Positions 1-64,000 of a stretch of 64,000 nucleotides of DNA are shown one piece after another. Location: positions 4,464,001 to 4,528,000 of the forward strand of contig NC_086376.1 in NCBI RefSeq assembly GCF_036588685.1, read 5' to 3'. Numbering within the stretch: position 1 is the stretch's first letter; the number at the start of each line of letters is the position of its first letter. The notes under the pieces were generated by a model that did no database searches, had not been told where the DNA came from, and was given only the letters and a program-made list of their open reading frames with translations. The translations under genes and the position numbers were made by a program. Source of the stretch: Mytilus trossulus (lineage: Eukaryota).

Positions 1-3000
1 TTCTTTAACTGCTGCAGCAATGTTCTGAAAACAGATATAAAATGTTAAAATTCTTATTCAAATTAAATCTTTCATTTGTAATATAAACTTAGCTTAGATA
101 GAAGAAAATACATCAGATTACTTAATAACTATTTTTGAAATAAGGCATTTATGGTCTACACATCACAATTTTTAAGATTATTACAACAATCATGATTTTT
201 ATTTACTTTACAAGATCTATATTTATTTATGAAGTATTCAGCCCAACTTTTTAAACCCTGTTGCTTTTAGTTCTAAATCTGGAGTTAGAATGCTAAATAT
301 TGTTTCAAATGAGCTGGTTACGGTAGACATTATGCTTATAAGACCTAGAATCTTCATTTCTGACCCCATTTAATTTGTTATCATTTTACTATGCTTCATA
401 GCAAACTGTTAAAATTCTTGATTGTTAAAAATAATATTTCATGAGGTCAATCAAGTTGAATTTTAAAATCAATTGTAAGAAGGTGACATCTAATATATTA
501 CAGTAACTTAATTTGGATAAATATATCATAAAAGTTTTACTGTCTGCATAAACAATATGACACTTACTGATTTTGTTGTTCTAAGCCATCCACCTTTTTC
601 TTCAAGTTAGCATTTTCTGATGTACACATTTTGACTCGTTTCTCCAACCCCTCCACATAACCCATCTTTCTCTTTCTACTTTCTTTTGCAGATATCTGTC
701 AAATAAAACATGAATTTGAAATTATTATTATTGATCAAAACATCCTGTCTAAAAATTGTTAACAATCACATTCTTTATTTCATTGTCAATTCAGTCTCTT
801 CAATCCCTTTTGTTGGCAAAATTTCTTCCTTTCTAACTATGTAGTATATATGTAGCTATATAGGTATAATGTAGTGCTCATAAATCATTGTGCATAAATC
901 AGGCAGATAGCTTTAGTTTTCTTGTTTAAATTGTTTTACTTTTGTCATTTCTTGTATTTGTTTTTGATGAATTGTTGAAGGCTGTAATCTCAAACATAAT
1001 TGCAAACTTCTATGTCATTTGGTCTATGTTGGATACATTTTGTAGCTGTCTCATTGGCAATCATAACACATCTTCTTGTTTTCATTTCAGATGTACAATG
1101 AACTCTCCATTTTTTACCTAGAAATCCAACTGCATTGCCCTTCATCCAAGTACATGTAGTACAAACTTTTAATTTAATGTTAGATTGTTATCTTTCTGAA
1201 TGTAAATACAATTTACATGTATGATACTGTACGTTGCATGTAATTCTAATATGACGTCCTTATTACGCTTTGTTAACAAAGCCGTGTTCTAATGAGCACA
1301 AAAAATATGCTTGACACTTGCGCAAGGACTTACTGCTTATATCAACGTTATTTCCATCGTTATCCTTTAAAGTATATACATTTAGGCAGCTGAAATAAAC
1401 TTTTATTATATATTTTTATGAAACAACATATATTTATCCTGCTAGAAGTTTTTAAACTTATTAAATATGAAATGCAATGCACAGATTCCTCGAGGAGGAA
1501 ACGGGAACAGCCAAACATTTTTACGGTAATTTCGTACGCTTGGACTTATAAAAATACTATATTAGTCCTATTAGAATCGAAATAATTCCTTCCTGTCATT
1601 ATTTCTTAAATAAGCATCCAAAAATCAGTCAAATTGAGTCAATTAGACTACATGTACATTTTTAGAAAAACAAACTTTTAATTTTTTCTGACCTTATTTC
1701 TTATTTTGCGTCTAACTGCTTTAAGGACTCTTTCTTCTTCCTTTGTCAGCGGCATATCTGTTGGGAGAACAACACCCTCTTTAGCCAGTAAGTCTAATTC
1801 TTCATCTGTCAGCTTTAATTCTGGAATCTGGAAATAAATGTATGAGCATAAAATTATAAAGTATGTTAAGTGGAAAGTATATTTTAAGAAGAAAGAAATA
1901 AACCATACAGATCTTATCTTCACATGCTCATCATTTTTGCTTTGTAAACAGGATGTTCTATAACATATTGTATTTTCAAAACCATGAGCAAAAATACAAG
2001 AACTTGGTCAAAATTGTAATGTTAGTGTACTACATAGATGCCAACCCCCTTTTGACACAATCAGTAACAAACTATGAAATTTTCCGTATTTTTGAAAAGT
2101 TTTCAGTAATCATTCATAAACGTGCACTTACCAATAAAAATTACTGACGAGTGGTTGCAAGGTGATGTGCACTAAAATTTGTTGTTTGAAATGTTGTCTG
2201 TAGTATGTATTCCATTAATTAATTGATCAGATGTTCTCGACTCGTACATTTTCGTTTTGTCAAGGAGAAGTAGAGAAAGGGGGAAAGCTACTCATAAAAT
2301 GCAAGTTTGCCACTTCGGAAGTCAGTTAGTTACTCAACAATAGGTTGATAACTCCTGAGAAACCGGAAGCATTACATTGGCGTTTTCTAAATACCGGACC
2401 AGGACAGAAAAGTAATGATAAAAATCCGCGTTTCACAAAATTGAACAGCTATGATTGGTAATCCGTAACTATTCGACTTTGACCGTAATAGCGTAGTTTT
2501 ATAGCAAAATCGGAGAAACTACGCAAAAATCGTAATGGTTGGCATCTATGGTACTAACTCATAGTCCATGTAGTCTTAAAAAGACATGAAAGAGTTTCAG
2601 CCATATCAACCTTTATATTAATAGATCTTGTCTTGTGGCTCTTCTTATCTATGTAAAGTTTCTATCTATCTTTTCAAGTAAATAAACAAAAATGCACAAA
2701 TCTTAAAGTTAATTCTATTTCTATGTGCTACATGTAAAATGTATGTATAAATTTATCTTTAGATACAATTTACAGGTACATTTTGTACCACCAAAAAAAT
2801 GCTTAGTTCAGTTAATATTCAAAACAAAAGCACAATAGAATTATTTTGTTTATTACCTTTGATGATGTTGATGTGTTAATATCTTTCATGGTAAATGGTA
2901 ATGTATCACACGATGTAACTTTGATGACACGAATAACTTGACTAGAATCAACAGTGGCTGTTGTACTGGTGACTTCATTCAGTGGACTGTCTAAACCTAC

Positions 3001-4875
3001 AATAGAATATAAATTTAAATTAGAATAATAAATAAAGATTAAACATTTTATTTCAGAGCTTATTTGCTGATTTCGTCATATTACTAAGTCCAAATAAAAG
3101 ATGTATTCAATATTTGGTGATGAACTTGTTCAATAGGTACAGTTGTACATGTATGTTAAAATATTCACTTACAAGCAAAATGTTCCTGTATTAAGAATTA
3201 TAAACCATTTCAATTCCTTACCAAAATTAATTGATGTTTCCTGATTTAGAGCATTTGTACTACAAATTTCTTTGAGGAAATCTTCATCAGTTGCATTCAT
3301 CAATAAACTAGGATCAATTCCATCAATATTAATGTCTTTCATGTCTAAATCCTCAAGTGACAGTACATTATTTTGTTGAATGATACCAGCTTGTCCAACA
3401 TCACAATTGATTTCCATCATATCAGGAATTAAGTTTGATTGACTCCTTGGGGATCCTGACATTTCTCCTGACTGTGGGCTTTGTTGCTGGTCTGTTGATC
3501 TTGGACTATACTGTTGGTCAGACGACACACTCTGTGGGGAATAAGCATGACCACTTGAGCTCATTGATATCCCGCTGTCACTGTTTGATGGTGATTTTTG
3601 AGCATAATAATCATGATCTGAATAAATGTCTTTTGTTTTATTTTCTAATTCTGGTGGGTCAAGGAAATCAAAGTTGTTAATGTTGGCTTCATTTAAGGCA
3701 GATTCCAAAAGATCTCCAGAAAATAAGTCAAGGTCAGACTGAAATGAGAAAAGATACATAAATTCAAAATATTTTTATAATATTCCCTCACTGGTAATGA
3801 CTGGCGACTGGGTAAACTTCAAGACATGAATGTACATTGTGCTTATCACATTAGTGTACTTAGTTTTTGTTTAAAATAGTTATAGACAAATTGAACAAAT
3901 ATACATGTACATGTATACACAGTTGTAGAAATAATGAGATGTGGTATGATGCCAATGAGAAAACTCTTAATAAAAGTTACAATGTGTAAAAAGTAAACAA
4001 TTGGGATCACTTATGCATGAACAGCAACTTTTAAAGGGCTCCAAAATATCAAGTGTAAAAATATCTTGTTTATTATTTTTAAAAATTCTAACTACTTTGA
4101 CACTAATGATTGATAGCCTTTACTACAGAATTCATCTTTCGCTGTCATGTAAGAATATAACAAATGTTTAAAATATATTCATGCTAAAATCTATTCTTTG
4201 CAGACATATATATATACATGTACAATGTACATTTGTAATTATCTAAAATCACAACACACACATGCACACACCAAAACTGAAACATGACAATATGTCTTCA
4301 TGTAAAATGGTTTCAAATGAATGCTAATATAAGAATTGTATTGAAGTATATTTCACAGGTATGTACAGCCATTGACAAGCACAAGTACATTTTTTGTACA
4401 AAAACATGCAATTGTACAAATGTATACAAATTCACCAAGTCACCTCTTGAAATATATCACTCCAGTCATCACTAACAGCATCTTCTTCAGAATCTGAATG
4501 ATTTCTATCATTGTACTTGATTAGTGTAAAATCTTCATCCAAAAGAGGGAAAGGTATGGCATCAAATAAATCAACATCATCACCTGCTAGTATATCCATA
4601 TCCATGTTACTTAAATCACATACACCGAATGACAATTGACAACATGGAAGTGTGTGTGTGGAAGAACATTCTATTTATAGATTTATGTGTCAGCAATATG
4701 TTACATCAGAAAGATAAAGATTAGTTCACAAGCTACAGTGATGTCAGCATCACTTACAGAAAATACTTACAAAGTCCAATGGTGGCACATGTGGATTGTC
4801 GAACTCTTTCGACAGTACACCTTCTTGGTCATCAAACAACAGGTCAAGCACATGCAAATTGGCGTCCACTTCCAT
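1..4875 (-). CDS. CREB3: CREB3-family (Luman/CREB3L3/CREB3L4-like) ER-anchored bZIP transcription factor, 5' part; coding exons 4875-4771, 3738-3222, 2996-2857, 1827-1693, 695-568, 24-<1 (continues beyond window)
   Basis: Exons join in frame with GT-AG sites (phases 0,1,0,0,2). N-terminus [21 protein letters not shown] resembles the CREB3L3-type LDLLFD..GxL start. Exon 2 carries DHDY (HCF-1-binding-type motif, 3607-3618) and DSGIS (3565-3579). ATB plus basic region [42 protein letters not shown]|[21 protein letters not shown] is followed by the leucine zipper. Exact paralog assignment is uncertain. Confidence 0.93.
2033..2550. mobile_element. Non-autonomous DNA transposon (MITE) in CREB3 intron
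   Basis: Perfect 14-bp TIRs CATAGATGCCAACC / GGTTGGCATCTATG; 6-bp target duplication GTACTA (2027-2032, 2551-2556); no coding capacity. Confidence 0.85.
4444..4605 (-). CDS. Probable alternative first coding exon (1b) of the CREB3-like gene, acidic activation-domain-like peptide
   Basis: ATG at 4605 opens 54 codons [26 protein letters not shown]...DDWSDIFQE, ending at a GAG|gtgact donor in phase 0, compatible with exon 2 (3738). TATAAATA lies about 70 nt upstream (4672-4679, minus strand). Confidence 0.6.
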
Positions 4876-4929
4876 TAATATGTTTAAGTTATTAACATCT
4901 ATTTATGGAAATTGACAAAATATCAAAAA

Positions 4930-5238
4930 TGACGTGTAACAAACTTCGTCAACGTTTGTATGTTGTTAGGGGATTCCCAAAATGTGACGATGACACACCA
5001 GTGTAAAACGAAAATACAAAATAAATTGAACAGTCAGCAGTTAGAAATATTCCCCAGAAAGATTTTTTTCTTAAAAATCAATGTTTTTGATTATTGACAA
5101 GTCTATTTAATCCCTCGTTTCCTTATTGTTGGAAATTACACCACAACACAAAAAATGACGTGGAAGCGGAAGTAAACTGCAAGTAAACACACCTTCGGAA
5201 CTTCTCTATAATTTCCCATGAAATGATTTCCCGCCAAA
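4930..5238. promoter_or_regulatory. Upstream regulatory region of the CREB3-like gene
   Basis: Cluster of consensus motifs: TGACGTGT 4930-4937, GGGGATTCCC (Rel/NF-kB-like) 4969-4978, TGACGTGG (UPRE) 5156-5163, CGGAAGT (ETS) 5167-5173, TTTCCCGCCAAA (E2F) 5227-5238. Confidence 0.5.
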
Positions 5239-5307
5239 TTCTAAACAATATTGATCAATATAAAATAGCTTCTGAAAAAAACTTGTCTGACTTTATTTTC
5301 ATAGTAA

Positions 5308-5428
5308 ATGCCAACAGCAAGGATTTTTCACTATTAATAATAATAAGACTTTAAAAATCCCTACCAACAGCAGGTATTTTTCACTATTGATAGTAATAAG
5401 ACTATATACAAATCCTTGCCAACAGATA
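5308..5428. repeat. Short degenerate tandem repeat (about 55 bp, about 2.3 copies)
   Basis: ccaacagca(a/g)g..tttttcactatt.ata.taataagact recurs at about 5310 and 5363, with a partial copy at about 5418. Confidence 0.6.
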
Positions 5429-6966
5429 GAATAATAATAATTAACAGACTGTCCGACCTTCATTTTGACTTGTTATTGTCTTAGATTATCATTATTTATG
5501 TAACGAGTTCCCAGTATAGGCCAATACAGAGATTGGCTGCAGAGACATATACATCATGTATGTTGTAATACAAATTCTGAAAACAAAAGATTTCAGAAGA
5601 CTGCTGCATTTTTTTAAAATTGGCCTGCGCTTTAAAGGGCATTATAACTGTCAATGTACTTTCATATACTCGTGTTCTTACATTTCAAAGTTTAGTATAT
5701 CTATAAAGACGCCATCTAAAAGTTACCGAGATGACCTCCTAAGACTACTGACACTGCTGACGTTCAAAACCCCCGATATAATAGGTCGCATACCTCCTTA
5801 GTTTTCTTGCGTTTGAGCCAGGTTAAATCAGAATAGCGCTTCAAATGCAAGAAATAAATAACGTGATATTTTCATTCCGAGTCTATTGGTGTGGATAAGA
5901 GTTGAAGAAATTGCATTTACCGAAGGTAATATTTGGTAATAATCTGATGATGAGACATGATTCTAGTAAGAATTAAGTAGGTAAGTAGTTTTTATAAGGA
6001 AATAGATATTTATTTATTTTTTTTATTTTCCAAAATTCAGTTGGAAATTATTGTCTTATACTTCTAGCAAAGAAGTCATTTAATACATCTTGGCTTTGAA
6101 GTTTCCATATTTTTGACGAATAACTTTTTATGCTATTTTTTTTACACATGCATACCGTGACCTTATTTTTTTCTCTTAAACATTTATTCCATGGTGATGG
6201 TTAAGAAGACGACCTAAATATGTTATATGTTTTAATTTAGTTTTACAAACATCATCATACCATGGTTAAGTATGCTTTGATTTCTTACTGTTCTTGTGTA
6301 CCCGATCTTTTGGTGAACATTTCAAGTTCCTGCAACAGCATTTTTTTTAAATCCCAGAAAAATTATTAACAATGTCATTTAAATCAGAAAGTGGTGTTGT
6401 ATCATTTACAAAAATTGCTTCTTTAAAGTAGATATTTTCTCAGATAAATGTCTAAATTCAACATCCTTTAAATAGATAATAAATTGCTCTTCTATATGTT
6501 TCGACCAATAACACAAATTATTTAACATGACTTTACTAAAATATCTATATATTTTTAGTGATTGGTGTTACAAGAGGACAAATGAACTGACCCAATCGAG
6601 TTACCAATTTCTCTCCTTGTTCACCACTTATTTTTGTCAATATGTCTTGTTTTGTGAACTTTCTTTGCTGTTTGTTTTTGTGAATGAGTCAAGTTTTGGG
6701 AAATTCTTTATATTTTTATTTTGTGAACATGATATGGCATGCCTCTCTTTAAGTTTTATCATTTGGTTATACCTTCAAAGTGTCTTATAATTTTCATTTT
6801 TGATTTAAAGTGATTGTGAAATGTTCTGATTGTTGTACACAGTTTCTTACATTGTAAAAACAATTTAACATGATTTTCCACAATGTTATTAAGAGCGGTG
6901 TATTACGTTTGCGCGCATTACCATTACGTTTGTGCGCAGCTTTTGATTACATTTGCGCGTATTTTT

Positions 6967-7066
6967 NNNNNNNNNNNNNNNNNNNNNNNNNNNNNNNNNN
7001 NNNNNNNNNNNNNNNNNNNNNNNNNNNNNNNNNNNNNNNNNNNNNNNNNNNNNNNNNNNNNNNNNN
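6967..7066. other. Assembly gap (100 N)
   Basis: Run of exactly 100 n, preceded by attacgtttgcgcgc sub-repeats (about 6900-6962) typical of a repeat arm. Confidence 0.99.
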
Positions 7067-7350
7067 TGTTACTGTAATGGAATAAAAAATATTGTAATGC
7101 ATAATTATTTGTTAGAACATGTTATATTTTCATCCACCGAAATTGATTGTGCGTATTTTCCATATTTGTTTCACTATTCCCCCTTTTTCTATATATTCCC
7201 CTGTTACTATTCAATTGCTCTTCCTTTTAGAAGTCTAATGGCTATTTTTTTTTCAAATAGTAGATGAATAAGATGCAAGTGACAGCAATACAAAAAGACT
7301 TTTCCATGTCAACACACACACAATGGTTTGACGGATGGCATATCTTTTAC

Positions 7351-9404
7351 TTACACTGGTGTTGAAGTCCTTGTTCTGTCATTCACTTGGAATTCAATCA
7401 TTTTAACTATGTCCTGTTCCATCTTAAACAAATAATAAAAAAGTAATTAAAAAAGGGAACAAATATGAAAGAAAAATAAAATCTTATTTGTCTGTGCAAA
7501 ATCGGTTACATACAACCCTTAACATTTACACTATAAGTCCTACATTTTACTCTATTCTCTGCAAGGAAATAATTATTCTACAAATACAAACCATCAAGTA
7601 TGTAACCAGTACCAAAATCTGTCATACATTTTTCAGTGGTTACCGTAGTTCATTAAAATTGAAGTTTTCATACCATACCTCTCTTTATATAGTAAAGTGC
7701 TTATCAATTACAATTTTTATTGAAGTTCCATAGATCAATAAATTGGTATTTTTGTGTCTGTTTTGTGTTATAATAAATATTGCATTTTTACCTTTTTGAC
7801 AGAAGATCTTATCCTCGACTCCTGTTCCAAAAGATCTTGGTACTTTTGTTCCGTCCTTTTTGCTTGCTTTAATGTTTATTGAAGGTGTTTCTGAACCTTA
7901 TTCATAGCTATTCGTGTTGCGCGTTCTTCATGTGCATTTAAATGCTCTCCGATGTAATCATTTATCTTCTTTGAAGTATCCATCTTGTATGTAACTTTTC
8001 TGTCGGCAAGCCAACACACCTGGAATCGTATTTAATTCACATTTTAGAAATAAGAAATTCTCAGAACAATTAACTGTGCGTATTGTTATGCTTTTACTTT
8101 TCTACATTGGCTAGAGGTATAGGGGGAGAGTTGAGATCTCACAAACATGTTTAACCCCGCCGCATTTTTGCGCCTGTCCCAAGTCAGGAGCCTCTGGCCT
8201 TTGTTAGACCGTCTTTGTTAGTCTTGTATTATCTTAATTTTAGTTTTGTTGTGTACAATTTGGAAATAAGTATGGAGTTCATTATCACTGAACTAGTATA
8301 TATTTGTTTAGGGGCCAGCTGACTGAGGACGCCTCCGGGTGCGGGAATTTCTCGCTACATTGAAGAACTGTTGGTGACCTTCTGCGGTTGTTTTTTCTAT
8401 GGTCGGGTTGTTGTCTCTTTGACACATTCCCCATTTCCATTCTCAATTTTATTAAATAATAGTAATATCTGAAGCATTTGTTATAATTTATCATACATTT
8501 TTACAAGAATATTTTTCAGAGGTCGAGTCGGTTGATGAAAGTTCAGGTTCCTTTCTCAGATTCTTTTGACTTCTGTCCTTATTAAAAATTGTTTTTTTGT
8601 GAGTGGGGTTGGGTGTTCGATCTTCCAATTAAGTCCTTTAACTAGAACTGTTTAAAGGATTGCATTTGACAATCCATTGTCTCTTCAATTTCATTTTACT
8701 AATTTTTCTTATGATTTTTATCTCACATTATTTATTGGTTCTTGTTTTCTGGGGGGATCTGATGTGAATTGAAATTATTACCTTTTGCTGATCCTGCAAT
8801 TTCTTGTAAATTTGATTGTGTTTTTTAATCTCCTTTTCCATTTCTTTAATTTTCTTTTCGCATTGCTTGACAGTCTTCTTGTCAAACCTAAAGTAAAGAA
8901 TGTTAGAACAATTTTTATAACATGATTTAACGAAATTGTTGATTTCCATCTTTCCATCATTTTTTCCAAATTACCTAACCATTTAAATAGAAATAAGGGG
9001 GGGGGGGGGGGCTGATATAGTTTCCCATGAGACAATTATCCAACAAAGTTCCGAAATGAAGTGGATGTCAGCAACTATAGGCAACAGCAAGGCCTTCAAC
9101 ATTGAGAAAAACGATACCATACCGTATGGTCGGCTATCAAAAGCCCCAACATGAAAATAGGAAATAATTAAATTGAGAAAACTAACGGCCTAATTGAAAA
9201 CAAACCAATTAATTGTATGGTGGAAAGGTTATATATATAAACTATCAGGCCCTCACGAAAACAAAAGACTTACAGCTCACAAACTGAAATTATTCATTAA
9301 CTTAACTAGTGAATTCTTAAAAATACTTACATTCCATCGAAAACATAACCTATTCCGTACATTCTTGGAATATATATGGTCATTACGACATCTGTAGCCT
9401 CCAT
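7351..9404 (-). pseudogene. Four-exon orphan coiled-coil protein gene (about 159 codons) with in-frame TAA; exons 9404-9331, 8887-8782, 8019-7792, 7422-7351
   Basis: Exons splice in frame with canonical sites (AT|gtaagt, ttag|G, AAG|gtaata, ccag|GTG, AAG|gtaaaa, taag|ATG). Product MEATDVVMTIYIPRMYGIGYVFDGMFDKKTVKQCEKKIKEMEKEIKKHNQIYKKLQDQQKVCWLADRKV...KHLQ*TLKQAKRTEQKYQDLLEQESRIRSSVKKMEQDIVKMIEFQVNDRTRTSTPV*. The TAA is at 7876-7878. Confidence 0.6.
8072..8452 (+). mobile_element. Dispersed repeat: 3' non-coding end of a Penelope-like element
   Basis: Same sequence (ctacattggctagaggtatagg...ccaagtcaggagcctctggcc...gacacattccccatttccattctcaattttat) follows PLE coding fragments at about 36040-36200 and 47630-47880, and recurs at 60888-61238 and 62165-62250. 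Confidence 0.8.
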
Positions 9405-10256
9405 TTCTTTTATTTTTCTCTGCGAAATGTTGCTGAATCTCTGCGTGTATTTCTTTTCACGTCGTAGTGAAGGAAAGAAGAGAATGATGGGAAGGGCCGA
9501 CGTCACAATAAAGACGTCTTCCAGTTGGACGTTAACACAACAATAAGAACGACGTTGAAAAGGCTGTTTTCATCCATAATTCCAGGCTTGATAGAATAAC
9601 TATCCTTCTGTCAAACCAAACTAATGGTACATTACAAGTTGCTAAATATAAAAATAAAGATATGAAGTGTGAATGGCAATATAACTACTATCCACCAGTG
9701 TTTTAATTGATATAAATATAAAAAGATGTGGCATAAATGCCAATGAGACAATCTCAACCAGAGGCCAATACAATGACATAGAAATTGACAACTATAAGAT
9801 ACCAAACAGCCTTCAATCATGAGCAAAACATATATTGCATAGTCCGCTAATTATGGCTTCTAAATGAAAAATGAACTTGATTTTATTATAAGCAATATTA
9901 AACAATCATAAGGCCTTCGTGGTGGTTATTGAACAAAAATGTTAACGAAATACCAACACGACAAAGCGTTGATTGTATATATGGGATTTTGTAATGAAAT
10001 TTAACTTTACGAAACATCCGTTGGTTAGCTTGCCTGCATATCTTTAACTGTAGGAACTAAAATACAACGATATTTAACAGCAAACGTTTTTTTAATAAGG
10101 TGACTAATAATTGGCTCTATAGACAAATTGATACAGGTTATTATTATAATTCTTTTTTGGCAAACAAGATTTTATAGAAAATTTAATGTGTCAAAGGCTA
10201 CAACAATCAGTTTTTATAAACAAAAAATCCCCGAGTCCAAAACAGGATGATTGTTA

Positions 10257-11274
10257 CGGAAGCGTATTAGGGACATAGTAAAAATAAAATTGGCAGTGAA
10301 CTTTTTTTTCAAAGACGATATTTTGTCTCCTCAAATCTCGAAATTTTGTCTTACTATAATTTTGACTTTCTAAAATCTTGAAATTTCGACTTTTTGAAAA
10401 GTCGAAATTTTGACTTTTTCATTACTCGAAATTTCGACTTTATAAAAAGTCAAAATTTCTACTTTAAACTAAAAATTTCGACACTTTTAAAACTTGAAAT
10501 TTCGACTCTTTTAAAACTTGAAATTTCGACTTTGAACTAAAAAGTTCATCTTTTAAAATCTCGATTTTTTTTAAAAGTTAAAATTTTGACTTTTTCTAAA
10601 TACTTAGATGTTAGTATTCAAACACAGTTTATAATTACAATTTTAGAAGGAGTAGACATGGAGGCAAATTAGTAAAGTGTCATCCACACATTTTTGGCAA
10701 TTAATATTCAGAAATTGGTTTTGTTCTTAAATTAAGATGCGGATTAGCATTTAATATTGAAGAGTTTCATTCGGAAAGAACATTCATGTTGACAGAAAAA
10801 AATTGTTTTCCCATATTCCAAGTTTTAGTTTCCAAGACACTGTCATAGGATCGTCAGATTTGATGAAATTTAGCATCACAGTTTCAAAGGCATGTTTGGT
10901 TTCCCAATAGCAAGTCACTGACTTTGCCTGGTTTAAAAATTTCGAGTTAAAGACAAAATTTTGTGTTTGAAAGAAGTCGAAATTTCGACTTTAGAAAAAG
11001 TAGAAATTTCGAGTTTTAACAAAGTCGAAATTTTGAGTTTGAAGTCGAAATTATGACTTTTTATAAATTCAAAATTTCGAATTCTAGATGAGTCAAAATT
11101 GCGACTTTTTGAAAAGCCGTAATTTCAAGATTTTAGAAAGTCATAATTTCAAGATCAGAAAAGTTAAAATTTCGAGTTAAAGTCGAAATTTTAAGATCTG
11201 AAATGTCAAAACTTCGACTTTGAAAAAAGTTCTCTGCCAATTTTATTTTTTTCTATGTCCATAAGACGCTTCCG
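10257..11274. mobile_element. Foldback-type MITE with modular inverted arms
   Basis: Termini CGGAAGCGT...GGACATAG..AAAATAAAATTGGCAG and its inverted copy, flanked by TA. Each arm holds about 21-22-bp gaaatttcgacttt sub-repeats (about 10330-10600, and inverted about 10930-11220). Confidence 0.85.
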
Positions 11275-12701
11275 TACTACTCCATAATAATTTTTAATCC
11301 AGTCCTAAAATATTCACATTTTTAGGTCAGAAATGTACTCCATTGTAAAAAAAAACCAGTTCGGACACATGTTTATTTCATATCCCCATCTATGTCGTCC
11401 ATGACCACCATATGATCGCTCCCACAAAACAATGCAAAAGTTAGGACGGAATTGTTTGTCCAATATGTACCCAATTCAGAGGGAAACAACAGTATAATAA
11501 GATATAAATTTTCAACTAGTGTTTTACACAATACTTTTGCACCTGCATGCATGAAACATTCTGTATTGCTAAAAAAAGACAAAATTTTGAAAATATTATT
11601 TTCATTTTTCTTATTCTGTACTGCGTATATTCATTTTTTGTATATAACTTTGCAAATTTATATCAAGAAAAATAAATATCTGTAAAGGTGCTTTCACAGT
11701 TGAATGTGGACAGAGTGACATCAGCATTGCATGACAACTTTTTATTGACAATAAACTTTGTAACTCAATTGTGTTAACATAAAATAATTAGAAAAGAACT
11801 ACAGATGACAAAACCTATGCTTTTATCTTTTTGTTTCTCCAGAAAATAAACAATCAATAAAGTATTTTTTATTTTATATTGCAGTTTACTTTCATTGGTT
11901 CATATTTAAACAGATACATGTAGAAACGGTAAAAGTACATACTTGTTACAATGTCCTTGAAGACCGTGTGATCCTACAAACAAGTTATATAAGAATGCAT
12001 ATTTTATTTGTTTATTTACAATTAAGAATCGAGATATCTCTTTGAAATAAAAATCATATCGACGATCTACAAAGAATAAATATCGTAAATTTTGTATGAA
12101 AACATGACACTTTTGTGATGAATTCTACCATGTTGTGCAGTTTAACAGTCGCCAGCTCCATAAACTTGTCACTTTTCTGCGCAGGTCAGCCTTTGTGGTT
12201 ATGTCACACGCCTAGATAACATAGTATAAAATCAACGACACGCAAGATGATGCTACAGTCCCATATTGTCTGCATTGCTAAGAAGTCTAAGGTAATTTTA
12301 AAGGTGTATATTGTTTAATTGTAATATGAGGCAGGCATTACGTGTAAATGGGGACGAAGTCTGTATGAATTATTTTTTTGTAACTTAAATATTTAAAAAA
12401 AAAAAAGAAACGGAAATACCGTAACGTTTCCGATTTTGGAATTTAATATGAAAAAGAAATTGTCAACGTTTTAAAAAAAAGATCATTCATTTTCTTAAAT
12501 ATTGTGAAAATATGTTTTTTTGGTAATTTTACGAAAAAAGAAATTTTGAAGTAGCGCACCTGACTATTGTTATATTTGTTATTTTCGTCATATTAATTTC
12601 ATTCAATATTGCATATATTTTGGTATAATCTGTAAACTTTTGTATAAAGAAAAAGTCACTGTTTAATATATGTTTTTCCTTCATTATTTTCAGTCATCAT
12701 T

Positions 12702-15700
12702 ATGATTTTGGTTGTCACCCTCATTTTCGCCAGTGCAGCTGGAGTTTTGGCAAGCGGGAAAGGAGGTATAATTTGTTTGTTCAGTAGTGTCTGGTAGTAA
12801 CTGGTGTCTTTCATATGTTAATATATTAGTATAGATTGATGGGGTTCAATTATATATATATATTTTTTGATTAATTACGTCTTTTTCAATAGAGTATGTA
12901 TGTCCTTTAAATTATGTAGAACTTAGGTAGACCAGTGGACTTCTTTTTAACAAAAGGCGTTCAAATTTTTTTTTTTTAGAAAAAGACATTTGTTTTTTGA
13001 ATTCCAAACATGAAAAAAATTGGGAGGCCATTATAAAATTTATAGGAGATGTAAAAATAATAAGTAATTATGAAACGTTATCAAATAGCACTAAACAATA
13101 GATTGACGTTATAACAATTGTAAGGAAATGCATATCTTAGTCAATCCTTCATAATGATCCTAACATAAATATATATAATTTACCTCATCGAATCTTCATA
13201 ATTGTTCTTTTACACCATTTTCTATCCAATATTTCCATACGTATATCTGTGAAAGTACTTTTATTCGTGGGGTATCAATTTTCGTGGTTTTCGTGGATGA
13301 CTTTATCCACGAATTTAAGTGTCCAGCGAAATAAAACAACCATTGTCCAAATCAAGACATGAAAAGATCCCCATGAAGGTTTGACTGCTGATATGATCTA
13401 CAGAATATATTGAATAACGTCAAATCTGAGAATACTTTAATAGCACTCACAGCACTACAACTGCATGCAGGAGTATACCCATTTAATCTTTAAAATAACC
13501 TAAACTGTACAACTTTTGATCTTTTAATTCTCATAAAAAAAAAATTTCGAAAAAAGTGAGATTTCCGTTCTTGATATGCTAGTATGATAAAGTGTTCATT
13601 TTATATCTTCATAGTTCTCGTACATATTGAAAATAATAATGTCATGCTGGGCTTGATTTTGAGAAGAATTATTTGACAATTTAAGATACATTTATGATAC
13701 TGATTTCTTTAGGTGACATATTTATGGCCTTATTAACACCTTTGATGGTTCTTAATCTGTTGATCACTTTATCTTGGTAGTCTCAACTTGGGATAATTGG
13801 TGTTGTCACTACGATTTACACATAGGGTTAATGTTTACTCTTCAATTTCCTTCAATTCAGACTATTTGTAACCTTCGTTTCTAAAGGCTTTAATCATGTT
13901 GATATTACATTTTTTTTTAAACTAAAATCCACGAATTTAAATACCCACGAACATGTAAATATTGCTCAAACCACGAAAATTGATACCCACGAATTAAAGT
14001 ACTTTCACAGTATTTTAATAAATTAAGTCTTTTTAAAATTTAATTGAAACTTGCTTGAATATTTGTTAAAACGAATCACAACATTCTGAAAGAGACGTCA
14101 AAGGGGATTTGATTTACATCATTAAATTGCACTATCACGAAAATTCACATTTTCTATGAAACATTGTCATATCATTCAATTCTTGAAATTAAGATAAATG
14201 CAGATTAATTTGGAATAAGGAAGCAGACTTAAGGAATATGACATCATAACACATTTTTTAAATTGGTTATGATTTGTGAATTTCAACTGAAAAATGCCAT
14301 GGAACGAATTGTTTTTGCAGGAATTAGTTCTGGTGTAAGTGGTGCCATATCTGGTTTCCCAAGTGGATTTCTTAGTAATGTTGGAATTGTAGATGGGAGA
14401 TTCGGTGTTGGTTCAAATGGACAAAGATTAGCTGCAGCATTAGGTGGAACTGTCGCAGGAACTGCAGCCGGACTAGCATCTGCTCTTAGTGGAGGATTAG
14501 CTTCATCTCTTGGCGGAGCAGGAGGATTTTCTGGAACAGTGGGAGGCAATTTCAGAGGCCGATTTGGACCTGGTGTGAGTGCAACTGGTCCAGGTTTGAG
14601 TGGATTTGGTACTGGTGTGAGTGGATTTGGTCCGGGTTCGAGTGCATCTAGCTCCGATATTAGTGGAACTGGCCAAGCAGTCAGTGGGCTATTCACAAGT
14701 GGATTTGGTCCTCGTACTAGCGGATTTGTCACCGGACGAGATGACACAACCAGTAGAGCAGGTTTCATCAACATAAGTTACCAGGCATACATCGGATTGA
14801 TCTCTTATATTTCCGCCCTCGAAAGAACCCTTGCTTTTAATACAGGTGCAAGAATCGGATTTGGAGGAAGCCAGTCTGGAAGTGGATTCTCAGGGATAGT
14901 ATCTGGACCAGGAGGTCAAGGTACTATATCAACTTTCGGTCCAAGTAGCTTTGGAAGTAGTCCTAGTGGCGATCTGTCAATAAACCGCCCTGCAGGCCAA
15001 ATTGTTGCATCTTTCCAACCAAGAGGCTTTGTAAGCAGTCCAAGTGGCGATCTGCCAGTTAGCCGCCCTTCAGGCCAAACTGTTGCATCTTTCCATCCAA
15101 GTGGCTTTGTCAGCAGTCCAAGTAGCGATCTGTCAGTGAGCCGCCCTTCAGGCCAAATTTTTGCATCTTTCCAACCAAGAGGATTTGTCAGCAGTTCAAT
15201 TGGTGATCTGTCAGTTAGCCGCCCTGCAGGCCAAATTGTTGCATCTTTCCAACCAAATGGCTTTGTCAGCAGTCCAAGTGGCGATCTGTCAGTAAGCCGC
15301 CCTTCAGGCCGACTTGTTGCATCTTTCCAACCAAGTGGCTTTGATATTAGTCCAAGTGGCGATTTGTCAGTAGGTGGTCCTGCAGGTCAAGTTAATGTAC
15401 CTATCCAGTCAACAGGTTTTGCTGGTAGAACAAGTGATTCTACCTCAGCAAGTTTGCAGGGGAGTTTTGGAACAGATGGCTCTAGGACATTTGGACCAGT
15501 TTGGAGATTTGGAGTGAATGGTGTCAGAGGTGTTGCAGGTAGGTTTACATTTACCTGTTTAGAAAAAGAAAATTGGTAAAACTTTTAAAACAAAGACGTG
15601 CTCATATTTTATTTCAACACTATCATGGTACACACACGTTCATTTACCTAATAAACTTGTTGTCTCATTCAATATCTTCCTAATCATATATAACACTTGG

Positions 15701-17773
15701 TTTTTTTTTTGCAAATTCGAATTTTTGTATCATAATAAGATAAAATTGTAAAAGAATATATTGTGGACTAATCTATTGTTGAGGATACCCATAGAATAAC
15801 AAATGTTTGATGCATTTCGTGTGGTGTAGTCAACTTTAAGTAACATACATTATTTGTGTTAATAAGGTCTGTTGACAAAACATTAGTTCCCACTAAAAAG
15901 ATGTACTCTCATTTCAACTAAAATCAATATAAATCAAAGCAATATTACCAAGTAACTGAATGACCGATTTATTTCAAATAAATACAAGAAGATGTAAAAA
16001 TGTCAAGTTTTATTGTGTATTTGGCCATGAAATTGTTTGGGCTCATTTTTATTTTTTGCTGAGGTGAACACAAGGAAAAATTTTATGGAAGAGTTTGCTA
16101 TGTATTCTTACAAAATATTAATAGTAAACTATGCTGTCGTGTTAAACACATCACAAAAAAATTAAAAATATCTACATCTTATGGTATTTATTTAATAAAA
16201 ATAACCCAAAACGTTACTTTGTAATATTGAGATCTTTTTAGTAAGAATTCACTTTTACCTGACTGTATATTTCCCCCCGATTTCAGTACCATTTATAGTT
16301 CGCATTGTAATTTACTGCTGACCATATTATAATTCACATGTTGGTGTTCAACTTCATAACTAAAAAATAAAGGATGCAAACAATTTTGTTTTTTGAACAT
16401 TGTGTCTACTCCAATTGTTTTTTTTTTTCAAACATGAGATATGCTTTTGACCAAAGTATTGATCTTTTTCTGTTTTGAGCAAATGCAGTTAAATCTTATA
16501 TAATTTTTAGATCGTAGCGGAGTTAGAATTACAAGCGGAAGAGGAGTTCCAACCACAGACGGAAGTGGATTCAGTGTCACAGACGGAAGTGGAGTCAGAG
16601 TTACAGACGGAAGTGGAGTCAGAATCACAGACGGAAGTGGATTTAGAACCACAGACGGAAGAGGATTCAGAATCACAGGAAGAAGTGGAGTCAGAACCAC
16701 AGACGGAAGTGGATTTAGAATCACTCACGGAAGTGGAGTTGGAATAACAGGGAGAAGTGGATTAAGAGTTAAATCTGGTGGAAGTATGTATAATTTTATA
16801 ATATTTTAATGACAAGGAAATAATATGCAAAGAATGTAACAAAAAACAAATGTTTTTTTTTTACTTTGTTTTCGAAGTTCAAAATCTATTCATTTTAAAT
16901 TCATGTAATGTATAATTAAGAAATTAGAATATCTCTGTAGCATGAGTTCGAATACCCGGCCAGGGAGGAAAAAAAATAGCTTCTGCGAATTTACAGACCT
17001 AACATTTTGGGCTTATATTTAGACGAATTATTAAGAGATAAGTAGATACAAAATAAAGGCAATAGTAGTATGTATACCGCTGTTCGAAATTCATAAATCT
17101 ATAGAGAAAAAACAAATCCGAGTTACAAACTAAAACTGAGGGAAACGCATCAAATATAAGAGAACTACGACACAACAGAAACGCAACATTAAAATGTAAC
17201 ACACACAGAAACGGACTATAATATAACAATTGCAATTTTCCTGACTTGGTACAGGGTTGGTTCTTGGGCTTTGACATTAATACAAACCAAGCAACTTGAT
17301 AACCGTATTTGTTGTAAAATTAATTTACCAAAGAATTGAACAAAATTCTTCAAATATTCCCTATGTTAACATGGATAAGTTTTAGCGAGAAGACAACACA
17401 AAAGAAAAGCAGGTCCCATCCGTCAACGTGAAAAGTCGGGAAAAGCAAACCAGAATTCAACAAAACAATGCACCGCGCATACAATTGAACAAAACGAATC
17501 ACTAAAAATAATACCAATGACGGATTAAATGAACGCGACAAATTAACCTGTTTTGTAATATATTTCCATCAAAGAAGACATCGGACAAATTCACAAATAC
17601 ACTTCCAGTTAACAGTTTTAATTTGTATTTTACGCTTAAATATATCAAAATGAAAATTGGAATTGATTAAGTTATAACATTAACTTTTAAAGTTTGTAAT
17701 TGAATACTTTTTAAGCTCATTTAAGACAGCATATATAATTATGGTTTTATTTGACTTTTCAGGTACCTATTAA
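12702..17773 (+). CDS. Secreted Gly/Ser-rich repetitive structural protein, paralog A (521 aa); coding exons 12702-12765, 14321-15538, 16511-16783, 17763-17773
   Basis: TATAAAA at 12225, non-coding exon 1 donor at 12292; signal peptide MILVVTLIFASAAGVLA then SGKGG; all coding introns phase 1; central INISYQAYIGLISYISALERTL motif; 26-aa and 8-aa repeats; ends VKSGGSTY*; AATAAA at 17857. Confidence 0.85.
13247..14010. mobile_element. MITE in intron of gene A
   Basis: About 45-bp imperfect TIRs CTGTGAAAGTACTTT.ATTCGTGGG.TATCAATTTTCGTGGTTT and its inverse ending ACTTTCACAG, followed by TA. Confidence 0.85.
14956..15420 (+). repeat. Coding 78-bp tandem repeat (26 aa, SSPSGDLSVSRPSGQIVASFQPxGFV), about 6 copies
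   Basis: Units start at 14956, 15034, 15112, 15190, 15268 and 15346 (last one diverged). Confidence 0.9.
16511..16775 (+). repeat. Coding 24-bp tandem repeat (DGSG[VF]R[IVT]T), 11 copies
   Basis: acagacggaagtgga(gtc/ttt)aga(atc/acc/gtt) units fill exon 4 of gene A. Confidence 0.9.
16935..17030 (+). mobile_element. 5'-truncated copy of the tRNA-derived SINE
   Basis: gtagcatgagttcgaatacccggccaggga...tttacagacctaacatt..ggg...tttagacga matches the reverse complement of 57570-57670. Confidence 0.65.
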
Positions 17774-20700
17774 ACCCTTTTGCGAGATGTTTATCTGAAA
17801 GAAATGTCACTTTTTGCTTGTGATCTCCATTTACTTGTATCATAGTTAATTCAGTCAATAAAGAGCTTTATATTTCATAACTCAGTGTTAACTTATTTTT
17901 ATTTGTTGATAAACATTAACGTCATATCTGTTCTATGAATATTATGCTATCAAATACTGTTTAGATTTCAACCAGATAAAACACATTACTGGTCTTATGA
18001 CGGCCTAGTTTTCGTCTCTGATATTGAAATTTTGAAAAAATAACAATATCAAAAACGAACAATGTTAGAAAATAAAACCAAGAGATGCAATACACGAAGG
18101 GGATAAACATCATACTTATGCAAATGACATGTTCATATACCCTCGGCATCTACAGTATTGTAAGAAGTCAATGCCATAAATGAACCCGATAGGTTGCCAA
18201 GTAGTATATCTTGATGGATACTCGGTTCATTGTGGTCAACCTACTCGAAATTTACCATCGTAGTCATGAAACTATTTTAGTAAATACACATAGAACCCAT
18301 TAACTGAACCACCATTTGTATGTATTTAAGAAATTCATTATGCAATGTGTGTTACCCCTTATTAATTGAAATCCCACTATTGCAAAACTTACTGAAAATC
18401 CTCACCTTTTGTAAATTGTCAACCTTAATATTATTCTCAATTATATAACGGTTGCATCACAAGAAACGACTGTGTATACTGTTATTCATAAATAAGATTT
18501 AATGCATAATTTTCTGCATAAGGAAACGCATGTACAAAGTAAGGAATTTGACAACTGTTTCCCTTTTGTTTGATGTATTTGAGCCTTTGATTTTGCCTTT
18601 TGACAATTGCGTTTCCGCTTGAGTTTTTCCTTTGAGTCCGGAATTTTATTTTTATTTGTATTCGAGCTGATGAGTCTCTTGCGGACAAAACATTTGTTTT
18701 GTGCAAATACAACTTTTCAATCCTAGTATCTATGATGTGTTTATTTTTCAATGTTCAAATCGTACTCCTTTAATTTAATTTCAGAATAATGGGTTGAAAA
18801 AAGTATCTATTATTGGTCATATTTTCACATGAGGATGTGTATTTCTGTTCTCTTTGTCAGCATTTAACAGAATTGCATATGAAATTTATTGCCGAAATGC
18901 GTATCTTGTGCACAATAAAAGGTGTATGAAGGAAATAAAGTAATTCATTTCTTGTGCGTTGTCATACGCATGAACATTTTCCCAATGTACTTTAGGCAAA
19001 TACTAATGGTAATGTCTTGTGAACATATCTACTTTTCATAACTTCCTTTCCTTAAATAGATACTAGTGTCACAGCATACGGAGGTAATTGCAAAAGAAAA
19101 ATCCAATTTATCTATAGATAAGTTTCATGCAGCAGTGATACAATGTTTTCTATTTGTTTCCTAAAAAGATTTAAGACAATTTTATCCGGCTGCTAAACAA
19201 CTGTGTGTGTGTGTCACTGTGTGTGCATATGCCTGAAGTTGTATTTTCTGATGTATGTTGTAAAACTTTCAGTTGGTATCAAAATATTTTCATTTGGAAA
19301 AGCATCTCCGTCAAACATTTTATGTTTATGCTTTATGAATAAAAGAACATAACAAGCTTTCACAGTAGGAAATTTAAAGGAAAAAAATTGCAGATTTGTA
19401 CTTATATAAAAAAACAAAAAATAAAAAAAATGGTTTAAGTGTGAACTAATTTGTAGCATCGATGAAGGTGAAGCAATTCAGAAAATGAGGCTTACTTTCA
19501 TGCATTATTCCAACAGATATGTAGTTATACATGTAATAACAAAAGATGTGTTTATGCGACAACAGTATTTGGATTTAGATTTGGAAAATGAAAAAGTTTG
19601 ACAGAATATGGCAAAATTGGAATATGAAAAAATAAAGAAAAAAATATACTGGAGTTTTCAAAATTTTAAACCAAGACAGAAATTATTCAGGCACAGGAAA
19701 GGGAAATTCATATGCTGCAGAAAGACACAAATATACACAAAAAGTAATATTACAAAAATACTGAACTCTGAGGAAAATTCAAAATGGAAAGTCCCTAATC
19801 AAATGATAAAACACCTCAAACGAATGGAAGACACCTCCCATATTCCTGACTTGGTACAGCAATTATTACAGTACAGTTGTAAAGTACAATAAAAAAATGT
19901 GGACAAGTTTATATCTAACAGACTTCAACTTTTCGCACTTAAACGAACAGAAACTACTGATGATAAAACCGATTTTATAAACCAATTAGAAAAAAATCCC
20001 CATTCTTTAATTGGCATTGCAGAATAACACATTTGGAAAAAGGAGCAGGAATGGAATGGCAATTTTTTTAAGACTTGTCTAACCTGAGTTTTGATATCCA
20101 TTTCTATGTACATATTTGACATCTCACCAATTTGTTTCTTTGGTGATTTTTCAATGAATAACAGTTAGTAAAAACAAACTTAAAGGCTATAATTACTTTC
20201 ACGTTCGGATCTTACAAAAGCATTTTTACCTGCTATTATAATTTTAAGTTGAAAAACTAAAAGAAGGTGATGGCTACAGTACCTATAATCTATACTTCAA
20301 AACCATCACGTAAAATATTTGTAAAATTGATACAGAATATTATCAACAGGTATTTATATCTTCGGACGAAATTATTTTAGAAAAAGAACGAGACGTTCTT
20401 TGAAATAACACTGGTTCAATAACTTTCTGCTCAGACACTTAGTTACAGCTGCTATCACTTGATTTCCGAAATTGGAAATGTATATTCCATATGCAGGTGA
20501 AGTTGGTATATACTGCTAAGGTGGGAAAAAATAGAATTTCAAAATTGAAATCGTCTCGTTTGTTATTGATTCTGATACTGAGATGTCGATAATGTAACAT
20601 TCTAGGTTAAATCAGAAAAGTTTTGATTGTTAATGAAAAAATTATCATCAATATATAGGAATGTGAATTTACATGATCCGGGTTCTCTAGAAAAAAACTC

Positions 20701-23700
20701 GACTCATATGCAAATAAAAAGTTGTCTGTATGGAGAGGCGCATTGAAATTTTGTACCTCAATTTTGTTGTCAACAACGAATATTGATAATTTTCCCATGA
20801 AAATTCTAAACTTTTTTGATGTGTCTCATTAATATATATTTATATTCCTGAACAAGAGATTTTAGAATCATGAATACGGCTTCTCTAATCTCAATTTACG
20901 ACACATTTCTCAATTTGACAACAGCAGACATTTAATTACTAAAATCTGTAACAAACGAGACAATTTCAAAGTTAATACTTTAAATTTCGTCACCTTATGC
21001 GCACCATTTAATTTTCACTCGTATATGGAGTATACAATTCTCAACTCATACAATATAAAAAGTAAAATCACAAAAATATCATACAATATAAAAAGTAAAA
21101 TCACAAAAAAACTGAACTCCGAAGAAAATTAAAAAAAAAAGGCCCTTGAATGATATTACAGCTCCAGACTTCAAAAAACGTCGTTATTGTCTGGACAAAA
21201 CATTAATGGGACAGGGTTTTGTCAAAGAACGTCTTGTCTTTTCCCTCAAAAAGTTATTTGGCAAGTACAAATAGCTAGTTGATAAATATGCAAAATCTAC
21301 TTCATAAATAATACACCATGGTTCTGAATTGTTCTGACATTGTGTTTTATTTTATTTACTTTACAGGTTTTTCTTTATTTGCTTTAGTACTAATATGTTC
21401 CACCTCGTCGTATGACCCGTGATGTGACCCTGTATGCTAGCATCTAACTATAATTCTAGTAGTAGTTTGGTTTCGGGCGTTCCTGATGTGGTTGGGTTCG
21501 GAGGAAAAATTCGGACACATGCCGTTATTTTGGTGTGTTGTTTTGTCGTCATTTTGTTTGAATTTGTATTTATATCTAGCTTATTTGTACTCTATCAGAA
21601 AATGGACTTCACCCTTTTTAAGTACCTTAGAGTTTTGTACTAAAGTTAGAAAATCGAATATATACATGGTTGTTTGACAGGAAACAGAGAATTGTATACA
21701 ACTCTTTTGATAAAATGAAATCAAATATATTCAAATTAATAGAAAATTATTTGGGTTTTAACATTTTTTGACACTGCGCATTCGCGTTTAAGTTATTTCA
21801 ACTACTTGGTTTAACATTTGCTGGTGTAATCTGATTTCAAGGAAGTTCTAATCAGCTGTCGTATGTGATTCTAATCTGATTTTTTTTAATGTTTTAGTGC
21901 TCTTCTAATTATTTCTGATCCCCATTGTAAGGGGTCTTTAAAAAATCACAAAAAAAAAAGAAAATGAAAATAGACCAATACCATTAACTTGCGTGTTTTC
22001 ATAATCTCTGAAAAAGGAAACGCAGATTCTGCTCTATCTGTGACAACCGTCGTATTGTAACAACATACTTTACTGATTCATAAATTATCAGTCAATACTT
22101 TTCGAATAAAAAAAAAAAGGTTCCTACTCCAGTTGCAAAATTGAATTTTAATACATTTTGTCGGTCCCTTTTGGTAAAAAAAAAAAAAAGGTAACAGTAG
22201 TTTTCCCGCTGTTCGTTCGACGTTTTTCTAACGTTTTCAAATACTAATAATTGGATTTGTGTGCTTCAACCATGACTTTAAAGAGTCATATCAAGATTTT
22301 CGTGTGTTTTTCTATTCGTTGTTTTAACATTATCACAGATACCATCAGAGGTCATAGGTGTTGTACTTTATACGGAAATACATTTTGAAAAATGCATGTA
22401 AATGTATATTATTTGTGGATACAACCATATCTATTTACATCTAACAGTCTAACCATTGTAACAAATTTCATAAAGATTGATACTTTAAAAATAAAACATA
22501 AGATAATGATAGAACATATATAACAAGAACAGAAAAAAGATCATAGTTCAGCTAAATACCTAAAGATAAATATGTTATTTAATTTATTTTCAAATGTCAT
22601 ATATTACAATTGCACCATACTTTGACATATCGAATATTAATTATATATAAGTTTTAATATGATAACAAAGACAAAATCTTAAACATTGTGTTTTTTGATG
22701 GGAACCTTCATTTCGATATTCTCTAATTTTCGTCTACTCTTTACCTTTAAATACAATGACTAGTCTGTACCTGATAACTGTATTCTGGATATTGCACGTT
22801 TCTGTATTAGATTATTTTGATCCTACATTCTTTAATATATGAAGTAAATCATTAAATTTTAGCACCCCATTTTTTTCTATTCTTAATGTTTCAGCCCTTT
22901 ATTCTTATTTTGTTAACTTTCTTGGACTTTTGTTTTTTTAACTGGCTCTAAGTATGTGCTACCATTTACATCAAGTAACTAAAGCTTATTAGAAAGTATG
23001 CATTATGGTATTTGTAAAAAAAAAAGAATTGATCTTTATAATCTAAAACATGAAAAGTGTTGATACGAAAGAATTATGTCACCAACACACCTCTGAAGAC
23101 CGTACCGTACGTTTACACTCTCTCGGCAAACGCATTCATACCACTCTGATAATTTAGTATCATTACTTTACTTTTTTATATAAGTTGGGGAAGGGCATCG
23201 GTAGCCGAGAAGTCTAAGTATTTAGCATTAACCTTTCATCGATCATTCGTGCAAGGGCTGTTCAACCAGTCAAGGTCATTAAACACTTTCTCATCCCGTC
23301 ATCGCTGAGGTTGAGATACTGAATTTCATACGTAGCATGTGCGTGTAAATCTTAGTCCTATAAAACAAGAAGATGTGGTATGGTTGCTAAACTATGGACT
23401 ACCAGAGATACTTTTATTAAACGATGAAATGAATATTCATGTGCTAAAATAAGATTATAGCTTGTTGTGTTCGGTGTGAGCCAAGGCTCCGTGTTGAAGG
23501 CCGTACTTTAACCTATAATGGTTTAATTTTTAAATTGTTATTTGGATGGAGAGTTGTCTCATTGGCACTCACACCACATCTTCCTATATCTATTGAAAGC
23601 ACGTATGGTGACTTATAATTGTTAACTTCTACAATGTACGCCATTTAGTCACAAGTGAAGACTTGCTCCCTTGGCAATTATACCGTATCTAAATATTATT

Positions 23701-25006
23701 ATGTTTCAGAATGTGTAAGCAGTAAATCAATTACATTAGGAATCCTCATTAATTTAAACATTTTCGAATATTTTAACAATTAGTTCTTACATAAAATGTG
23801 AATGTCTCACCAAAATCGTTACATTTGAGTTTCCCAAATAACGAAAATATTAATATATCTTTTGAAAATAAAAATGTTATAGATTAACAAACAAATTCAT
23901 AGTAAATTAGAAAAGGAAAACTCTTTCACCAAAAAATGATCATAGATGCCTGGTGCAGTAACCTTGCCAAAAACGATAGATAAAAATATTTCGACACAGT
24001 TTACGCTAACATAATTATTTTGACCGTTGGAAAAAAAGAAATATTTTCATGTCCATTTTATAAGTATTTTTTGTTAAATATTACATAGAATTAATTATTG
24101 TTTTATGGATATTCATGACTTACATACATCCTTTCAGTTGTTTTTTATGTAGTGGTCAAACATGTTGATATTGACGCTTGAGTTTATATTCTGATACTTA
24201 AAAAAAAAACTAAACATATTGTTTGTCACTTTTCAAATATATTAAAAATCTCCAAAAGCGGAAAAACATCGCTAAGTGACACATTTTTTTATATTTAAAA
24301 GTCGTTAACATATTTTGGCCTCCCTTTCATAAATCAGAAAACATTTTCTTACATGACATCGAATTAGTGAATTTATCTAAATGACATATTTTCAAGGTTC
24401 AATTAGAAAAATGTTGACTTACCTCGTAACAATAAGGTATACATATAAAATCTTGATTCCTATATATTTCTTTATTTGTTATTTGTTTAATAAACTTTTG
24501 TGATACAGTTTTATTCTAGATGCCTCTTTTATTTTTTTTTTCGATATAAAATCAAATCATTAAAATCATTATGTTTATTTTACCTCTAACCAAATCGTTG
24601 ACTACAATGTGGTTTTTAGTTAGAAATACTACTATAATAGTATCTAAATAAGGCTCACAACCGACATCCTTGTCTAATTCCATTCATTACCGAAACTGTT
24701 ATTTTTTTAAATGAAATATTGGTAGAAAAAACATCAGAATTAATCTAAAATAATCTCTTAAATGTGTACGACTACGTCAAAAGCTATACATTTGTCATCA
24801 GTAAAGTATAATTAGAAACTTTGTAAAAGACAGTATCCCCAACGAAAAACATGACTGTTAAAATATAGAATATAAAAGAAAATAAGACAGAATTATTAAA
24901 GCGTATAGTTGATATAAGTTTATACATTTAAAAATTTCTTTGCTGATCATGACTAATAAAGGAATAATTTATTGCACATAAAATCTAGGAAAAGACTTTT
25001 AATACG

Positions 25007-25270
25007 ACCACATTACGTAATAGTTTATTTGACCCTATGTTAAAATTTGCGGGTAAACTTTTTTTAATGTTTGATATCAAAGAATGATTCTGATAAATAT
25101 TTTATCAATAAAAATTATCTTGTAAACGTAGGTAAATATACAACATTTTGTTTTAACATCACGTTAAACACGAACAATAAAACAAACAATTTACATCTAG
25201 GAGTCAGTGTTCGGGTGATCGTTTGTGGTCAGCATAAACAACGGAAAGCACGTACGATCGCTCGTATAAA
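25007..25270 (+). promoter_or_regulatory. Conserved promoter module of gene B
   Basis: GACC-N2-ATTACGTAA (25007-25020), TTTGTGGT (25222), CGGAAAGCACGTAC (25242), TATAAA (25265); non-coding exon 1 donor at 25340. Confidence 0.7.
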
Positions 25271-26328
25271 TACCAATTTTCTCCCGACTATTTTCACACT
25301 CCGCTGTCACAGTCCCAGTAAAAGCTTAAAGAAACTCAGGTAATACAAATATTTACTAGTATTATATTTAAGCAAAATCATGTTGATGTTGATTTTTTAC
25401 AATTGATGGTTTACTTTATATACACTGTAAAATCATAGTTTTATTTAATTAACTCAAAGTAATACAATTCGTTTCTAAAGGTTGACCAAATACATTTTTG
25501 TTGATTATTTTTTTTACGTTAGATGGTAAAAAAGTTTGCTGTAAAAAAATATTTTATTCTTCTTAAAATATATAATATTATTTAAAAAGTGTATCTGAGA
25601 AAGTTTCCTTAAAGATCAGTTCTAATTTCTTTAAAGTTCGTATTTTCTTCTGATTCATAATGTACTTGAGGATTTTGATAGCCAATAACGTTTCAAAATG
25701 TTTTACACTCAAAATGTAGACTTAAAAAAATGCGGATCAAGTACAGTATAAATAAACCTAACGAAAAAATCGTGTTTAGCCAAAATGGTAGAGGCAATAT
25801 CAATTGAAATCAAAGTATAGAGATAATGGAGTTAAACATCATTTAAAAATATTTATGTGTAGGTCTTACTGTATTGAAACATAACGTTTTTCTTATATGC
25901 TTAACAAAATTACTATCATGTGACGAAGTTAAATTTTTGCATTGGCAGTTGAAAATAAAATAACAAGAAAGAAAAGTGTTTCTACCTTGACAAATCAAAT
26001 TAAAGTATTTGTTGAACCTCGGTAAAAAAAAAGTGTACTTCATAATGTTGATACAAATGTGTATTTCTATAATATAAAGTAAAAAAGCTTATTCTTAAGC
26101 AAATATCATAAATATGATAACCACCTTTTTAAATTAGCGATACAAGTATTCAGCTTATATTTTTTTTTATTTGAACGGAATTTGATATCGATTTTCAATA
26201 TTTTGATAATACTTCAAGAGAAATTTCAAAATAGTATTCTTAGTAATGGTAAAAATAACAATTATGTGTTCTTTCCTCCATCCTAACAGCTTAGATTATT
26301 TTAGTGTTTTTCCTTTTTTTCAGGCAAA

Positions 26329-28756
26329 ATGAATACTTTGATTACTTGTGTTGTTCTGCTAGTTGCCAGTTCCTGTACTCATGCCGGTGGCAAGTTCGGC
26401 GGTGGTGGTGGTGGAGGTAAGCAAGTTATCTCCCTTACTCAAGATAAAGATTTTCTAAAATAATGATAACAAAATCAATTAACACAGTGTACCCTTTTTA
26501 AAAGAATTTGATTTAATTTTGAGTGGCTAGTATGGTGTAGTATACAATGATGTTTTCGCAACCTAGAACTCAGGATATTTTTAGATCAGACAAATTATTT
26601 CAAAACTTGTTTTTCATTTCTCGACTTTCCGATTCGAATATCGCTTTTACTGAATTTGTTAAATTATGAACAAAAGCAAAACACGTGCTTTATAACTTGA
26701 TTATAGAGACTATACTATTCAATAATGATTAGAACTTTATCTCTTAAAAATGACTTTCCGAAAAGATGTTTGACTTTGGTTTCACTATGGATGTATTAGA
26801 TTGCTATTCTATGATTATCGATGATTATTTAAAAAAAAACAATATCCAAAACTTTCAAAAATGCTATTGTTTTATCGCGTTTTTCTATCATACTCAGCAT
26901 GCAACCATTTTTGTTTTTAATTATTGCATTTCAATTATTATTTCGTAGAAGTTTGTTATATTTTTCTTCATTTTTCCATTAAATATTTTTATCTAATGTT
27001 TTTTGGTTCAAAATGAATTTTTAATACTCAATTCAAATTTCATGACACACAGTCGTCGAATCTTGCATGATCCTTTTCAACTGTCGTAAAATTCAGTCAT
27101 GTTTTATGGAAGTTCTAGCAGATTTTGTCCTTCATAATTTTTTAATTGCATATTTAATTCCTTCAATAGATTAAGAATTAAACACTTATAATTTGACATT
27201 TCAGGAGGTGGCTCCCTCAGCGGATCTCTACAAGGATCTCTAGCTGGAAGTTTAGGTGGTGGACTCGGAGGTGGTCTCGGAGGTGGTCTCGGAGGTGGTC
27301 TCGGAGGAGGAATCGGTGGTGGAATCGGTGGTGGAATCGGAGGTGGTATCGGCGGAGGTTTTGGCGGCAGTGGAGTTTCTGGATCTCTAAGCGGTTCTCT
27401 AAGTGGAAACTTGGGCGGTGGCGTCGGAGGTGGATTTATTGGCGGTGGTGGTGCCGGCGGATCTATTACCCTCAGCTTCAGTGCCTACCTCAGATTGATG
27501 TACTATGTATCAGCTCTTCAACAAGCTGTTGCAGCAAGTAGTGTAAGCGCTAGCCTATCCGGTGGCTTGACTGGTGGATTTGGTGGTGCAATTGGAGGTG
27601 GATTAGGTGGTGGTCTAGGCGGAGGTATCGGTGGAATCGGTGGTGGTTTCGGTGGAATTGGTGGTGGTTTCGGTGGAATCGGTGGTGGTTCCGGATCTGG
27701 ATCTGGATTTGCTGGAAGATTCGGTGGTGGATTTGCTGGTTCTGTTGGTGGATCTGGAATCGGAGGTGGTTTCGGTTCAGGCTCCGGATTTGCTGGTAGA
27801 TTCGGCGGTGGATTTGCTGGACGTGTTGGAGGTTTAGGAGGTCTTGGCGGAGCAGGGGGCATTGGTGGACTTTCAGGAGGACTCTCTGGTGGACTAAGTG
27901 GTGGCCTTTCTGGTGGTCTAGGTGGTGGTCTTGGAGGAGGTGCTGGATCTAGCATTATGGGTAAATATTTTAAAAACTAATGTTCCATGATAGAAAATAA
28001 AAACACAGTACATCGTCATGACCATTATGTAAACAATTTTAATGCATTAAGTAATAAAAAGAACAAGTGGAAAATTTCAAATATGATTGCAGTACTCAAC
28101 ACGATTGTGAAGGATTTCTTTTTCTCTCAAGAAACCATAGACATTTCCTTGTAAAGATAACCAACTACACCAATATAAACACTAAAGAAAGAGTAGAACA
28201 AAATACACTTCTATTTCAGGAACTCTCGGTGGAAGTTTGAATGCTGGAATCAGCGGCGGAGCTGGTGGCATCGGAGGTGGAAAAGGTGGTAAGTAATTTT
28301 GTAATTATTTTTTTTAACGATAACAAATATTTTATTCAATCATTTCCTGATATATAAATACCTAAGTAGCCCAGGTTAATTTTGTAATTGATTCAAGATT
28401 GTTTTGAAGTAACTTGTACTTCTCTCACATTAAGGGAAAATAAATAAGCTTTGTACCTTTATATGTATTACTTTTAAAGATAATTTAACACCATTTATTT
28501 AAAACACGGAACAGGCTTGCCGATGTTGTATTTGTTAATTTTATTTCGTACATGTATATAAGAAGATATCGATAAATGACTAAATTATAAAACCCTTTGT
28601 CTTCAAATGATTTCAAAATATGACTTTGGTTTTTTTTACGCTTGAAGGTAAATCAAAATTGTATGTGATATTAGTACATAAAGTTGATGTTTGTGTATAA
28701 TTTTGCATTTTAATAACAAATATTTCTCTTCTTCTTTTACAGCAAGTTATTATTAA
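26329..28756 (+). CDS. Secreted glycine-rich structural protein, paralog B (308 aa); coding exons 26329-26416, 27205-27960, 28220-28288, 28743-28756
   Basis: Signal peptide MNTLITCVVLLVASSCTHA then GGKFGG; (GGGL/I)n blocks; ITLSFSAYLRLMYYVSALQQAV motif; ends GGGKGASYY*; all coding introns phase 1; AATAAA at 28849. Confidence 0.9.
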
Positions 28757-29956
28757 ATGACAGATATATAGTATTGGACGCCCAACGTTGATGAACAAAC
28801 ATGATCTTTCCGTTTTTTCTGGTGTGGTGATTTTTTTTTTGTATATAGAATAAATAATTGCATCCCAAATATCATCTTTTTTTCTTTAATTCACAAACAG
28901 TGTATGTAATAAAAAAAAAGGAGATGAAGCATGATCTACAATGTAACAACTACTCAAATGATAGAACAAATGACGTACCCTTTTAAAAGAATTTGATATA
29001 AACAACTATAAGTCACCGTTCTTCAAAATGTAACAAAACCCATATCGTATATAGATATAGGAAGATTTGGTGTGAGTGCCAATGAGACAACTCTCCATCC
29101 AAGTAACAATTTGAAAAGTAAAAAGCTTGCTATAAAATATTGCCATTCAAACAAGCAAACAGGCAAACCAACTGCCTGATCGAAGACAGCAACCATTTTA
29201 GCTCCTTTGCTAGCCAAGGGTTACTTTCCACTCCCTTCTATTCTGTGGATCGTAACGCTAGCTAGCGAAGGTGCAATGTTAGTAGACAGGATTACATATT
29301 AACGACCTAATTCAACATAGTCACTTGTTCGTTATCGAAACCCGTATGTTAACCTTAAGATGTGGTTTTTGTTTCTGTGTAGTAAGGTTGCGCCTTTTAT
29401 TGATAGACATACTTACATTTTTTAAATGTTTATATGAAAGAAGAAGATGGCCATATAGTGAAACACAAACCAAATATCAGAAATAATAAAGTGTCTTTGG
29501 AATACTAAATGCTGTCTTCAGTAATGGACAAGTGTCTATGTTAAACATCAACCTTAGAATCGATCCGAGTCTGTACAAATTGTTAAAAACAATAAAACAA
29601 ATGTTCAAAGATTTGACGAGGCACCAGTTTTACCACTCTTGTATCAGCCAGAGTCTCCATACCGAGGTCATGCGTTCCACTCTGATCATAATTGACTATT
29701 ATTATCAAATTTTCTACAGAAGGTCTATGGTTCTCTCAGGGCACTCATTATTCCTCCACCGATAAAAAAAACCTGACAACCATGAAATAGTACAATAACG
29801 CTGGAAGGAGTGTTAAAAACCAACCAAGCAGTCAAAGACCTTCACCGACACTTAATTCTTATTTTATAACAAACAACATTAAACTATAAAACAATACAAC
29901 AAAGTACGCGATTCATTGCTCATGAGTATATTGCAGGTTTCTACTCATTTTGTACA

Positions 29957-30022
29957 TCTTAATGCTCCTTGTTTAGATCTTAATGCTCCTTTTTTAAATC
30001 TTAATGCTCCTTGTTTTAATCT
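29957..30022. repeat. 21-bp minisatellite, 3 copies
   Basis: tcttaatgctccttgttt(a/t)(g/a)a repeated three times. Confidence 0.8.
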
Positions 30023-30789
30023 TGTTCAGTGAATGTAATATAAAACTACAATGAAAGTCAGTATATAAAAAGTATTTAGCTCTATTATAATACTATGATT
30101 GATAACAGAAACAAATATAAACAAAGTCGCAATAAAACTATTATATGATCTAAGTTACTGAGAGCAAGCTTCACATCAAGCTGTCCTACATTCGAATATC
30201 GGTTGCTGTATTTCATAGATTTAACACAGCAAAGTTATAAACAATACTTGATAAAAAGATAATTATAGATACAAAGTTTATAATCGGGACTCCTCTGTGA
30301 CGCTCGAGTAAAAAAGTTTAAAGTACAAAAAAGTACAGAGGTTTTTTTAAGATTATTTTGAGTACCAAAATATTTCCAATTGTTTTACAAAATACAGCTA
30401 CAGCTTAATTAATATATTCATCCTAATTTCCAAAAAATCGAAAATTTAAATGCTCAACAGTTTAACAGTAAATATGATGAAATTGCCATGTGCAATGCAG
30501 ATAAAACCATAGAGAATTTTAACTCTGAGTGGTAATGACCACCAGAAATGACAAAATCATTCATTGAACAACAACAGTATTGCTATTACCTTATCAATAA
30601 ATTTATTAAACAAAAGAGTAAGATTTAAAGAACAATTCTTAAATTTGCTAGCTTTATAAGGGATACTACCGTGACAAAATGCATGTAAAATTCAACTGTT
30701 CTGCAACGATGAATATCTATGTTTGTGACTAAACGAAGTAACAGTTAAATTAAAGTATTAAAAACTTATTAGATATGTACCACTAGTAT

Positions 30790-31190
30790 AAAAGAGAGAC
30801 GAAAGATACCAGAAGACATTTAAATTTATAAATAGAAAATTAAATAACACCATGGCTAAAATAGGAACAGACAAACAGACAAACAATCGTACATGAGAAT
30901 TTTAAAACACAACATAAAAACTAAAGACTAAATAACACGAACCCCACCAAAACTGGAAGTGGTCTGAAGTGTTCCGGAAGGGTAAGCAAATACTGCATCA
31001 CATGTGACACCTATCGTGTTACTCATGGTAACAAGTATTATTTGGTAGATCACATTCGTGAAATAGGAATTGGATTGTAGTTACATCAAATGTCGGACAT
31101 CAAGAACATATTCGCTATCATCTATGAAACAGATATTCCATAACGGTCAAACAGCTAGTGATGGCGTCCGTAAACTTACGACGAGATGAT
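30790..31190 (-). mobile_element. Degenerate Penelope-like element 3' fragment
   Basis: Reverse complement of about 31120-31178 reads KF(Y)GRHH*LFDRYGISVS, matching the PLE C-terminal KFYGHHHELVDPY seen at 45080-45117, and is followed by non-coding repeat sequence. Confidence 0.55.
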
Positions 31191-34100
31191 TTTTTTGTAA
31201 TGAACATATTTCATTGAAACCGGAGATGTCCCTTAACATCACACGTATCTCGGACCAACTGAGAAACAAACACTATTATAAGATGAAGACAATGGACATC
31301 AAATGCTAAGAAATAATAAGAAAATTAACAATTGAAAAGTGAAGGTGGAACGACTTATACAGTTTGATATGAAGCTTACCATTATAATTCTATCATCAAG
31401 TTTTTAAACAGACTATTTGACAGTTTAAATGCTTCATTTAGTATACGAAGGTGAATTGAACTAAATTTCGTTAGATAGTGGAAAGCATGCACACATATAT
31501 AACTTTTACTGGTACGATGAATGGAAACAGGTTAAAGAGATATTACTTTTTAGCAATTGGTATATGATGTTTTAGTAATTTCAATTTTTACATAGTGCAC
31601 AATTTTGTATTGTTCAGATGCCTTTTACCTCTAGAGTTATAAATCTGCATTTGTAAATGAATAAGCGATTGCGAATACAACATAAGAGACTGAAGAAATT
31701 TTCTATTTCAATATCACAAAACACCCGTCTAATGAAAAACACATGTGTTTTAATTTTGCATTCGTCATGGAGCATGTTTTTCTTCGAGAAGTGTTCATGA
31801 TCTTATCGGGTATTTGTGGGCTACTTTAATGATTCTAATGATTAATCAAGATAAGGATTCATTCATTCCAAAGGTTCCTTAATTGCTATCAAATTTTATG
31901 TGGTTTAAAGAATATACAACTAATGCATGATCACCACTATATGCATGAGTCGAAAAGTCTGCCACATGTGTCGAGGAATCACATATGCAGTATAATGCAA
32001 CTTGATTATTATTGCAATTTGTGAAACAATATAAAACTTCAAGTCCGATTCAGATTATGATCTATCATAACTCGTTCAATTATTGAAGCTCTTATAATAA
32101 AATCAGCAATCTATAAACTCTTGACATTAACGACATGAACTTAGATTTAGAAAAACATTTGAAATATGATTCTTTATGTTCAAGTATTTGTAGAAGTGAA
32201 ATTTTGAAACAATATTTCGCTATAAACAGTCGGTTTGACCTAAATTTGTTCAAAATAAGCTCAAGACAACGCTAATGTATCATTGACATGCAAGTAAATA
32301 ATTAACCTAAATGATTTCGTATTCACGTGTACTTTAATATAATTACTTAGTTGTAGACGGGTTACGCGTGTACTTTGCGTGTGTATTTTTTTTTTTAAAG
32401 GAAACGTATGTCAAAATTGAAAATCAAACAATGGTGAACTATTTAGATGGCTTATTTTACCCAGAAAAGGCATTCGTATACAGATAAAACGTTTTTTTAT
32501 TTTATGAAATTAAACAGATCTAAGTGCATGTGCTCGCCATCTATTTATATTTGTATCTATGTTTATATTGACTGTCGGCAGTCTTCGCAGGTCCTCGACA
32601 TCGTAAATCAGATTTACCTCTACACTAAAATATATTCACGAGGTACTGATACATATTATCGAATCCATTCATTAATGATTGTTTCTTTTATATTTATTCT
32701 TACATTTTTATATGTTTTAGTGTGCCAAACATATGTGAGAATGTGAGTCAATCAGTGAATATAATGACTAAAATAGATGTTAATCAGTAGAGTAATTTGA
32801 ATTATAAACAATTATAAAAAAGAATTATCAACGAAACACAAAGTATATTCTTAGTAACTACTTTCATGCCGACTCATGATGTTGCTGGTTTGACCCTCCA
32901 AGCAAACAAAGGAAACACAGAAACACTCTCAAATCAATACAACTATGCAATTTATTAAAGAGAAATTAGTATACAATTAAAATACAATAACAAGGCATGA
33001 ATAAACAAATATTGAAACAGACAGTACATTTAATTGTGTATTTAACCCAAGTTACATAACTAAGATAACCCAACCAAGAGGGAATACAATCGATAATACA
33101 TCTTTGGTATACCTTGATAGTTTTTTTAATACAATATGCGAATAACTGATTAAACTTTGCAGTATTTGCATTGTTTTGACAATATTGCGGTAATAATTTT
33201 TTTCCTATCTGAACTAAAATAGCAACAGCTGCCTTTGATGTGGCCTGTTAATGTAACTAGACACCAAAATTTGACCACAAACACTGAAAAGGAGGTTTCC
33301 TGTTTTTTTTCTGTGTTGTGTCGGATGATGTTCTGCCTCATATTTTATGTGGTTGTGTTAATTAATGAGTCCTGTTAAAAATCCCATAGTCTGATAAAAC
33401 CTTTAATATATGTACTGTACTTAACTTTTATATATCGGTATATACGTCCACAACTCTAAACTATGCTTGGTTTGTACTGGTATGCACGCTTGTCACAAAG
33501 GTAGACATGTGCTTGTTCGTTTGTCCCTTTCCTTGTCATTAGTGTTTCTATCTTATGATTTTACATCTCTTGTATATTAGGTTCATATTAACAATTTTTG
33601 CTGCATGTACATTTTTACAGTTTTGTCGAACAGAAATCCCTTCTTCGTCACGTGTTACTTCAACAGGCTCGACAAGTTCAACGACATTTATACCTTGAAA
33701 TGGAAGAGAATTAAATTTAATTTGCATAGTTTGCATTTAAAATTAAAACAAAATCATAATAGTGCATGCTGTATTTCTATTTGTTGCACTTGTTGCATTT
33801 TTATAATCGTGTAATATTTTATGAAGAACGTAATCAAAATTTAAACGCATTTTTACAAGTTTTCCACTCAAATAATAATGCAATATCTCTTCAAAACATG
33901 ACATTAGTGAAAGATAAAAATCTATAATTGAAGGTTTAGCTATTGATGTATATTTTTCATCGCATTATTTGAATTGCACCTACAATTTCGTGCAATATTA
34001 AAAGTGACACAAGGTGATATTATTAATTTGGACTTTGTTCAGGAATCATCCCATGTTAAACTATACTGCACGTTGTTTTTTTGAATATCTAAAACCCGTT

Positions 34101-35349
34101 TAATAGTGTTCTTTTGAATGTCCTTGTAAATCATTTATCTTTCCTATTAGGTCTATTTTTTAATAATATCTTTTTGACGTAACTCGTTATTTTTGTACTT
34201 TTTTTCTCATTTTTTCTTATGTGCGTTGCCTATATATGCCATCTTGTTTTGCTTTGTTGACGTATCTGTTTATTTTTATAGTGGTTAACATTTTAATACA
34301 GTGTGACTGCTGTACTCCTTTCTTTCAGAAGTTTACCTATTTTTTTATTCACACATTGTCGTCAATAAAATGCAACAGTGAGAGGTTTATATGGCTATAA
34401 CACCAGATTAAATCCACCATTTTTTTTATTACGAAAATCGAATGAACTTTTTGACACAATTCAGTTCTAAGTGCCTTCGAATTCTATTTTTATAAGGTAC
34501 ACGTATCCAGGTATCACGATTGAAAGACCATGCACATATTTTGTGCTGATTAGCTTACAGACTGACAAAGACGTTTTAACTTTTCATATTTCTCTGTCCT
34601 AAATGGTCTTGTATTTATTACTACTGCAGTCCCGTAATGTAATGCTGTCATTTTATTGTTATATTTTACATTGTGACAAAATTGTCATGTACCAAGTCAT
34701 GAAAATGGCAGTTGTTGTCTTATAGTTCGTTTCTGAGTGTGTTGCATTGTCGTTTTGGATTTTGTTGCACCTCAGTGTTCTATTGTTTCGTTGTTTCCCT
34801 CTTATAGTTGATGTGTTTACCTCAGATTTAGCTTGTAACCCGGATTTGTTTTCTCTCAATCGATCTATGACTTTCGAACAGCGGTAAACTACTGTTGCCT
34901 TTTTTTTCATATACTTAACCTACTAAACCAACCAAACCCAAACATCGGTATACACATTGGGTATTGTTATACGATTTTGGTATGACTGAACGGAAAAAAG
35001 ACAATCTGAGAAAAGCAATATACATTGTCCAATGCATTTTTCTTAATTATATATAGAAAAATGTGGTGTGAGTGCCAATGAGACAACTATCCATCCAAAT
35101 AACATTTTATAAAAGCAAACCATTATAGGTCAATTTACGGCCGTCAACAAGGATACTTGGCTCACACCTAACAAAAATCTATAAAGGGCCCCAAAATTAC
35201 TATTGTAAACCCATTCATACGGAAAAACCAACGGCTTAATCTATATAAAAACGAGGAACACGTATAAATTACATAAACAAACGACAACTTCTGTACATCA
35301 GATTCCTGACTTAGGACAGGTGCAAAACTTATTGATATTGAAAATATTG

Positions 35350-36200
35350 ACGTTCCCTTGTCACCATCCTACGGTGTTTATATATCTCAACTTGTACGAT
35401 TCGCTCGTGTATGTAACAATGTTTTATATTTTAACGAGAGAAATTTATGTATTACTGAAAAATTATTACATCAGGGTTTTCGATATCACAAACTAGTCAA
35501 AACATTTACTAAATTTTATCATCGGTATAAAGACATCATTCGTAAATATAGCTCAACATGCAGACTTCTTATTCGTTCAGGTATTTCACATCCAATTTTT
35601 TATGGAAATACTCTTTATAAAGCACAAAGGTGTCAGTATTCACCTCAGAAACTTACAAAACCTTTGAATAGACTTATTAAGAAGGGATATAATTACGATA
35701 CTGTTGTCAAGTCATTAAAGATTGCATATTTTGGCGTTAATAGTGAGTCACTGATAAGGTTTTGCGTCGGAACTAAAAAACAGTTGTTGGCATGACACGG
35801 GTTATGTTCTTCTCATATATGTTATGATGGTATGATACTAAACCCCTAACGGGAAGAATTGTGCCGGATGTACATATGATGAAATCATAATCTTTCAGTC
35901 AGTTTAACTGAAGTCTGGAGCTGGCATGTCAGTTAACTGCTAGTAGTCTGTTGTTATTTATGTATTATTGTCATTTTGTTTATTTTCTTTGGTTACATCT
36001 TCTGACATCAGACTCGGACTTCTCTTGAACTGAATTTAAATGTGCGTATGGTTATGCGTTTACTTTTCTACATTGGTTAGAGGTATAGGGCGAGGGTTGA
36101 GATCTCACAAACATGTTTAACCCCGCCGCATTTTTGCGCCTGTCCCAAGTCAGGAGCCTCTGGCCTTTGTTAGTCTTGTATTATTTTAATTCTAGTTTCT
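35350..36200 (+). mobile_element. Penelope-like retrotransposon 3' fragment (RT thumb/C-terminus plus 3' UTR)
   Basis: DVPLSPSYGVYISQLVRFARVCNN...KLLHQGFRYHKLVKTFTKFYHRY; a second copy of this family lies at about 47055-47880. Confidence 0.85.
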
Positions 36201-38752
36201 TGCAAGGACGACTGTTTAAGTGCAAAAAGAGCAGTGGCATCTTTTATTTGTGTATATCAACATTTGATTAGAAATACGGTAATAAAGGGGTTGGCTCTTT
36301 TGGGAGATTAAGGAAATGAGTAATGGCATGTAAAATTCACTATTCTGTCCAGTTTTTATTCTAAAAAACATACACATATATATTAAAAAGAGAGACGAAC
36401 GATACCAGAGGGACATTCAAACTCATTAATCGAAAATAAACTGACTAAAAAATTTAAGAAGACAAACAGAAAAACACATGACACAACATGTAAGATGATG
36501 TGAATATTGTCAAAACTTTATGATTTCAGAAGTCAGATACACAAAACATATTCATTTCCCTACTGAGTATAGATCAGTATACGCATTGCTTCTTATTTTT
36601 CTACCTTTTAATGCATTCTTATGTATGTCATCATTATCTTTTATACTTTACATAAAACTCCATGATACTCTTGACAATTTTGGATGACTGTCTTAAAATT
36701 GAAGAAAAACTTTTACGACGTTTGCTTGTTGAAAATATACCATTCTGGTGTCCCATTTCTTTTTCTAAAAAGATTAAAACAACAAAAATACCGAACTCCA
36801 AGGCTTATTCAAACTAGAGAGTATTTGATCAAATAGCAAAATATAATTTAACAAATGGAAAACAACTGTCATATTCATGACTTGATACAGTCATACTCTG
36901 GTATTGGAATTTAATTATTTGTTCTTGTTGAACTTGCACTACACATCAATATCTTAAATGTGATTCAATGAAATCGCCTGACATAAGTGCAAACTGTTAT
37001 AGAGCGTGCGTAAACGGCGTAAAACTTCTCTATTATCCTATTTTAAACATGCAAATGTAATTTCTAAGAACATTTTCGTTTTGTTGGCAATAATATGTCA
37101 TAGCTTCCTTGCGTGTAAATATCAAACATAATACATCGCAAAAGTTCTCAATCAACTGGCGATTCTTTCTCTAGATTTTAGTTATTTTAAAATATAACAT
37201 GCAAAATTATATAATTATTTTTGACATCATCCATCTTCTGTGAAATGGTTTTTAGTTCAGATAATCTTGTAATGTAAATGTTATTGTTACGGGACAATTT
37301 CCCCAAAGGAAAACAACTCAAACAAAATCAAACCATATACATCAGTCTGTAATGGCCTGACTCATCAGTTCGACAAGAAGCACAAGCAACTTCCATATAC
37401 AGAAAAGATACAAAGTGTCAATATAAGAGTTCTCCCAGTTACTGAATTGCTAGTTCAAAGTTAATAATCATGTTTCCCAGTCTAAAGTATCCATCAGTCA
37501 TTAACATTATGAAAAGCATAACCTTGTCAAACGGGGAAATATTTGTTACAATACCTAATATCTATAGGATGTATGAAAATACATAGTTATTCATGATTTA
37601 TCAAAAACAAAATTAATGTTTGACCAGTAAATACAATATTCATAGATTTTACTACGGCGTAAATTGATACTCTTTAAATCAAGTATTCAATATAACCATA
37701 AGCTTACACAGATCGTATCTAAATTTACTTTGTCCATTGTGAATAATCATAGCACCACACCCGTTGATTCATGGACGTTTCGTAGATGTATGATTGCAAA
37801 TCAGACAACTCTCCACGAAAGACTTTACGACATAGAATTTAACAGCCTACAAGAATCAACATACCCCCTACAGCAAAGTCAGTCATAAAAAGCCCCGATT
37901 TGACAAATGTAAAACAATTCAAACAAGAAAACTAACAGCCTGGTTTATCTACAAAACAATTAATGAAAACAAAATATGATTTACAGAAACAAACGAAAAT
38001 CAATGAGTTACAGCCCTCATGGTTGTGACAGTCGCATACACAAGGTTATACAGCAACAAACGAAAACTACTGAGTTAAAGGTCCTGAATTTGGACACCAA
38101 ACCCTTCTCTTGCGATTGGATAGTGATGTAACGTCAACAATAGAACAAACTATAAAAATCTGTTGAAAAAGGCTAAACTCATTAAATCAATACAAAGCAA
38201 AAAGCAACTAACAAAAACACTGAACGAACGTGACAGGATACTTATAAAGCATTTTAACATAAAAATATTTTAAGTATAGATCTGAGAGGACTTGCATTTA
38301 CTGACAGATAGTCAAACCCAATGGAAATAACAAAAACATCATGTATTTAAGACTAAAATGACATTAAGTCCACTTTCAACTGCCAAATGAATTATTGTAC
38401 TAGTAAATAAGTGATTCAGTTTTTTTCTTTCATGTTAGAAAAAAGAGAATACAATTTCTTTTTTTCCCGAATTTAATAATTTTAATTTTTCTCTCCATTT
38501 AATTTAAATATTCCTGTTAAGTTATTGCTTGCTTCCATAGTATCAAGACAAATTATAACTAGATGTATGGAAGAATAACATAATATGCACTTATCAAGAC
38601 TGTTACTTGCTACATTTTTGTACTAGAGAGACACTATTATCAATTATAATAAATATACACGATTTCACGTTTCAAAGTTTCTTTCTGACTAATCTAATGG
38701 CGATTTATTGCATATCAATTTTAACATTAAATTGTGTTACAATGCACAAATG

Positions 38753-39046
38753 ACCGTATTACGTAACATCAAAACCTTTTGTTAGATTTTTGAAGAAAAT
38801 GTGTAAAATGACAAATAAACCTGTCTGATTAATATTTGTCAATAAATTGTCATGTAAGCAGAGATATATTTATGTTGTGGTTTAAAACCATGTAAAACAC
38901 GAATTTTACAACCTAGCGTTAAGAAAAGGGAACTGTAAGTGTACTAAATTACAAATTTTATTGAGAAAAATCAATGTATGTATACTACGGTCAAATTTAA
39001 TGCTAGTGCAGTAAAGCGGAAAGCACGTACACTCAGTGATATAAAA
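38753..39046 (+). promoter_or_regulatory. Conserved promoter module of gene C
   Basis: GACC-N2-ATTACGTAA (38753-38766), TGTGGT (about 38876), CGGTCA (38988), CGGAAAGCACGTAC (39017), TATAAAA (39040); exon 1 donor at 39121. Confidence 0.7.
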
Positions 39047-39881
39047 GAGGACAATTTCTTATCTTTTACACATACCATTTGTACAACATTTTCCAAAAGC
39101 ACCAACAGAAAGAAGAGCAGGTATTACAATTTTTAACTAAATAGTTATAAATTTTAGCAAATTTCTTCACTTTTATAAAAAAAATCGTTTTAAAGTTCCA
39201 ATCGTACAGTTACTTATAGTCGTTAACTGACTGTCATTTGTTCATTAATGGAGAGTTGCCTCATTGACTATCATACCGTATTTTCTTTTTCTTTTATAAC
39301 CGTGCCTTACAAGAAGCTTCTTTATTATAATGCATCTTGAATTTCATTTTATACCAACAATTATTCCAAACTTTTTGAATGCATTTTGAGAATTTGATAA
39401 CAACAATTCTCTGATTTTTGCGCTATTTTCACATTTCTTGATCGGTGATGAGAAAATATTTCTCCTCACTAGTTAAAAATCTGTTCTCGGCAAATGGTAG
39501 ATTAAAATTTAATTGTGACGTTAAATCTTCTTGGTTTGTACTGAATTCTCCTGTTGTGACGTCAGAAAAACAGGCGACTATGCCTGATGACGTCACATGA
39601 TGCATAAAAAGTATACAACATTTAAATATTTTAAATAGAAGAAAAAAAGCATAAGAGAACAGATTCCACCACTTTAACTTATATAATATGATATTTCTCC
39701 ACTCTCGCCAGTTAAATTTCAACTATTTAAAAAGCTCGGCAAGTCTCACGCTTCAAATATTAAAATTCAACTGTCTCGAATGGAGTTACATCGTTACAAA
39801 CTTGTTGCAGTTGTGGAATCTGTATTTATTTATACTTTTTGTCAGATGTTCCTTAATAGATTTTAATTAATTTTAGGCAGG

Positions 39882-42391
39882 ATGAATACTTTTATAACCG
39901 TTCTCCTAGTGTCCGTTGCCTTTGCAAATGCTGTACCTAGATATGGCGGCGGTAAAGGAGGTTAGTTGTTATTATTTACAAAATATGATTTTTGCTCTAT
40001 TTCTCAAAACAAAGGACCAACTTTTATATCTTTATGAAAATACTTTAGTATTGCAATTGTTTCGCTTGGATTTAGTTCTATACAAATCGGTATAAACGAA
40101 TGCGGATTTTATTTTGGGATAAGATTGCATGAAAGTGAAACATAAGTCTCTGATATAACGTCAAAATACCGATTTTTTCTTATAAAGTGAGAAATAATTT
40201 TATCATCTTGTCTGTAAAAAATAATCACAAAAAGGATAATCAAAGAAATATGGCACAGATTCGAATTACAATATCGATATAAAAAGAAAGTTAGAAAGAA
40301 AGTTTATAGAAAAATGACTGTAAATTATCTAGAAAAATGTGTTTTTCTATCATTTAATATCGTTGTATAATTATTTCAGTAGGTGGATCAATCAGTGGAT
40401 CAATTGATGGATCTATTGGCGGAAATGTTGGAGGTGGCTTCGGAAGTGGACTTTCTAGTTCTCTCAGTGGTGCTCTTAGCGGAAACTTGGGTGGTGGCAT
40501 TGGAAGCGGAATTGGCGGCGTAGGTGTATCTAACTCTCTCAATGCTGCTCTTAGTGGAAATTTGGGAGGTAGTCTAGGAGGTGGATTCGGCGGAAGTGGA
40601 CTATCTAGTTCACTCAACGCTGCTTTAAGTGGAAACTTGGCCGGAGGCATTGGAGGTGGTCTTGGAGGTAGTGGAATTTCTAATTCTCTTGCTGGTGCTC
40701 TAAGCGGTAATTTGGGAGGTAGTCTAGGAGGTGGCCTCGGTGGTAGTGGACTATCTAGTTCTCTCAATGCTGCTTTAAGCGGAAATTTGGGAGGAAGTCT
40801 CGGAAGCGGCATTGGAGGCAGTGGCATTTCAGGTTCTCTGGCTGGTGCTCTAAGCGGAAATTTGGGAGGTGGAATTAGTGGTGTTGGTGCCGGCAGATCT
40901 ATCTCCATCAGCATTAGTGCATACCTTAGATTGATTTCCCACATCTCTGCTCTTCAACAAACCATCTCTGCCAATACCTTAGCAGCAAGTTTGAGCGGTG
41001 GAATCAGTGGTGGAATCGGCGGAGGAATTGGTGGTGGAGTAGGAGGTGGATTCACTGGTGGTGCTGGATCTAACTTTGCTGGACAATTTGACGGTGGATT
41101 TGCTGGTTCTGTTGGCAGATCTGGATTCGGAACTGGAGTAGGAAGCAGCGGATTTGCCGGACAATTCGGAAGTGGATTTAGTGCACAAAGTGGAAATATC
41201 GGAGGTATTGGAGGAGCCGGTGGTTTGAGTGGAGGACTTTCCGGAGGATTAAGTGGTGGAATTTCTGGTGGACTAGGAGGTGGTATTGGAAGTGGTGCTG
41301 GAGGAATCAGCAGTGCAAGCCTTCAAGGTCAGTATTCTATGTAAAAAAGTTAAACAAATTTAAACAGGAATCCTTAAATTTTAAATTTTGCGATACTTAA
41401 TATGTATAACGGAACGATATTAGTAGGGATATATAAAAAAACATTTTATTAAGTGATGTAAATAGCATTAATCATTGAATCAATATCGACTTAAGATCGA
41501 GTACGATTTTCCTTGTTCTTTTTCCCCCGTTTTACGGGGATGGGGGTTGGGGTGCAGTTCAAACATGAGATTGCCTTGAATCGAACGCCATCGGTACTTT
41601 TATGTAGACGAACGTTAACACTGGCGTAACTAATTATGAACCTGGAATATGTAATCAATGATCTGCTGATTGCCACAGTTGTCCCATTGAGTAAAATTAC
41701 GCGTTGTTGTGATTCTATTATCCTTTTTAACTTCATCTATAATCTTTATGTCGTTTTCAGCTGCTCTTCAAGGAAGTGTAAGCAGTGGATTCGGAGGCAG
41801 ATCTGCTGGAAAAGGTAAGCCTTCAAAAAAGTCTGAAATATAACAAGATATAAGGATTTTTAAAAGTTTTTATCAGACATAGTAACATGCACAGTGTACT
41901 CGATAGTAAGGGCCAATTTACTATTATCGATTTTGTAGTCATTAAGAAAAACACGAAAGATGATAAAACCTACAATTCAAATATTAAACGGTCTTTGTTA
42001 TTTTCTCTTTAACTTTTAACTTTTTAAGAAATTTTACATATTTTCGAAGATAATGGAATGTTGTGAAATGTTGAATCAATAAACAATGGACCTGAAGACA
42101 CCTCTTCAAACAAGTTTACATAGTGCTTTGCATATGATTGTTTTGACCTTCACATATAAAAACAACCAACATAAGAAATATATAATTATTTGAAATGACA
42201 CACATAGGAGAAATACCAGAATAATAAGTAAACGTATAATTTGAAAATAAACTTTCAGGGATCAAAAAGTGATAAGTAAAGTTTTATTAAGTGTAATCTA
42301 TGTTTATTTTTGATAAAAGTGTATGCAAAATTTATGTATTTTTCAATTAGACATACTAATATATATCATTTATCTTGTAGGAGCATACTAA
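39882..42391 (+). CDS. Secreted Gly/Ser-rich structural protein, paralog C (363 aa); coding exons 39882-39960, 40380-41327, 41761-41814, 42381-42391
   Basis: Signal peptide MNTFITVLLVSVAFANA then VPRYGGGKG; about six 25-aa GGSGLSSSLNAALSGNLGGSLGGGL repeats; ISISISAYLRLISHISALQQTI motif; ends RSAGKGAY*; phase-1 introns; AATAAA at 42475. Confidence 0.9.
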
Positions 42392-44949
42392 ATAACATAT
42401 GCATATTTATTTGACGCCTGAAGTCGATGAACGAACAACTCCATTTCTCTTTTGTTGTATATACTTGGTATTAGAATAAACATTGTCATCAGAATCAATT
42501 TTTTTTGGTTGTTTGTTTTCCCCCTTAATACAGTAATAACAAAATACAAACCACGTCAATAACCAGCCACAATCACTTTTAATGTAAATATAACAGAATT
42601 TGATGAGACTGTCATTAAAGTGACAGGGTTAGCGCTATAGAACCAGGTTTAATCCACCATTTTCTACTTTTAAAATGCCTGTACCAAGTCAGGAATATGA
42701 CAGTTCTTGTTCATTTGTTTTTGATGCGTTTTGTTATTTGATTTTGCCATGTGACTATGGACTTTCCGAATTGATTTTCCTCTAAGTTCAGTTTTTGTGT
42801 GATTTTACTTTTTAGTCCATGTTGTTAGAGTTTCTTTGATTTTCAAAAATGATGTTTGATGAACTTTTTGTTTTTTTTCATACTTCAATTAACTGTGAAG
42901 AAATATACTCTCAATAACGAAGAGAAGATTACAATACTACCAAGGAAAAGAAGATTGAAAAACAATGAGTCTTTCAGTTTATTATGATAAGTGGCGTAAC
43001 AAATCGTTATGATCCAAAATCAGTGATCACTTTTGATTAAGACATTTTAAGTTCTGAATAAAACATTGCACTTGTGTACATATAATATACCGTATATGTT
43101 GACGTTTCCTCGTACATTTTGACAAACTCTCACGATTCAACCGGATTTGTAAAAATTGGAACGAAAGAGACAAAGCACCCAAAACTATCAAGATTTTTTC
43201 CGAGCACAAAAACCGTACAGACTTGTTATTGATAACTGTTTTTTCCTCTGACCCAAGCTCTTTACAAAGTTGCAGTCTGATGTCTGATCGAAATCTAATG
43301 TTTTACATTTCCAAACTTATTCGGTTCTAAATAGCTTGTACCAAGTTTTCTGACTTTGTATAACGTCACCAGTGTCTGATTACTAAGTTTGCTATTTTAT
43401 ATATTTTTTGTTATTCATCATGGATTGACAGGCATTTACATATATTTACTAGAGTGGCACTTTATAAAACAAGCGAGATAAATAAGCATAGTCAAGCAAA
43501 TGAAAGAAAAAAAGAAAATATGGTTTTTATAAAACGATACAATATATAGGTAAATATATATATGGACGAAGTAAACCATTTTCATTAAATAATATAGTTA
43601 ATAATTGTAATTACATTCCGTGCACATTTATACATTACAATTCACTATTGAATTTATTAATAACTAATCCCAGGAGTTCCAGTAAATGTTATTATCTTTT
43701 GCACTCATGTTTATCTATCTCTGATATAGTTTATAACATCTATACGATAGTTTTCCTGTTGCATCGTGAATCTGTAGATGAAATGTATTGCTAGTAAAAT
43801 GACTTTATATTTTTTCAAATTTAATTTATAGTTATCATAAAAACCAAACATGTCTATATTTACAATTAGTGGTATTTCAATATGTATTGCTTAAAAAATC
43901 TAAGCATTTAGATGGTGTCAGATGTCTGCTACAATATGTCAGACCCACAATGAATGTTCTATGTTTTCTGGTTTTTCCTTGCAAAATGTATATAAATTGC
44001 ACTGTACACGGTTTATTTTTAAAAGTAAAGTATAAGTACCTACAATACGATGAATAATTCGGTATTGAAACTATCAGAGCTGGGTATTTTTGAAAATTTA
44101 TATCACAATTATGTATTTTTTCAAATCTCCTCATATTTGATTAAATATACTCTCCCATTTCGCTCAGCTGCAATCACAACTGGTATCGTTCCTCGGTTTA
44201 AAGTATTATACATATCTTTTGAACCAATGTTTGACTTGAAATGTTTTTTAAATATTCATAGGTAGCAAAGCGTGTTGTTTTTTCCCTTTCAGCGTTGATT
44301 CCTATAGATTGTAATCATTCTTTAATGTTATTTTAATCCCATAAAATTGTAAAAGTGTGTGTTTAAAAGTATATAACCGTTTAAAATTTTGAAAAAACAA
44401 TACATTTTCTTGCTCATCTAGGCGGTCATTCACAGGCCATAACCCATTTTAGTGCCCATGTTCTATAATAAACACAGACAATATCAATTTTAATGTTCCC
44501 ATTATTCTATATAAATGAATATATGACTTCCACAAAATTGAAAGGACATTTCGCAGTCTTGACATATTTTTCAAGTCACAAAAGACTTCTTTGCAAAAAA
44601 CGTTATCTTATTTTTCAGTTGTTCCAAAATCAGTCAAATCTGTTATTGTTTTTATGTGTAGCAGTAAATCATTTAATCACTTTGAATTTGAATAAAATAA
44701 TCTTCTAACCCAAGTCAAGTTAAGCCCGTGTATAAAATGTCTCAAACGAATCATTTTGAAGCCATTGTTATTGAATCTTATGCAATTTGATTGGATTAAG
44801 TTGTTATTCGCTTATACATTTATGCTTTTCATACATGACTATTGTTTAAATCAGAACGTGCATGAACGTGTAAAATAACTTAAATGACATTAAAACTGGA
44901 CACTGAACGGGTCAATATTTTTTTATCAATAAAAGTAAAGGTACGAAAG

Positions 44950-46845
44950 GTATCACAATTGATACATTATTCACGTGCTTGTTCACACTATACGGACTTC
45001 ATATACAGGAGTGTGCTCCTTACGCAGAAACTGCTCCAACAAAGTTATGAGGAGGACAGATTAAAATTGACACTCCGTAAATTTTATGGACACCATCACG
45101 AATTGGTGGATCCATATGATGTCTCTTTAACCAAACTAGCTAAGGACATTTTTACCACATGGTAGATTGTGGTTTGTCATTATGTCGTCTAATCTTTTTA
45201 TTACCAAACGTGACTTATTCCCGATTGTGACTGTTTTGCTGAATGTGAATTCGCATTACTATAAGACGTGTTTCTGTACTTGTTTATCCCAAATTCATAT
45301 ATTTAGTTTACATGTTTAATGTTATATTTGTAATTCTCATCGGATTTTGTCAAATGTGTTGACGTCTTTTTATTATATTTAGGTGTTGCGGATAGAAAAA
45401 TTAATCACCGCCTTTATTAATTATATTAAATTTTGAACAATTATTTACGTTTGAAGGTGGATTCATAACAAACTGGACATATATATATATTACAGTTAAT
45501 TGCTATTAATAAGTATTGCAATATGCATTTTGTTTAAATGAATTATCAGTATTTAGTTCTAATATAATCTTAAATCAATCCTAATTCTATCTCACTTTGA
45601 TAGTTTTTCATATGTGACGTCATGCTGTTTCTAAATTTCATAAATTCCAATGTGGCATAACGTTTGTGCCGTTTCGCCATCGTATGTGACGTCACATTTT
45701 TTTAATTACGTTGACGCCTGAACTGATTCGGATGTGTCTATTCTGTGTTAAACTTTAATAGCATTATGTATTCGGGTTCAGTTTTCTGTAATTAGTTACT
45801 ACTTCAGTTTCATTATGTAATCTCTTTCATATTCATTTGTTAAAATTTACTGTTTGCAATAGCATGAATTGTTCTATATAATAAGGATGTTCTTATCCCG
45901 GGCATAAAAACAATGCCGTATTTGGCAAAACCTTTTCAACTTTAGATCTTCAGTGCTGTACAACTTTGTACCTTTTTCACTTTCGATCTTTTATATCTTG
46001 GCGTTATGTATTCGGGTTTAGTTTTCTGTAATTAGTTAATACGTCAGTTTCTTAATGTTAACTCTTTCATATACATTTGATAAAATTTACTGTTTGCAAT
46101 AGCATGAATTGTTCTATATAATAAGAATGTTCTTATCCCGGGCATAAAAACAATGCCGTATTTGGCAAAACCTTTTCAACTTTTGATCTTCAGTGCTGTA
46201 CAACTTTGTACTTTTTTCACTTTCGATCTTTTATATCTGGGCGTCACTGTTGATTTTTGTGTGGACAAGGCGCGTTTTTGGCGTATTGAATTTTAAACCT
46301 GATGCTTTTTGTTATCTATTAATCATGTTTTTCTTTGTCTAATATGTTCTCCTATTTATTTGTATTGTAGTCCTGTAATATTATGTTGTCATCTCAATGT
46401 TATATTTAACTTTGCCATTAAAGTGCGAGGTTTGGCATGCCACAAAACCAGGTTCAACCCACCACTTGTATTCCCCTTTAAAAGTGTCCTGTACCAAGTC
46501 AGGAAGATGGCCATTGTTATATTATTGTTCGTTTATGTGTGTGTTGCATGTTAACGTTTAGTCGTTTGTGTTTTCTCTTATTTTTGAGATATTGAGATAA
46601 GACGTGGCACGGTACTTGTCTATCCCAAATTCATGTATTTGGTTTTTATGTGATATTTGTTATTCTCGTGGTGTTTTGTCTGATGCTTGGTCCGTTTCTG
46701 TGTGTGTTACGTTTCGGTGTTATGTCGTTGTTCTCCTCTTATATTTAATGCGTTTCCCTCGGTTTTAATTTGTTACCCCGATTTAGTTTTTTGTCCATGG
46801 ATTTATGAGTTTTGAACAGCGGTATACTACTGTTGCCTTTATTTA
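44950..46845 (+). mobile_element. Penelope-like element 3' fragment with long 3' non-coding region (includes a 240-bp tandem duplication and a decayed hammerhead-like motif)
   Basis: SQLIHYSRACSHYTDF...KLLQQSYEEDRLKLTLRKFYGHHHELVDPY; direct repeat 45764-46003 / 46004-46243; gcgtcactgttga...ggacaaggcgcg..tggcgt at about 46240-46285. Confidence 0.7.
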
Positions 46846-47054
46846 TGAATCGCCACTCCTTCTATTTTCACAACATTTTACGAATATACAGTAGATATTA
46901 TTTCTCATAAGACTATTGAGAAGAAAAAAGAGAAAGAATACGCATAAGAACTTTTATTTTATTAAAAAAGTCATTTTGAAGAGAAATTCCGAAACATATT
47001 TTACGCACGGCCCCGCAGGTAAAATGATTGTTTATCTTAATATAAAACGCATCA

Positions 47055-47880
47055 GTCTCACAAACTAGTCAACACATTTACTCAATTTTATCATCGGTAT
47101 AAGGACTTCATTCGTAAATATAGCTCCACATGCAGACTTCTTATACGTTTAGGTATTTCACATCCAATATTTTATGGAAATATTCTTTATGAAGCACAAA
47201 AATTTTAGTATTCACATCAGAAGATAACAAAACCTTTAAATAGACTTCTTAAGTAGGGATATAGTTACGATATTAATGATTATCGGTCATTAACGATTGC
47301 ATATTTTGGCGTTTATATTGTTTTATTTATAGGGTCTTTACATCGGAACTAAACACATTTATTTAAAAACCAGTTGTTGGCATGACACGGGTTATGTTCT
47401 TCTCATATATGGTTTGATAGTATGATACTCAACCCCTCACGGGGAGTATTATGCCTGATATTCATATGATGAAGACATATTTTTAAATTAGTTTAATCGA
47501 ATTCTGGAGCTGTCATATCAGTTAACTGCTAGAAGTCTGATGTTATTAATATATTATTGTTATTTTGTTTATTTTCATTGGTTACACATTCTGACATCAG
47601 ACTCGGACTTCTCTTGAACCGAATTTTCATGTGCGTATTGTTATGCGTTTACCTTTCTGCATTGGCTAGATGTATAGGGGAGGGTTGAGATCTCATAAAC
47701 ATGTTTAACCCCGCCTGTCCCAAGTCAGGAGCCTCTGGCCTTTGTTAGTCTTGTATCATTTTAACTTTTAGTTTCTTGTGTACACTTTGGAGTTAAGTAT
47801 GGCGTTCACTATCACTGAACTAGTATATATTTGTTAAGGGGCCAGCCGAAGGACGCCTCCGGGTGCGATAATTTCTCGCT
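47055..47880 (+). mobile_element. Second copy of the PLE family seen at 35350-36200
   Basis: cacaaactagtcaacacatttact...aattttatcatcggtataag...catgacacgggttatgttc...ccaagtcaggagcctctggcc is colinear with 35487-36200. Confidence 0.85.
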
Positions 47881-47899
47881 ATTTATTTTCAAAAATTCA

Positions 47900-50510
47900 A
47901 CATGAAAATCTCCGATAGATGATTTCTCATGGTCCTAAGTTTAGAGAACCCCAATACATCAATTGGAACCATAACTTCAAAATAATTATGGATTTCATTG
48001 AGGACTACGCCAGGGCATGGGCTAAGCGAGAAGAAGTTGAACTGGACACTTTGTCAGAATGGGTTAAAACAATCAGGTCTCTGATAAAACATCGAATTCA
48101 CAAGTTGAAAAACTGTGTGAACGATCGACCAAAGTCCGTTTTCAGAGACAAAGAGGCCATGAAATGTCTATCAAATCTTCATGATAAGTATGTTGTTGTT
48201 CCTGCGGACAAAGCTTCAAATAATATTGTCTTTGTATGTAAATCGTATTACTACGAATGTTTTTTAAAAGAATTGGGTATAAAGGAGCACTCAGGTAATC
48301 CCACATACAAAGACATATCATTTGACAAGGATGAGATTTTGGCAAATCATAAGTCCTTCATGGCTTCAATAAACATTACATTGAACACCAAATCAGAGGA
48401 CTTACCTTGTTTGTATTGGATACCAAAGCTTCATAAAATTCCGTACAAACAACGGTATATTGCTTGCTCATCTTCATGTTCCACTAAAGAATTGCCGATT
48501 AGATTGACTAAAATTCTGTTCGCAGTGAAAGAGGGTCTTCAGAAATACTGTGAAACTGTTTACTCGCGTAGTGGTATAAACCATATGTGGATTCTTAAAA
48601 ATTCTAAAGAACTTCTAGACATGTTTAAATCTCTTTCTTTTTCTGAAATTAGTTCCATCAAAACTTTAGATTTTCCAACCCTGTATACCACCACTCCCCA
48701 TGTGAAATTGAACAATTGCCTAAAAGAAATAATCCACAATGCCTTTCAACCTAAAGATGGTAGCATACGCTATAAATTTATTACTTTAGAATTTCATAAG
48801 GCATATTTCGTTAATAATGACAAACAAAAAGGTAAAATATACTACACAGAAGAACAAGTGATCAGTATGCTGGAGTGTCTCATCGACAACATATTTGTTG
48901 AGTTTGGGAACAAACTGTGCGCCTCTTCTTGCCGACCTCTTCTTATTTTCATATGAATCGGAGTTCCTCCAGACACTTGTCAAAAACAAGAGGATCAAAG
49001 AAGCCAGATTATTTAATTTCACTTTCAGATATATTGATGATGTTCTTTCCATAAACAATCCGAACTTTTCTGATTGGGTTCCATTAATATTTCTCACAGA
49101 ACTACTGATTAAAGAAACAACAGACACGGCTTCCTCCGCCCCATTTTTAGACTTATATCTCGAATTTGACTTACACAGTCATCTCAGTACCAGAATTTAT
49201 GACAAACGAGACGATTTTAATTTTAAAATTATAAATTTCCCCCACCTTAGTAGCAATATACCAACTTCACTTGCATATGGGATATATATATTTCCCAACT
49301 TATTCGATATTCAAGAGCTTGCAGCTCCTACTTAGACTTTGTAAAACGTCATCAGTGCCTGAGTAGAAAGTTGATGAACCAGGGGTATGTCAAAGAACGT
49401 CTTGTCCTTTTCCTAAAATCGGAAGGTACCAAGACCTTATTAATCAATATTCCATATCAACTTCTCAAATAATACACGATGGTCTTGATGTATAAATTCT
49501 GCGTACTGATGTTGTATATCATCTTAACAACGTTTTGTTGTTCTTTCGTTTGTCTTTGTTCTATTATTAATATTACTTTTACTGTTGAATGGTTTTATGT
49601 GATATCCGTTTGACGTGGCTCGGTACTTATACATCTCGTCAACGTGTTTGTATTGGCTTTCATTTTTTAGTGGTTTGTTTTGTATATGCTACTTTTTGTA
49701 TTTCTTTTGTTCTTATAACGTGACTCTGTACTTTAAAAGATCCCGTCAGTATGATATTGTTCTATTATATGTCATGGTATATTTCTATTATGAAGTACTA
49801 TATACGTTGAACCACAAACGTCAAAAGCATTCAATCGCGTAGTGGAATCAACTGTTTTTGGATTCTTATAAATTCTACATATAACTTTTGGACTAGTTTA
49901 AATCTCGGTCTATTTCTGAAATTTATTCTTACATACTTTTGATTTTTTAACCTTGAATATTGCCTATGTAAGTTTTAAAATTGATTGTATGCACATTGAA
50001 CATTTATATGACGTATAAAAATTTCTGACGTCAGACACTCAAATCAATCAATGTATTCGTAGATAGTAGATGTGTTTGTGTTCTGTTAAATTGTTCCTTT
50101 TAAAATTGTTATACGATGATGACTGATGTACCCATATTTATACTATTTTATTAATTGTGTCTGTTTAATTAACGCATCAATGTAAATATAACGGAATTTG
50201 ATGAGACTGTCATTAAAGTAAGAGGGTTAGCGCTTTGAATCAGGTTTAATACACCATTTTCTACATTTGAAAATGCCGGTACCAAGTCAGGAATATGACA
50301 GTTTTTGTCCATTCGTTTTTGATGCGTTTTGTCAGTTGATTTTTCCATGTGATTATGGACTTTCCGAATTGATTTTCCTCTAAGTTCAGTATTTTTGTGC
50401 TTTTACATTTTTCTACATGGAAGACCTGTTGGTAACCTCCTGCTGTTGTTTTTTCTATGGTTGGGTTGTTGTCTCTTTGACACATTTCCCATTTCCATTT
50501 TCATTTTTAT
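47900..50510 (+). mobile_element. Penelope-like retrotransposon, 5'-truncated reverse-transcriptase pseudogene plus 3' region
   Basis: Motifs GPKFREP, VVPADKASNN, YWIPKLHK, MWILKNS, TLDFPTLYT, GTNCAPLLADLFL, FRYIDDVLSINN, YDKRDDFNF, SNIP..AYGIY. Frameshifting deletion at about 48907 removes the QxxGxPM part of RT motif B; further frameshifts near 49290. No endonuclease is visible after the RT. Confidence 0.9.
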
Positions 50511-50892
50511 GAAAACTTACAAATGCAAATGTTGATCAAATCGTTCTAAGAGAATACATGAAAGATATAACGAAAACAGATCAACGAAATTAAATCCATT
50601 ACTACAACCACTTAAAAGAAGTGTACCCGATTAAATTAATAAAATCTTATTACATAAAACTTTGAACAGTTTTATTTCAAGAATTGAAATACAACTGTTT
50701 AAAGTTTTATGCAATAAGCATAATCACAAAATGACGAAATCAAAAAATGTAAACATTTCGGAATTGAAATGGCGACTTACTCATTGACAAGTAAAAGACC
50801 GGCAGATCGTGAACTATTCCCTTTATATACGACGACGACCATTCGCTATTACACATCAATTTGAAAAAACATCGCATTACAATGAATAAATG

Positions 50893-51181
50893 ACCATATT
50901 ACGTAATATTTTATAGTATTGTTTTAGGAAATGTGCGAAATGGCAAATAAAACTGTCTGATTCATATTTATCAATAAATTGTCATGTAAGCAGAAGTAAA
51001 TTTAAATTGTGGTTTTTAAAATAACGTTAAACATTAGTTTTGAAACTAAGTGTTATGAATATAAAATGACTAGTGTGCTGAACATCAAACTTTACTAGAA
51101 AAAAATTAAATTATCTACATCAGGGTCAACACTAATGTGCAGGCAAGAATGCGGAAAGCATGTTTACACAGATGTATAAAA
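50893..51181 (+). promoter_or_regulatory. Conserved promoter module of gene D
   Basis: GACC-N2-ATTACGTAA (50893-50906), TGTGGT (about 51008), GGGTCA (51123), CGGAAAGCA (51152), TATAAAA (51175); exon 1 donor at 51245. Confidence 0.7.
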
Positions 51182-51457
51182 GAGAATAATTGCTGATTAT
51201 TTATACATAGATACCATTGATATCACCGAGAGACAGAACACCAGGTATAACACTTTCAAATTAATAATAATAAGCTCAAGTAAATATCTTTAAACAATGC
51301 TTCACATTTATAAACATTTAGGACATATAATAAGACTGGTTATATATCTCAACATTATTATTCATAATTATTTCCTATGCGTCTTGAATAAGATTTAATA
51401 ACAAAAAGTATTTATGTATAAATGTTTATTAATATCTTGTAATCTTTTACAGTCAGG

Positions 51458-54400
51458 ATGAATACTTTTATTACCTTAGTCCTTGTGTCCGTTTCCTTTG
51501 CAAATGCTGTACCCAGATATGGCGGCGGTAAAGGAGGTTAGTTTTTTAAATTTACATAATATGATTTTTGCTCTATTTTACCAAACTAAGGAAAAATTCG
51601 AAAAGTTTGAATATTTTTTTAAGTGTTTTGGTGATCTATAATTAATTCCTGAAAAAGTTCTTTAAAAAAATAAAAATATCGATTTGTGATGATCTGATTT
51701 CATATTCAATTACTTGATTAAGTTTTACGACGAATTTAACATGACTTAGATTAATGATTGATTATGGTTTGATGAACGTTCAAGGGCTTATATATCGTTC
51801 AAATACAGTGCAGTAACATGAATTAAATACAGGAATTGATAAATTATAAAAATTTAGCCAACCTGGTCTTTAACCTTACAACTGGATAATTATGGATTCC
51901 CCATTTGGTTGTAGCAGGGAATCCATAACATGTTAAGAGCGTTGAACTCTTCACGACTAAAAGCACGTTCGAATCATAATGCTTTAAAAGGTGCCGTTTT
52001 CAAATTTGTACGGTTTCAAATACTCTTGTTAGAACTTTCAAAAATAGTCTACCCCCAAATGTCAGAATAAAAATATTCTCTTTTTTTAATATCTTTATGT
52101 AAATACTTCGGTATGGCAATTGCTTTGCTGGGATTTAGTTCTATACAAATCTGTTAAAACCAATGCGGATTTTATTTTTGGATAAGTTTGTACGACAGTG
52201 GAACGTAAGTCATTGATATTACGTATAAATATCGATCTTTCTAATGAAGTGAGAAATAGTTTTAGATTATAATAATCATCACAAAAAGAATAATTATAGA
52301 AATATGGCACCAATTTTATTTCCAAAATCGATAACATAAGACAGTTTAAAAAAAAGAAATTTTATAGAAAAATGATTGAAATTAACTAGAAAAGAAAAAA
52401 ATTCAAAACAACAAAATGTGTTTTTCTATCATTTAATACCGTTGTATAAATTATTTCAGTAGGTGGATCAATCAGTGGATCAATTGATGGATCTATTGGC
52501 GGAAATGTTGGAAGTGGCTTCGGAAGTGGACTTTCTAGTTCTCTCAGTGGTGCTCTAAGCGGAAACTTGGGTGGTGGCATTGGAAGCGGAATTGGCGGCG
52601 TAGGTGTATCTAACTCTCTCAACGCTGCTCTTAATGGAAATTTGGGAGGTAGTCTAGGAGGTGGATTCGGCGGAAGTGGACTATCCAGTTCACTCAACGC
52701 TGCTTTAAGTGGAAACTTGGCCGGAGGCATCGGAGGTGGTCTTGGCGGTAATGGAATATCCAATACTCTTGCTGGTGCTCTAAGTGGAAATTTGGGAGGT
52801 AGTCTAGGAGGTGGTCTCGGCGGTAGTGGACTATCTAGTTCTCTCAACGCTGCTTTAAGCGGAAATTTGGGAGGAAGTCTAGGAAGCGGTATTAGCAGCA
52901 GTGGCATTTCAGGTTCTCTGGCTGGTGCTCTAAGCGGAAATTTGGGAGGTGGAATTAGTGGTGTTGGTGCCGGCAGATCTATCTCCATCAGCATTAGTGC
53001 ATACCTTAGATTGATTTCCTACATCTCTGCTCTTCAACAAACCATCTCTGCCAATACCTTAGCAGCAAGTTTGAGCGGTGGAATCAGTGGTGGAATCAGT
53101 GGAGGAATCGGTGGTGGAGTAGGAGGTGGATTCATTGGTGGTGCTGGATCTAACTTTGCTGGACAATTTGACGGTGGATTGGCTGGTTCTGTTGGCAGAT
53201 CTGGGTTCGGAACTGGAGTAGGAAGCAGCGGATTTTCTGGACAATTCGGAAGTAGATTCAGTGCACAAAGTGGAATCGGAGGTATTGGAGGAGCCAGTGG
53301 TTTGAGTGGAGGACTTTCCGGAGGATTAAGTGGTGGCATTTCTGGTGGACTAGGAGGTGGTATTGGAGGTGGTGCAGGAGGAATCAGCAGTGCTAGCCTT
53401 CAAGGTCAGTATTCTTCTATGTAAAAAAGTTATACCAATTGAAACAGGAATTCTAAAATATGAAATTTTGCGATACTTTATATGTATGAAGAAACGGAAT
53501 ATGAAATGGACATCTGTTAGTGACTGCTCCAGTAGTACATGTATATATAATCCTGTTAATGACACATTTCAAACTTATGATGAAATATTAGCATAATAAA
53601 CAGCCTGATATATTAGAATAGATAGAAACAAAACACTTAATTAAGTGTTGTAAATAACATTATTTATTTAATAAATACCGACTTAAGATCGATAACGATT
53701 TCCCTCGTTCTTATTTTTTCCCGTTTTTTTACAGGGATGGGGTTTGGGTGCAGTTCAACCATTTGATTGCCTTGAATCGGATGCCATCGATTAATCTTAT
53801 TCAGACGCGCGTCAGCACTGGCGTAACTAATTATGAATCTGGAATGTGCAACCAATGATTCGCTGTATGGTACAGTTTTTCAATTGAGTAAATTACGCGT
53901 TGTTGTGTTTCTATTATTCTTTTTAACTTCATCTATTATCTTATGTCGTTTTCAGCTGCTCTTCAAGGAAGTGTAAGCAGTGGATTCGGAGGCAGATCTG
54001 TTGGAAAAGGTAAGTTTTAAAAAAGTTTTAGATATAACAAGATATATAGATATAAAGATTTAAGATTTAATCAGACATAGAACAAGGACAGTGTTCTCGA
54101 TAGTTCGGGTCAATTTACCTAATATTTTTTAAAAGAAAAACACGAAAGTTATTAATAATCATTGGCAATATTATATCTTATTATTTATAATATGCTCAAA
54201 AAGAAAAAGTGATCAATTACAGTGCACATTAATTTAAATTGATCTCGCCATTTCGGGGTCAAACTCTATTCGAAGATAATGAAATCTTATGAAATGTTGA
54301 TATTAAAAAAAATAATTTAACAGACATCTCTTCAGTTTTATATCAATCTGAACAAAGAAGTTTACATAGTGCTTTGCATATTATTGTATTAACATTCACA

Positions 54401-54647
54401 TATAAAAACAACCAACATAAGAAATATACAATTATTTGAAATGACACACATAATATATATATATAGAAATACCAAAATAATAAGTAAACGTATGATTTGA
54501 AAATAAATTATCAGGGATAAAAAAGTGATAAGTAAAGTTTTATTTAGTGTAATCTATGTTTAGTTTGATAAAAGTGTATGCAAAATATAATGTATTTTTC
54601 AATAAGACATACTAATATATATCATTTGTTTTGTAGGAGCATACTAA
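51458..54647 (+). CDS. Secreted Gly/Ser-rich structural protein, paralog D (362 aa), near-identical to C; coding exons 51458-51536, 52460-53404, 53956-54009, 54637-54647
   Basis: MNTFITLVLVSVSFANA-VPRYGGGKG...ISISISAYLRLISYISALQQTI...RSVGKGAY*; same exon phases as C; AATAAA at 54731. Confidence 0.9.
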
Positions 54648-54885
54648 ATAACACATGTATATTTATTTGACGCCTGAAGTCGATGAACGAACAAATCCAT
54701 TTCTCTTTTATTGTATTTACTTGGTATTAGAATAAACATTGTCATCAGAATCAATTGTGTTTAGTAGTTTGTTTTCCTTTTAATACAGAAATTACAAAAT
54801 ACAAACCACTTCCATAACCAACAATAATTCTAGTCCTTGTTGTTTGATTTTTTTGATTTTCAAAAAATTTGTTTAACGAATCTAA

Positions 54886-55238
54886 TAGATATAGGAAGAT
54901 GTGGTGTGAGTGCCAATGAGACAACTCTCCATCCAAATAACAATTTAAAAATTAAACCATTATAGGTTAAAGTACGGCCTTCAACACGGAGCCTTGGCTC
55001 ACACCGAACAACAAGCTTTAAAGGGCCCCAAAATTACTAGTGTAAAACCATTCAAACGGGAAAACCAACGGTCTAATCTATATAAACAAAACGAGAAACG
55101 AGAAACACGTATATATTACATAAACAAACGACAACTACTGTACATCAGATTCCTGACTTAGGACAGGTGCAAACATTTGCAGCGGGATTAAACGTTTTAA
55201 TGGGCCCAAACCTTCTCCCGTTTTCCGAAACAATAGCA
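54886..55238 (-). mobile_element. Dispersed repeat insertion with target-site duplication downstream of gene D
   Basis: tagatataggaagatgtggtgtgagtgccaatgagacaactctcc... flanked by GAATCTAA (54878-54885 and 55239-55246). Absent at the homologous position of gene C. Related copies at about 23460-23592, 29050-29120 and 35055-35335. Confidence 0.75.
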
Positions 55239-56015
55239 GAATCTAAGACTACTTTTTAATTTCATACTACCAATAACTGTGGAGAAATATACTCTAATGC
55301 TTTACATTTTCAAACTTATTCGGTTTTCAATAGCATGTAGAAACCAGTCGCCCCAAAAAATTTCCCAGCAATAAAGCGTGTTTGGTCAGAATAATTACAT
55401 GTGATTACTTCCTGCTTCTGAACGACTGATATTTGCCCTATTTTATTGACACGAAGACAAAATATCTATGTTTATCCAAAACACCTTGAACAATTCTGCT
55501 GTGAAGCAATCTGACCACGGACTATTATTATTTTTCATCCTTTTCAAAGCTTGTGATATTTCAGTAAAGGTAATATTACCTTCTAGTGAATCCTTTTTAT
55601 TATCTTTTAATTTAGGTGTTAGAAATGGTATTTTCCCTTAAACATTGACTTCTTTTATACACTCTAGTTTTCTGTAAAATTTCTCAAAAAATCAATTTTG
55701 TTTGGTTCAAGATTTCTTTAAAAGTTTTATTTACAACATATTGGGTTAAAAGATTTATATATATATATATGACATGCACACGTATAAAAATTGCGGTTTT
55801 TATCCAACGCAGTCATAGGTTTGAACGTAGTTTTCAATTTAGACTCGTTTATATTTTTTGTTTAGGCATGTATCATATTTTCCCTCCGGTTTATATGATC
55901 CGTTCATCCTATATATTGACTCTTAAAATTCAAGAGTTAATCTAAAAATGAGGGTACTTTCTCTAAAAATGAGGGTGCTTTTTATATGGCCTTCCAAATA
56001 CCGTTTCGATCCCTA

Positions 56016-56059
56016 ACATCACTGAAGAGACATTTATTGTCGAAATCCGGATATGGTGT
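56016..56059 (+). ncRNA. Type I hammerhead ribozyme (copy 1)
   Basis: Stem I ACAUCA/UGGUGU; core CUGAAGA; stem II GACA-UUUAU-UGUC; GAAA; palindromic stem III AUCCGGAU; cleavage triplet AUA (cut after 56053). Confidence 0.85.
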
Positions 56060-56581
56060 ACTAAAGAAACATTGACACCGAATGTTTGTGGCACAACATC
56101 CTGTCCACAAGTTAACAATTTTTTTTTTCTGTGACGTATTAAATTTATAATAAGATCCATTTTGTTACAACCTGTGATCAATTTTATTTGGCAATCGCCA
56201 ATGGCAATCAGCAGGGTTAAAGAACATCAGTTGTTCGACCTGTTAGTCAAATGCGTTTTGTTTAAATATACTTTTTCACTCTTTTGGAAAATGTTGTTTG
56301 TGCTGTTTTTAGACCCTTCTACAACGAAATTTGTTTGACATGCACACGTATAAAAATTGCGGTTTTTATCCAACGCAGTCATAGGTTTGAACGTAGTTTT
56401 CAATTTAGACTCGTTTATATTTTTTGTTTGGGCATGTATCATATTTTCCCTCCGGTTTATATGATCCGTTCATCCTATATATTGACTCTTAAAATTCAAG
56501 AGTTAATCTAAAAATGAGGGTACTTTCTCTAAAAATGAGGGTGCTTTTTATATGGCCTTCCAAATACCGTTTCGATCCCTA

Positions 56582-56625
56582 ACATCACTGAAGAGACATT
56601 TATTGTCGAAATCCGGATATGGTGT
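56582..56625 (+). ncRNA. Type I hammerhead ribozyme (copy 2)
   Basis: Identical to copy 1; predicted cut after 56619. Confidence 0.85.
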
Positions 56626-57147
56626 ACTAAAGAAATATTGACACCGAATGTTTGTGGCACAACATCCTGTCCACAAGTTAACAATTTTTTTTTTCTGTGA
56701 CGTATTAAATTTATAATAAGATCCATTTTGTTACAACCTGTGATCAATTTTATTTGGCAATCGCCAATGGCAGTCAGCAGGGTTAAAGAACATCAGTTGT
56801 TCGACCTGTTAGTCAAATGCGTTTTGTTTAAATATACTTTTTCACTCTTTTGGAAAATGTTGTTTGTGCTGTTTTTAGACCCTTCTACAACGAAATTTGT
56901 TTGACATGCACACGTATAAAAATTGCGGTTTTTATCCAACGCAGTCATAGGTTTGAACGTAGTTTTCAATTTAGACTCGTTTATATTTTTTGTTTGGGCA
57001 TGTATCATATTTTCCCTCCGGTTTATATGATCCGTTCATCCTATATATTGACTCTTAAAATTCAAGAGTTAATCTAAAAATGAGGGTACTTTCTCTAAAA
57101 ATGAGGGTGCTTTTTATATGGCCTTCCAAATACCGTTTCGATCCCTA

Positions 57148-57191
57148 ACATCACTGAAGAGACATTTATTGTCGAAATCCGGATATGGTGT
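57148..57191 (+). ncRNA. Type I hammerhead ribozyme (copy 3)
   Basis: Identical to copy 1; predicted cut after 57185. Confidence 0.85.
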
Positions 57192-57569
57192 ACTAAAGAA
57201 ATATTGACACCGAATGTTTGTGGCACAACATCCTGTCCACAAGTTAACAATTTTTTTTTCTTTCTGTGACGTATTAAATTTATAATAAGATCCATTTTGT
57301 TACAACCTGTGATCAATTTTATTTGGCAATCGCCAATGGCAATCAGCAGGGTTAAAGAACATCAGTTGTTCGACCTGTTAGTCAAATGCGTTTTGTTTTA
57401 ATATACTTTTTCACTCTTTTGGAAAATGTTGTTTGTGCTGTTTTTAGACCCTTCTACAACGAAATTTGTTTGACATGCACACGTATAAAAATTGCGGTTT
57501 TTATCCAACTCAGTCATAGGTTTGAACGTAGTTTTCAATTTAGACTCGTTTATATATAACTATATATAT

Positions 57570-57792
57570 ACAACTCGTCTAAACATCAACCCAACAATGT
57601 TAGATCTGTAAATTTACTTTCGCAAATTTTTGGTTCTTCCCTCGCCGGGATTCGAACCCATGCTACTGTGATATCGTGACACCAAATCGCCTGCACTGCA
57701 GCCGTCCCGCTAGACCACACGACCACCTGGGCTCTCAAAAAAAGAGCTTTCGGTGGGCATATGTTACCTTTCCACGTCAGTTAAAATCTAGT
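57570..57792 (-). mobile_element. tRNA-derived SINE inserted in (TA)n
   Basis: Minus strand shows A-box-like TGGTCGTGTGG and B-box GGTTCGAATCC, followed by a tRNA-unrelated tail ending in (TA)n; truncated relative at 16935-17030. Confidence 0.75.
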
Positions 57793-57807
57793 TATATATA
57801 TATATAT

Positions 57808-58037
57808 ATAGTATCTTGTGGGAACGACATAACAATCTTGTTGGAACAACATAACATCTTGAGGGAACGAGATAGTATTTTGAGGGAACGACATAGTATC
57901 TTGTGGGGACGACATAGTATCTTGAGGGAACGAGATAACTATCTTGTGGGAACGACATATCATCTTGAGGGAACGACATAGTATCTTGAGGGAGCAACAT
58001 ATTTTTGTTTCTTTCATGGCCGCATTCTGCCACCGTA
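57808..58037. repeat. 21-22-bp minisatellite (about 9 copies), probably one arm of a foldback MITE
   Basis: atagtatcttg(a/t)gggaacga(c/g) repeated; terminates in ...ccaccgta, similar to the ...ttccgta end of the 10257-11274 element. Confidence 0.8.
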
Positions 58038-59039
58038 CAATGCAATACTGAAGCAAATATTCTCTCGATACAAAACACATTTCTGCTTAACTGACACCCA
58101 TTACATTGTCAATTACTTTCTTTTTCTCACAAAATTAGTACTTTCTATCTTTACACATGTTATGACTTTTAGACTTTTATTAAACCAGACACAATGTTCT
58201 TTTAAAGAATTCAGTCCTTCAAATATTTCTTGTAACAAAATAACATGATCTCCTCTGTGTATTACGAAAAACAAATCAACATTGTCATAAAACGTCACAA
58301 AACTTAATTCAATAATGTTTATAAGAAAATACATTACTAGTCAGCACATGGCGATTGTTTTGTTTGAACTATCTTTTGTGTGTGCTAATTAGACTGTTCG
58401 AATGGTATTCATAATACTTTTTTGTGCCAGTTCGTCTTTAAATTGCACACGGTATTCTGCTTTCCATTTCTTTTCCTCGCCGCATTTTGTAAGTCAGGAG
58501 CTTATAATGAAGTGGTTGTTTTTCTTGCTGTGTATTTTTATTATTGTTTTAAACATCAGGCCATGAGGTTCTCTTTTGAATTGTTTTTACATTTTAAATT
58601 TCTATGCCTTTTATAGCTTACTGTGTGGTTTATGTTTTTCTCATTGTTGAGGGCCGTACGGTGACCTATAATTAGCGATATAACTTTTATGTCATTTGTT
58701 CTCTGTTTGAGATTTGTCTCAATCATACCATATCTTTTTTTTTACTATTTAAAGAAATTCCTATGCCTCGTTTGCCGAGTGATCATAAAGAGTTTATTTG
58801 CATGCAGTAATCACTATATCATGTCAACATTGAGGTTGTGAAATAAACCCAGCTCGTTTTTATAAGGGTGTTCGACTACGATCCTTAATTTCTAGGATTG
58901 CCATTGTCAGTATTCTCCTGTTCCCACGAAGGTCAATGTCCTATTCTAAATCTTGAACGATCCTTAAAAAGTTTATTTAGATTTCTTTTATAAAAAAGTA
59001 CATTTTTTGCCATATTTCGATTTCAGACTTATTAGATAT

Positions 59040-59340
59040 CGAACTATTGGACGTCGGACTATTTGGGTGTCGGATTAATGGCGTATCGGACTACTTGGGT
59101 GTCGGACCAATAGAGTGTCGGAATAATGGGGTGTCAGAATATATAGCTATATAGGCTGCCCTATATATAATGGTTTACTTTTACAAACTGTGACTTGGAT
59201 GAGAAAGTTGAGAAAATCAGCGGACAAAAAGCTAAATTATTGGACGAAAAACAAAACGGACAAAAAACAAAAGTGTCGAAAAAAATTATAGACAAAAAGC
59301 AAAACTCGAAAAGCAAAAGTGTCTGACAAAAAGCACCGTA
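59040..59340. repeat. Degenerate short sub-repeat arrays (gtcggactatt/ggtgtcgga; ggacaaaaagc)
   Basis: About 18-bp units at 59040-59140 and about 17-20-bp units at 59220-59335; likely MITE arms. Confidence 0.55.
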
Positions 59341-60887
59341 TCGTTCGCTTTCAAAAATATACTGCGAAAAAAAAAATGAAAATTGAAAATTATTGATACA
59401 AAATAAAACAATCTTACATTTGTATTTATAGAAATAAAAGTTATAAAGGTGGGATAAATAGACTGATATGGCTATAATTCACCTAGTCTGTGTGGTATTA
59501 TAAGATATTTAGATTCAATGGCATTGCACGATTTCATCTCTATTCACCAACAAAAGAGACCCGGGTTAGACATACAAATCTATTTTGTCTTTACCTATAA
59601 CAAATATCAATAATCATATAATTGAAGAATGATTTAAAGTCTTCGTATCCTCAGATCTTTCACGATGTTCAAGAAACTGTCTTCAAAAAGATGCATTCTG
59701 ATATGCTTACTGTACATCACGTGTTATTCCTTAAGCAATTGCATTACACAATAAAATATATCCTTCACGATAACACGAGGTCCCACAATAAAGTGCACAA
59801 GTGAATTTAATACAAAAATAATAAAAAAAAAAACGTGTTTCCATGATCCTAGATAAAAATGTAATTAGAAGTATAGGAAGCTTCTTTTTGTAATTTCATA
59901 GGGTTGTAAGAATGAAGCGCTTCATAAATATCATGATAAATTGAAATGTGACCAGTATAGCTACTAAAAAACGTGGATTTTTTTAAATGAAAAAAAATGT
60001 GTGGACTTGGACGGCGTTTTTTGTTAACTTAAGCAGAACTTATCATTTTGGACTTTAACGGTGCCACAACGGTGTCATGAGAACTACTTACTGTTCCAGA
60101 ACAGTTCTCTTGACAGTAACTTAATGTTAGAAGTGATCTCTACTGTAAACTAGTAAAGGTTGCACTATGTAGATACAGCTGTTTCTCAAAACACGCTTCT
60201 TTTGGGGAGGTCTTAAATATTCATAGTAAATTAATTTTGTTAACATACTGGTTCCCACTTATGCTCTCTGTGTTCCATCTCACAGAGACATAACTTGGGA
60301 ATGTTACCAGTAAATAAACATGTGCATATTGTTTACATTGAAATATGTGGTAACTTTTCATTCGAGGTAGGGGTAGTTAAGAAAATTAGTGTTAGTTTAA
60401 ACTCTGAGAAGTTCAGAGCATATAAACGTTGAAAATATGCCGCACAGCCCTATATTTTGACCTTTGAAAAAAATTGTGGTGCACTGTGATGAACTTTCAA
60501 TTCTAGGATAAGATTTTTTTTAAACTTCATAGTTAAAGTGGTACAGTTTTAGCCGTAAAAGGAGTTCCTATGGGAAATTGCATTTTCAATGCAACCTAAA
60601 GCATATCTCATTCGTTCACAGTAAAACATGTCACCAGAATGTTTTGGGATGTTTCAGGAAAAATATGTTTAGTGTTTGCGTTTCTCGGGTAACAATACAA
60701 AGATTGGTTCCCGGCTATATCCATGCGACTCCAAGTACTCTTCTAAAGATTTTTTGTAGAAGAATCATTAAAATGAAAATTAAATCTGACGTCGAATATT
60801 GTAGATTTTTTTTATATTGGATGACATTAATGAAATTTACGATGATTATTAGAAAATTAGGACACGCCAGTTCCAACTCTTAATGGA

Positions 60888-61238
60888 TAAAATAGAGAAT
60901 GGAAATGGGGAATGTGTCAAAGAGACAACAACCCGAACATAGAAAAAACAACAACAGAAGATCACCAACAGGTCTTCAATGTAGCGAGAAATTCCCGCAC
61001 CCGGAGGCGTCCTTCAGCTGGCCCCTAAACAAATATATACTAGTTCAGTGATAATGAACGCCATACTAATTTCCAAATTGTACACAAGAAACTAAAATAA
61101 AATAATACAAGACTTACAAAGACCAGAGGCTCCGGGTGCGGGAATTTCTCGCTCTGCGTTGAATACCTTTTGGTGACCTCCTGCTGTTGTCTGTTCTCTG
61201 GTCAAGTACACATTCCCAATTTCCATTCTCAATTTTAT
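60888..61238. mobile_element. Inverted pair of PLE 3'-end repeats
   Basis: Minus-strand copy at 60888 to about 61132 switches at ggctcc|gggtgcgggaatttctcgct to a plus-strand copy ending ttccattctcaattttat. Confidence 0.7.
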
Positions 61239-61609
61239 GAGAAACGCAATGAACTTGTATTCTACAATTCAGGTTTTTTGAAAAGTTGTGATCCAAAGGT
61301 TATTGACCATCGGAAATTTGCAATAAAAATAAAAGTTAGGACTAGCTGAGCTTCTTTAAGGTTCACCATATTCTACATATCATATACAAGACAAAAATCG
61401 ACAAAATTATTGTATAGTTTCAGATAATACCTAAAAAATCAAATGGTCCAGGCTTTAAGTCCGACTGGTTAAGCAAAATTGAGTTAGGAAAGCAGAAAGA
61501 AAAAATGTCACGAACACAGCGATTTTTTTCTTTGTACCAAGTGACTTTGTTTTTACACTTATTGTATAATTACACCAAATGCAAAAACAGAGCACAGTTC
61601 CAATGGTCA

Positions 61610-62085
61610 TAAAGGCCCAAGTAGTACAACTCATGTTTTGTCCTCTCCATAGGTCCAAACTTATGTCTGCAGGGTCTAACATGCCTACCCCTAATTTTAA
61701 CAAAAACTGACAAACATTCCTTTTGGTAAATGTTTAACCACTAGGTACAAATGATAGGTAATGGTCTAAGGTTGAATGGGCCTAAAGGTTAAGGTGGGAC
61801 ATTTCATAGTTTGTCTTCACCATAGATCCAAACATAGATATTTTATGGTTTGTCTTCAAAAAGTCCGAACTTGGGTCTAAATGGCCTAACATGCCTACCC
61901 CAAATGTTTTAAAGAGTGTCAAAATTTCCCTTCGTCAATACTTTTTACCTACTATGTGCATTTTATAGGTAATGGTCAAATGTCTAATGGGCCAAAAGGC
62001 CCAGGTGGGACAACTGATGGTTTGTTTTCACCAAAGTTCCGAGTTTAGGTCTAAAGAGTCTAACATGCCTACCCCTAATTTTTAG
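61610..62085. repeat. Diverged tandem repeat of about 175-210-bp units (about 2.5 copies)
   Basis: ctaacatgcctacccc recurs at about 61677, 61887 and 62061, with shared aggcccaggtgggaca / ataggtaatggtc segments. Confidence 0.65.
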
Positions 62086-63351
62086 AAGTCTGTTAAATAC
62101 GTTTGAATCTTGTGCAACCTTAGGGTTTATAGACATATCTGAAAATAGGCTCCTACTTAATTATTTTTCTACATTGGCTAGAGGTATTAGGGGTGAGATC
62201 TCATAAACATGTTTAACCCCGCCGCATTTTTGCGCCTGTCCCAAGTCAGGAGTATATTTTGTATGTGCCTGTCCCAAGTAAGAAGCCTATAGTTTCGTGG
62301 TTGCCGATGATTCATGTTTGTCGACTTATTTCTGATTTTTTGTAAAACAAAAATAGAGCCGATCATACAGTATGGGTTTTTGTCATTATTGAAGGCCGTA
62401 TGGTTGCCTGTCATCCCAATAGTCTAGATCATGCCATAAAATCATAAAATGCCGGGTGGCCCACTTTATTCGACTCGATTTACCCCCCCCCCCCCACACA
62501 CACACCACTTTATATCGCTAAAAAAGGAAAATGCATAAATTGAAAACAGCACTCGATCTAAAACTACAAATGCAATTGAGCTGAAAATTTACTTGGCCTC
62601 ACAGGCACTCGTGTTAGAAAAATTAAGGTATCAGTTATATTTTTTTCTGAAAAAAGTGACTGTGCTTGATCTTTTTTCAAGCAATACAACAGTGCGCACA
62701 GTTTTTAAACAAAGTCAGTGTTTGATTAAAAGGGAAAAATTCCTGCTACGCTCAATATAATTGGAACGTTTTTGACCATTAACCCAGTTAAACAACGGGA
62801 TCTTAAGTTTTTCGTAAATGGCCGAGAAATTGATTTTGCTATTCTCTCATGCACCGCTTGCTTGGAAGCATTTGTTCTTCTCGAGTGATTTTGCGGCTAA
62901 GGCTTGGGGGACGGTAAGGGGTATGGGTTTTTTTGGCGACAAGACGAAAGAAATTTTCTTTCAATTTAAGCATATGCTGAGGCTGGATAGCTCCCCCCGG
63001 CCAGAACATCAAATGGTTGCTGTTGGATTAAGCATAATTTTTTAAACGTTCTTTTTTGGAGATTTTCTTTTGTCACTGTTTTACTTAATTTTGGTAAATT
63101 GTGGATTTGAAATCTGAAATTAATATACAGATGGTCGAAACACGATGGGGTGGGTTCGAAGTCCCCGGAGGTGTGGCATAGCATGACCCCTCCAAGATTG
63201 GCAAAATTTAAGAACGATCAAAAATAGAACTACTCGAAAACTACAAATGGGATTATGCTGCAAATAAAAATTGACCTGTATTTCTGATGGTGCTAAATCA
63301 TTGAACAAGATTGAAAAACATCATTTGTTCCAATCTCAACTTGTAATCTAG

Positions 63352-63745
63352 GGCAGATATCTAAAAATACCTCGAGACAATAGAACATGTCTAACTTGTA
63401 AAACCTTAGAAGATGAAAATCATTTTCTTCTCCACTGTCAAATTAATAACGTTTTACGTATAAAACTTTTTAATGACATGGCAATAGATAATCCTATGTT
63501 TTCAAATCTATCTGATACACAAAAACTAGTAATCCTACTAAATCCTTCTAATATAAACCAAGTGAAAAAAACAGGTTCCTTTATAAAACAGTCTTTAGAG
63601 CTGGGGACAGGGGACTCTTAGTTAGTTTTACTAGTATATATATAGATATGTGTGTGTTCAACTCAGTTATTTTATTGTTGTTGTTACTTTTGTTTATGTC
63701 ACAAGTATAATGTTGCTTATATGACAAATAAAGATTATTAATTCA
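63352..63745 (+). mobile_element. 3' end of a non-LTR retrotransposon (LINE ORF2 C-terminus with CCHC zinc knuckle), 5'-truncated
   Basis: Open frame 63352-63621 GRYLKIPRDNRTCLTCKTLEDENHFLLHC...SFIKQSLELGTGDS*, then a 3' UTR ending aataaagattatta. Confidence 0.8.
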
Positions 63746-64000
63746 AATAAATGTATACATTGTATTTCACCTTTTAACCCCATACAGTAGTGAAATTTTT
63801 TATTCATGCAATCGGCAACAAATGTACACATTGTGTATCTATATCATCGTTAAGGATTGAAAGGTCGAATACAATGTATAAACAATTACACAAAGAAGTT
63901 TATTTAAACAACAAACACGTGTCAAGAATTTGAAATGAATTTAGAAATTTCCAACATGCGAAACCTTAATTTTTATACAAAATCGGCTTAAATGGTAGCA

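What the first reader, a model, noticed from the sequence alone, without database searches (positions are those of the whole stretch)
12702..54647. Tandem family of four secreted Gly-rich proteins with a telechelic design: exactly one Lys at each mature end and a terminal Tyr
Seen after splicing: each mature protein has only two lysines, one within about 8 residues of the N-terminus (SGKGG, GGKFG, YGGGKG, YGGGKG) and one just before the C-terminus (VKSGGSTY, GGKGASYY, AGKGAY, VGKGAY). There is no Cys, and Tyr is confined to the ends and the central motif, although the interior repeats differ completely between A, B and C/D. Established: Lys/Tyr (lysyl-oxidase, DOPA-quinone, dityrosine) cross-links sclerotise molluscan extracellular materials, and shematrins are Gly-rich shell proteins ending in basic residues plus Tyr. 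Inference: these are end-linked network precursors (long flexible chain, reactive ends, central oligomerisation hub) for periostracum, shell, ligament or byssus. I do not recognise them as a named family.
Basis: partly seen in the sequence, partly recalled or inferred. Interest (0 to 1): 0.85.

Follow-up and report, generated by a model that had tools for sequence, protein, structure and literature searches.

The report
Mussel secreted glycine-rich protein gene cluster
The window holds four real members of an unnamed, Mytilus-restricted tandem family (eleven copies in all) of secreted, mostly disordered glycine/serine-rich proteins with one conserved central helix and a conserved lysine-plus-tyrosine C-terminal end, probably building blocks of an extracellular material, but their tissue and chemistry are still untested.

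Summary
Each has a signal-peptide exon, one large Gly/Ser-rich exon, a small exon and a short terminal exon, and every intron is phase 1. Under these models, proteins A-D have two lysines each, at mature position 3 or 8 and 3-6 residues from a C-terminal Tyr. They have no Cys, and Tyr occurs only at the ends and in the central motif.

Three corrections:
- **Family size:** eleven tandem loci spread over about 207 kb, not four genes.
- **N-terminal Lys:** not invariant. It is Arg in two paralogs and absent in two others and in the M. edulis and M. galloprovincialis RefSeq orthologs.
- **C-terminal Lys...Tyr:** invariant in all ten intact copies.

Exons are far better conserved than introns, and dN/dS is 0.11-0.29, so these are constrained coding genes. 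Structure prediction gives disordered arms around one central helix. A three-copy model of that helix narrowly passes the self-association mark.

No Pfam, NCBIfam, PDB or literature match exists; RefSeq calls one ortholog "IniB-like".

The scan also noted similar mirror-image Tyr/Lys termini on other DNA of this genome (unchecked).

Verdict: a new variant of lineage-specific silk-like matrix proteins, of moderate interest.

The parts
12702..12765 (+). Gene A exon with ATG, signal peptide and N-terminal stub (SGKG + split Gly)
   Evidence: donor G|GTATAA, phase 1
14321..15538 (+). Gene A large exon (1218 nt): Gly/Ser/Phe-rich arms around the central motif
   Evidence: 78-nt x5.5 repeat at 14941-15372
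14734..14877 (+). Gene A central conserved motif segment
   Evidence: alignment A2; own-genome profile hit 79.6 bits
16511..16783 (+). Gene A third exon: ten 8-residue repeats, ends with the only C-terminal Lys
   Evidence: 24-nt x10.1
17763..17773 (+). Gene A terminal coding piece (split Ser, Thr, Tyr, stop); AATAAA at 17857-17862
   Evidence: inferred, no reads
26329..26416 (+). Gene B exon with ATG, signal peptide, GGKFG stub
27205..27960 (+). Gene B large exon (756 nt), 51% Gly overall
27432..27575 (+). Gene B central conserved motif segment
28220..28288 (+). Gene B small exon ending in Gly-Lys-Gly
28743..28756 (+). Gene B terminal coding piece (split Ala, Ser, Tyr, Tyr, stop); AATAAA at 28849-28854
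38790..38853 (+). Gene C putative promoter-proximal block and very short non-coding first exon ending at a TCAT|GTAAGC donor (inferred)
   Evidence: block conserved upstream of C, D, F, G, H, I, J; every ATG lies 5-8 nt after an acceptor-like site
39882..39960 (+). Gene C exon with ATG, signal peptide, VPRYGGGKG stub
40380..41327 (+). Gene C large exon (948 nt): 25-residue repeats x5.7, central helix, Phe/Gln-containing Gly-rich C arm
   Evidence: AlphaFold2
40868..41011 (+). Gene C central motif: predicted amphipathic helix and modelled self-association interface
41761..41814 (+). Gene C small exon (54 nt) ending in the C-terminal Lys
   Evidence: 98% identical to D against 80-83% for the flanking introns
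42381..42391 (+). Gene C terminal coding piece (split Gly, Ala, Tyr, stop); AATAAA at 42475-42480
50922..50985 (+). Gene D putative promoter-proximal block and short non-coding first exon (inferred)
51458..51536 (+). Gene D exon with ATG, signal peptide, VPRYGGGKG stub
52460..53404 (+). Gene D large exon (945 nt), 96% identical to C
52948..53091 (+). Gene D central conserved motif segment
53956..54009 (+). Gene D small exon ending in the C-terminal Lys
54637..54647 (+). Gene D terminal coding piece (split Gly, Ala, Tyr, stop); AATAAA at 54731-54736

Best explanation
These are four members (A-D) of a Mytilus-restricted tandem family of eleven loci. The genes encode secreted, basic, almost charge-free Gly/Ser-rich proteins of 220-500 residues, most likely structural components of an extracellular material or gel.

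**Shown**
- The gene architecture is shared by all copies.
- The coding sequence is under purifying selection.
- The protein has a signal peptide and two low-complexity arms whose repeats differ between subfamilies.
- It has one conserved central motif of about 30 residues and a conserved C-terminal Lys-x(1-3)-Tyr end.
- Lys is excluded from the interior.

**Predicted**
- The arms are disordered.
- The central motif is an amphipathic helix with a Tyr/Leu/Ile/Leu/Ile heptad core that packs into a parallel, in-register bundle.

**Inferred**
- Bundling gathers several chains into a multi-arm unit.
- The C-terminal Lys/Tyr end, and in most but not all members an N-terminal Lys (with Tyr or Phe), then serves as the covalent cross-linking or anchoring site.
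- The chemistry could be tyrosinase-made DOPA-quinone with Lys, lysyl oxidase, peroxidase dityrosine, or transglutaminase with the interior Gln residues. The result would be an end-linked, rubber-like or gel network.

The C-terminal end is the constrained one. The N-terminal end is variable.
For: **Gene models and symmetry**
- Phase 1 throughout, reproduced in A-D and in F-K.

**Constraint**
- Exons 91-100% identical against introns 80-83% for C versus D.
- Exons 83-91% against introns about 50% for C versus H. This includes the 54-nt exon and the terminal piece.
- dN/dS 0.11-0.29 on the large exon.

**Orthologs**
- RefSeq proteins of M. edulis and M. galloprovincialis end in the same Lys-Gly-Ala-Ala-Tyr across the same exon joints.

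**Secretion**
- N-terminal hydrophobic stretch with small residues at -3 and -1 in every copy.

**Structure**
- Disorder plus one helix.
- Self-association model: score 0.33, best of 3 controls 0.01, runs agree in at least 80% of contacts, partner pLDDT at least 63, contacts in register (26-26, 29-29, 33-33).
- Invariant motif columns I12, A18, Y19, L22 and L29 are among the interface residues.

**Lysine and terminus**
- Interior 1 Lys against 87 Arg, although 69 of the Arg codons are AGA, one step from AAA. Ends 15 Lys against 8 Arg.
- C-terminal Lys and terminal Tyr in 10 of 10 intact copies.

**Class**
- Glycine reaches 34-61% in an 80-residue window. Together with the signal peptide this meets the published definition of silk-like structural proteins (PMC4944945).
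Against: - No expression data of any kind. 
- Tissue, material and any modification or cross-link are untested.
- The N-terminal Lys is Arg in G and H. It is absent in J, K and the two RefSeq orthologs, so a strict two-ended design is not general.
- The complex score passes by only 0.01. That calibration used two copies and did not test disordered or predicted chains.
- Amphipathic helices are easily laid side by side by such models.
- Tyr is only about 1% of residues, unlike known quinone-tanned mussel proteins.
- The paralogs are not independent samples for the Lys statistics.
Confidence: 0.45

Rival explanations
1. Non-covalent gel, mucus or coacervate protein. The chains assemble through the central helix and weak Gly/Phe/Leu contacts. 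The terminal Lys/Tyr act through charge, cation-pi or surface adhesion (Lys next to Tyr/DOPA, as in mussel foot proteins) rather than as covalent network junctions.
For: - Net charge is only +2 to +21 and the chains are almost free of acidic residues.
- The arms are predicted disordered.
- The N-terminal Lys can be replaced by Arg (G, H) or lost (J, K). That fits a charge or adhesion role better than Lys-specific chemistry.
- A gill-specific secreted Gly-rich protein of unknown function is highly expressed in another mytilid (PMC5549309). Its relation to this family is unknown.
Against: - Strict retention of Lys, never Arg, at the C-terminal site in 10 of 10 copies, while Arg is used 87 times in the interior. 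This points to something Lys-specific.
- A terminal Tyr is also invariant.
Confidence: 0.25
2. The conserved C-terminal Lys-Gly-(Ser/Ala)-Ala-Tyr is a sorting or processing signal, not a structural junction. It could be recognised in the regulated secretory pathway or trimmed after secretion.
For: - The tail is encoded by its own small exons and is the best-kept part outside the central motif.
- Another first-stage note in this genome reports prohormone-style Gly-Lys/Arg ends on structural-looking proteins (s1-826770, unchecked).
Against: - There is no dibasic site.
- The upstream Arg seen in C, D and F is missing in G, H and J, so no conserved convertase-type motif exists.
- Nothing else in the proteins resembles a propeptide.
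Confidence: 0.1
3. No special design. The end residues are simply inherited with the short flanking exons, while the large exon evolves by repeat expansion. Interior Lys is missing only because low-complexity Gly/Ser/Leu repeats rarely produce it.
For: - The interior is built of recently expanded repeats that differ between subfamilies.
- The N-terminal site does drift: Lys, Arg or none.
- The paralogs are not independent.
Against: - The interior has 111 Asn and 69 AGA Arg codons, each one step from Lys, yet only one Lys in 3016 residues.
- A is unalignable with C outside the central motif (35% identity) yet keeps Lys at position 3, Lys six residues from the end and a terminal Tyr.
- dN/dS is well below 1.
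Confidence: 0.15
4. Mis-modelled or silent loci. The Gly-rich frames are decaying pseudogenes or the small terminal exons are not used.
For: - No read evidence was obtainable.
- One copy outside the window (E) has frameshifts and no recognisable signal exon.
- Public protein sets hold only three models of the family.
Against: - Nine copies have intact frames, canonical splice sites and symmetric phases.
- Exons are much better conserved than introns.
- dN/dS is 0.11-0.29.
- AATAAA lies 84-93 nt after each stop.
- RefSeq orthologs use the same exon joints.
Confidence: 0.05

Closest known systems
Silk-like structural proteins (SLSPs) of metazoan biomaterials (McDougall, Woodcroft & Degnan 2016, PMC4944945)
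   Same: Has a signal peptide, no other hydrophobic segment, and at least 25% Gly in an 80-residue window (34-61% here). It is lineage-restricted, tandemly duplicated, repetitive and predicted disordered.
   Different: SLSP is a class defined by composition, not a homologous family. It says nothing about the conserved central helix or the Lys/Tyr ends, which are the distinctive features here.
Shematrins and KRMPs of pearl oysters (Yano et al. 2006; described in PMC3896809)
   Same: Secreted, basic, Gly-rich mantle-type proteins that end in basic residue(s) followed by Tyr. They occur as multigene families.
   Different: - Shematrins have Gly-Tyr-rich XGnX repeats and an RKKKY/RRKKY/RRRKY-type tail.
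- Here Tyr is about 1% of residues.
- The tail here is a single Lys, then Gly/Ile, 0-2 Ser/Ala residues and Tyr.
- A central helix motif is present here.
- No sequence similarity was found.
Abductin, the scallop hinge-ligament rubber (Cao, Wang & Bayley 1997; summarised in PMC13052691)
   Same: A secreted molluscan Gly-rich random-coil elastomer candidate, with cross-linkable Tyr confined to a short terminal domain. Gene B has GGIGG/GFGG runs reminiscent of the abductin decapeptide.
   Different: - Abductin is 136 residues and Gly/Met-rich, with an Ala-rich N-terminal domain carrying two Cys.
- Here there are 0-2 Met and no Cys.
- These proteins are much longer, with a central helix and the reactive residues at the C-terminus.
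Mussel byssal preCOLs, and the epidermal cross-bridging proteins loricrin and small proline-rich proteins (from my own knowledge of Waite, Qin & Coyne 1998 and Steinert et al. 1998)
   Same: The working principle matches: a flexible or extensible middle with cross-linking residues concentrated in the end domains. These are His/DOPA in preCOLs and Lys/Gln for transglutaminase in loricrin and SPRs. Loricrin also has Gly/Ser-rich loops.
   Different: No collagen domain, no His-rich ends and no Gln/Lys-rich end domains. Here each end has one Lys at most. Oligomerisation would come from a short coiled coil, not a collagen triple helix.
Mycobacterial IniB (the name RefSeq gives the M. edulis ortholog XP_071167856.1)
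   Same: Gly-rich composition only.
   Different: No NCBIfam or Pfam match. The name is a composition-driven artefact of automatic annotation.

Membership tests
Silk-like structural proteins (SilkSlider class, PMC4944945) | N-terminal signal peptide | tested here: met
   Read from the sequence. Each has Met, a short polar start, 12-14 hydrophobic residues and small residues at -3 and -1. SignalP itself was not available.
Silk-like structural proteins (SilkSlider class, PMC4944945) | At least 25% Gly within an 80-residue window of the mature protein | tested here: met
   Maximum 34% (A), 61% (B), 48% (C), 44% (D). Definition.
Silk-like structural proteins (SilkSlider class, PMC4944945) | No transmembrane segment | tested here: inconclusive
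   TMHMM was not available. The only long hydrophobic run outside the signal peptide is the amphipathic central motif, which has Ser/Gln/Arg interspersed.
Shematrin | Gly-Tyr-rich XGnX repeat domains | tested here: not met
   3-5 Tyr per 289-504 residues, none in the repeats. The repeats are Gly/Ser/Leu/Ala/Asn or Gly/Ile/Phe.
Shematrin | C-terminal RKKKY / RRKKY / RRRKY-type signature | tested here: not met
   The tails carry a single Lys, and Tyr follows 2-5 residues later.
Shematrin | Expression at the mantle edge and presence in the prismatic layer | not testable with these tools
No proteome paper matched the motif.
Abductin | Gly/Met-rich GGFGGMGGGX repeats | tested here: not met
   0-2 Met per mature protein. 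Feature taken.
Abductin | Ala-rich N-terminal domain with two Cys and two Tyr | tested here: not met
   No Cys in mature A-D. The N-terminal stub is 5-10 residues.
IniB-like (RefSeq name of the ortholog) | Sequence match to a curated IniB model | tested here: not met
   No NCBIfam or Pfam family at E <= 0.1 or 1 for the ortholog or the window's exons.
The family itself (central-motif Gly-rich proteins of Mytilus) | Central motif profile (48 positions, alignment A2) | tested here: met
   A, B, C and D score 78-84 bits. There are eleven hits in the whole genome, all on one strand of one 207-kb stretch. Among 1.84 billion representative proteins there were five hits at E <= 0.001: two Mytilus models, two metagenome fragments, and one weak partial match to an unrelated repetitive protein.

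The most novel reading that the evidence does not exclude
This would be a natural multi-arm, end-functional macromer. A short parallel coiled coil gathers three or so chains. Each chain contributes two long entropic Gly-rich arms whose tips carry a single Lys/Tyr cross-link site. Oxidative curing would then give an end-linked elastomeric network in a mussel material such as periostracum, ligament, byssus or shell framework. Such proteins would have escaped shell and byssus proteomics because B, C, D, F and H yield only one or two tryptic peptides of measurable size.
Probability: 0.22. Interest if true: 0.75.

Novelty: new variant of a known kind. Interest (0 to 1): 0.5.

Why it matters
Molluscs make many lineage-specific Gly-rich secreted proteins, so the kind is familiar. 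This family combines three features that are not described together:
- arms whose repeats are free to change;
- one conserved helix that may act as an assembly hub;
- an invariant single-Lys, terminal-Tyr C-terminus, with Lys otherwise excluded.

If the ends are true cross-link sites, the family would be a simple genetic model of an end-linked protein network, and a template for designed protein elastomers or hydrogels.

It would also point to a blind spot of trypsin-based matrix proteomics.

If the proteins turn out to be a plain gel or mucus component, the finding is an ordinary lineage-specific gene family.

Tried and rejected
**Family and structure searches that found nothing**
- Pfam and NCBIfam scans of the large exons and of the RefSeq ortholog: no family.
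- PDB profile search with the central motif: nothing at E <= 1.
- ESM Atlas: no usable hit for the C exon, and only a 0.80 chance-level hit for the ortholog.

**Homologue searches**
- C exon: two Mytilus models only, because the candidate list was saturated by Gly-rich words.
- Central 43 residues alone: nothing reached E <= 0.1.
- Gene A exon: nothing.
- Metagenome scan with the motif profile: 262 pattern matches, none confirmed.

**Literature**
- Full-text search for six motif strings: no paper.
- Searches on Mytilus Gly-rich shell, periostracum, byssus and ligament proteins gave comparators but no match.
- "IniB" plus Mytilus gave only noise.

**Rejected leads**
- A weak own-genome hit on another contig (C3 about 22.357 Mb) is an unrelated Gly-Ser-Ile-Asn repeat without the motif.
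- A bacterial-code or prokaryotic reading was never plausible: the sequence is AT-rich and has introns.

**Tools unavailable**

**Spliced models**
- All searches and folds used single-exon references.
- Residue positions along the models were counted inside scripts by walking the exons in order. No joined sequence was printed or saved.

Full report
**1. What is in the sequence**

The window is AT-rich (about 31% G+C) with four G+C- and G-skewed islands. These coincide with four long + strand open frames rich in Gly and Ser: 14242-15576, 27192-27977, 40358-41341 and 52450-53421.

Upstream of each lies a short exon that starts with ATG and encodes a typical signal peptide followed by a few mature residues. 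Reading the DNA at the boundaries gives canonical acceptors and donors. Anchoring the exons by those sites gives four-exon coding models:

| Gene | Exon 1 | Exon 2 | Exon 3 | Exon 4 |
|---|---|---|---|---|
| A | 12702-12765 | 14321-15538 | 16511-16783 | 17763-17773 |
| B | 26329-26416 | 27205-27960 | 28220-28288 | 28743-28756 |
| C | 39882-39960 | 40380-41327 | 41761-41814 | 42381-42391 |
| D | 51458-51536 | 52460-53404 | 53956-54009 | 54637-54647 |

- Every intron is phase 1 and every internal exon is a multiple of three.
- AATAAA follows the stop by 84 nt in A, C and D and by 93 nt in B.
- Each ATG sits 5-8 nt after an acceptor-like site.
- A block about 1 kb upstream is conserved between subfamilies and contains a TCAT|GTAAGC donor. 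A very short non-coding first exon is therefore likely.
- The M. galloprovincialis RefSeq model carries an N-terminal extension before the same Met, which fits an upstream exon.

**2. The observation**

Counting along the exons:
- Lys is at mature positions 3 and 498 of 504 (A), 3 and 284 of 289 (B), 8 and 343 of 346 (C), and 8 and 342 of 345 (D).
- The last residue is Tyr (Tyr-Tyr in B).
- The mature chains have no Cys.
- Tyr occurs only in the N-terminal stub of C and D, in the central motif and at the C-terminus.
- The interior repeats are unrelated between A, B and C/D.

So the description is correct.

It is not a chance effect of composition. In nine modelled paralogs the interior (3016 residues) has one Lys against 87 Arg, although 69 of those Arg codons are AGA and there are 111 Asn, all one step from Lys. 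The 18 terminal residues per protein hold 15 Lys against 8 Arg (Fisher p = 5e-12; paralogs are not independent).

**3. The family is larger, and its ends are not equally conserved**

Searching the whole assembly with the exons and with a 48-position profile of the central motif finds eleven loci. All lie on the + strand of one contig, between 4,476.7 and 4,683.6 kb, and none lies elsewhere. The window is positions 4,464,001-4,528,000 of that contig.

I fetched the rest of the cluster and modelled F-K in the same way. Copy E has frameshifts and no recognisable signal exon, so it is probably a pseudogene.

- **C-terminus.** All ten intact copies end with one Lys, then Gly (Ile in one, Ser-Gly-Gly in A), then 0-2 Ser/Ala/Thr residues, then Tyr or Tyr-Tyr.
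- **N-terminus.** The site varies: Lys in A, B, C, D, F and I; Arg in G and H; no basic residue in J and K.
- **Extra Lys and Cys.** J and K have a Lys and a Cys inside the central motif.
- **Orthologs.** The only annotated full-length relatives, M. edulis XP_071167856.1 ("isoniazid-induced protein IniB-like") and M. galloprovincialis XP_076101221.1, are J-type. They show the same pattern: no N-terminal Lys and a C-terminal Lys-Gly-Ala-Ala-Tyr.

**4. Are these real, constrained genes?**

I could not obtain reads. The indirect evidence is consistent:
- C and D exons are 91-100% identical, while their introns are 80-83% identical with many gaps.
- Between C and H, exons are 83-91% identical and introns about 50%. 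This holds for the 54-nt exon and the terminal piece too.
- Nei-Gojobori dN/dS on the large exon is 0.11-0.29 in eight paralog pairs.
- The RefSeq orthologs join the same exons.

**5. Structure**

- AlphaFold2 on the large exon of C, using the eleven-sequence family alignment, gives mean pLDDT 36.5. There is a single confident element, a helix at residues 178-208 with pLDDT 70-82.
- This helix is the conserved motif. Its invariant columns are Ile12, Ser15, Ala18, Tyr19, Leu22, Ser27, Ala28 and Leu29 of the 48-residue segment.
- The hydrophobic residues follow a heptad pattern: Tyr19, Leu22, Ile26, Leu29, Ile33, Asn36, Ala40. The helix is preceded by an alternating Ser-Ile stretch.
- Three copies of the segment scored 0.33 against a best control of 0.01. 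The mark was reached by 21 of 30 proteins solved as pairs of one chain and 0 of 23 solved as single chains. On eukaryotes it was reached by 17 of 29, and by only 1 of 7 without an older solved relative.
- The runs agree in at least 80% of contacts and the partner pLDDT is at least 63.
- The pass margin is 0.01, and that calibration used two copies. Contacts are in register and parallel.
- I take this as weak support for a self-associating hub, not as proof.

**6. What it most likely is**

The proteins meet the published definition of silk-like structural proteins: signal peptide plus at least 25% Gly in 80 residues (PMC4944945). Here the values are 34-61%. They are basic (net +2 to +21), nearly free of acidic residues, and restricted to Mytilus as far as the databases show.

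The motif profile found five proteins among 1.84 billion representatives. Two are Mytilus models. Two are short metagenome fragments resembling gene A. One is a weak partial match to an unrelated repetitive protein.

My best reading (confidence about 0.45) has three steps:
- A secreted matrix or gel protein assembles through the central helix.
- This exposes flexible arms.
- The arms are tied in at a Lys/Tyr C-terminal end, and in most members also at an N-terminal Lys.

The enzyme could be tyrosinase, lysyl oxidase, peroxidase or transglutaminase. The interior keeps 3-16 Gln, including two in the motif of most members. Nothing here discriminates between these enzymes.

The rivals are a non-covalent gel or adhesion role for the ends, a sorting or processing signal, inheritance without function, and silent loci. 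They are weighed in the rival list.

**7. Comparison with known families**

- **Shematrins.** They share only "Gly-rich, basic, Tyr at the very end". Their Gly-Tyr repeats and RKKKY-type tail are absent.
- **Abductin.** It shares the idea of a Gly-rich random-coil rubber with Tyr in a terminal domain. It is Met-rich, short and has Cys.
- **PreCOLs, loricrin and small proline-rich proteins.** By my own knowledge of that literature, they share the principle of reactive ends on a flexible middle, but none of the sequence features.
- **IniB.** The RefSeq name is compositional.
- **Motif in print.** No paper in the library contains the motif strings.

**8. A practical point**

Trypsin would cut B, C, D, F and H into pieces of 63-176 residues, plus only one or two peptides of 7-35 residues. 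Absence from published shell and byssus proteomes therefore carries little weight.

**9. Handling of spliced models**

Residue positions were counted in scripts by walking the exons in order, without printing or saving a joined sequence.

**10. Verdict**

The architecture and the C-terminal end hold. The strict two-ended Lys rule does not. Chemistry and tissue are untested.
- This is a new variant of a known kind, the lineage-specific silk-like matrix proteins.
- Interest is 0.5.
- An earlier first-stage note reports similar mirror-image Tyr/Lys termini on another piece of this genome (s1-821093). I could not check it. If true, such ends may be a recurrent device in Mytilus.

Noticed in passing
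beyond the window: contig C4 4,530,800-4,683,600 (loci L013, L014, L017, L020, L021, L023, L032): Seven further family members (E-K) continue the tandem array on the same strand. E is frameshifted and lacks a recognisable signal exon. G and H have Arg at the N-terminal Lys site. J and K are short forms with Lys and Cys inside the central motif.
   Followed up: yes
window 38741-38981 and 50873-51113 (about 1 kb upstream of the ATG of C and D): A block conserved between subfamilies (C, D, F, G, H, I, J) holds an AAATAAA box and, about 40 nt later, a TCAT|GTAAGC donor. It is probably the promoter plus a very short non-coding first exon. Conservation continues about 60 nt into the presumed intron. 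BLAST found no such block for A or B.
   Followed up: partly
window 28777-28800, 42413-42436, 54669-54692: A short element of the form GACGCC...GATGAAC is shared by the 3' untranslated regions of B, C, D, E and F, even though the B and C coding repeats differ. AATAAA lies exactly 84 nt after the stop in A, C and D.
   Followed up: partly
window 1678-1923 and 3169-3759, minus strand: Two open frames look, from memory only, like exons of a CREB3/OASIS-type bZIP factor: an acidic Ser/Gln-rich activation region and the start of a basic region. Pfam found nothing at E <= 0.01.
   Followed up: partly
window 47919-49335, plus strand: Two overlapping long open frames (345 and 146 aa) lie between genes C and D, with no Gly bias and no Pfam match. 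They may be a remnant of a mobile element.
   Followed up: partly
window 55771-57555: A tandem array with a period of about 566 nt, visible as repeated ORF triplets. An earlier follow-up in this scan calls it a hammerhead-ribozyme retrozyme-like element (s1-820520).
   Followed up: no
window 45764-46244: A 240-nt tandem repeat, two copies, 94% matches, in the C-D intergenic region.
   Followed up: no
window 6967-7066: A run of 100 N, either an assembly gap or a masked stretch.
   Followed up: no
L019 (contig C3 22,356,582-22,358,006, minus strand): Open frames made of Gly-Ser-Ile-Asn/Lys/Glu hexamer-like repeats gave weak hits to the N arm of gene C. They have no central motif and are unrelated low complexity.
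   Followed up: yes
proteins P0004 and P0005 (JGI metagenome contigs of 1.0-1.5 kb): Two short "hypothetical proteins" from environmental metagenomes carry a gene-A-like central motif and Phe-Gln-Pro-Ser-Gly repeats. They are presumably mussel DNA in an environmental sample. Their source could not be traced.
   Followed up: partly

What the first reader, a model, noticed from the sequence alone, without database searches (positions are those of the whole stretch)
55771..57555. 566-bp tandem array with an intact hammerhead ribozyme in every unit: a retrozyme-like circular-RNA generator
Seen: three near-identical 566-bp units plus an about 85-bp terminal redundancy, inserted in a (TA)n tract, with no credible ORF. 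Each unit has a complete type I hammerhead: ACAUCA-CUGAAGA-GACA(UUUAU)UGUC-GAAA-UCCGGAU-A-cut-UGGUGU. Established: tandem type I hammerheads define non-LTR retrozymes and PLE pseudo-LTRs in metazoans, whose self-cleaved monomers circularise and are re-integrated as multimers by Penelope-like RTs. Inference: transcription would release two exact 566-nt monomers (56054-56619 and 56620-57185). The non-integer copy number fits rolling-circle reverse transcription of a circRNA, and the high unit identity suggests a recent, active family. The unit is longer than the few-hundred-nt retrozymes I recall, so it may be an undescribed family. PLE RT remnants in this window indicate a possible mobilising partner.
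Basis: partly seen in the sequence, partly recalled or inferred. Interest (0 to 1): 0.9.

Follow-up and report, generated by a model that had tools for sequence, protein, structure and literature searches.

The report
Hammerhead-ribozyme tandem retroelement in (TA)n
This is one real copy of an abundant non-coding mobile element of a mussel-like genome, made of 566-base tandem units that each carry a self-cleaving hammerhead ribozyme motif; the kind is already known (animal "retrozymes" tied to Penelope-like elements), but this family has a fixed internal 3' end that hints at how such elements are copied.

Summary
Window 55771-57555 is a 3.16-unit head-to-tail array (period 566, 99-100% identity) lying between (TA)n tracts. 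It has no ORF over 75 aa. Each unit carries a well-formed type I hammerhead (cuts after 56053, 56619 and 57185).

The array is not a local oddity. The genome (1.3 Gb) holds at least 3,592 intact copies of this hammerhead and 1,485 identical 3' junctions to (TA)n.

In 15 of the 16 arrays I could read, the 3' end sits at unit position 366-367 (...TTTAGACTCGT[T/A]TATAT), and the 5' ends differ among arrays. Two arrays show target-site duplications. This is the signature of target-primed reverse transcription with 5' truncation, as in Penelope-like elements (PLEs).

The start point lies 367 nt inside the ribozyme-defined monomer, so the template must be a circle or a multimer.

Helix III is a palindrome, kept through a compensatory change in one subfamily. 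It is predicted to pair between neighbouring ribozymes as a double hammerhead.

Rfam does not recognise the motif.

Verdict: a new member, a separate family, of a known kind (non-LTR retrozyme / PLE-dependent non-autonomous element). The unit length lies within the published range. First-stage notes of this scan record other hammerhead/PLE elements elsewhere in this genome.

The parts
55771..57555 (+). Whole insertion: 3.16 tandem units of 566 bp (unit positions 284-566, two full units, then 1-367)
55756..55770 (.). (TA)7 tract at the 5' junction (target microsatellite)
55771..56053 (+). 5'-truncated first unit (unit positions 284-566); it carries the first hammerhead
56016..56059 (+). Hammerhead 1: helix I ACAUCA/UGGUGU, CUGAAGA, helix II GACA-UUUAU-UGUC, GAAA, helix III UCCGGA, cut after A56053
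56054..56619 (+). Full monomer 1 as delimited by ribozyme cut sites (566 nt, GC 33.9%)
56582..56625 (+). Hammerhead 2, cut after 56619
56620..57185 (+). Full monomer 2 (566 nt; 2 mismatches to monomer 1)
57148..57191 (+). Hammerhead 3, cut after 57185
57186..57555 (+). Terminal partial unit (unit positions 1-367, 3-base insertion in a T run), ending at the 3' terminus used by nearly all copies of the family
57539..57555 (+). 3'-terminal box TTTAGAC-TCGT-TTATAT. The AGAC lies in the 3' strand of a predicted 11-bp hairpin that ends 3 nt before the terminus
57556..57570 (.). TA-rich tract at the 3' junction, shared with the neighbouring SINE-like element
57571..57792 (-). About 222-bp SINE-like repeat (tRNA-like A and B boxes by eye only), flanked by (TA)n on both sides, tail-to-tail with the array. 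Its 3' end is ...GTTTAGACGAGTTG(TA)n
   Evidence: ARAGORN and Rfam do not call a tRNA
47853..49492 (+). 5'-truncated, frameshifted Naiad-type Penelope-like element (aa about 498-1055 of intact 1,025-1,056-aa genomic copies, 82-93% identity): a member of a candidate mobilising family, not physically linked to the array

Best explanation
The array is one insertion of a young, abundant, non-coding, non-autonomous retroelement: a non-LTR retrozyme in the sense of de la Pena, that is a Penelope-like-element-dependent parasite.

Shown:
- Each 566-nt unit carries a canonical-size type I hammerhead (helix I 6 bp, helix II 4 bp) with a weak, palindromic helix III.
- The family has thousands of copies on all chromosomes.
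- In 15 of the 16 arrays read, the copy ends at the same unit position (366-367) against a (TA)n tract. The exact junction occurs 1,485 times in the genome. The arrays start at differing unit positions.

Inferred mechanism:
1. An array is transcribed, probably by pol II, because the + strand has T runs of 5-10 that would stop pol III.
2. Two neighbouring ribozymes pair through AUCCGGAU to form a double hammerhead and cut after AUA, releasing 566-nt monomers that a host ligase can circularise.
3. A (TA)n-specific PLE endonuclease/reverse transcriptase nicks a (TA)n tract. Intact Naiad and Neptune-like copies are present in this genome.
4. cDNA synthesis is primed on the RNA at ...UUUAGACUCGUUUAUAU (unit position 367), and the enzyme copies through the 566|1 junction one to many times.
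5. Synthesis stops at a variable point, giving n.x tandem units.

Because the start point is internal to the ribozyme-delimited monomer, the template must be circular or an uncut multimer.
For: Family and dispersal:
- At least 202 unit matches on many contigs.
- Three length subfamilies of 566, about 574 and about 553 bp.
- 3,592 intact hammerhead motifs.
- 1,485 exact 3' junctions, against 0 for the reversed-pattern control.

Retroposition signature:
- In 16 arrays read end to end, the 3' end is at unit position 366-367 in 15.
- The 5' ends lie at 1, 140, 186, 227, 237, 283, 363 (in two arrays), 452, 458, 478, 485, 496, 504, 511 and 543.
- Target-site duplications are visible where the target is not pure (TA)n (L010 AATGAA.., L014 ATAAGCAATATATA).
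- L014 has a second, inverted array.

PLE-like traits from the literature: partial tandems, 5' truncation, inverted copies and (TA)n bias in Naiads (PMC8557442).

Partner candidates in the genome:
- Many open 1,056-aa Naiads.
- A 911-aa element with a C-terminal GIY-YIG domain, whose own insertion is 1.04 tandem units ending TATAGACTTTTATAT(TA)12.

Ribozyme:
- All core positions are present.
- The descriptor hits only the three array positions in the window and none in 200 simulated sequences.
- The subfamilies differ at four hammerhead positions, all permissive: loop 2, H17 A to C, and UCCGGA to UCUAGA, which keeps the palindrome.
- Non-palindromic helix III variants are about 2 of the first 100 listed.
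- The double hammerhead scores -24.7 kcal/mol against -2.1 for the monomeric hammerhead fold.
- The unconstrained MFE of 56005-56640 pairs the two AUCCGGAU segments 566 nt apart and forms both helices II and one helix I in trans.

Template:
- Only 4 of about 1,485 insertions begin at the ribozyme cut site, which is no more than chance. cDNAs therefore rarely run off a cleaved 5' end.
- Units within an array differ by 0.24% on average (median 0), against 0.79% between arrays.

General features: GC 33.9% and no ORF over 75 aa, as described for animal retrozymes (PMC7229834).
Against:
- Rfam's hammerhead models do not reach threshold.
- The family is young, so the near-invariance of the ribozyme mostly reflects recency. 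The covariation rests on one compensatory pair at a CpG, counted over copies and not over events.
- The + strand monomer is only mildly more structured than shuffles (z = -1.8), unlike the 'highly self-paired' circles described for known retrozymes.
- No PLE read here shares more than a roughly 12-15-nt terminal box with the unit, so the partner is unproven.
- Long arrays could also have grown by unequal crossing-over after insertion.
- Some arrays hold heterogeneous units, which a single circle does not predict.
Confidence: 0.8

Rival explanations
1. Same non-autonomous PLE-type retroelement, but no circular RNA is involved. Linear read-through transcripts of existing arrays are the templates, the reverse transcriptase starts internally at any ...TTTAGACTCGTTTATAT site, and the hammerhead is inactive, weakly active or serves another role (for example trimming upstream read-through RNA).
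For: - An internal start site works equally well on an uncut multimer.
- 5' ends at the cut site are not enriched, which is also what an inactive ribozyme would give.
- Some arrays contain units that differ by 1-2.5% or by a 21-bp indel (array 2), as if copied from a heterogeneous multimer.
- PLE-type hammerheads showed low activity in vitro (PMC4209133).
- Naiads spread well without hammerheads (PMC8557442).
Against: - The ribozyme core is intact in 3,592 copies, and between-subfamily changes fall only at permissive or compensated positions.
- Many arrays have zero substitutions between their units, as expected from repeated copying of one small template.
- Related Mytilus retrozymes are proven abundant circles (PMC7229834).
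Confidence: 0.15
2. A satellite-like tandem repeat carried by a DNA transposon (Helitron/Helentron or a MITE-like element), as described for dispersed short arrays in oysters. The hammerhead would be incidental.
For: Bivalve genomes are rich in short dispersed arrays carried by Helentrons (PMC7492417, listed). Insertion next to TA is also a Helitron habit.
Against: - There are no non-repeat arms: the array itself abuts the (TA)n on both sides.
- Only the 3' end is fixed, whereas the 5' ends differ among arrays.
- The target-site duplications seen are 6-14 bp, whereas Helitrons make none.
- No 5'-TC...CTRR-3' termini are present.
Confidence: 0.03
3. Local tandem duplication or an assembly artefact of a single-copy sequence, with a chance hammerhead-like motif.
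For: None beyond the general risk that tandem repeats are mis-assembled. Unit lengths differ in T runs, which may be sequencing noise.
Against: - Thousands of copies lie at more than 1,400 loci, and the arrays read vary in copy number.
- The motif is absent from 200 simulated windows.
Confidence: 0.02

Closest known systems
Mytilus galloprovincialis non-LTR retrozyme (Mg353 type; Cervera & de la Pena 2020, PMC7229834)
   Same: - Short dispersed tandem arrays, low GC, no ORF, and one type I hammerhead per unit.
- It co-exists with PLEs.
- Hammerheads nearly identical to Mg353's occur in this very genome next to Naiads, so the host is a Mytilus-like mussel.
   Different: - No sequence similarity of unit or ribozyme: Mg353 has CUGAUGA and a stable helix III (ACGCGCGUC), whereas this family has CUGAAGA and the palindromic UCCGGA.
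- Unit length is 553-575 nt against 350-390 nt.
- Mg353 cleaves as a monomer and is proven to form circles; this family is predicted to need two ribozymes and is untested.
Newt satellite 2 / axolotl HHR_Amex1 retrozymes (double hammerheads)
   Same: Helix I of 6 bp, helix II of 4 bp, and a very short helix III with a palindromic loop, so that two tandem ribozymes pair to make the active form (PMC4209133, PMC7229834). The same topology is predicted here.
   Different: Different phylum and no sequence similarity. The loop 1/loop 2 tertiary contacts typical of those ribozymes were not examined here.
Penelope-like elements (Naiad and Neptune clades) and their pseudo-LTR partial tandems (Craig et al. 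2021, PMC8557442)
   Same: More-than-unit tandem insertions, a fixed 3' end with 5' truncation, adjacent inverted copies, and a strong (TA)n target bias. A 911-aa PLE of this genome shows the same n.x-unit architecture and a similar terminal box.
   Different: No ORF. No extended homology to any PLE read here. Naiads lack hammerheads, and the 911-aa element read here has no CUGANGA in its 3.3-kb unit.
Vertebrate non-LTR retrozymes derived from PLE pseudo-LTRs (Li, Clavereau & Pollet 2026 preprint, 10.64898/2026.07.22.740005)
   Same: Same concept of a non-autonomous PLE derivative. Consensus lengths of 51-972 bp include 566, and most families reach no more than 7 repeat units.
   Different: That work covers mainly vertebrates (no mollusc was sampled) and shows pLTR homology. 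Here no homology to a PLE pLTR was found, but a family-wide internal 3' terminus and (TA)n targeting were.
Schistosoma Sm-alpha (SINE-like element with a hammerhead; from my own knowledge, also cited in PMC4209133)
   Same: A short non-autonomous retroposon carrying a type I hammerhead. The review PMC7761336 regards animal retrozymes as a kind of SINE.
   Different: Sm-alpha has a tRNA-like pol III head. Here the T runs argue against pol III, and the tRNA-like SINE is a separate neighbouring element that shares only the 3' box.

Membership tests
Hammerhead ribozyme, type I | Conserved core: C3 U4 G5 A6 N7 G8 A9, G12 A13 A14, the A15.1-U16.1 pair, H17 at the cut, and the G10.1-C11.1 pair | tested here: met
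   CUGAAGA / G...C / GAAA / U-A are present in all three units. Across the genome H17 is A, C or U; the search pattern admitted only these.
Hammerhead ribozyme, type I | Three helices around the core, with helix I open (5' and 3' ends) | tested here: met
   Helix I has 6 bp (one G-U) and helix II has 4 bp plus a 5-nt loop. Helix III has only 2 bp plus CCGG as a hairpin, or 8 bp between two copies.
Hammerhead ribozyme, type I | Recognised by a curated covariance model (Rfam Hammerhead_1 and relatives) | tested here: not met
   There is no hit at gathering score or at E<=10 on 2 kb. The only hit is 12 bits to RAGATH-1-hammerhead on 86 bases. Short-helix-III metazoan variants are found in the literature by descriptor searches rather than by these models (PMC4209133).
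Hammerhead ribozyme, type I | Self-cleavage at the predicted site | not testable with these tools
   Needs in vitro transcription of 1-, 2- and 3-unit constructs.
Hammerhead ribozyme, type I | Covariation supporting the helices | tested here: inconclusive
   One compensatory pair in helix III (CCGG to CUAG) is fixed in the 553-bp subfamily, and non-palindromic intermediates are rare. Helices I and II do not vary in this young family.
Animal non-LTR retrozyme (Cervera & de la Pena 2020) | Dispersed short tandem repeats, each with a type I hammerhead | tested here: met
Animal non-LTR retrozyme (Cervera & de la Pena 2020) | No coding capacity, no LTR/PBS/PPT, and GC below 45-50% | tested here: met
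   The longest ORF is 75 aa. GC is 33.9%. The array abuts (TA)n directly.
Animal non-LTR retrozyme (Cervera & de la Pena 2020) | Monomer size of about 150-450 nt as first described | tested here: not met
   The unit is 553-575 nt. This is inside the 51-972 bp range of the 2026 preprint, so I treat size as descriptive and not as a defining feature.
Animal non-LTR retrozyme (Cervera & de la Pena 2020) | Expressed as abundant monomeric circular RNA | not testable with these tools
Animal non-LTR retrozyme (Cervera & de la Pena 2020) | Target-site duplications longer than 4 bp where visible | tested here: met
   L010 and L014 show them. Most are masked by the (TA)n target.
PLE-dependent non-autonomous element | PLE-type insertion architecture: more-than-unit tandems, fixed 3' end, 5' truncation, inverted neighbours, microsatellite target | tested here: met
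   compared with PMC8557442 and with the 911-aa PLE of this genome.
PLE-dependent non-autonomous element | Sequence homology to the pLTR or 3' end of an autonomous PLE of the same genome | tested here: inconclusive
   There is no extended similarity to the PLE loci L031-L060 and L064-L068. Only the terminal box is shared: TAGAC-N3-5-T-(TA)n.
PLE-dependent non-autonomous element | Trans-mobilisation by a PLE RT/EN | not testable with these tools
   Needs a retrotransposition assay.

The most novel reading that the evidence does not exclude
The short box TTTAGAC, lying 4-10 nt before the (TA)n junction, may be the cis signal at which a (TA)n-specific Penelope-like reverse transcriptase starts cDNA synthesis in trans.

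Observations behind this:
- The hammerhead family ends ...TTTAGACTCGT[T/A]TATAT.
- An unrelated tRNA-like SINE ends ...TTTAGACGAGTTG(TA)n.
- A 911-aa PLE ends with a related box, ...TATAGACTTTTATAT(TA)n.
- A second TTTAGAC box inside the unit is used as a rare alternative 3' end at 8 loci.

If this is right, it would be the first defined recognition element for PLE trans-mobilisation. The review PMC7761336 says animal retrozymes show no conserved motif pointing to a partner. Because the box lies 367 nt inside the ribozyme-delimited monomer, it would also be direct genomic evidence that retrozyme cDNAs are copied from circles or multimers.
Probability: 0.3. Interest if true: 0.65.

Novelty: new member of a known kind. 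Interest (0 to 1): 0.42.

Why it matters
Animal retrozymes are known to be abundant circular RNAs, but how they are copied back into DNA, and by which enzyme, is still open. The 2020 review states that their repeats show no motif pointing to a partner (PMC7761336), and the 2026 preprint calls the mechanism unresolved.

This family offers a clean natural data set on that question:
- about 1,500 insertions with one precise 3' terminus that is internal to the ribozyme-defined monomer;
- 5' ends that differ among the arrays read;
- a strict (TA)n target;
- a terminal box shared with a SINE and, in a related form, with a PLE of the same genome.

These features make the priming site, the target preference and the 'circle or multimer' template question directly testable in a species where retrozyme circles have already been shown for another family. 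As an object it is otherwise ordinary: one more hammerhead-bearing repeat in a genome full of them.

Tried and rejected
- Rfam at gathering score and at E<=10 found no hammerhead. A search of 86 bases gave only a 12-bit sub-threshold match. I relied on a descriptor with simulated controls instead.
- TRF did not report the array because its longest period is 500.
- ARAGORN and Rfam do not call the neighbouring SINE head a tRNA, so 'tRNA-like' is by eye only.
- Pfam on the eight largest window ORFs found nothing. The PLE remnants only appeared with tblastn of intact genomic PLE proteins.
- Search for the autonomous partner by homology: blastn of the unit against PLE loci L031-L060 and L064-L068 gave only true insertions of the family near three PLEs (L055, L056, L059), which look like neighbouring insertions in (TA)n, and nothing else significant.
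- Enrichment of 5' ends at the ribozyme cut site, which would point to linear cleaved templates: not seen (4 sites).
- A shared 3' hairpin between the hammerhead element and the SINE: not supported. Only the hammerhead element folds its box into a stem.
- A B-box-like GTTTCGATCCC just upstream of the ribozyme: 8 of 9 specified positions match, which I estimate has a chance of about 0.1 in a unit (my own estimate, no tool call). T runs of 5-10 argue against pol III, so I dropped it as a promoter claim.
- The bacterial promoter/terminator scan is irrelevant here and gave chance-level results.
- Helitron-borne satellite and assembly-artefact readings were rejected (see the rival explanations).
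- A first regex scan of the loci timed out and was replaced by BLAST.
Full report
**Observation**

Window 55771-57555 is a head-to-tail array with a 566-base period.
- It consists of a 5'-truncated unit (55771-56053, unit positions 284-566), two full units (56054-56619 and 56620-57185, differing at 2 positions), and a terminal partial unit (57186-57555, unit positions 1-367 plus a 3-base insertion in a T run).
- I number units from the predicted ribozyme cut.
- The array lies between (TA)7 at 55756-55769 and a TA-rich tract at 57552-57570.
- No ORF exceeds 75 aa and GC is 33.9%.
- TRF missed the array because its longest period is 500.

**The ribozyme motif**

Each unit reads ACAUCA-CUGAAGA-GACA(UUUAU)UGUC-GAAA-UCCGGA-UA|UGGUGU.
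- All invariant hammerhead core positions are present, including the G10.1-C11.1 and A15.1-U16.1 pairs and H17 = A.
- Helix I has 6 bp and helix II has 4 bp.
- A structural descriptor finds exactly these three sites in the 64-kb window on both strands, and found none in 200 Markov-simulated windows.
- Rfam does not call it at gathering score or at E<=10 on 2 kb. On 86 bases, a 12-bit match to RAGATH-1-hammerhead appears in the correct register.
- This fits the literature. Most metazoan type I hammerheads have helix I of 6 bp, helix II of 4 bp and a 1-2 bp helix III capped by a small palindromic loop. They work as dimers and were found with descriptors (PMC4209133).

Helix III is the weak point.
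- As a hairpin it is 2 bp plus CCGG, and the monomeric hammerhead fold is worth only -2.1 kcal/mol.
- Two copies form the double hammerhead at -24.7 kcal/mol, with an 8-bp AUCCGGAU duplex.
- In an unconstrained fold of 56005-56640, the two AUCCGGAU segments 566 nt apart pair with each other. Both helices II form, and one helix I forms in trans.
- This agrees with the first-stage note s1-821084.

**The family**

The assembly is 1.30 Gb in 541 contigs, with the family found on contigs C1-C14 and on smaller ones.
- Hammerheads almost identical to the published Mytilus galloprovincialis Mg353 ribozyme occur next to Naiad elements in it. The host is therefore a Mytilus-like mussel. I cannot name the species.
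- The unit has at least 202 near-identical matches on many contigs.
- It occurs in three length subfamilies of 566, about 574 and about 553 bp. These differ mainly by small duplications of 8, 21 and 28 bp.
- Exact-pattern counts give 3,592 intact hammerhead motifs.
- They give 1,485 copies of the 3' junction TTCAATTTAGACTCGTWTATATATAT, against 0 for the reversed-pattern control.

**Insertion anatomy (the main new result)**

I read 16 arrays end to end.
- The 3' end is at unit position 366-367 in 15 of them (...GACTCGT[T/A]TATAT followed by (TA)n).
- The 5' ends lie at positions 1, 140, 186, 227, 237, 283, 363 (in two arrays), 452, 458, 478, 485, 496, 504, 511 and 543.
- Unit number runs from 1.7 to 4.8 in these arrays. 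Arrays of 13 or more units exist elsewhere.
- Where the target is not pure (TA)n, target-site duplications are visible (L010, L014).
- L014 has a second array in inverted orientation.
- The 5' flank of L006 carries a short copy of the element's own 3' end.
- One search shows clusters of 3' junctions less than 100 bp apart, which means extremely truncated copies.

A fixed 3' end, variable 5' truncation, target-site duplications, more-than-unit tandems and a (TA)n target are what Craig et al. describe for Penelope-like elements (PLEs), Naiads in particular (PMC8557442). This excludes a Helitron-type carrier, which would have both ends fixed and no duplications. It also excludes a purely local duplication.

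**Consequence for the template**

cDNA synthesis starts 367 nt inside the ribozyme-delimited monomer and runs through the 566|1 junction.
- A cleaved linear monomer therefore cannot be the template. It must be a circle or an uncut multimer.
- Only 4 of about 1,485 insertions begin at the cut site with a clean (TA)n junction. That is about the uniform expectation, so cDNAs rarely run off a cleaved 5' end.
- Units within an array differ by 0.24% on average (median 0), against 0.79% between arrays. Several arrays have no substitution at all between units, though others are heterogeneous.
- These facts favour repeated copying of one small template, but they do not exclude read-through multimers or later unequal crossing-over.

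**Evidence that the ribozyme matters**

The family is young, so identity alone says little. Between subfamilies, the 44-nt ribozyme has four changes, all at permissive places:
- one in loop 2;
- H17 A to C;
- the pair UCCGGA to UCUAGA, which preserves the palindrome.

Among the first 100 genomic motifs listed, about 2 have a non-palindromic helix III. If about 9 of the 44 positions are free, four random changes would all fall there with a probability of roughly 0.002 (my own estimate). The pair is at a CpG, and the counts are of copies and not of events, so I rate this as suggestive.

**Partner**

The genome has many open PLE frames.
- Naiads of 1,025-1,056 aa have an N-terminal GIY-YIG domain (L064).
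- The L067 insertion is itself 1.04 tandem units with an inverted partial copy. It ends TATAGACTTTTATAT(TA)12, and its 3.3-kb unit contains no CUGANGA.
- No PLE read here shares extended sequence with the unit.

What is shared is a terminal box.
- The hammerhead family ends TTTAGAC-TCGT(T)-TATAT.
- The neighbouring SINE-like repeat (57571-57792, minus strand) ends TTTAGAC-GAGTTG-TATA.
- The 911-aa PLE ends TATAGAC-TTT-TATAT.
- TAGAC-N2-6-(TA)6 occurs 6,679 times against 562 for the reversed control. The listed matches are mostly these two repeat families.
- A second TTTAGAC box inside the unit (positions 253-259) serves as the 3' end at 8 loci.
- The hammerhead element lies tail-to-tail with the SINE across a short (TA)n at 205 loci, including this window. 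The two families therefore use, or create, the same tracts.
- I read the box as a candidate start signal. Its status is inference.

**Other points**

- The + strand monomer folds somewhat better than shuffles (z = -1.8). The minus strand does not (z = 0.07).
- T runs of 5-10 on the + strand argue against pol III transcription of whole units (established pol III termination rule).
Comparisons used natural copies only.

**Comparison with what is known, and novelty**

- The kind is known. Animal non-LTR retrozymes were described in PMC7229834 and PMC7761336, and were recently argued to be PLE derivatives, with consensus lengths of 51-972 bp (10.64898/2026.07.22.740005).
- The family itself differs in unit and ribozyme sequence from the published mussel retrozyme, and I found no paper describing it. 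I cannot check Repbase.
- I class it as a new member of a known kind.
- Its value lies in the family-wide internal 3' terminus, the (TA)n specificity and the shared box. These bear on the open question of how retrozymes are reverse-transcribed.

Noticed in passing
window 57571-57792 (minus strand): An approximately 222-bp SINE-like repeat flanked by (TA)n on both sides, with A-box-like TGGTCTAGCGG and B-box-like GGTTCGAATCC by eye (ARAGORN and Rfam call no tRNA). Its 3' end, GTTTAGACGAGTTG(TA)n, resembles the hammerhead element's 3' end. The two lie tail-to-tail at 205 genomic loci, and matches to the SINE's end form the largest class in the listing.
   Followed up: partly
window 47853-49492 (+); also 20369-20801 (-), 20911-21328 (+), 35349-35588 (+), 43304-43390 (+), 44950-45147 (+): Naiad-type Penelope-like element remnants (N-terminal-EN clade). 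The largest is 5'-truncated and frameshifted, 82-93% identical to intact genomic copies. The pair at about 20.4-21.3 kb is inverted.
   Followed up: partly
L067:3759-8227 (G000:C1:24864759-24869227): [quoted passage not shown] The insertion is 1.04 tandem units plus a head-to-head inverted partial copy, flanked by (TA)n. There is no CUGANGA anywhere in its 3.3-kb unit, although canonical C-terminal-EN PLEs are reported to always carry hammerheads.
   Followed up: partly
L064 (G000:C10:30943000-30952999) and many loci: Naiad elements with open 1,056-aa frames occur as tandem pairs about 4.28 kb apart at several loci, which suggests a currently or recently active family. Their 3' UTR holds approximately 270-bp internal tandem repeats.
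   Followed up: no
L046, L048, L068:3107-3452: Hammerheads almost identical to the published Mytilus galloprovincialis Mg353 retrozyme ribozyme (CUGAUGAGUCUUAUGUAGACGAAACGCGCGUC), two of them 345 nt apart, lie beside Naiad copies. This points to a Mytilus-like host and to a second, already known retrozyme family in the genome.
   Followed up: partly
loci L032, L049, L050, L055, L059, L061, L067: Another repeat family ends ...GTCACTGACTCAGACGTACT(TA)n and begins at (TA)n too. It is a further (TA)n-targeting element with an AGAC near its 3' end.
   Followed up: no
window 56001-56011 and the same place in each unit: GTTTCGATCCC just upstream of helix I matches the pol III B-box consensus GGTTCGANNCC at 8 of 9 specified positions. 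I estimate this as probably chance (about 0.1 per unit; my own estimate). T runs argue against pol III.
   Followed up: partly
window 57808-58001 and 59037-59135: A 21-bp tandem repeat (about 9 copies, 81% matches, with higher-order periods of 64, 85 and 106) right after the SINE, and a 16/32/48-bp repeat further on.
   Followed up: no
window 40354-41344 and 52386-53424: Two copies, 12 kb apart, of the same pair of overlapping ORFs (285 aa on +, 196/202 aa on -). A further 196-aa ORF lies at 3169-3759. Pfam found nothing for those tested. This is probably another repeat family.
   Followed up: no
units of arrays in L013-L030: Units of one array often have no substitutions between them but differ by 1-4 bases in length, mostly in T runs. 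This could be reverse-transcriptase slippage, replication slippage or long-read homopolymer error.
   Followed up: no
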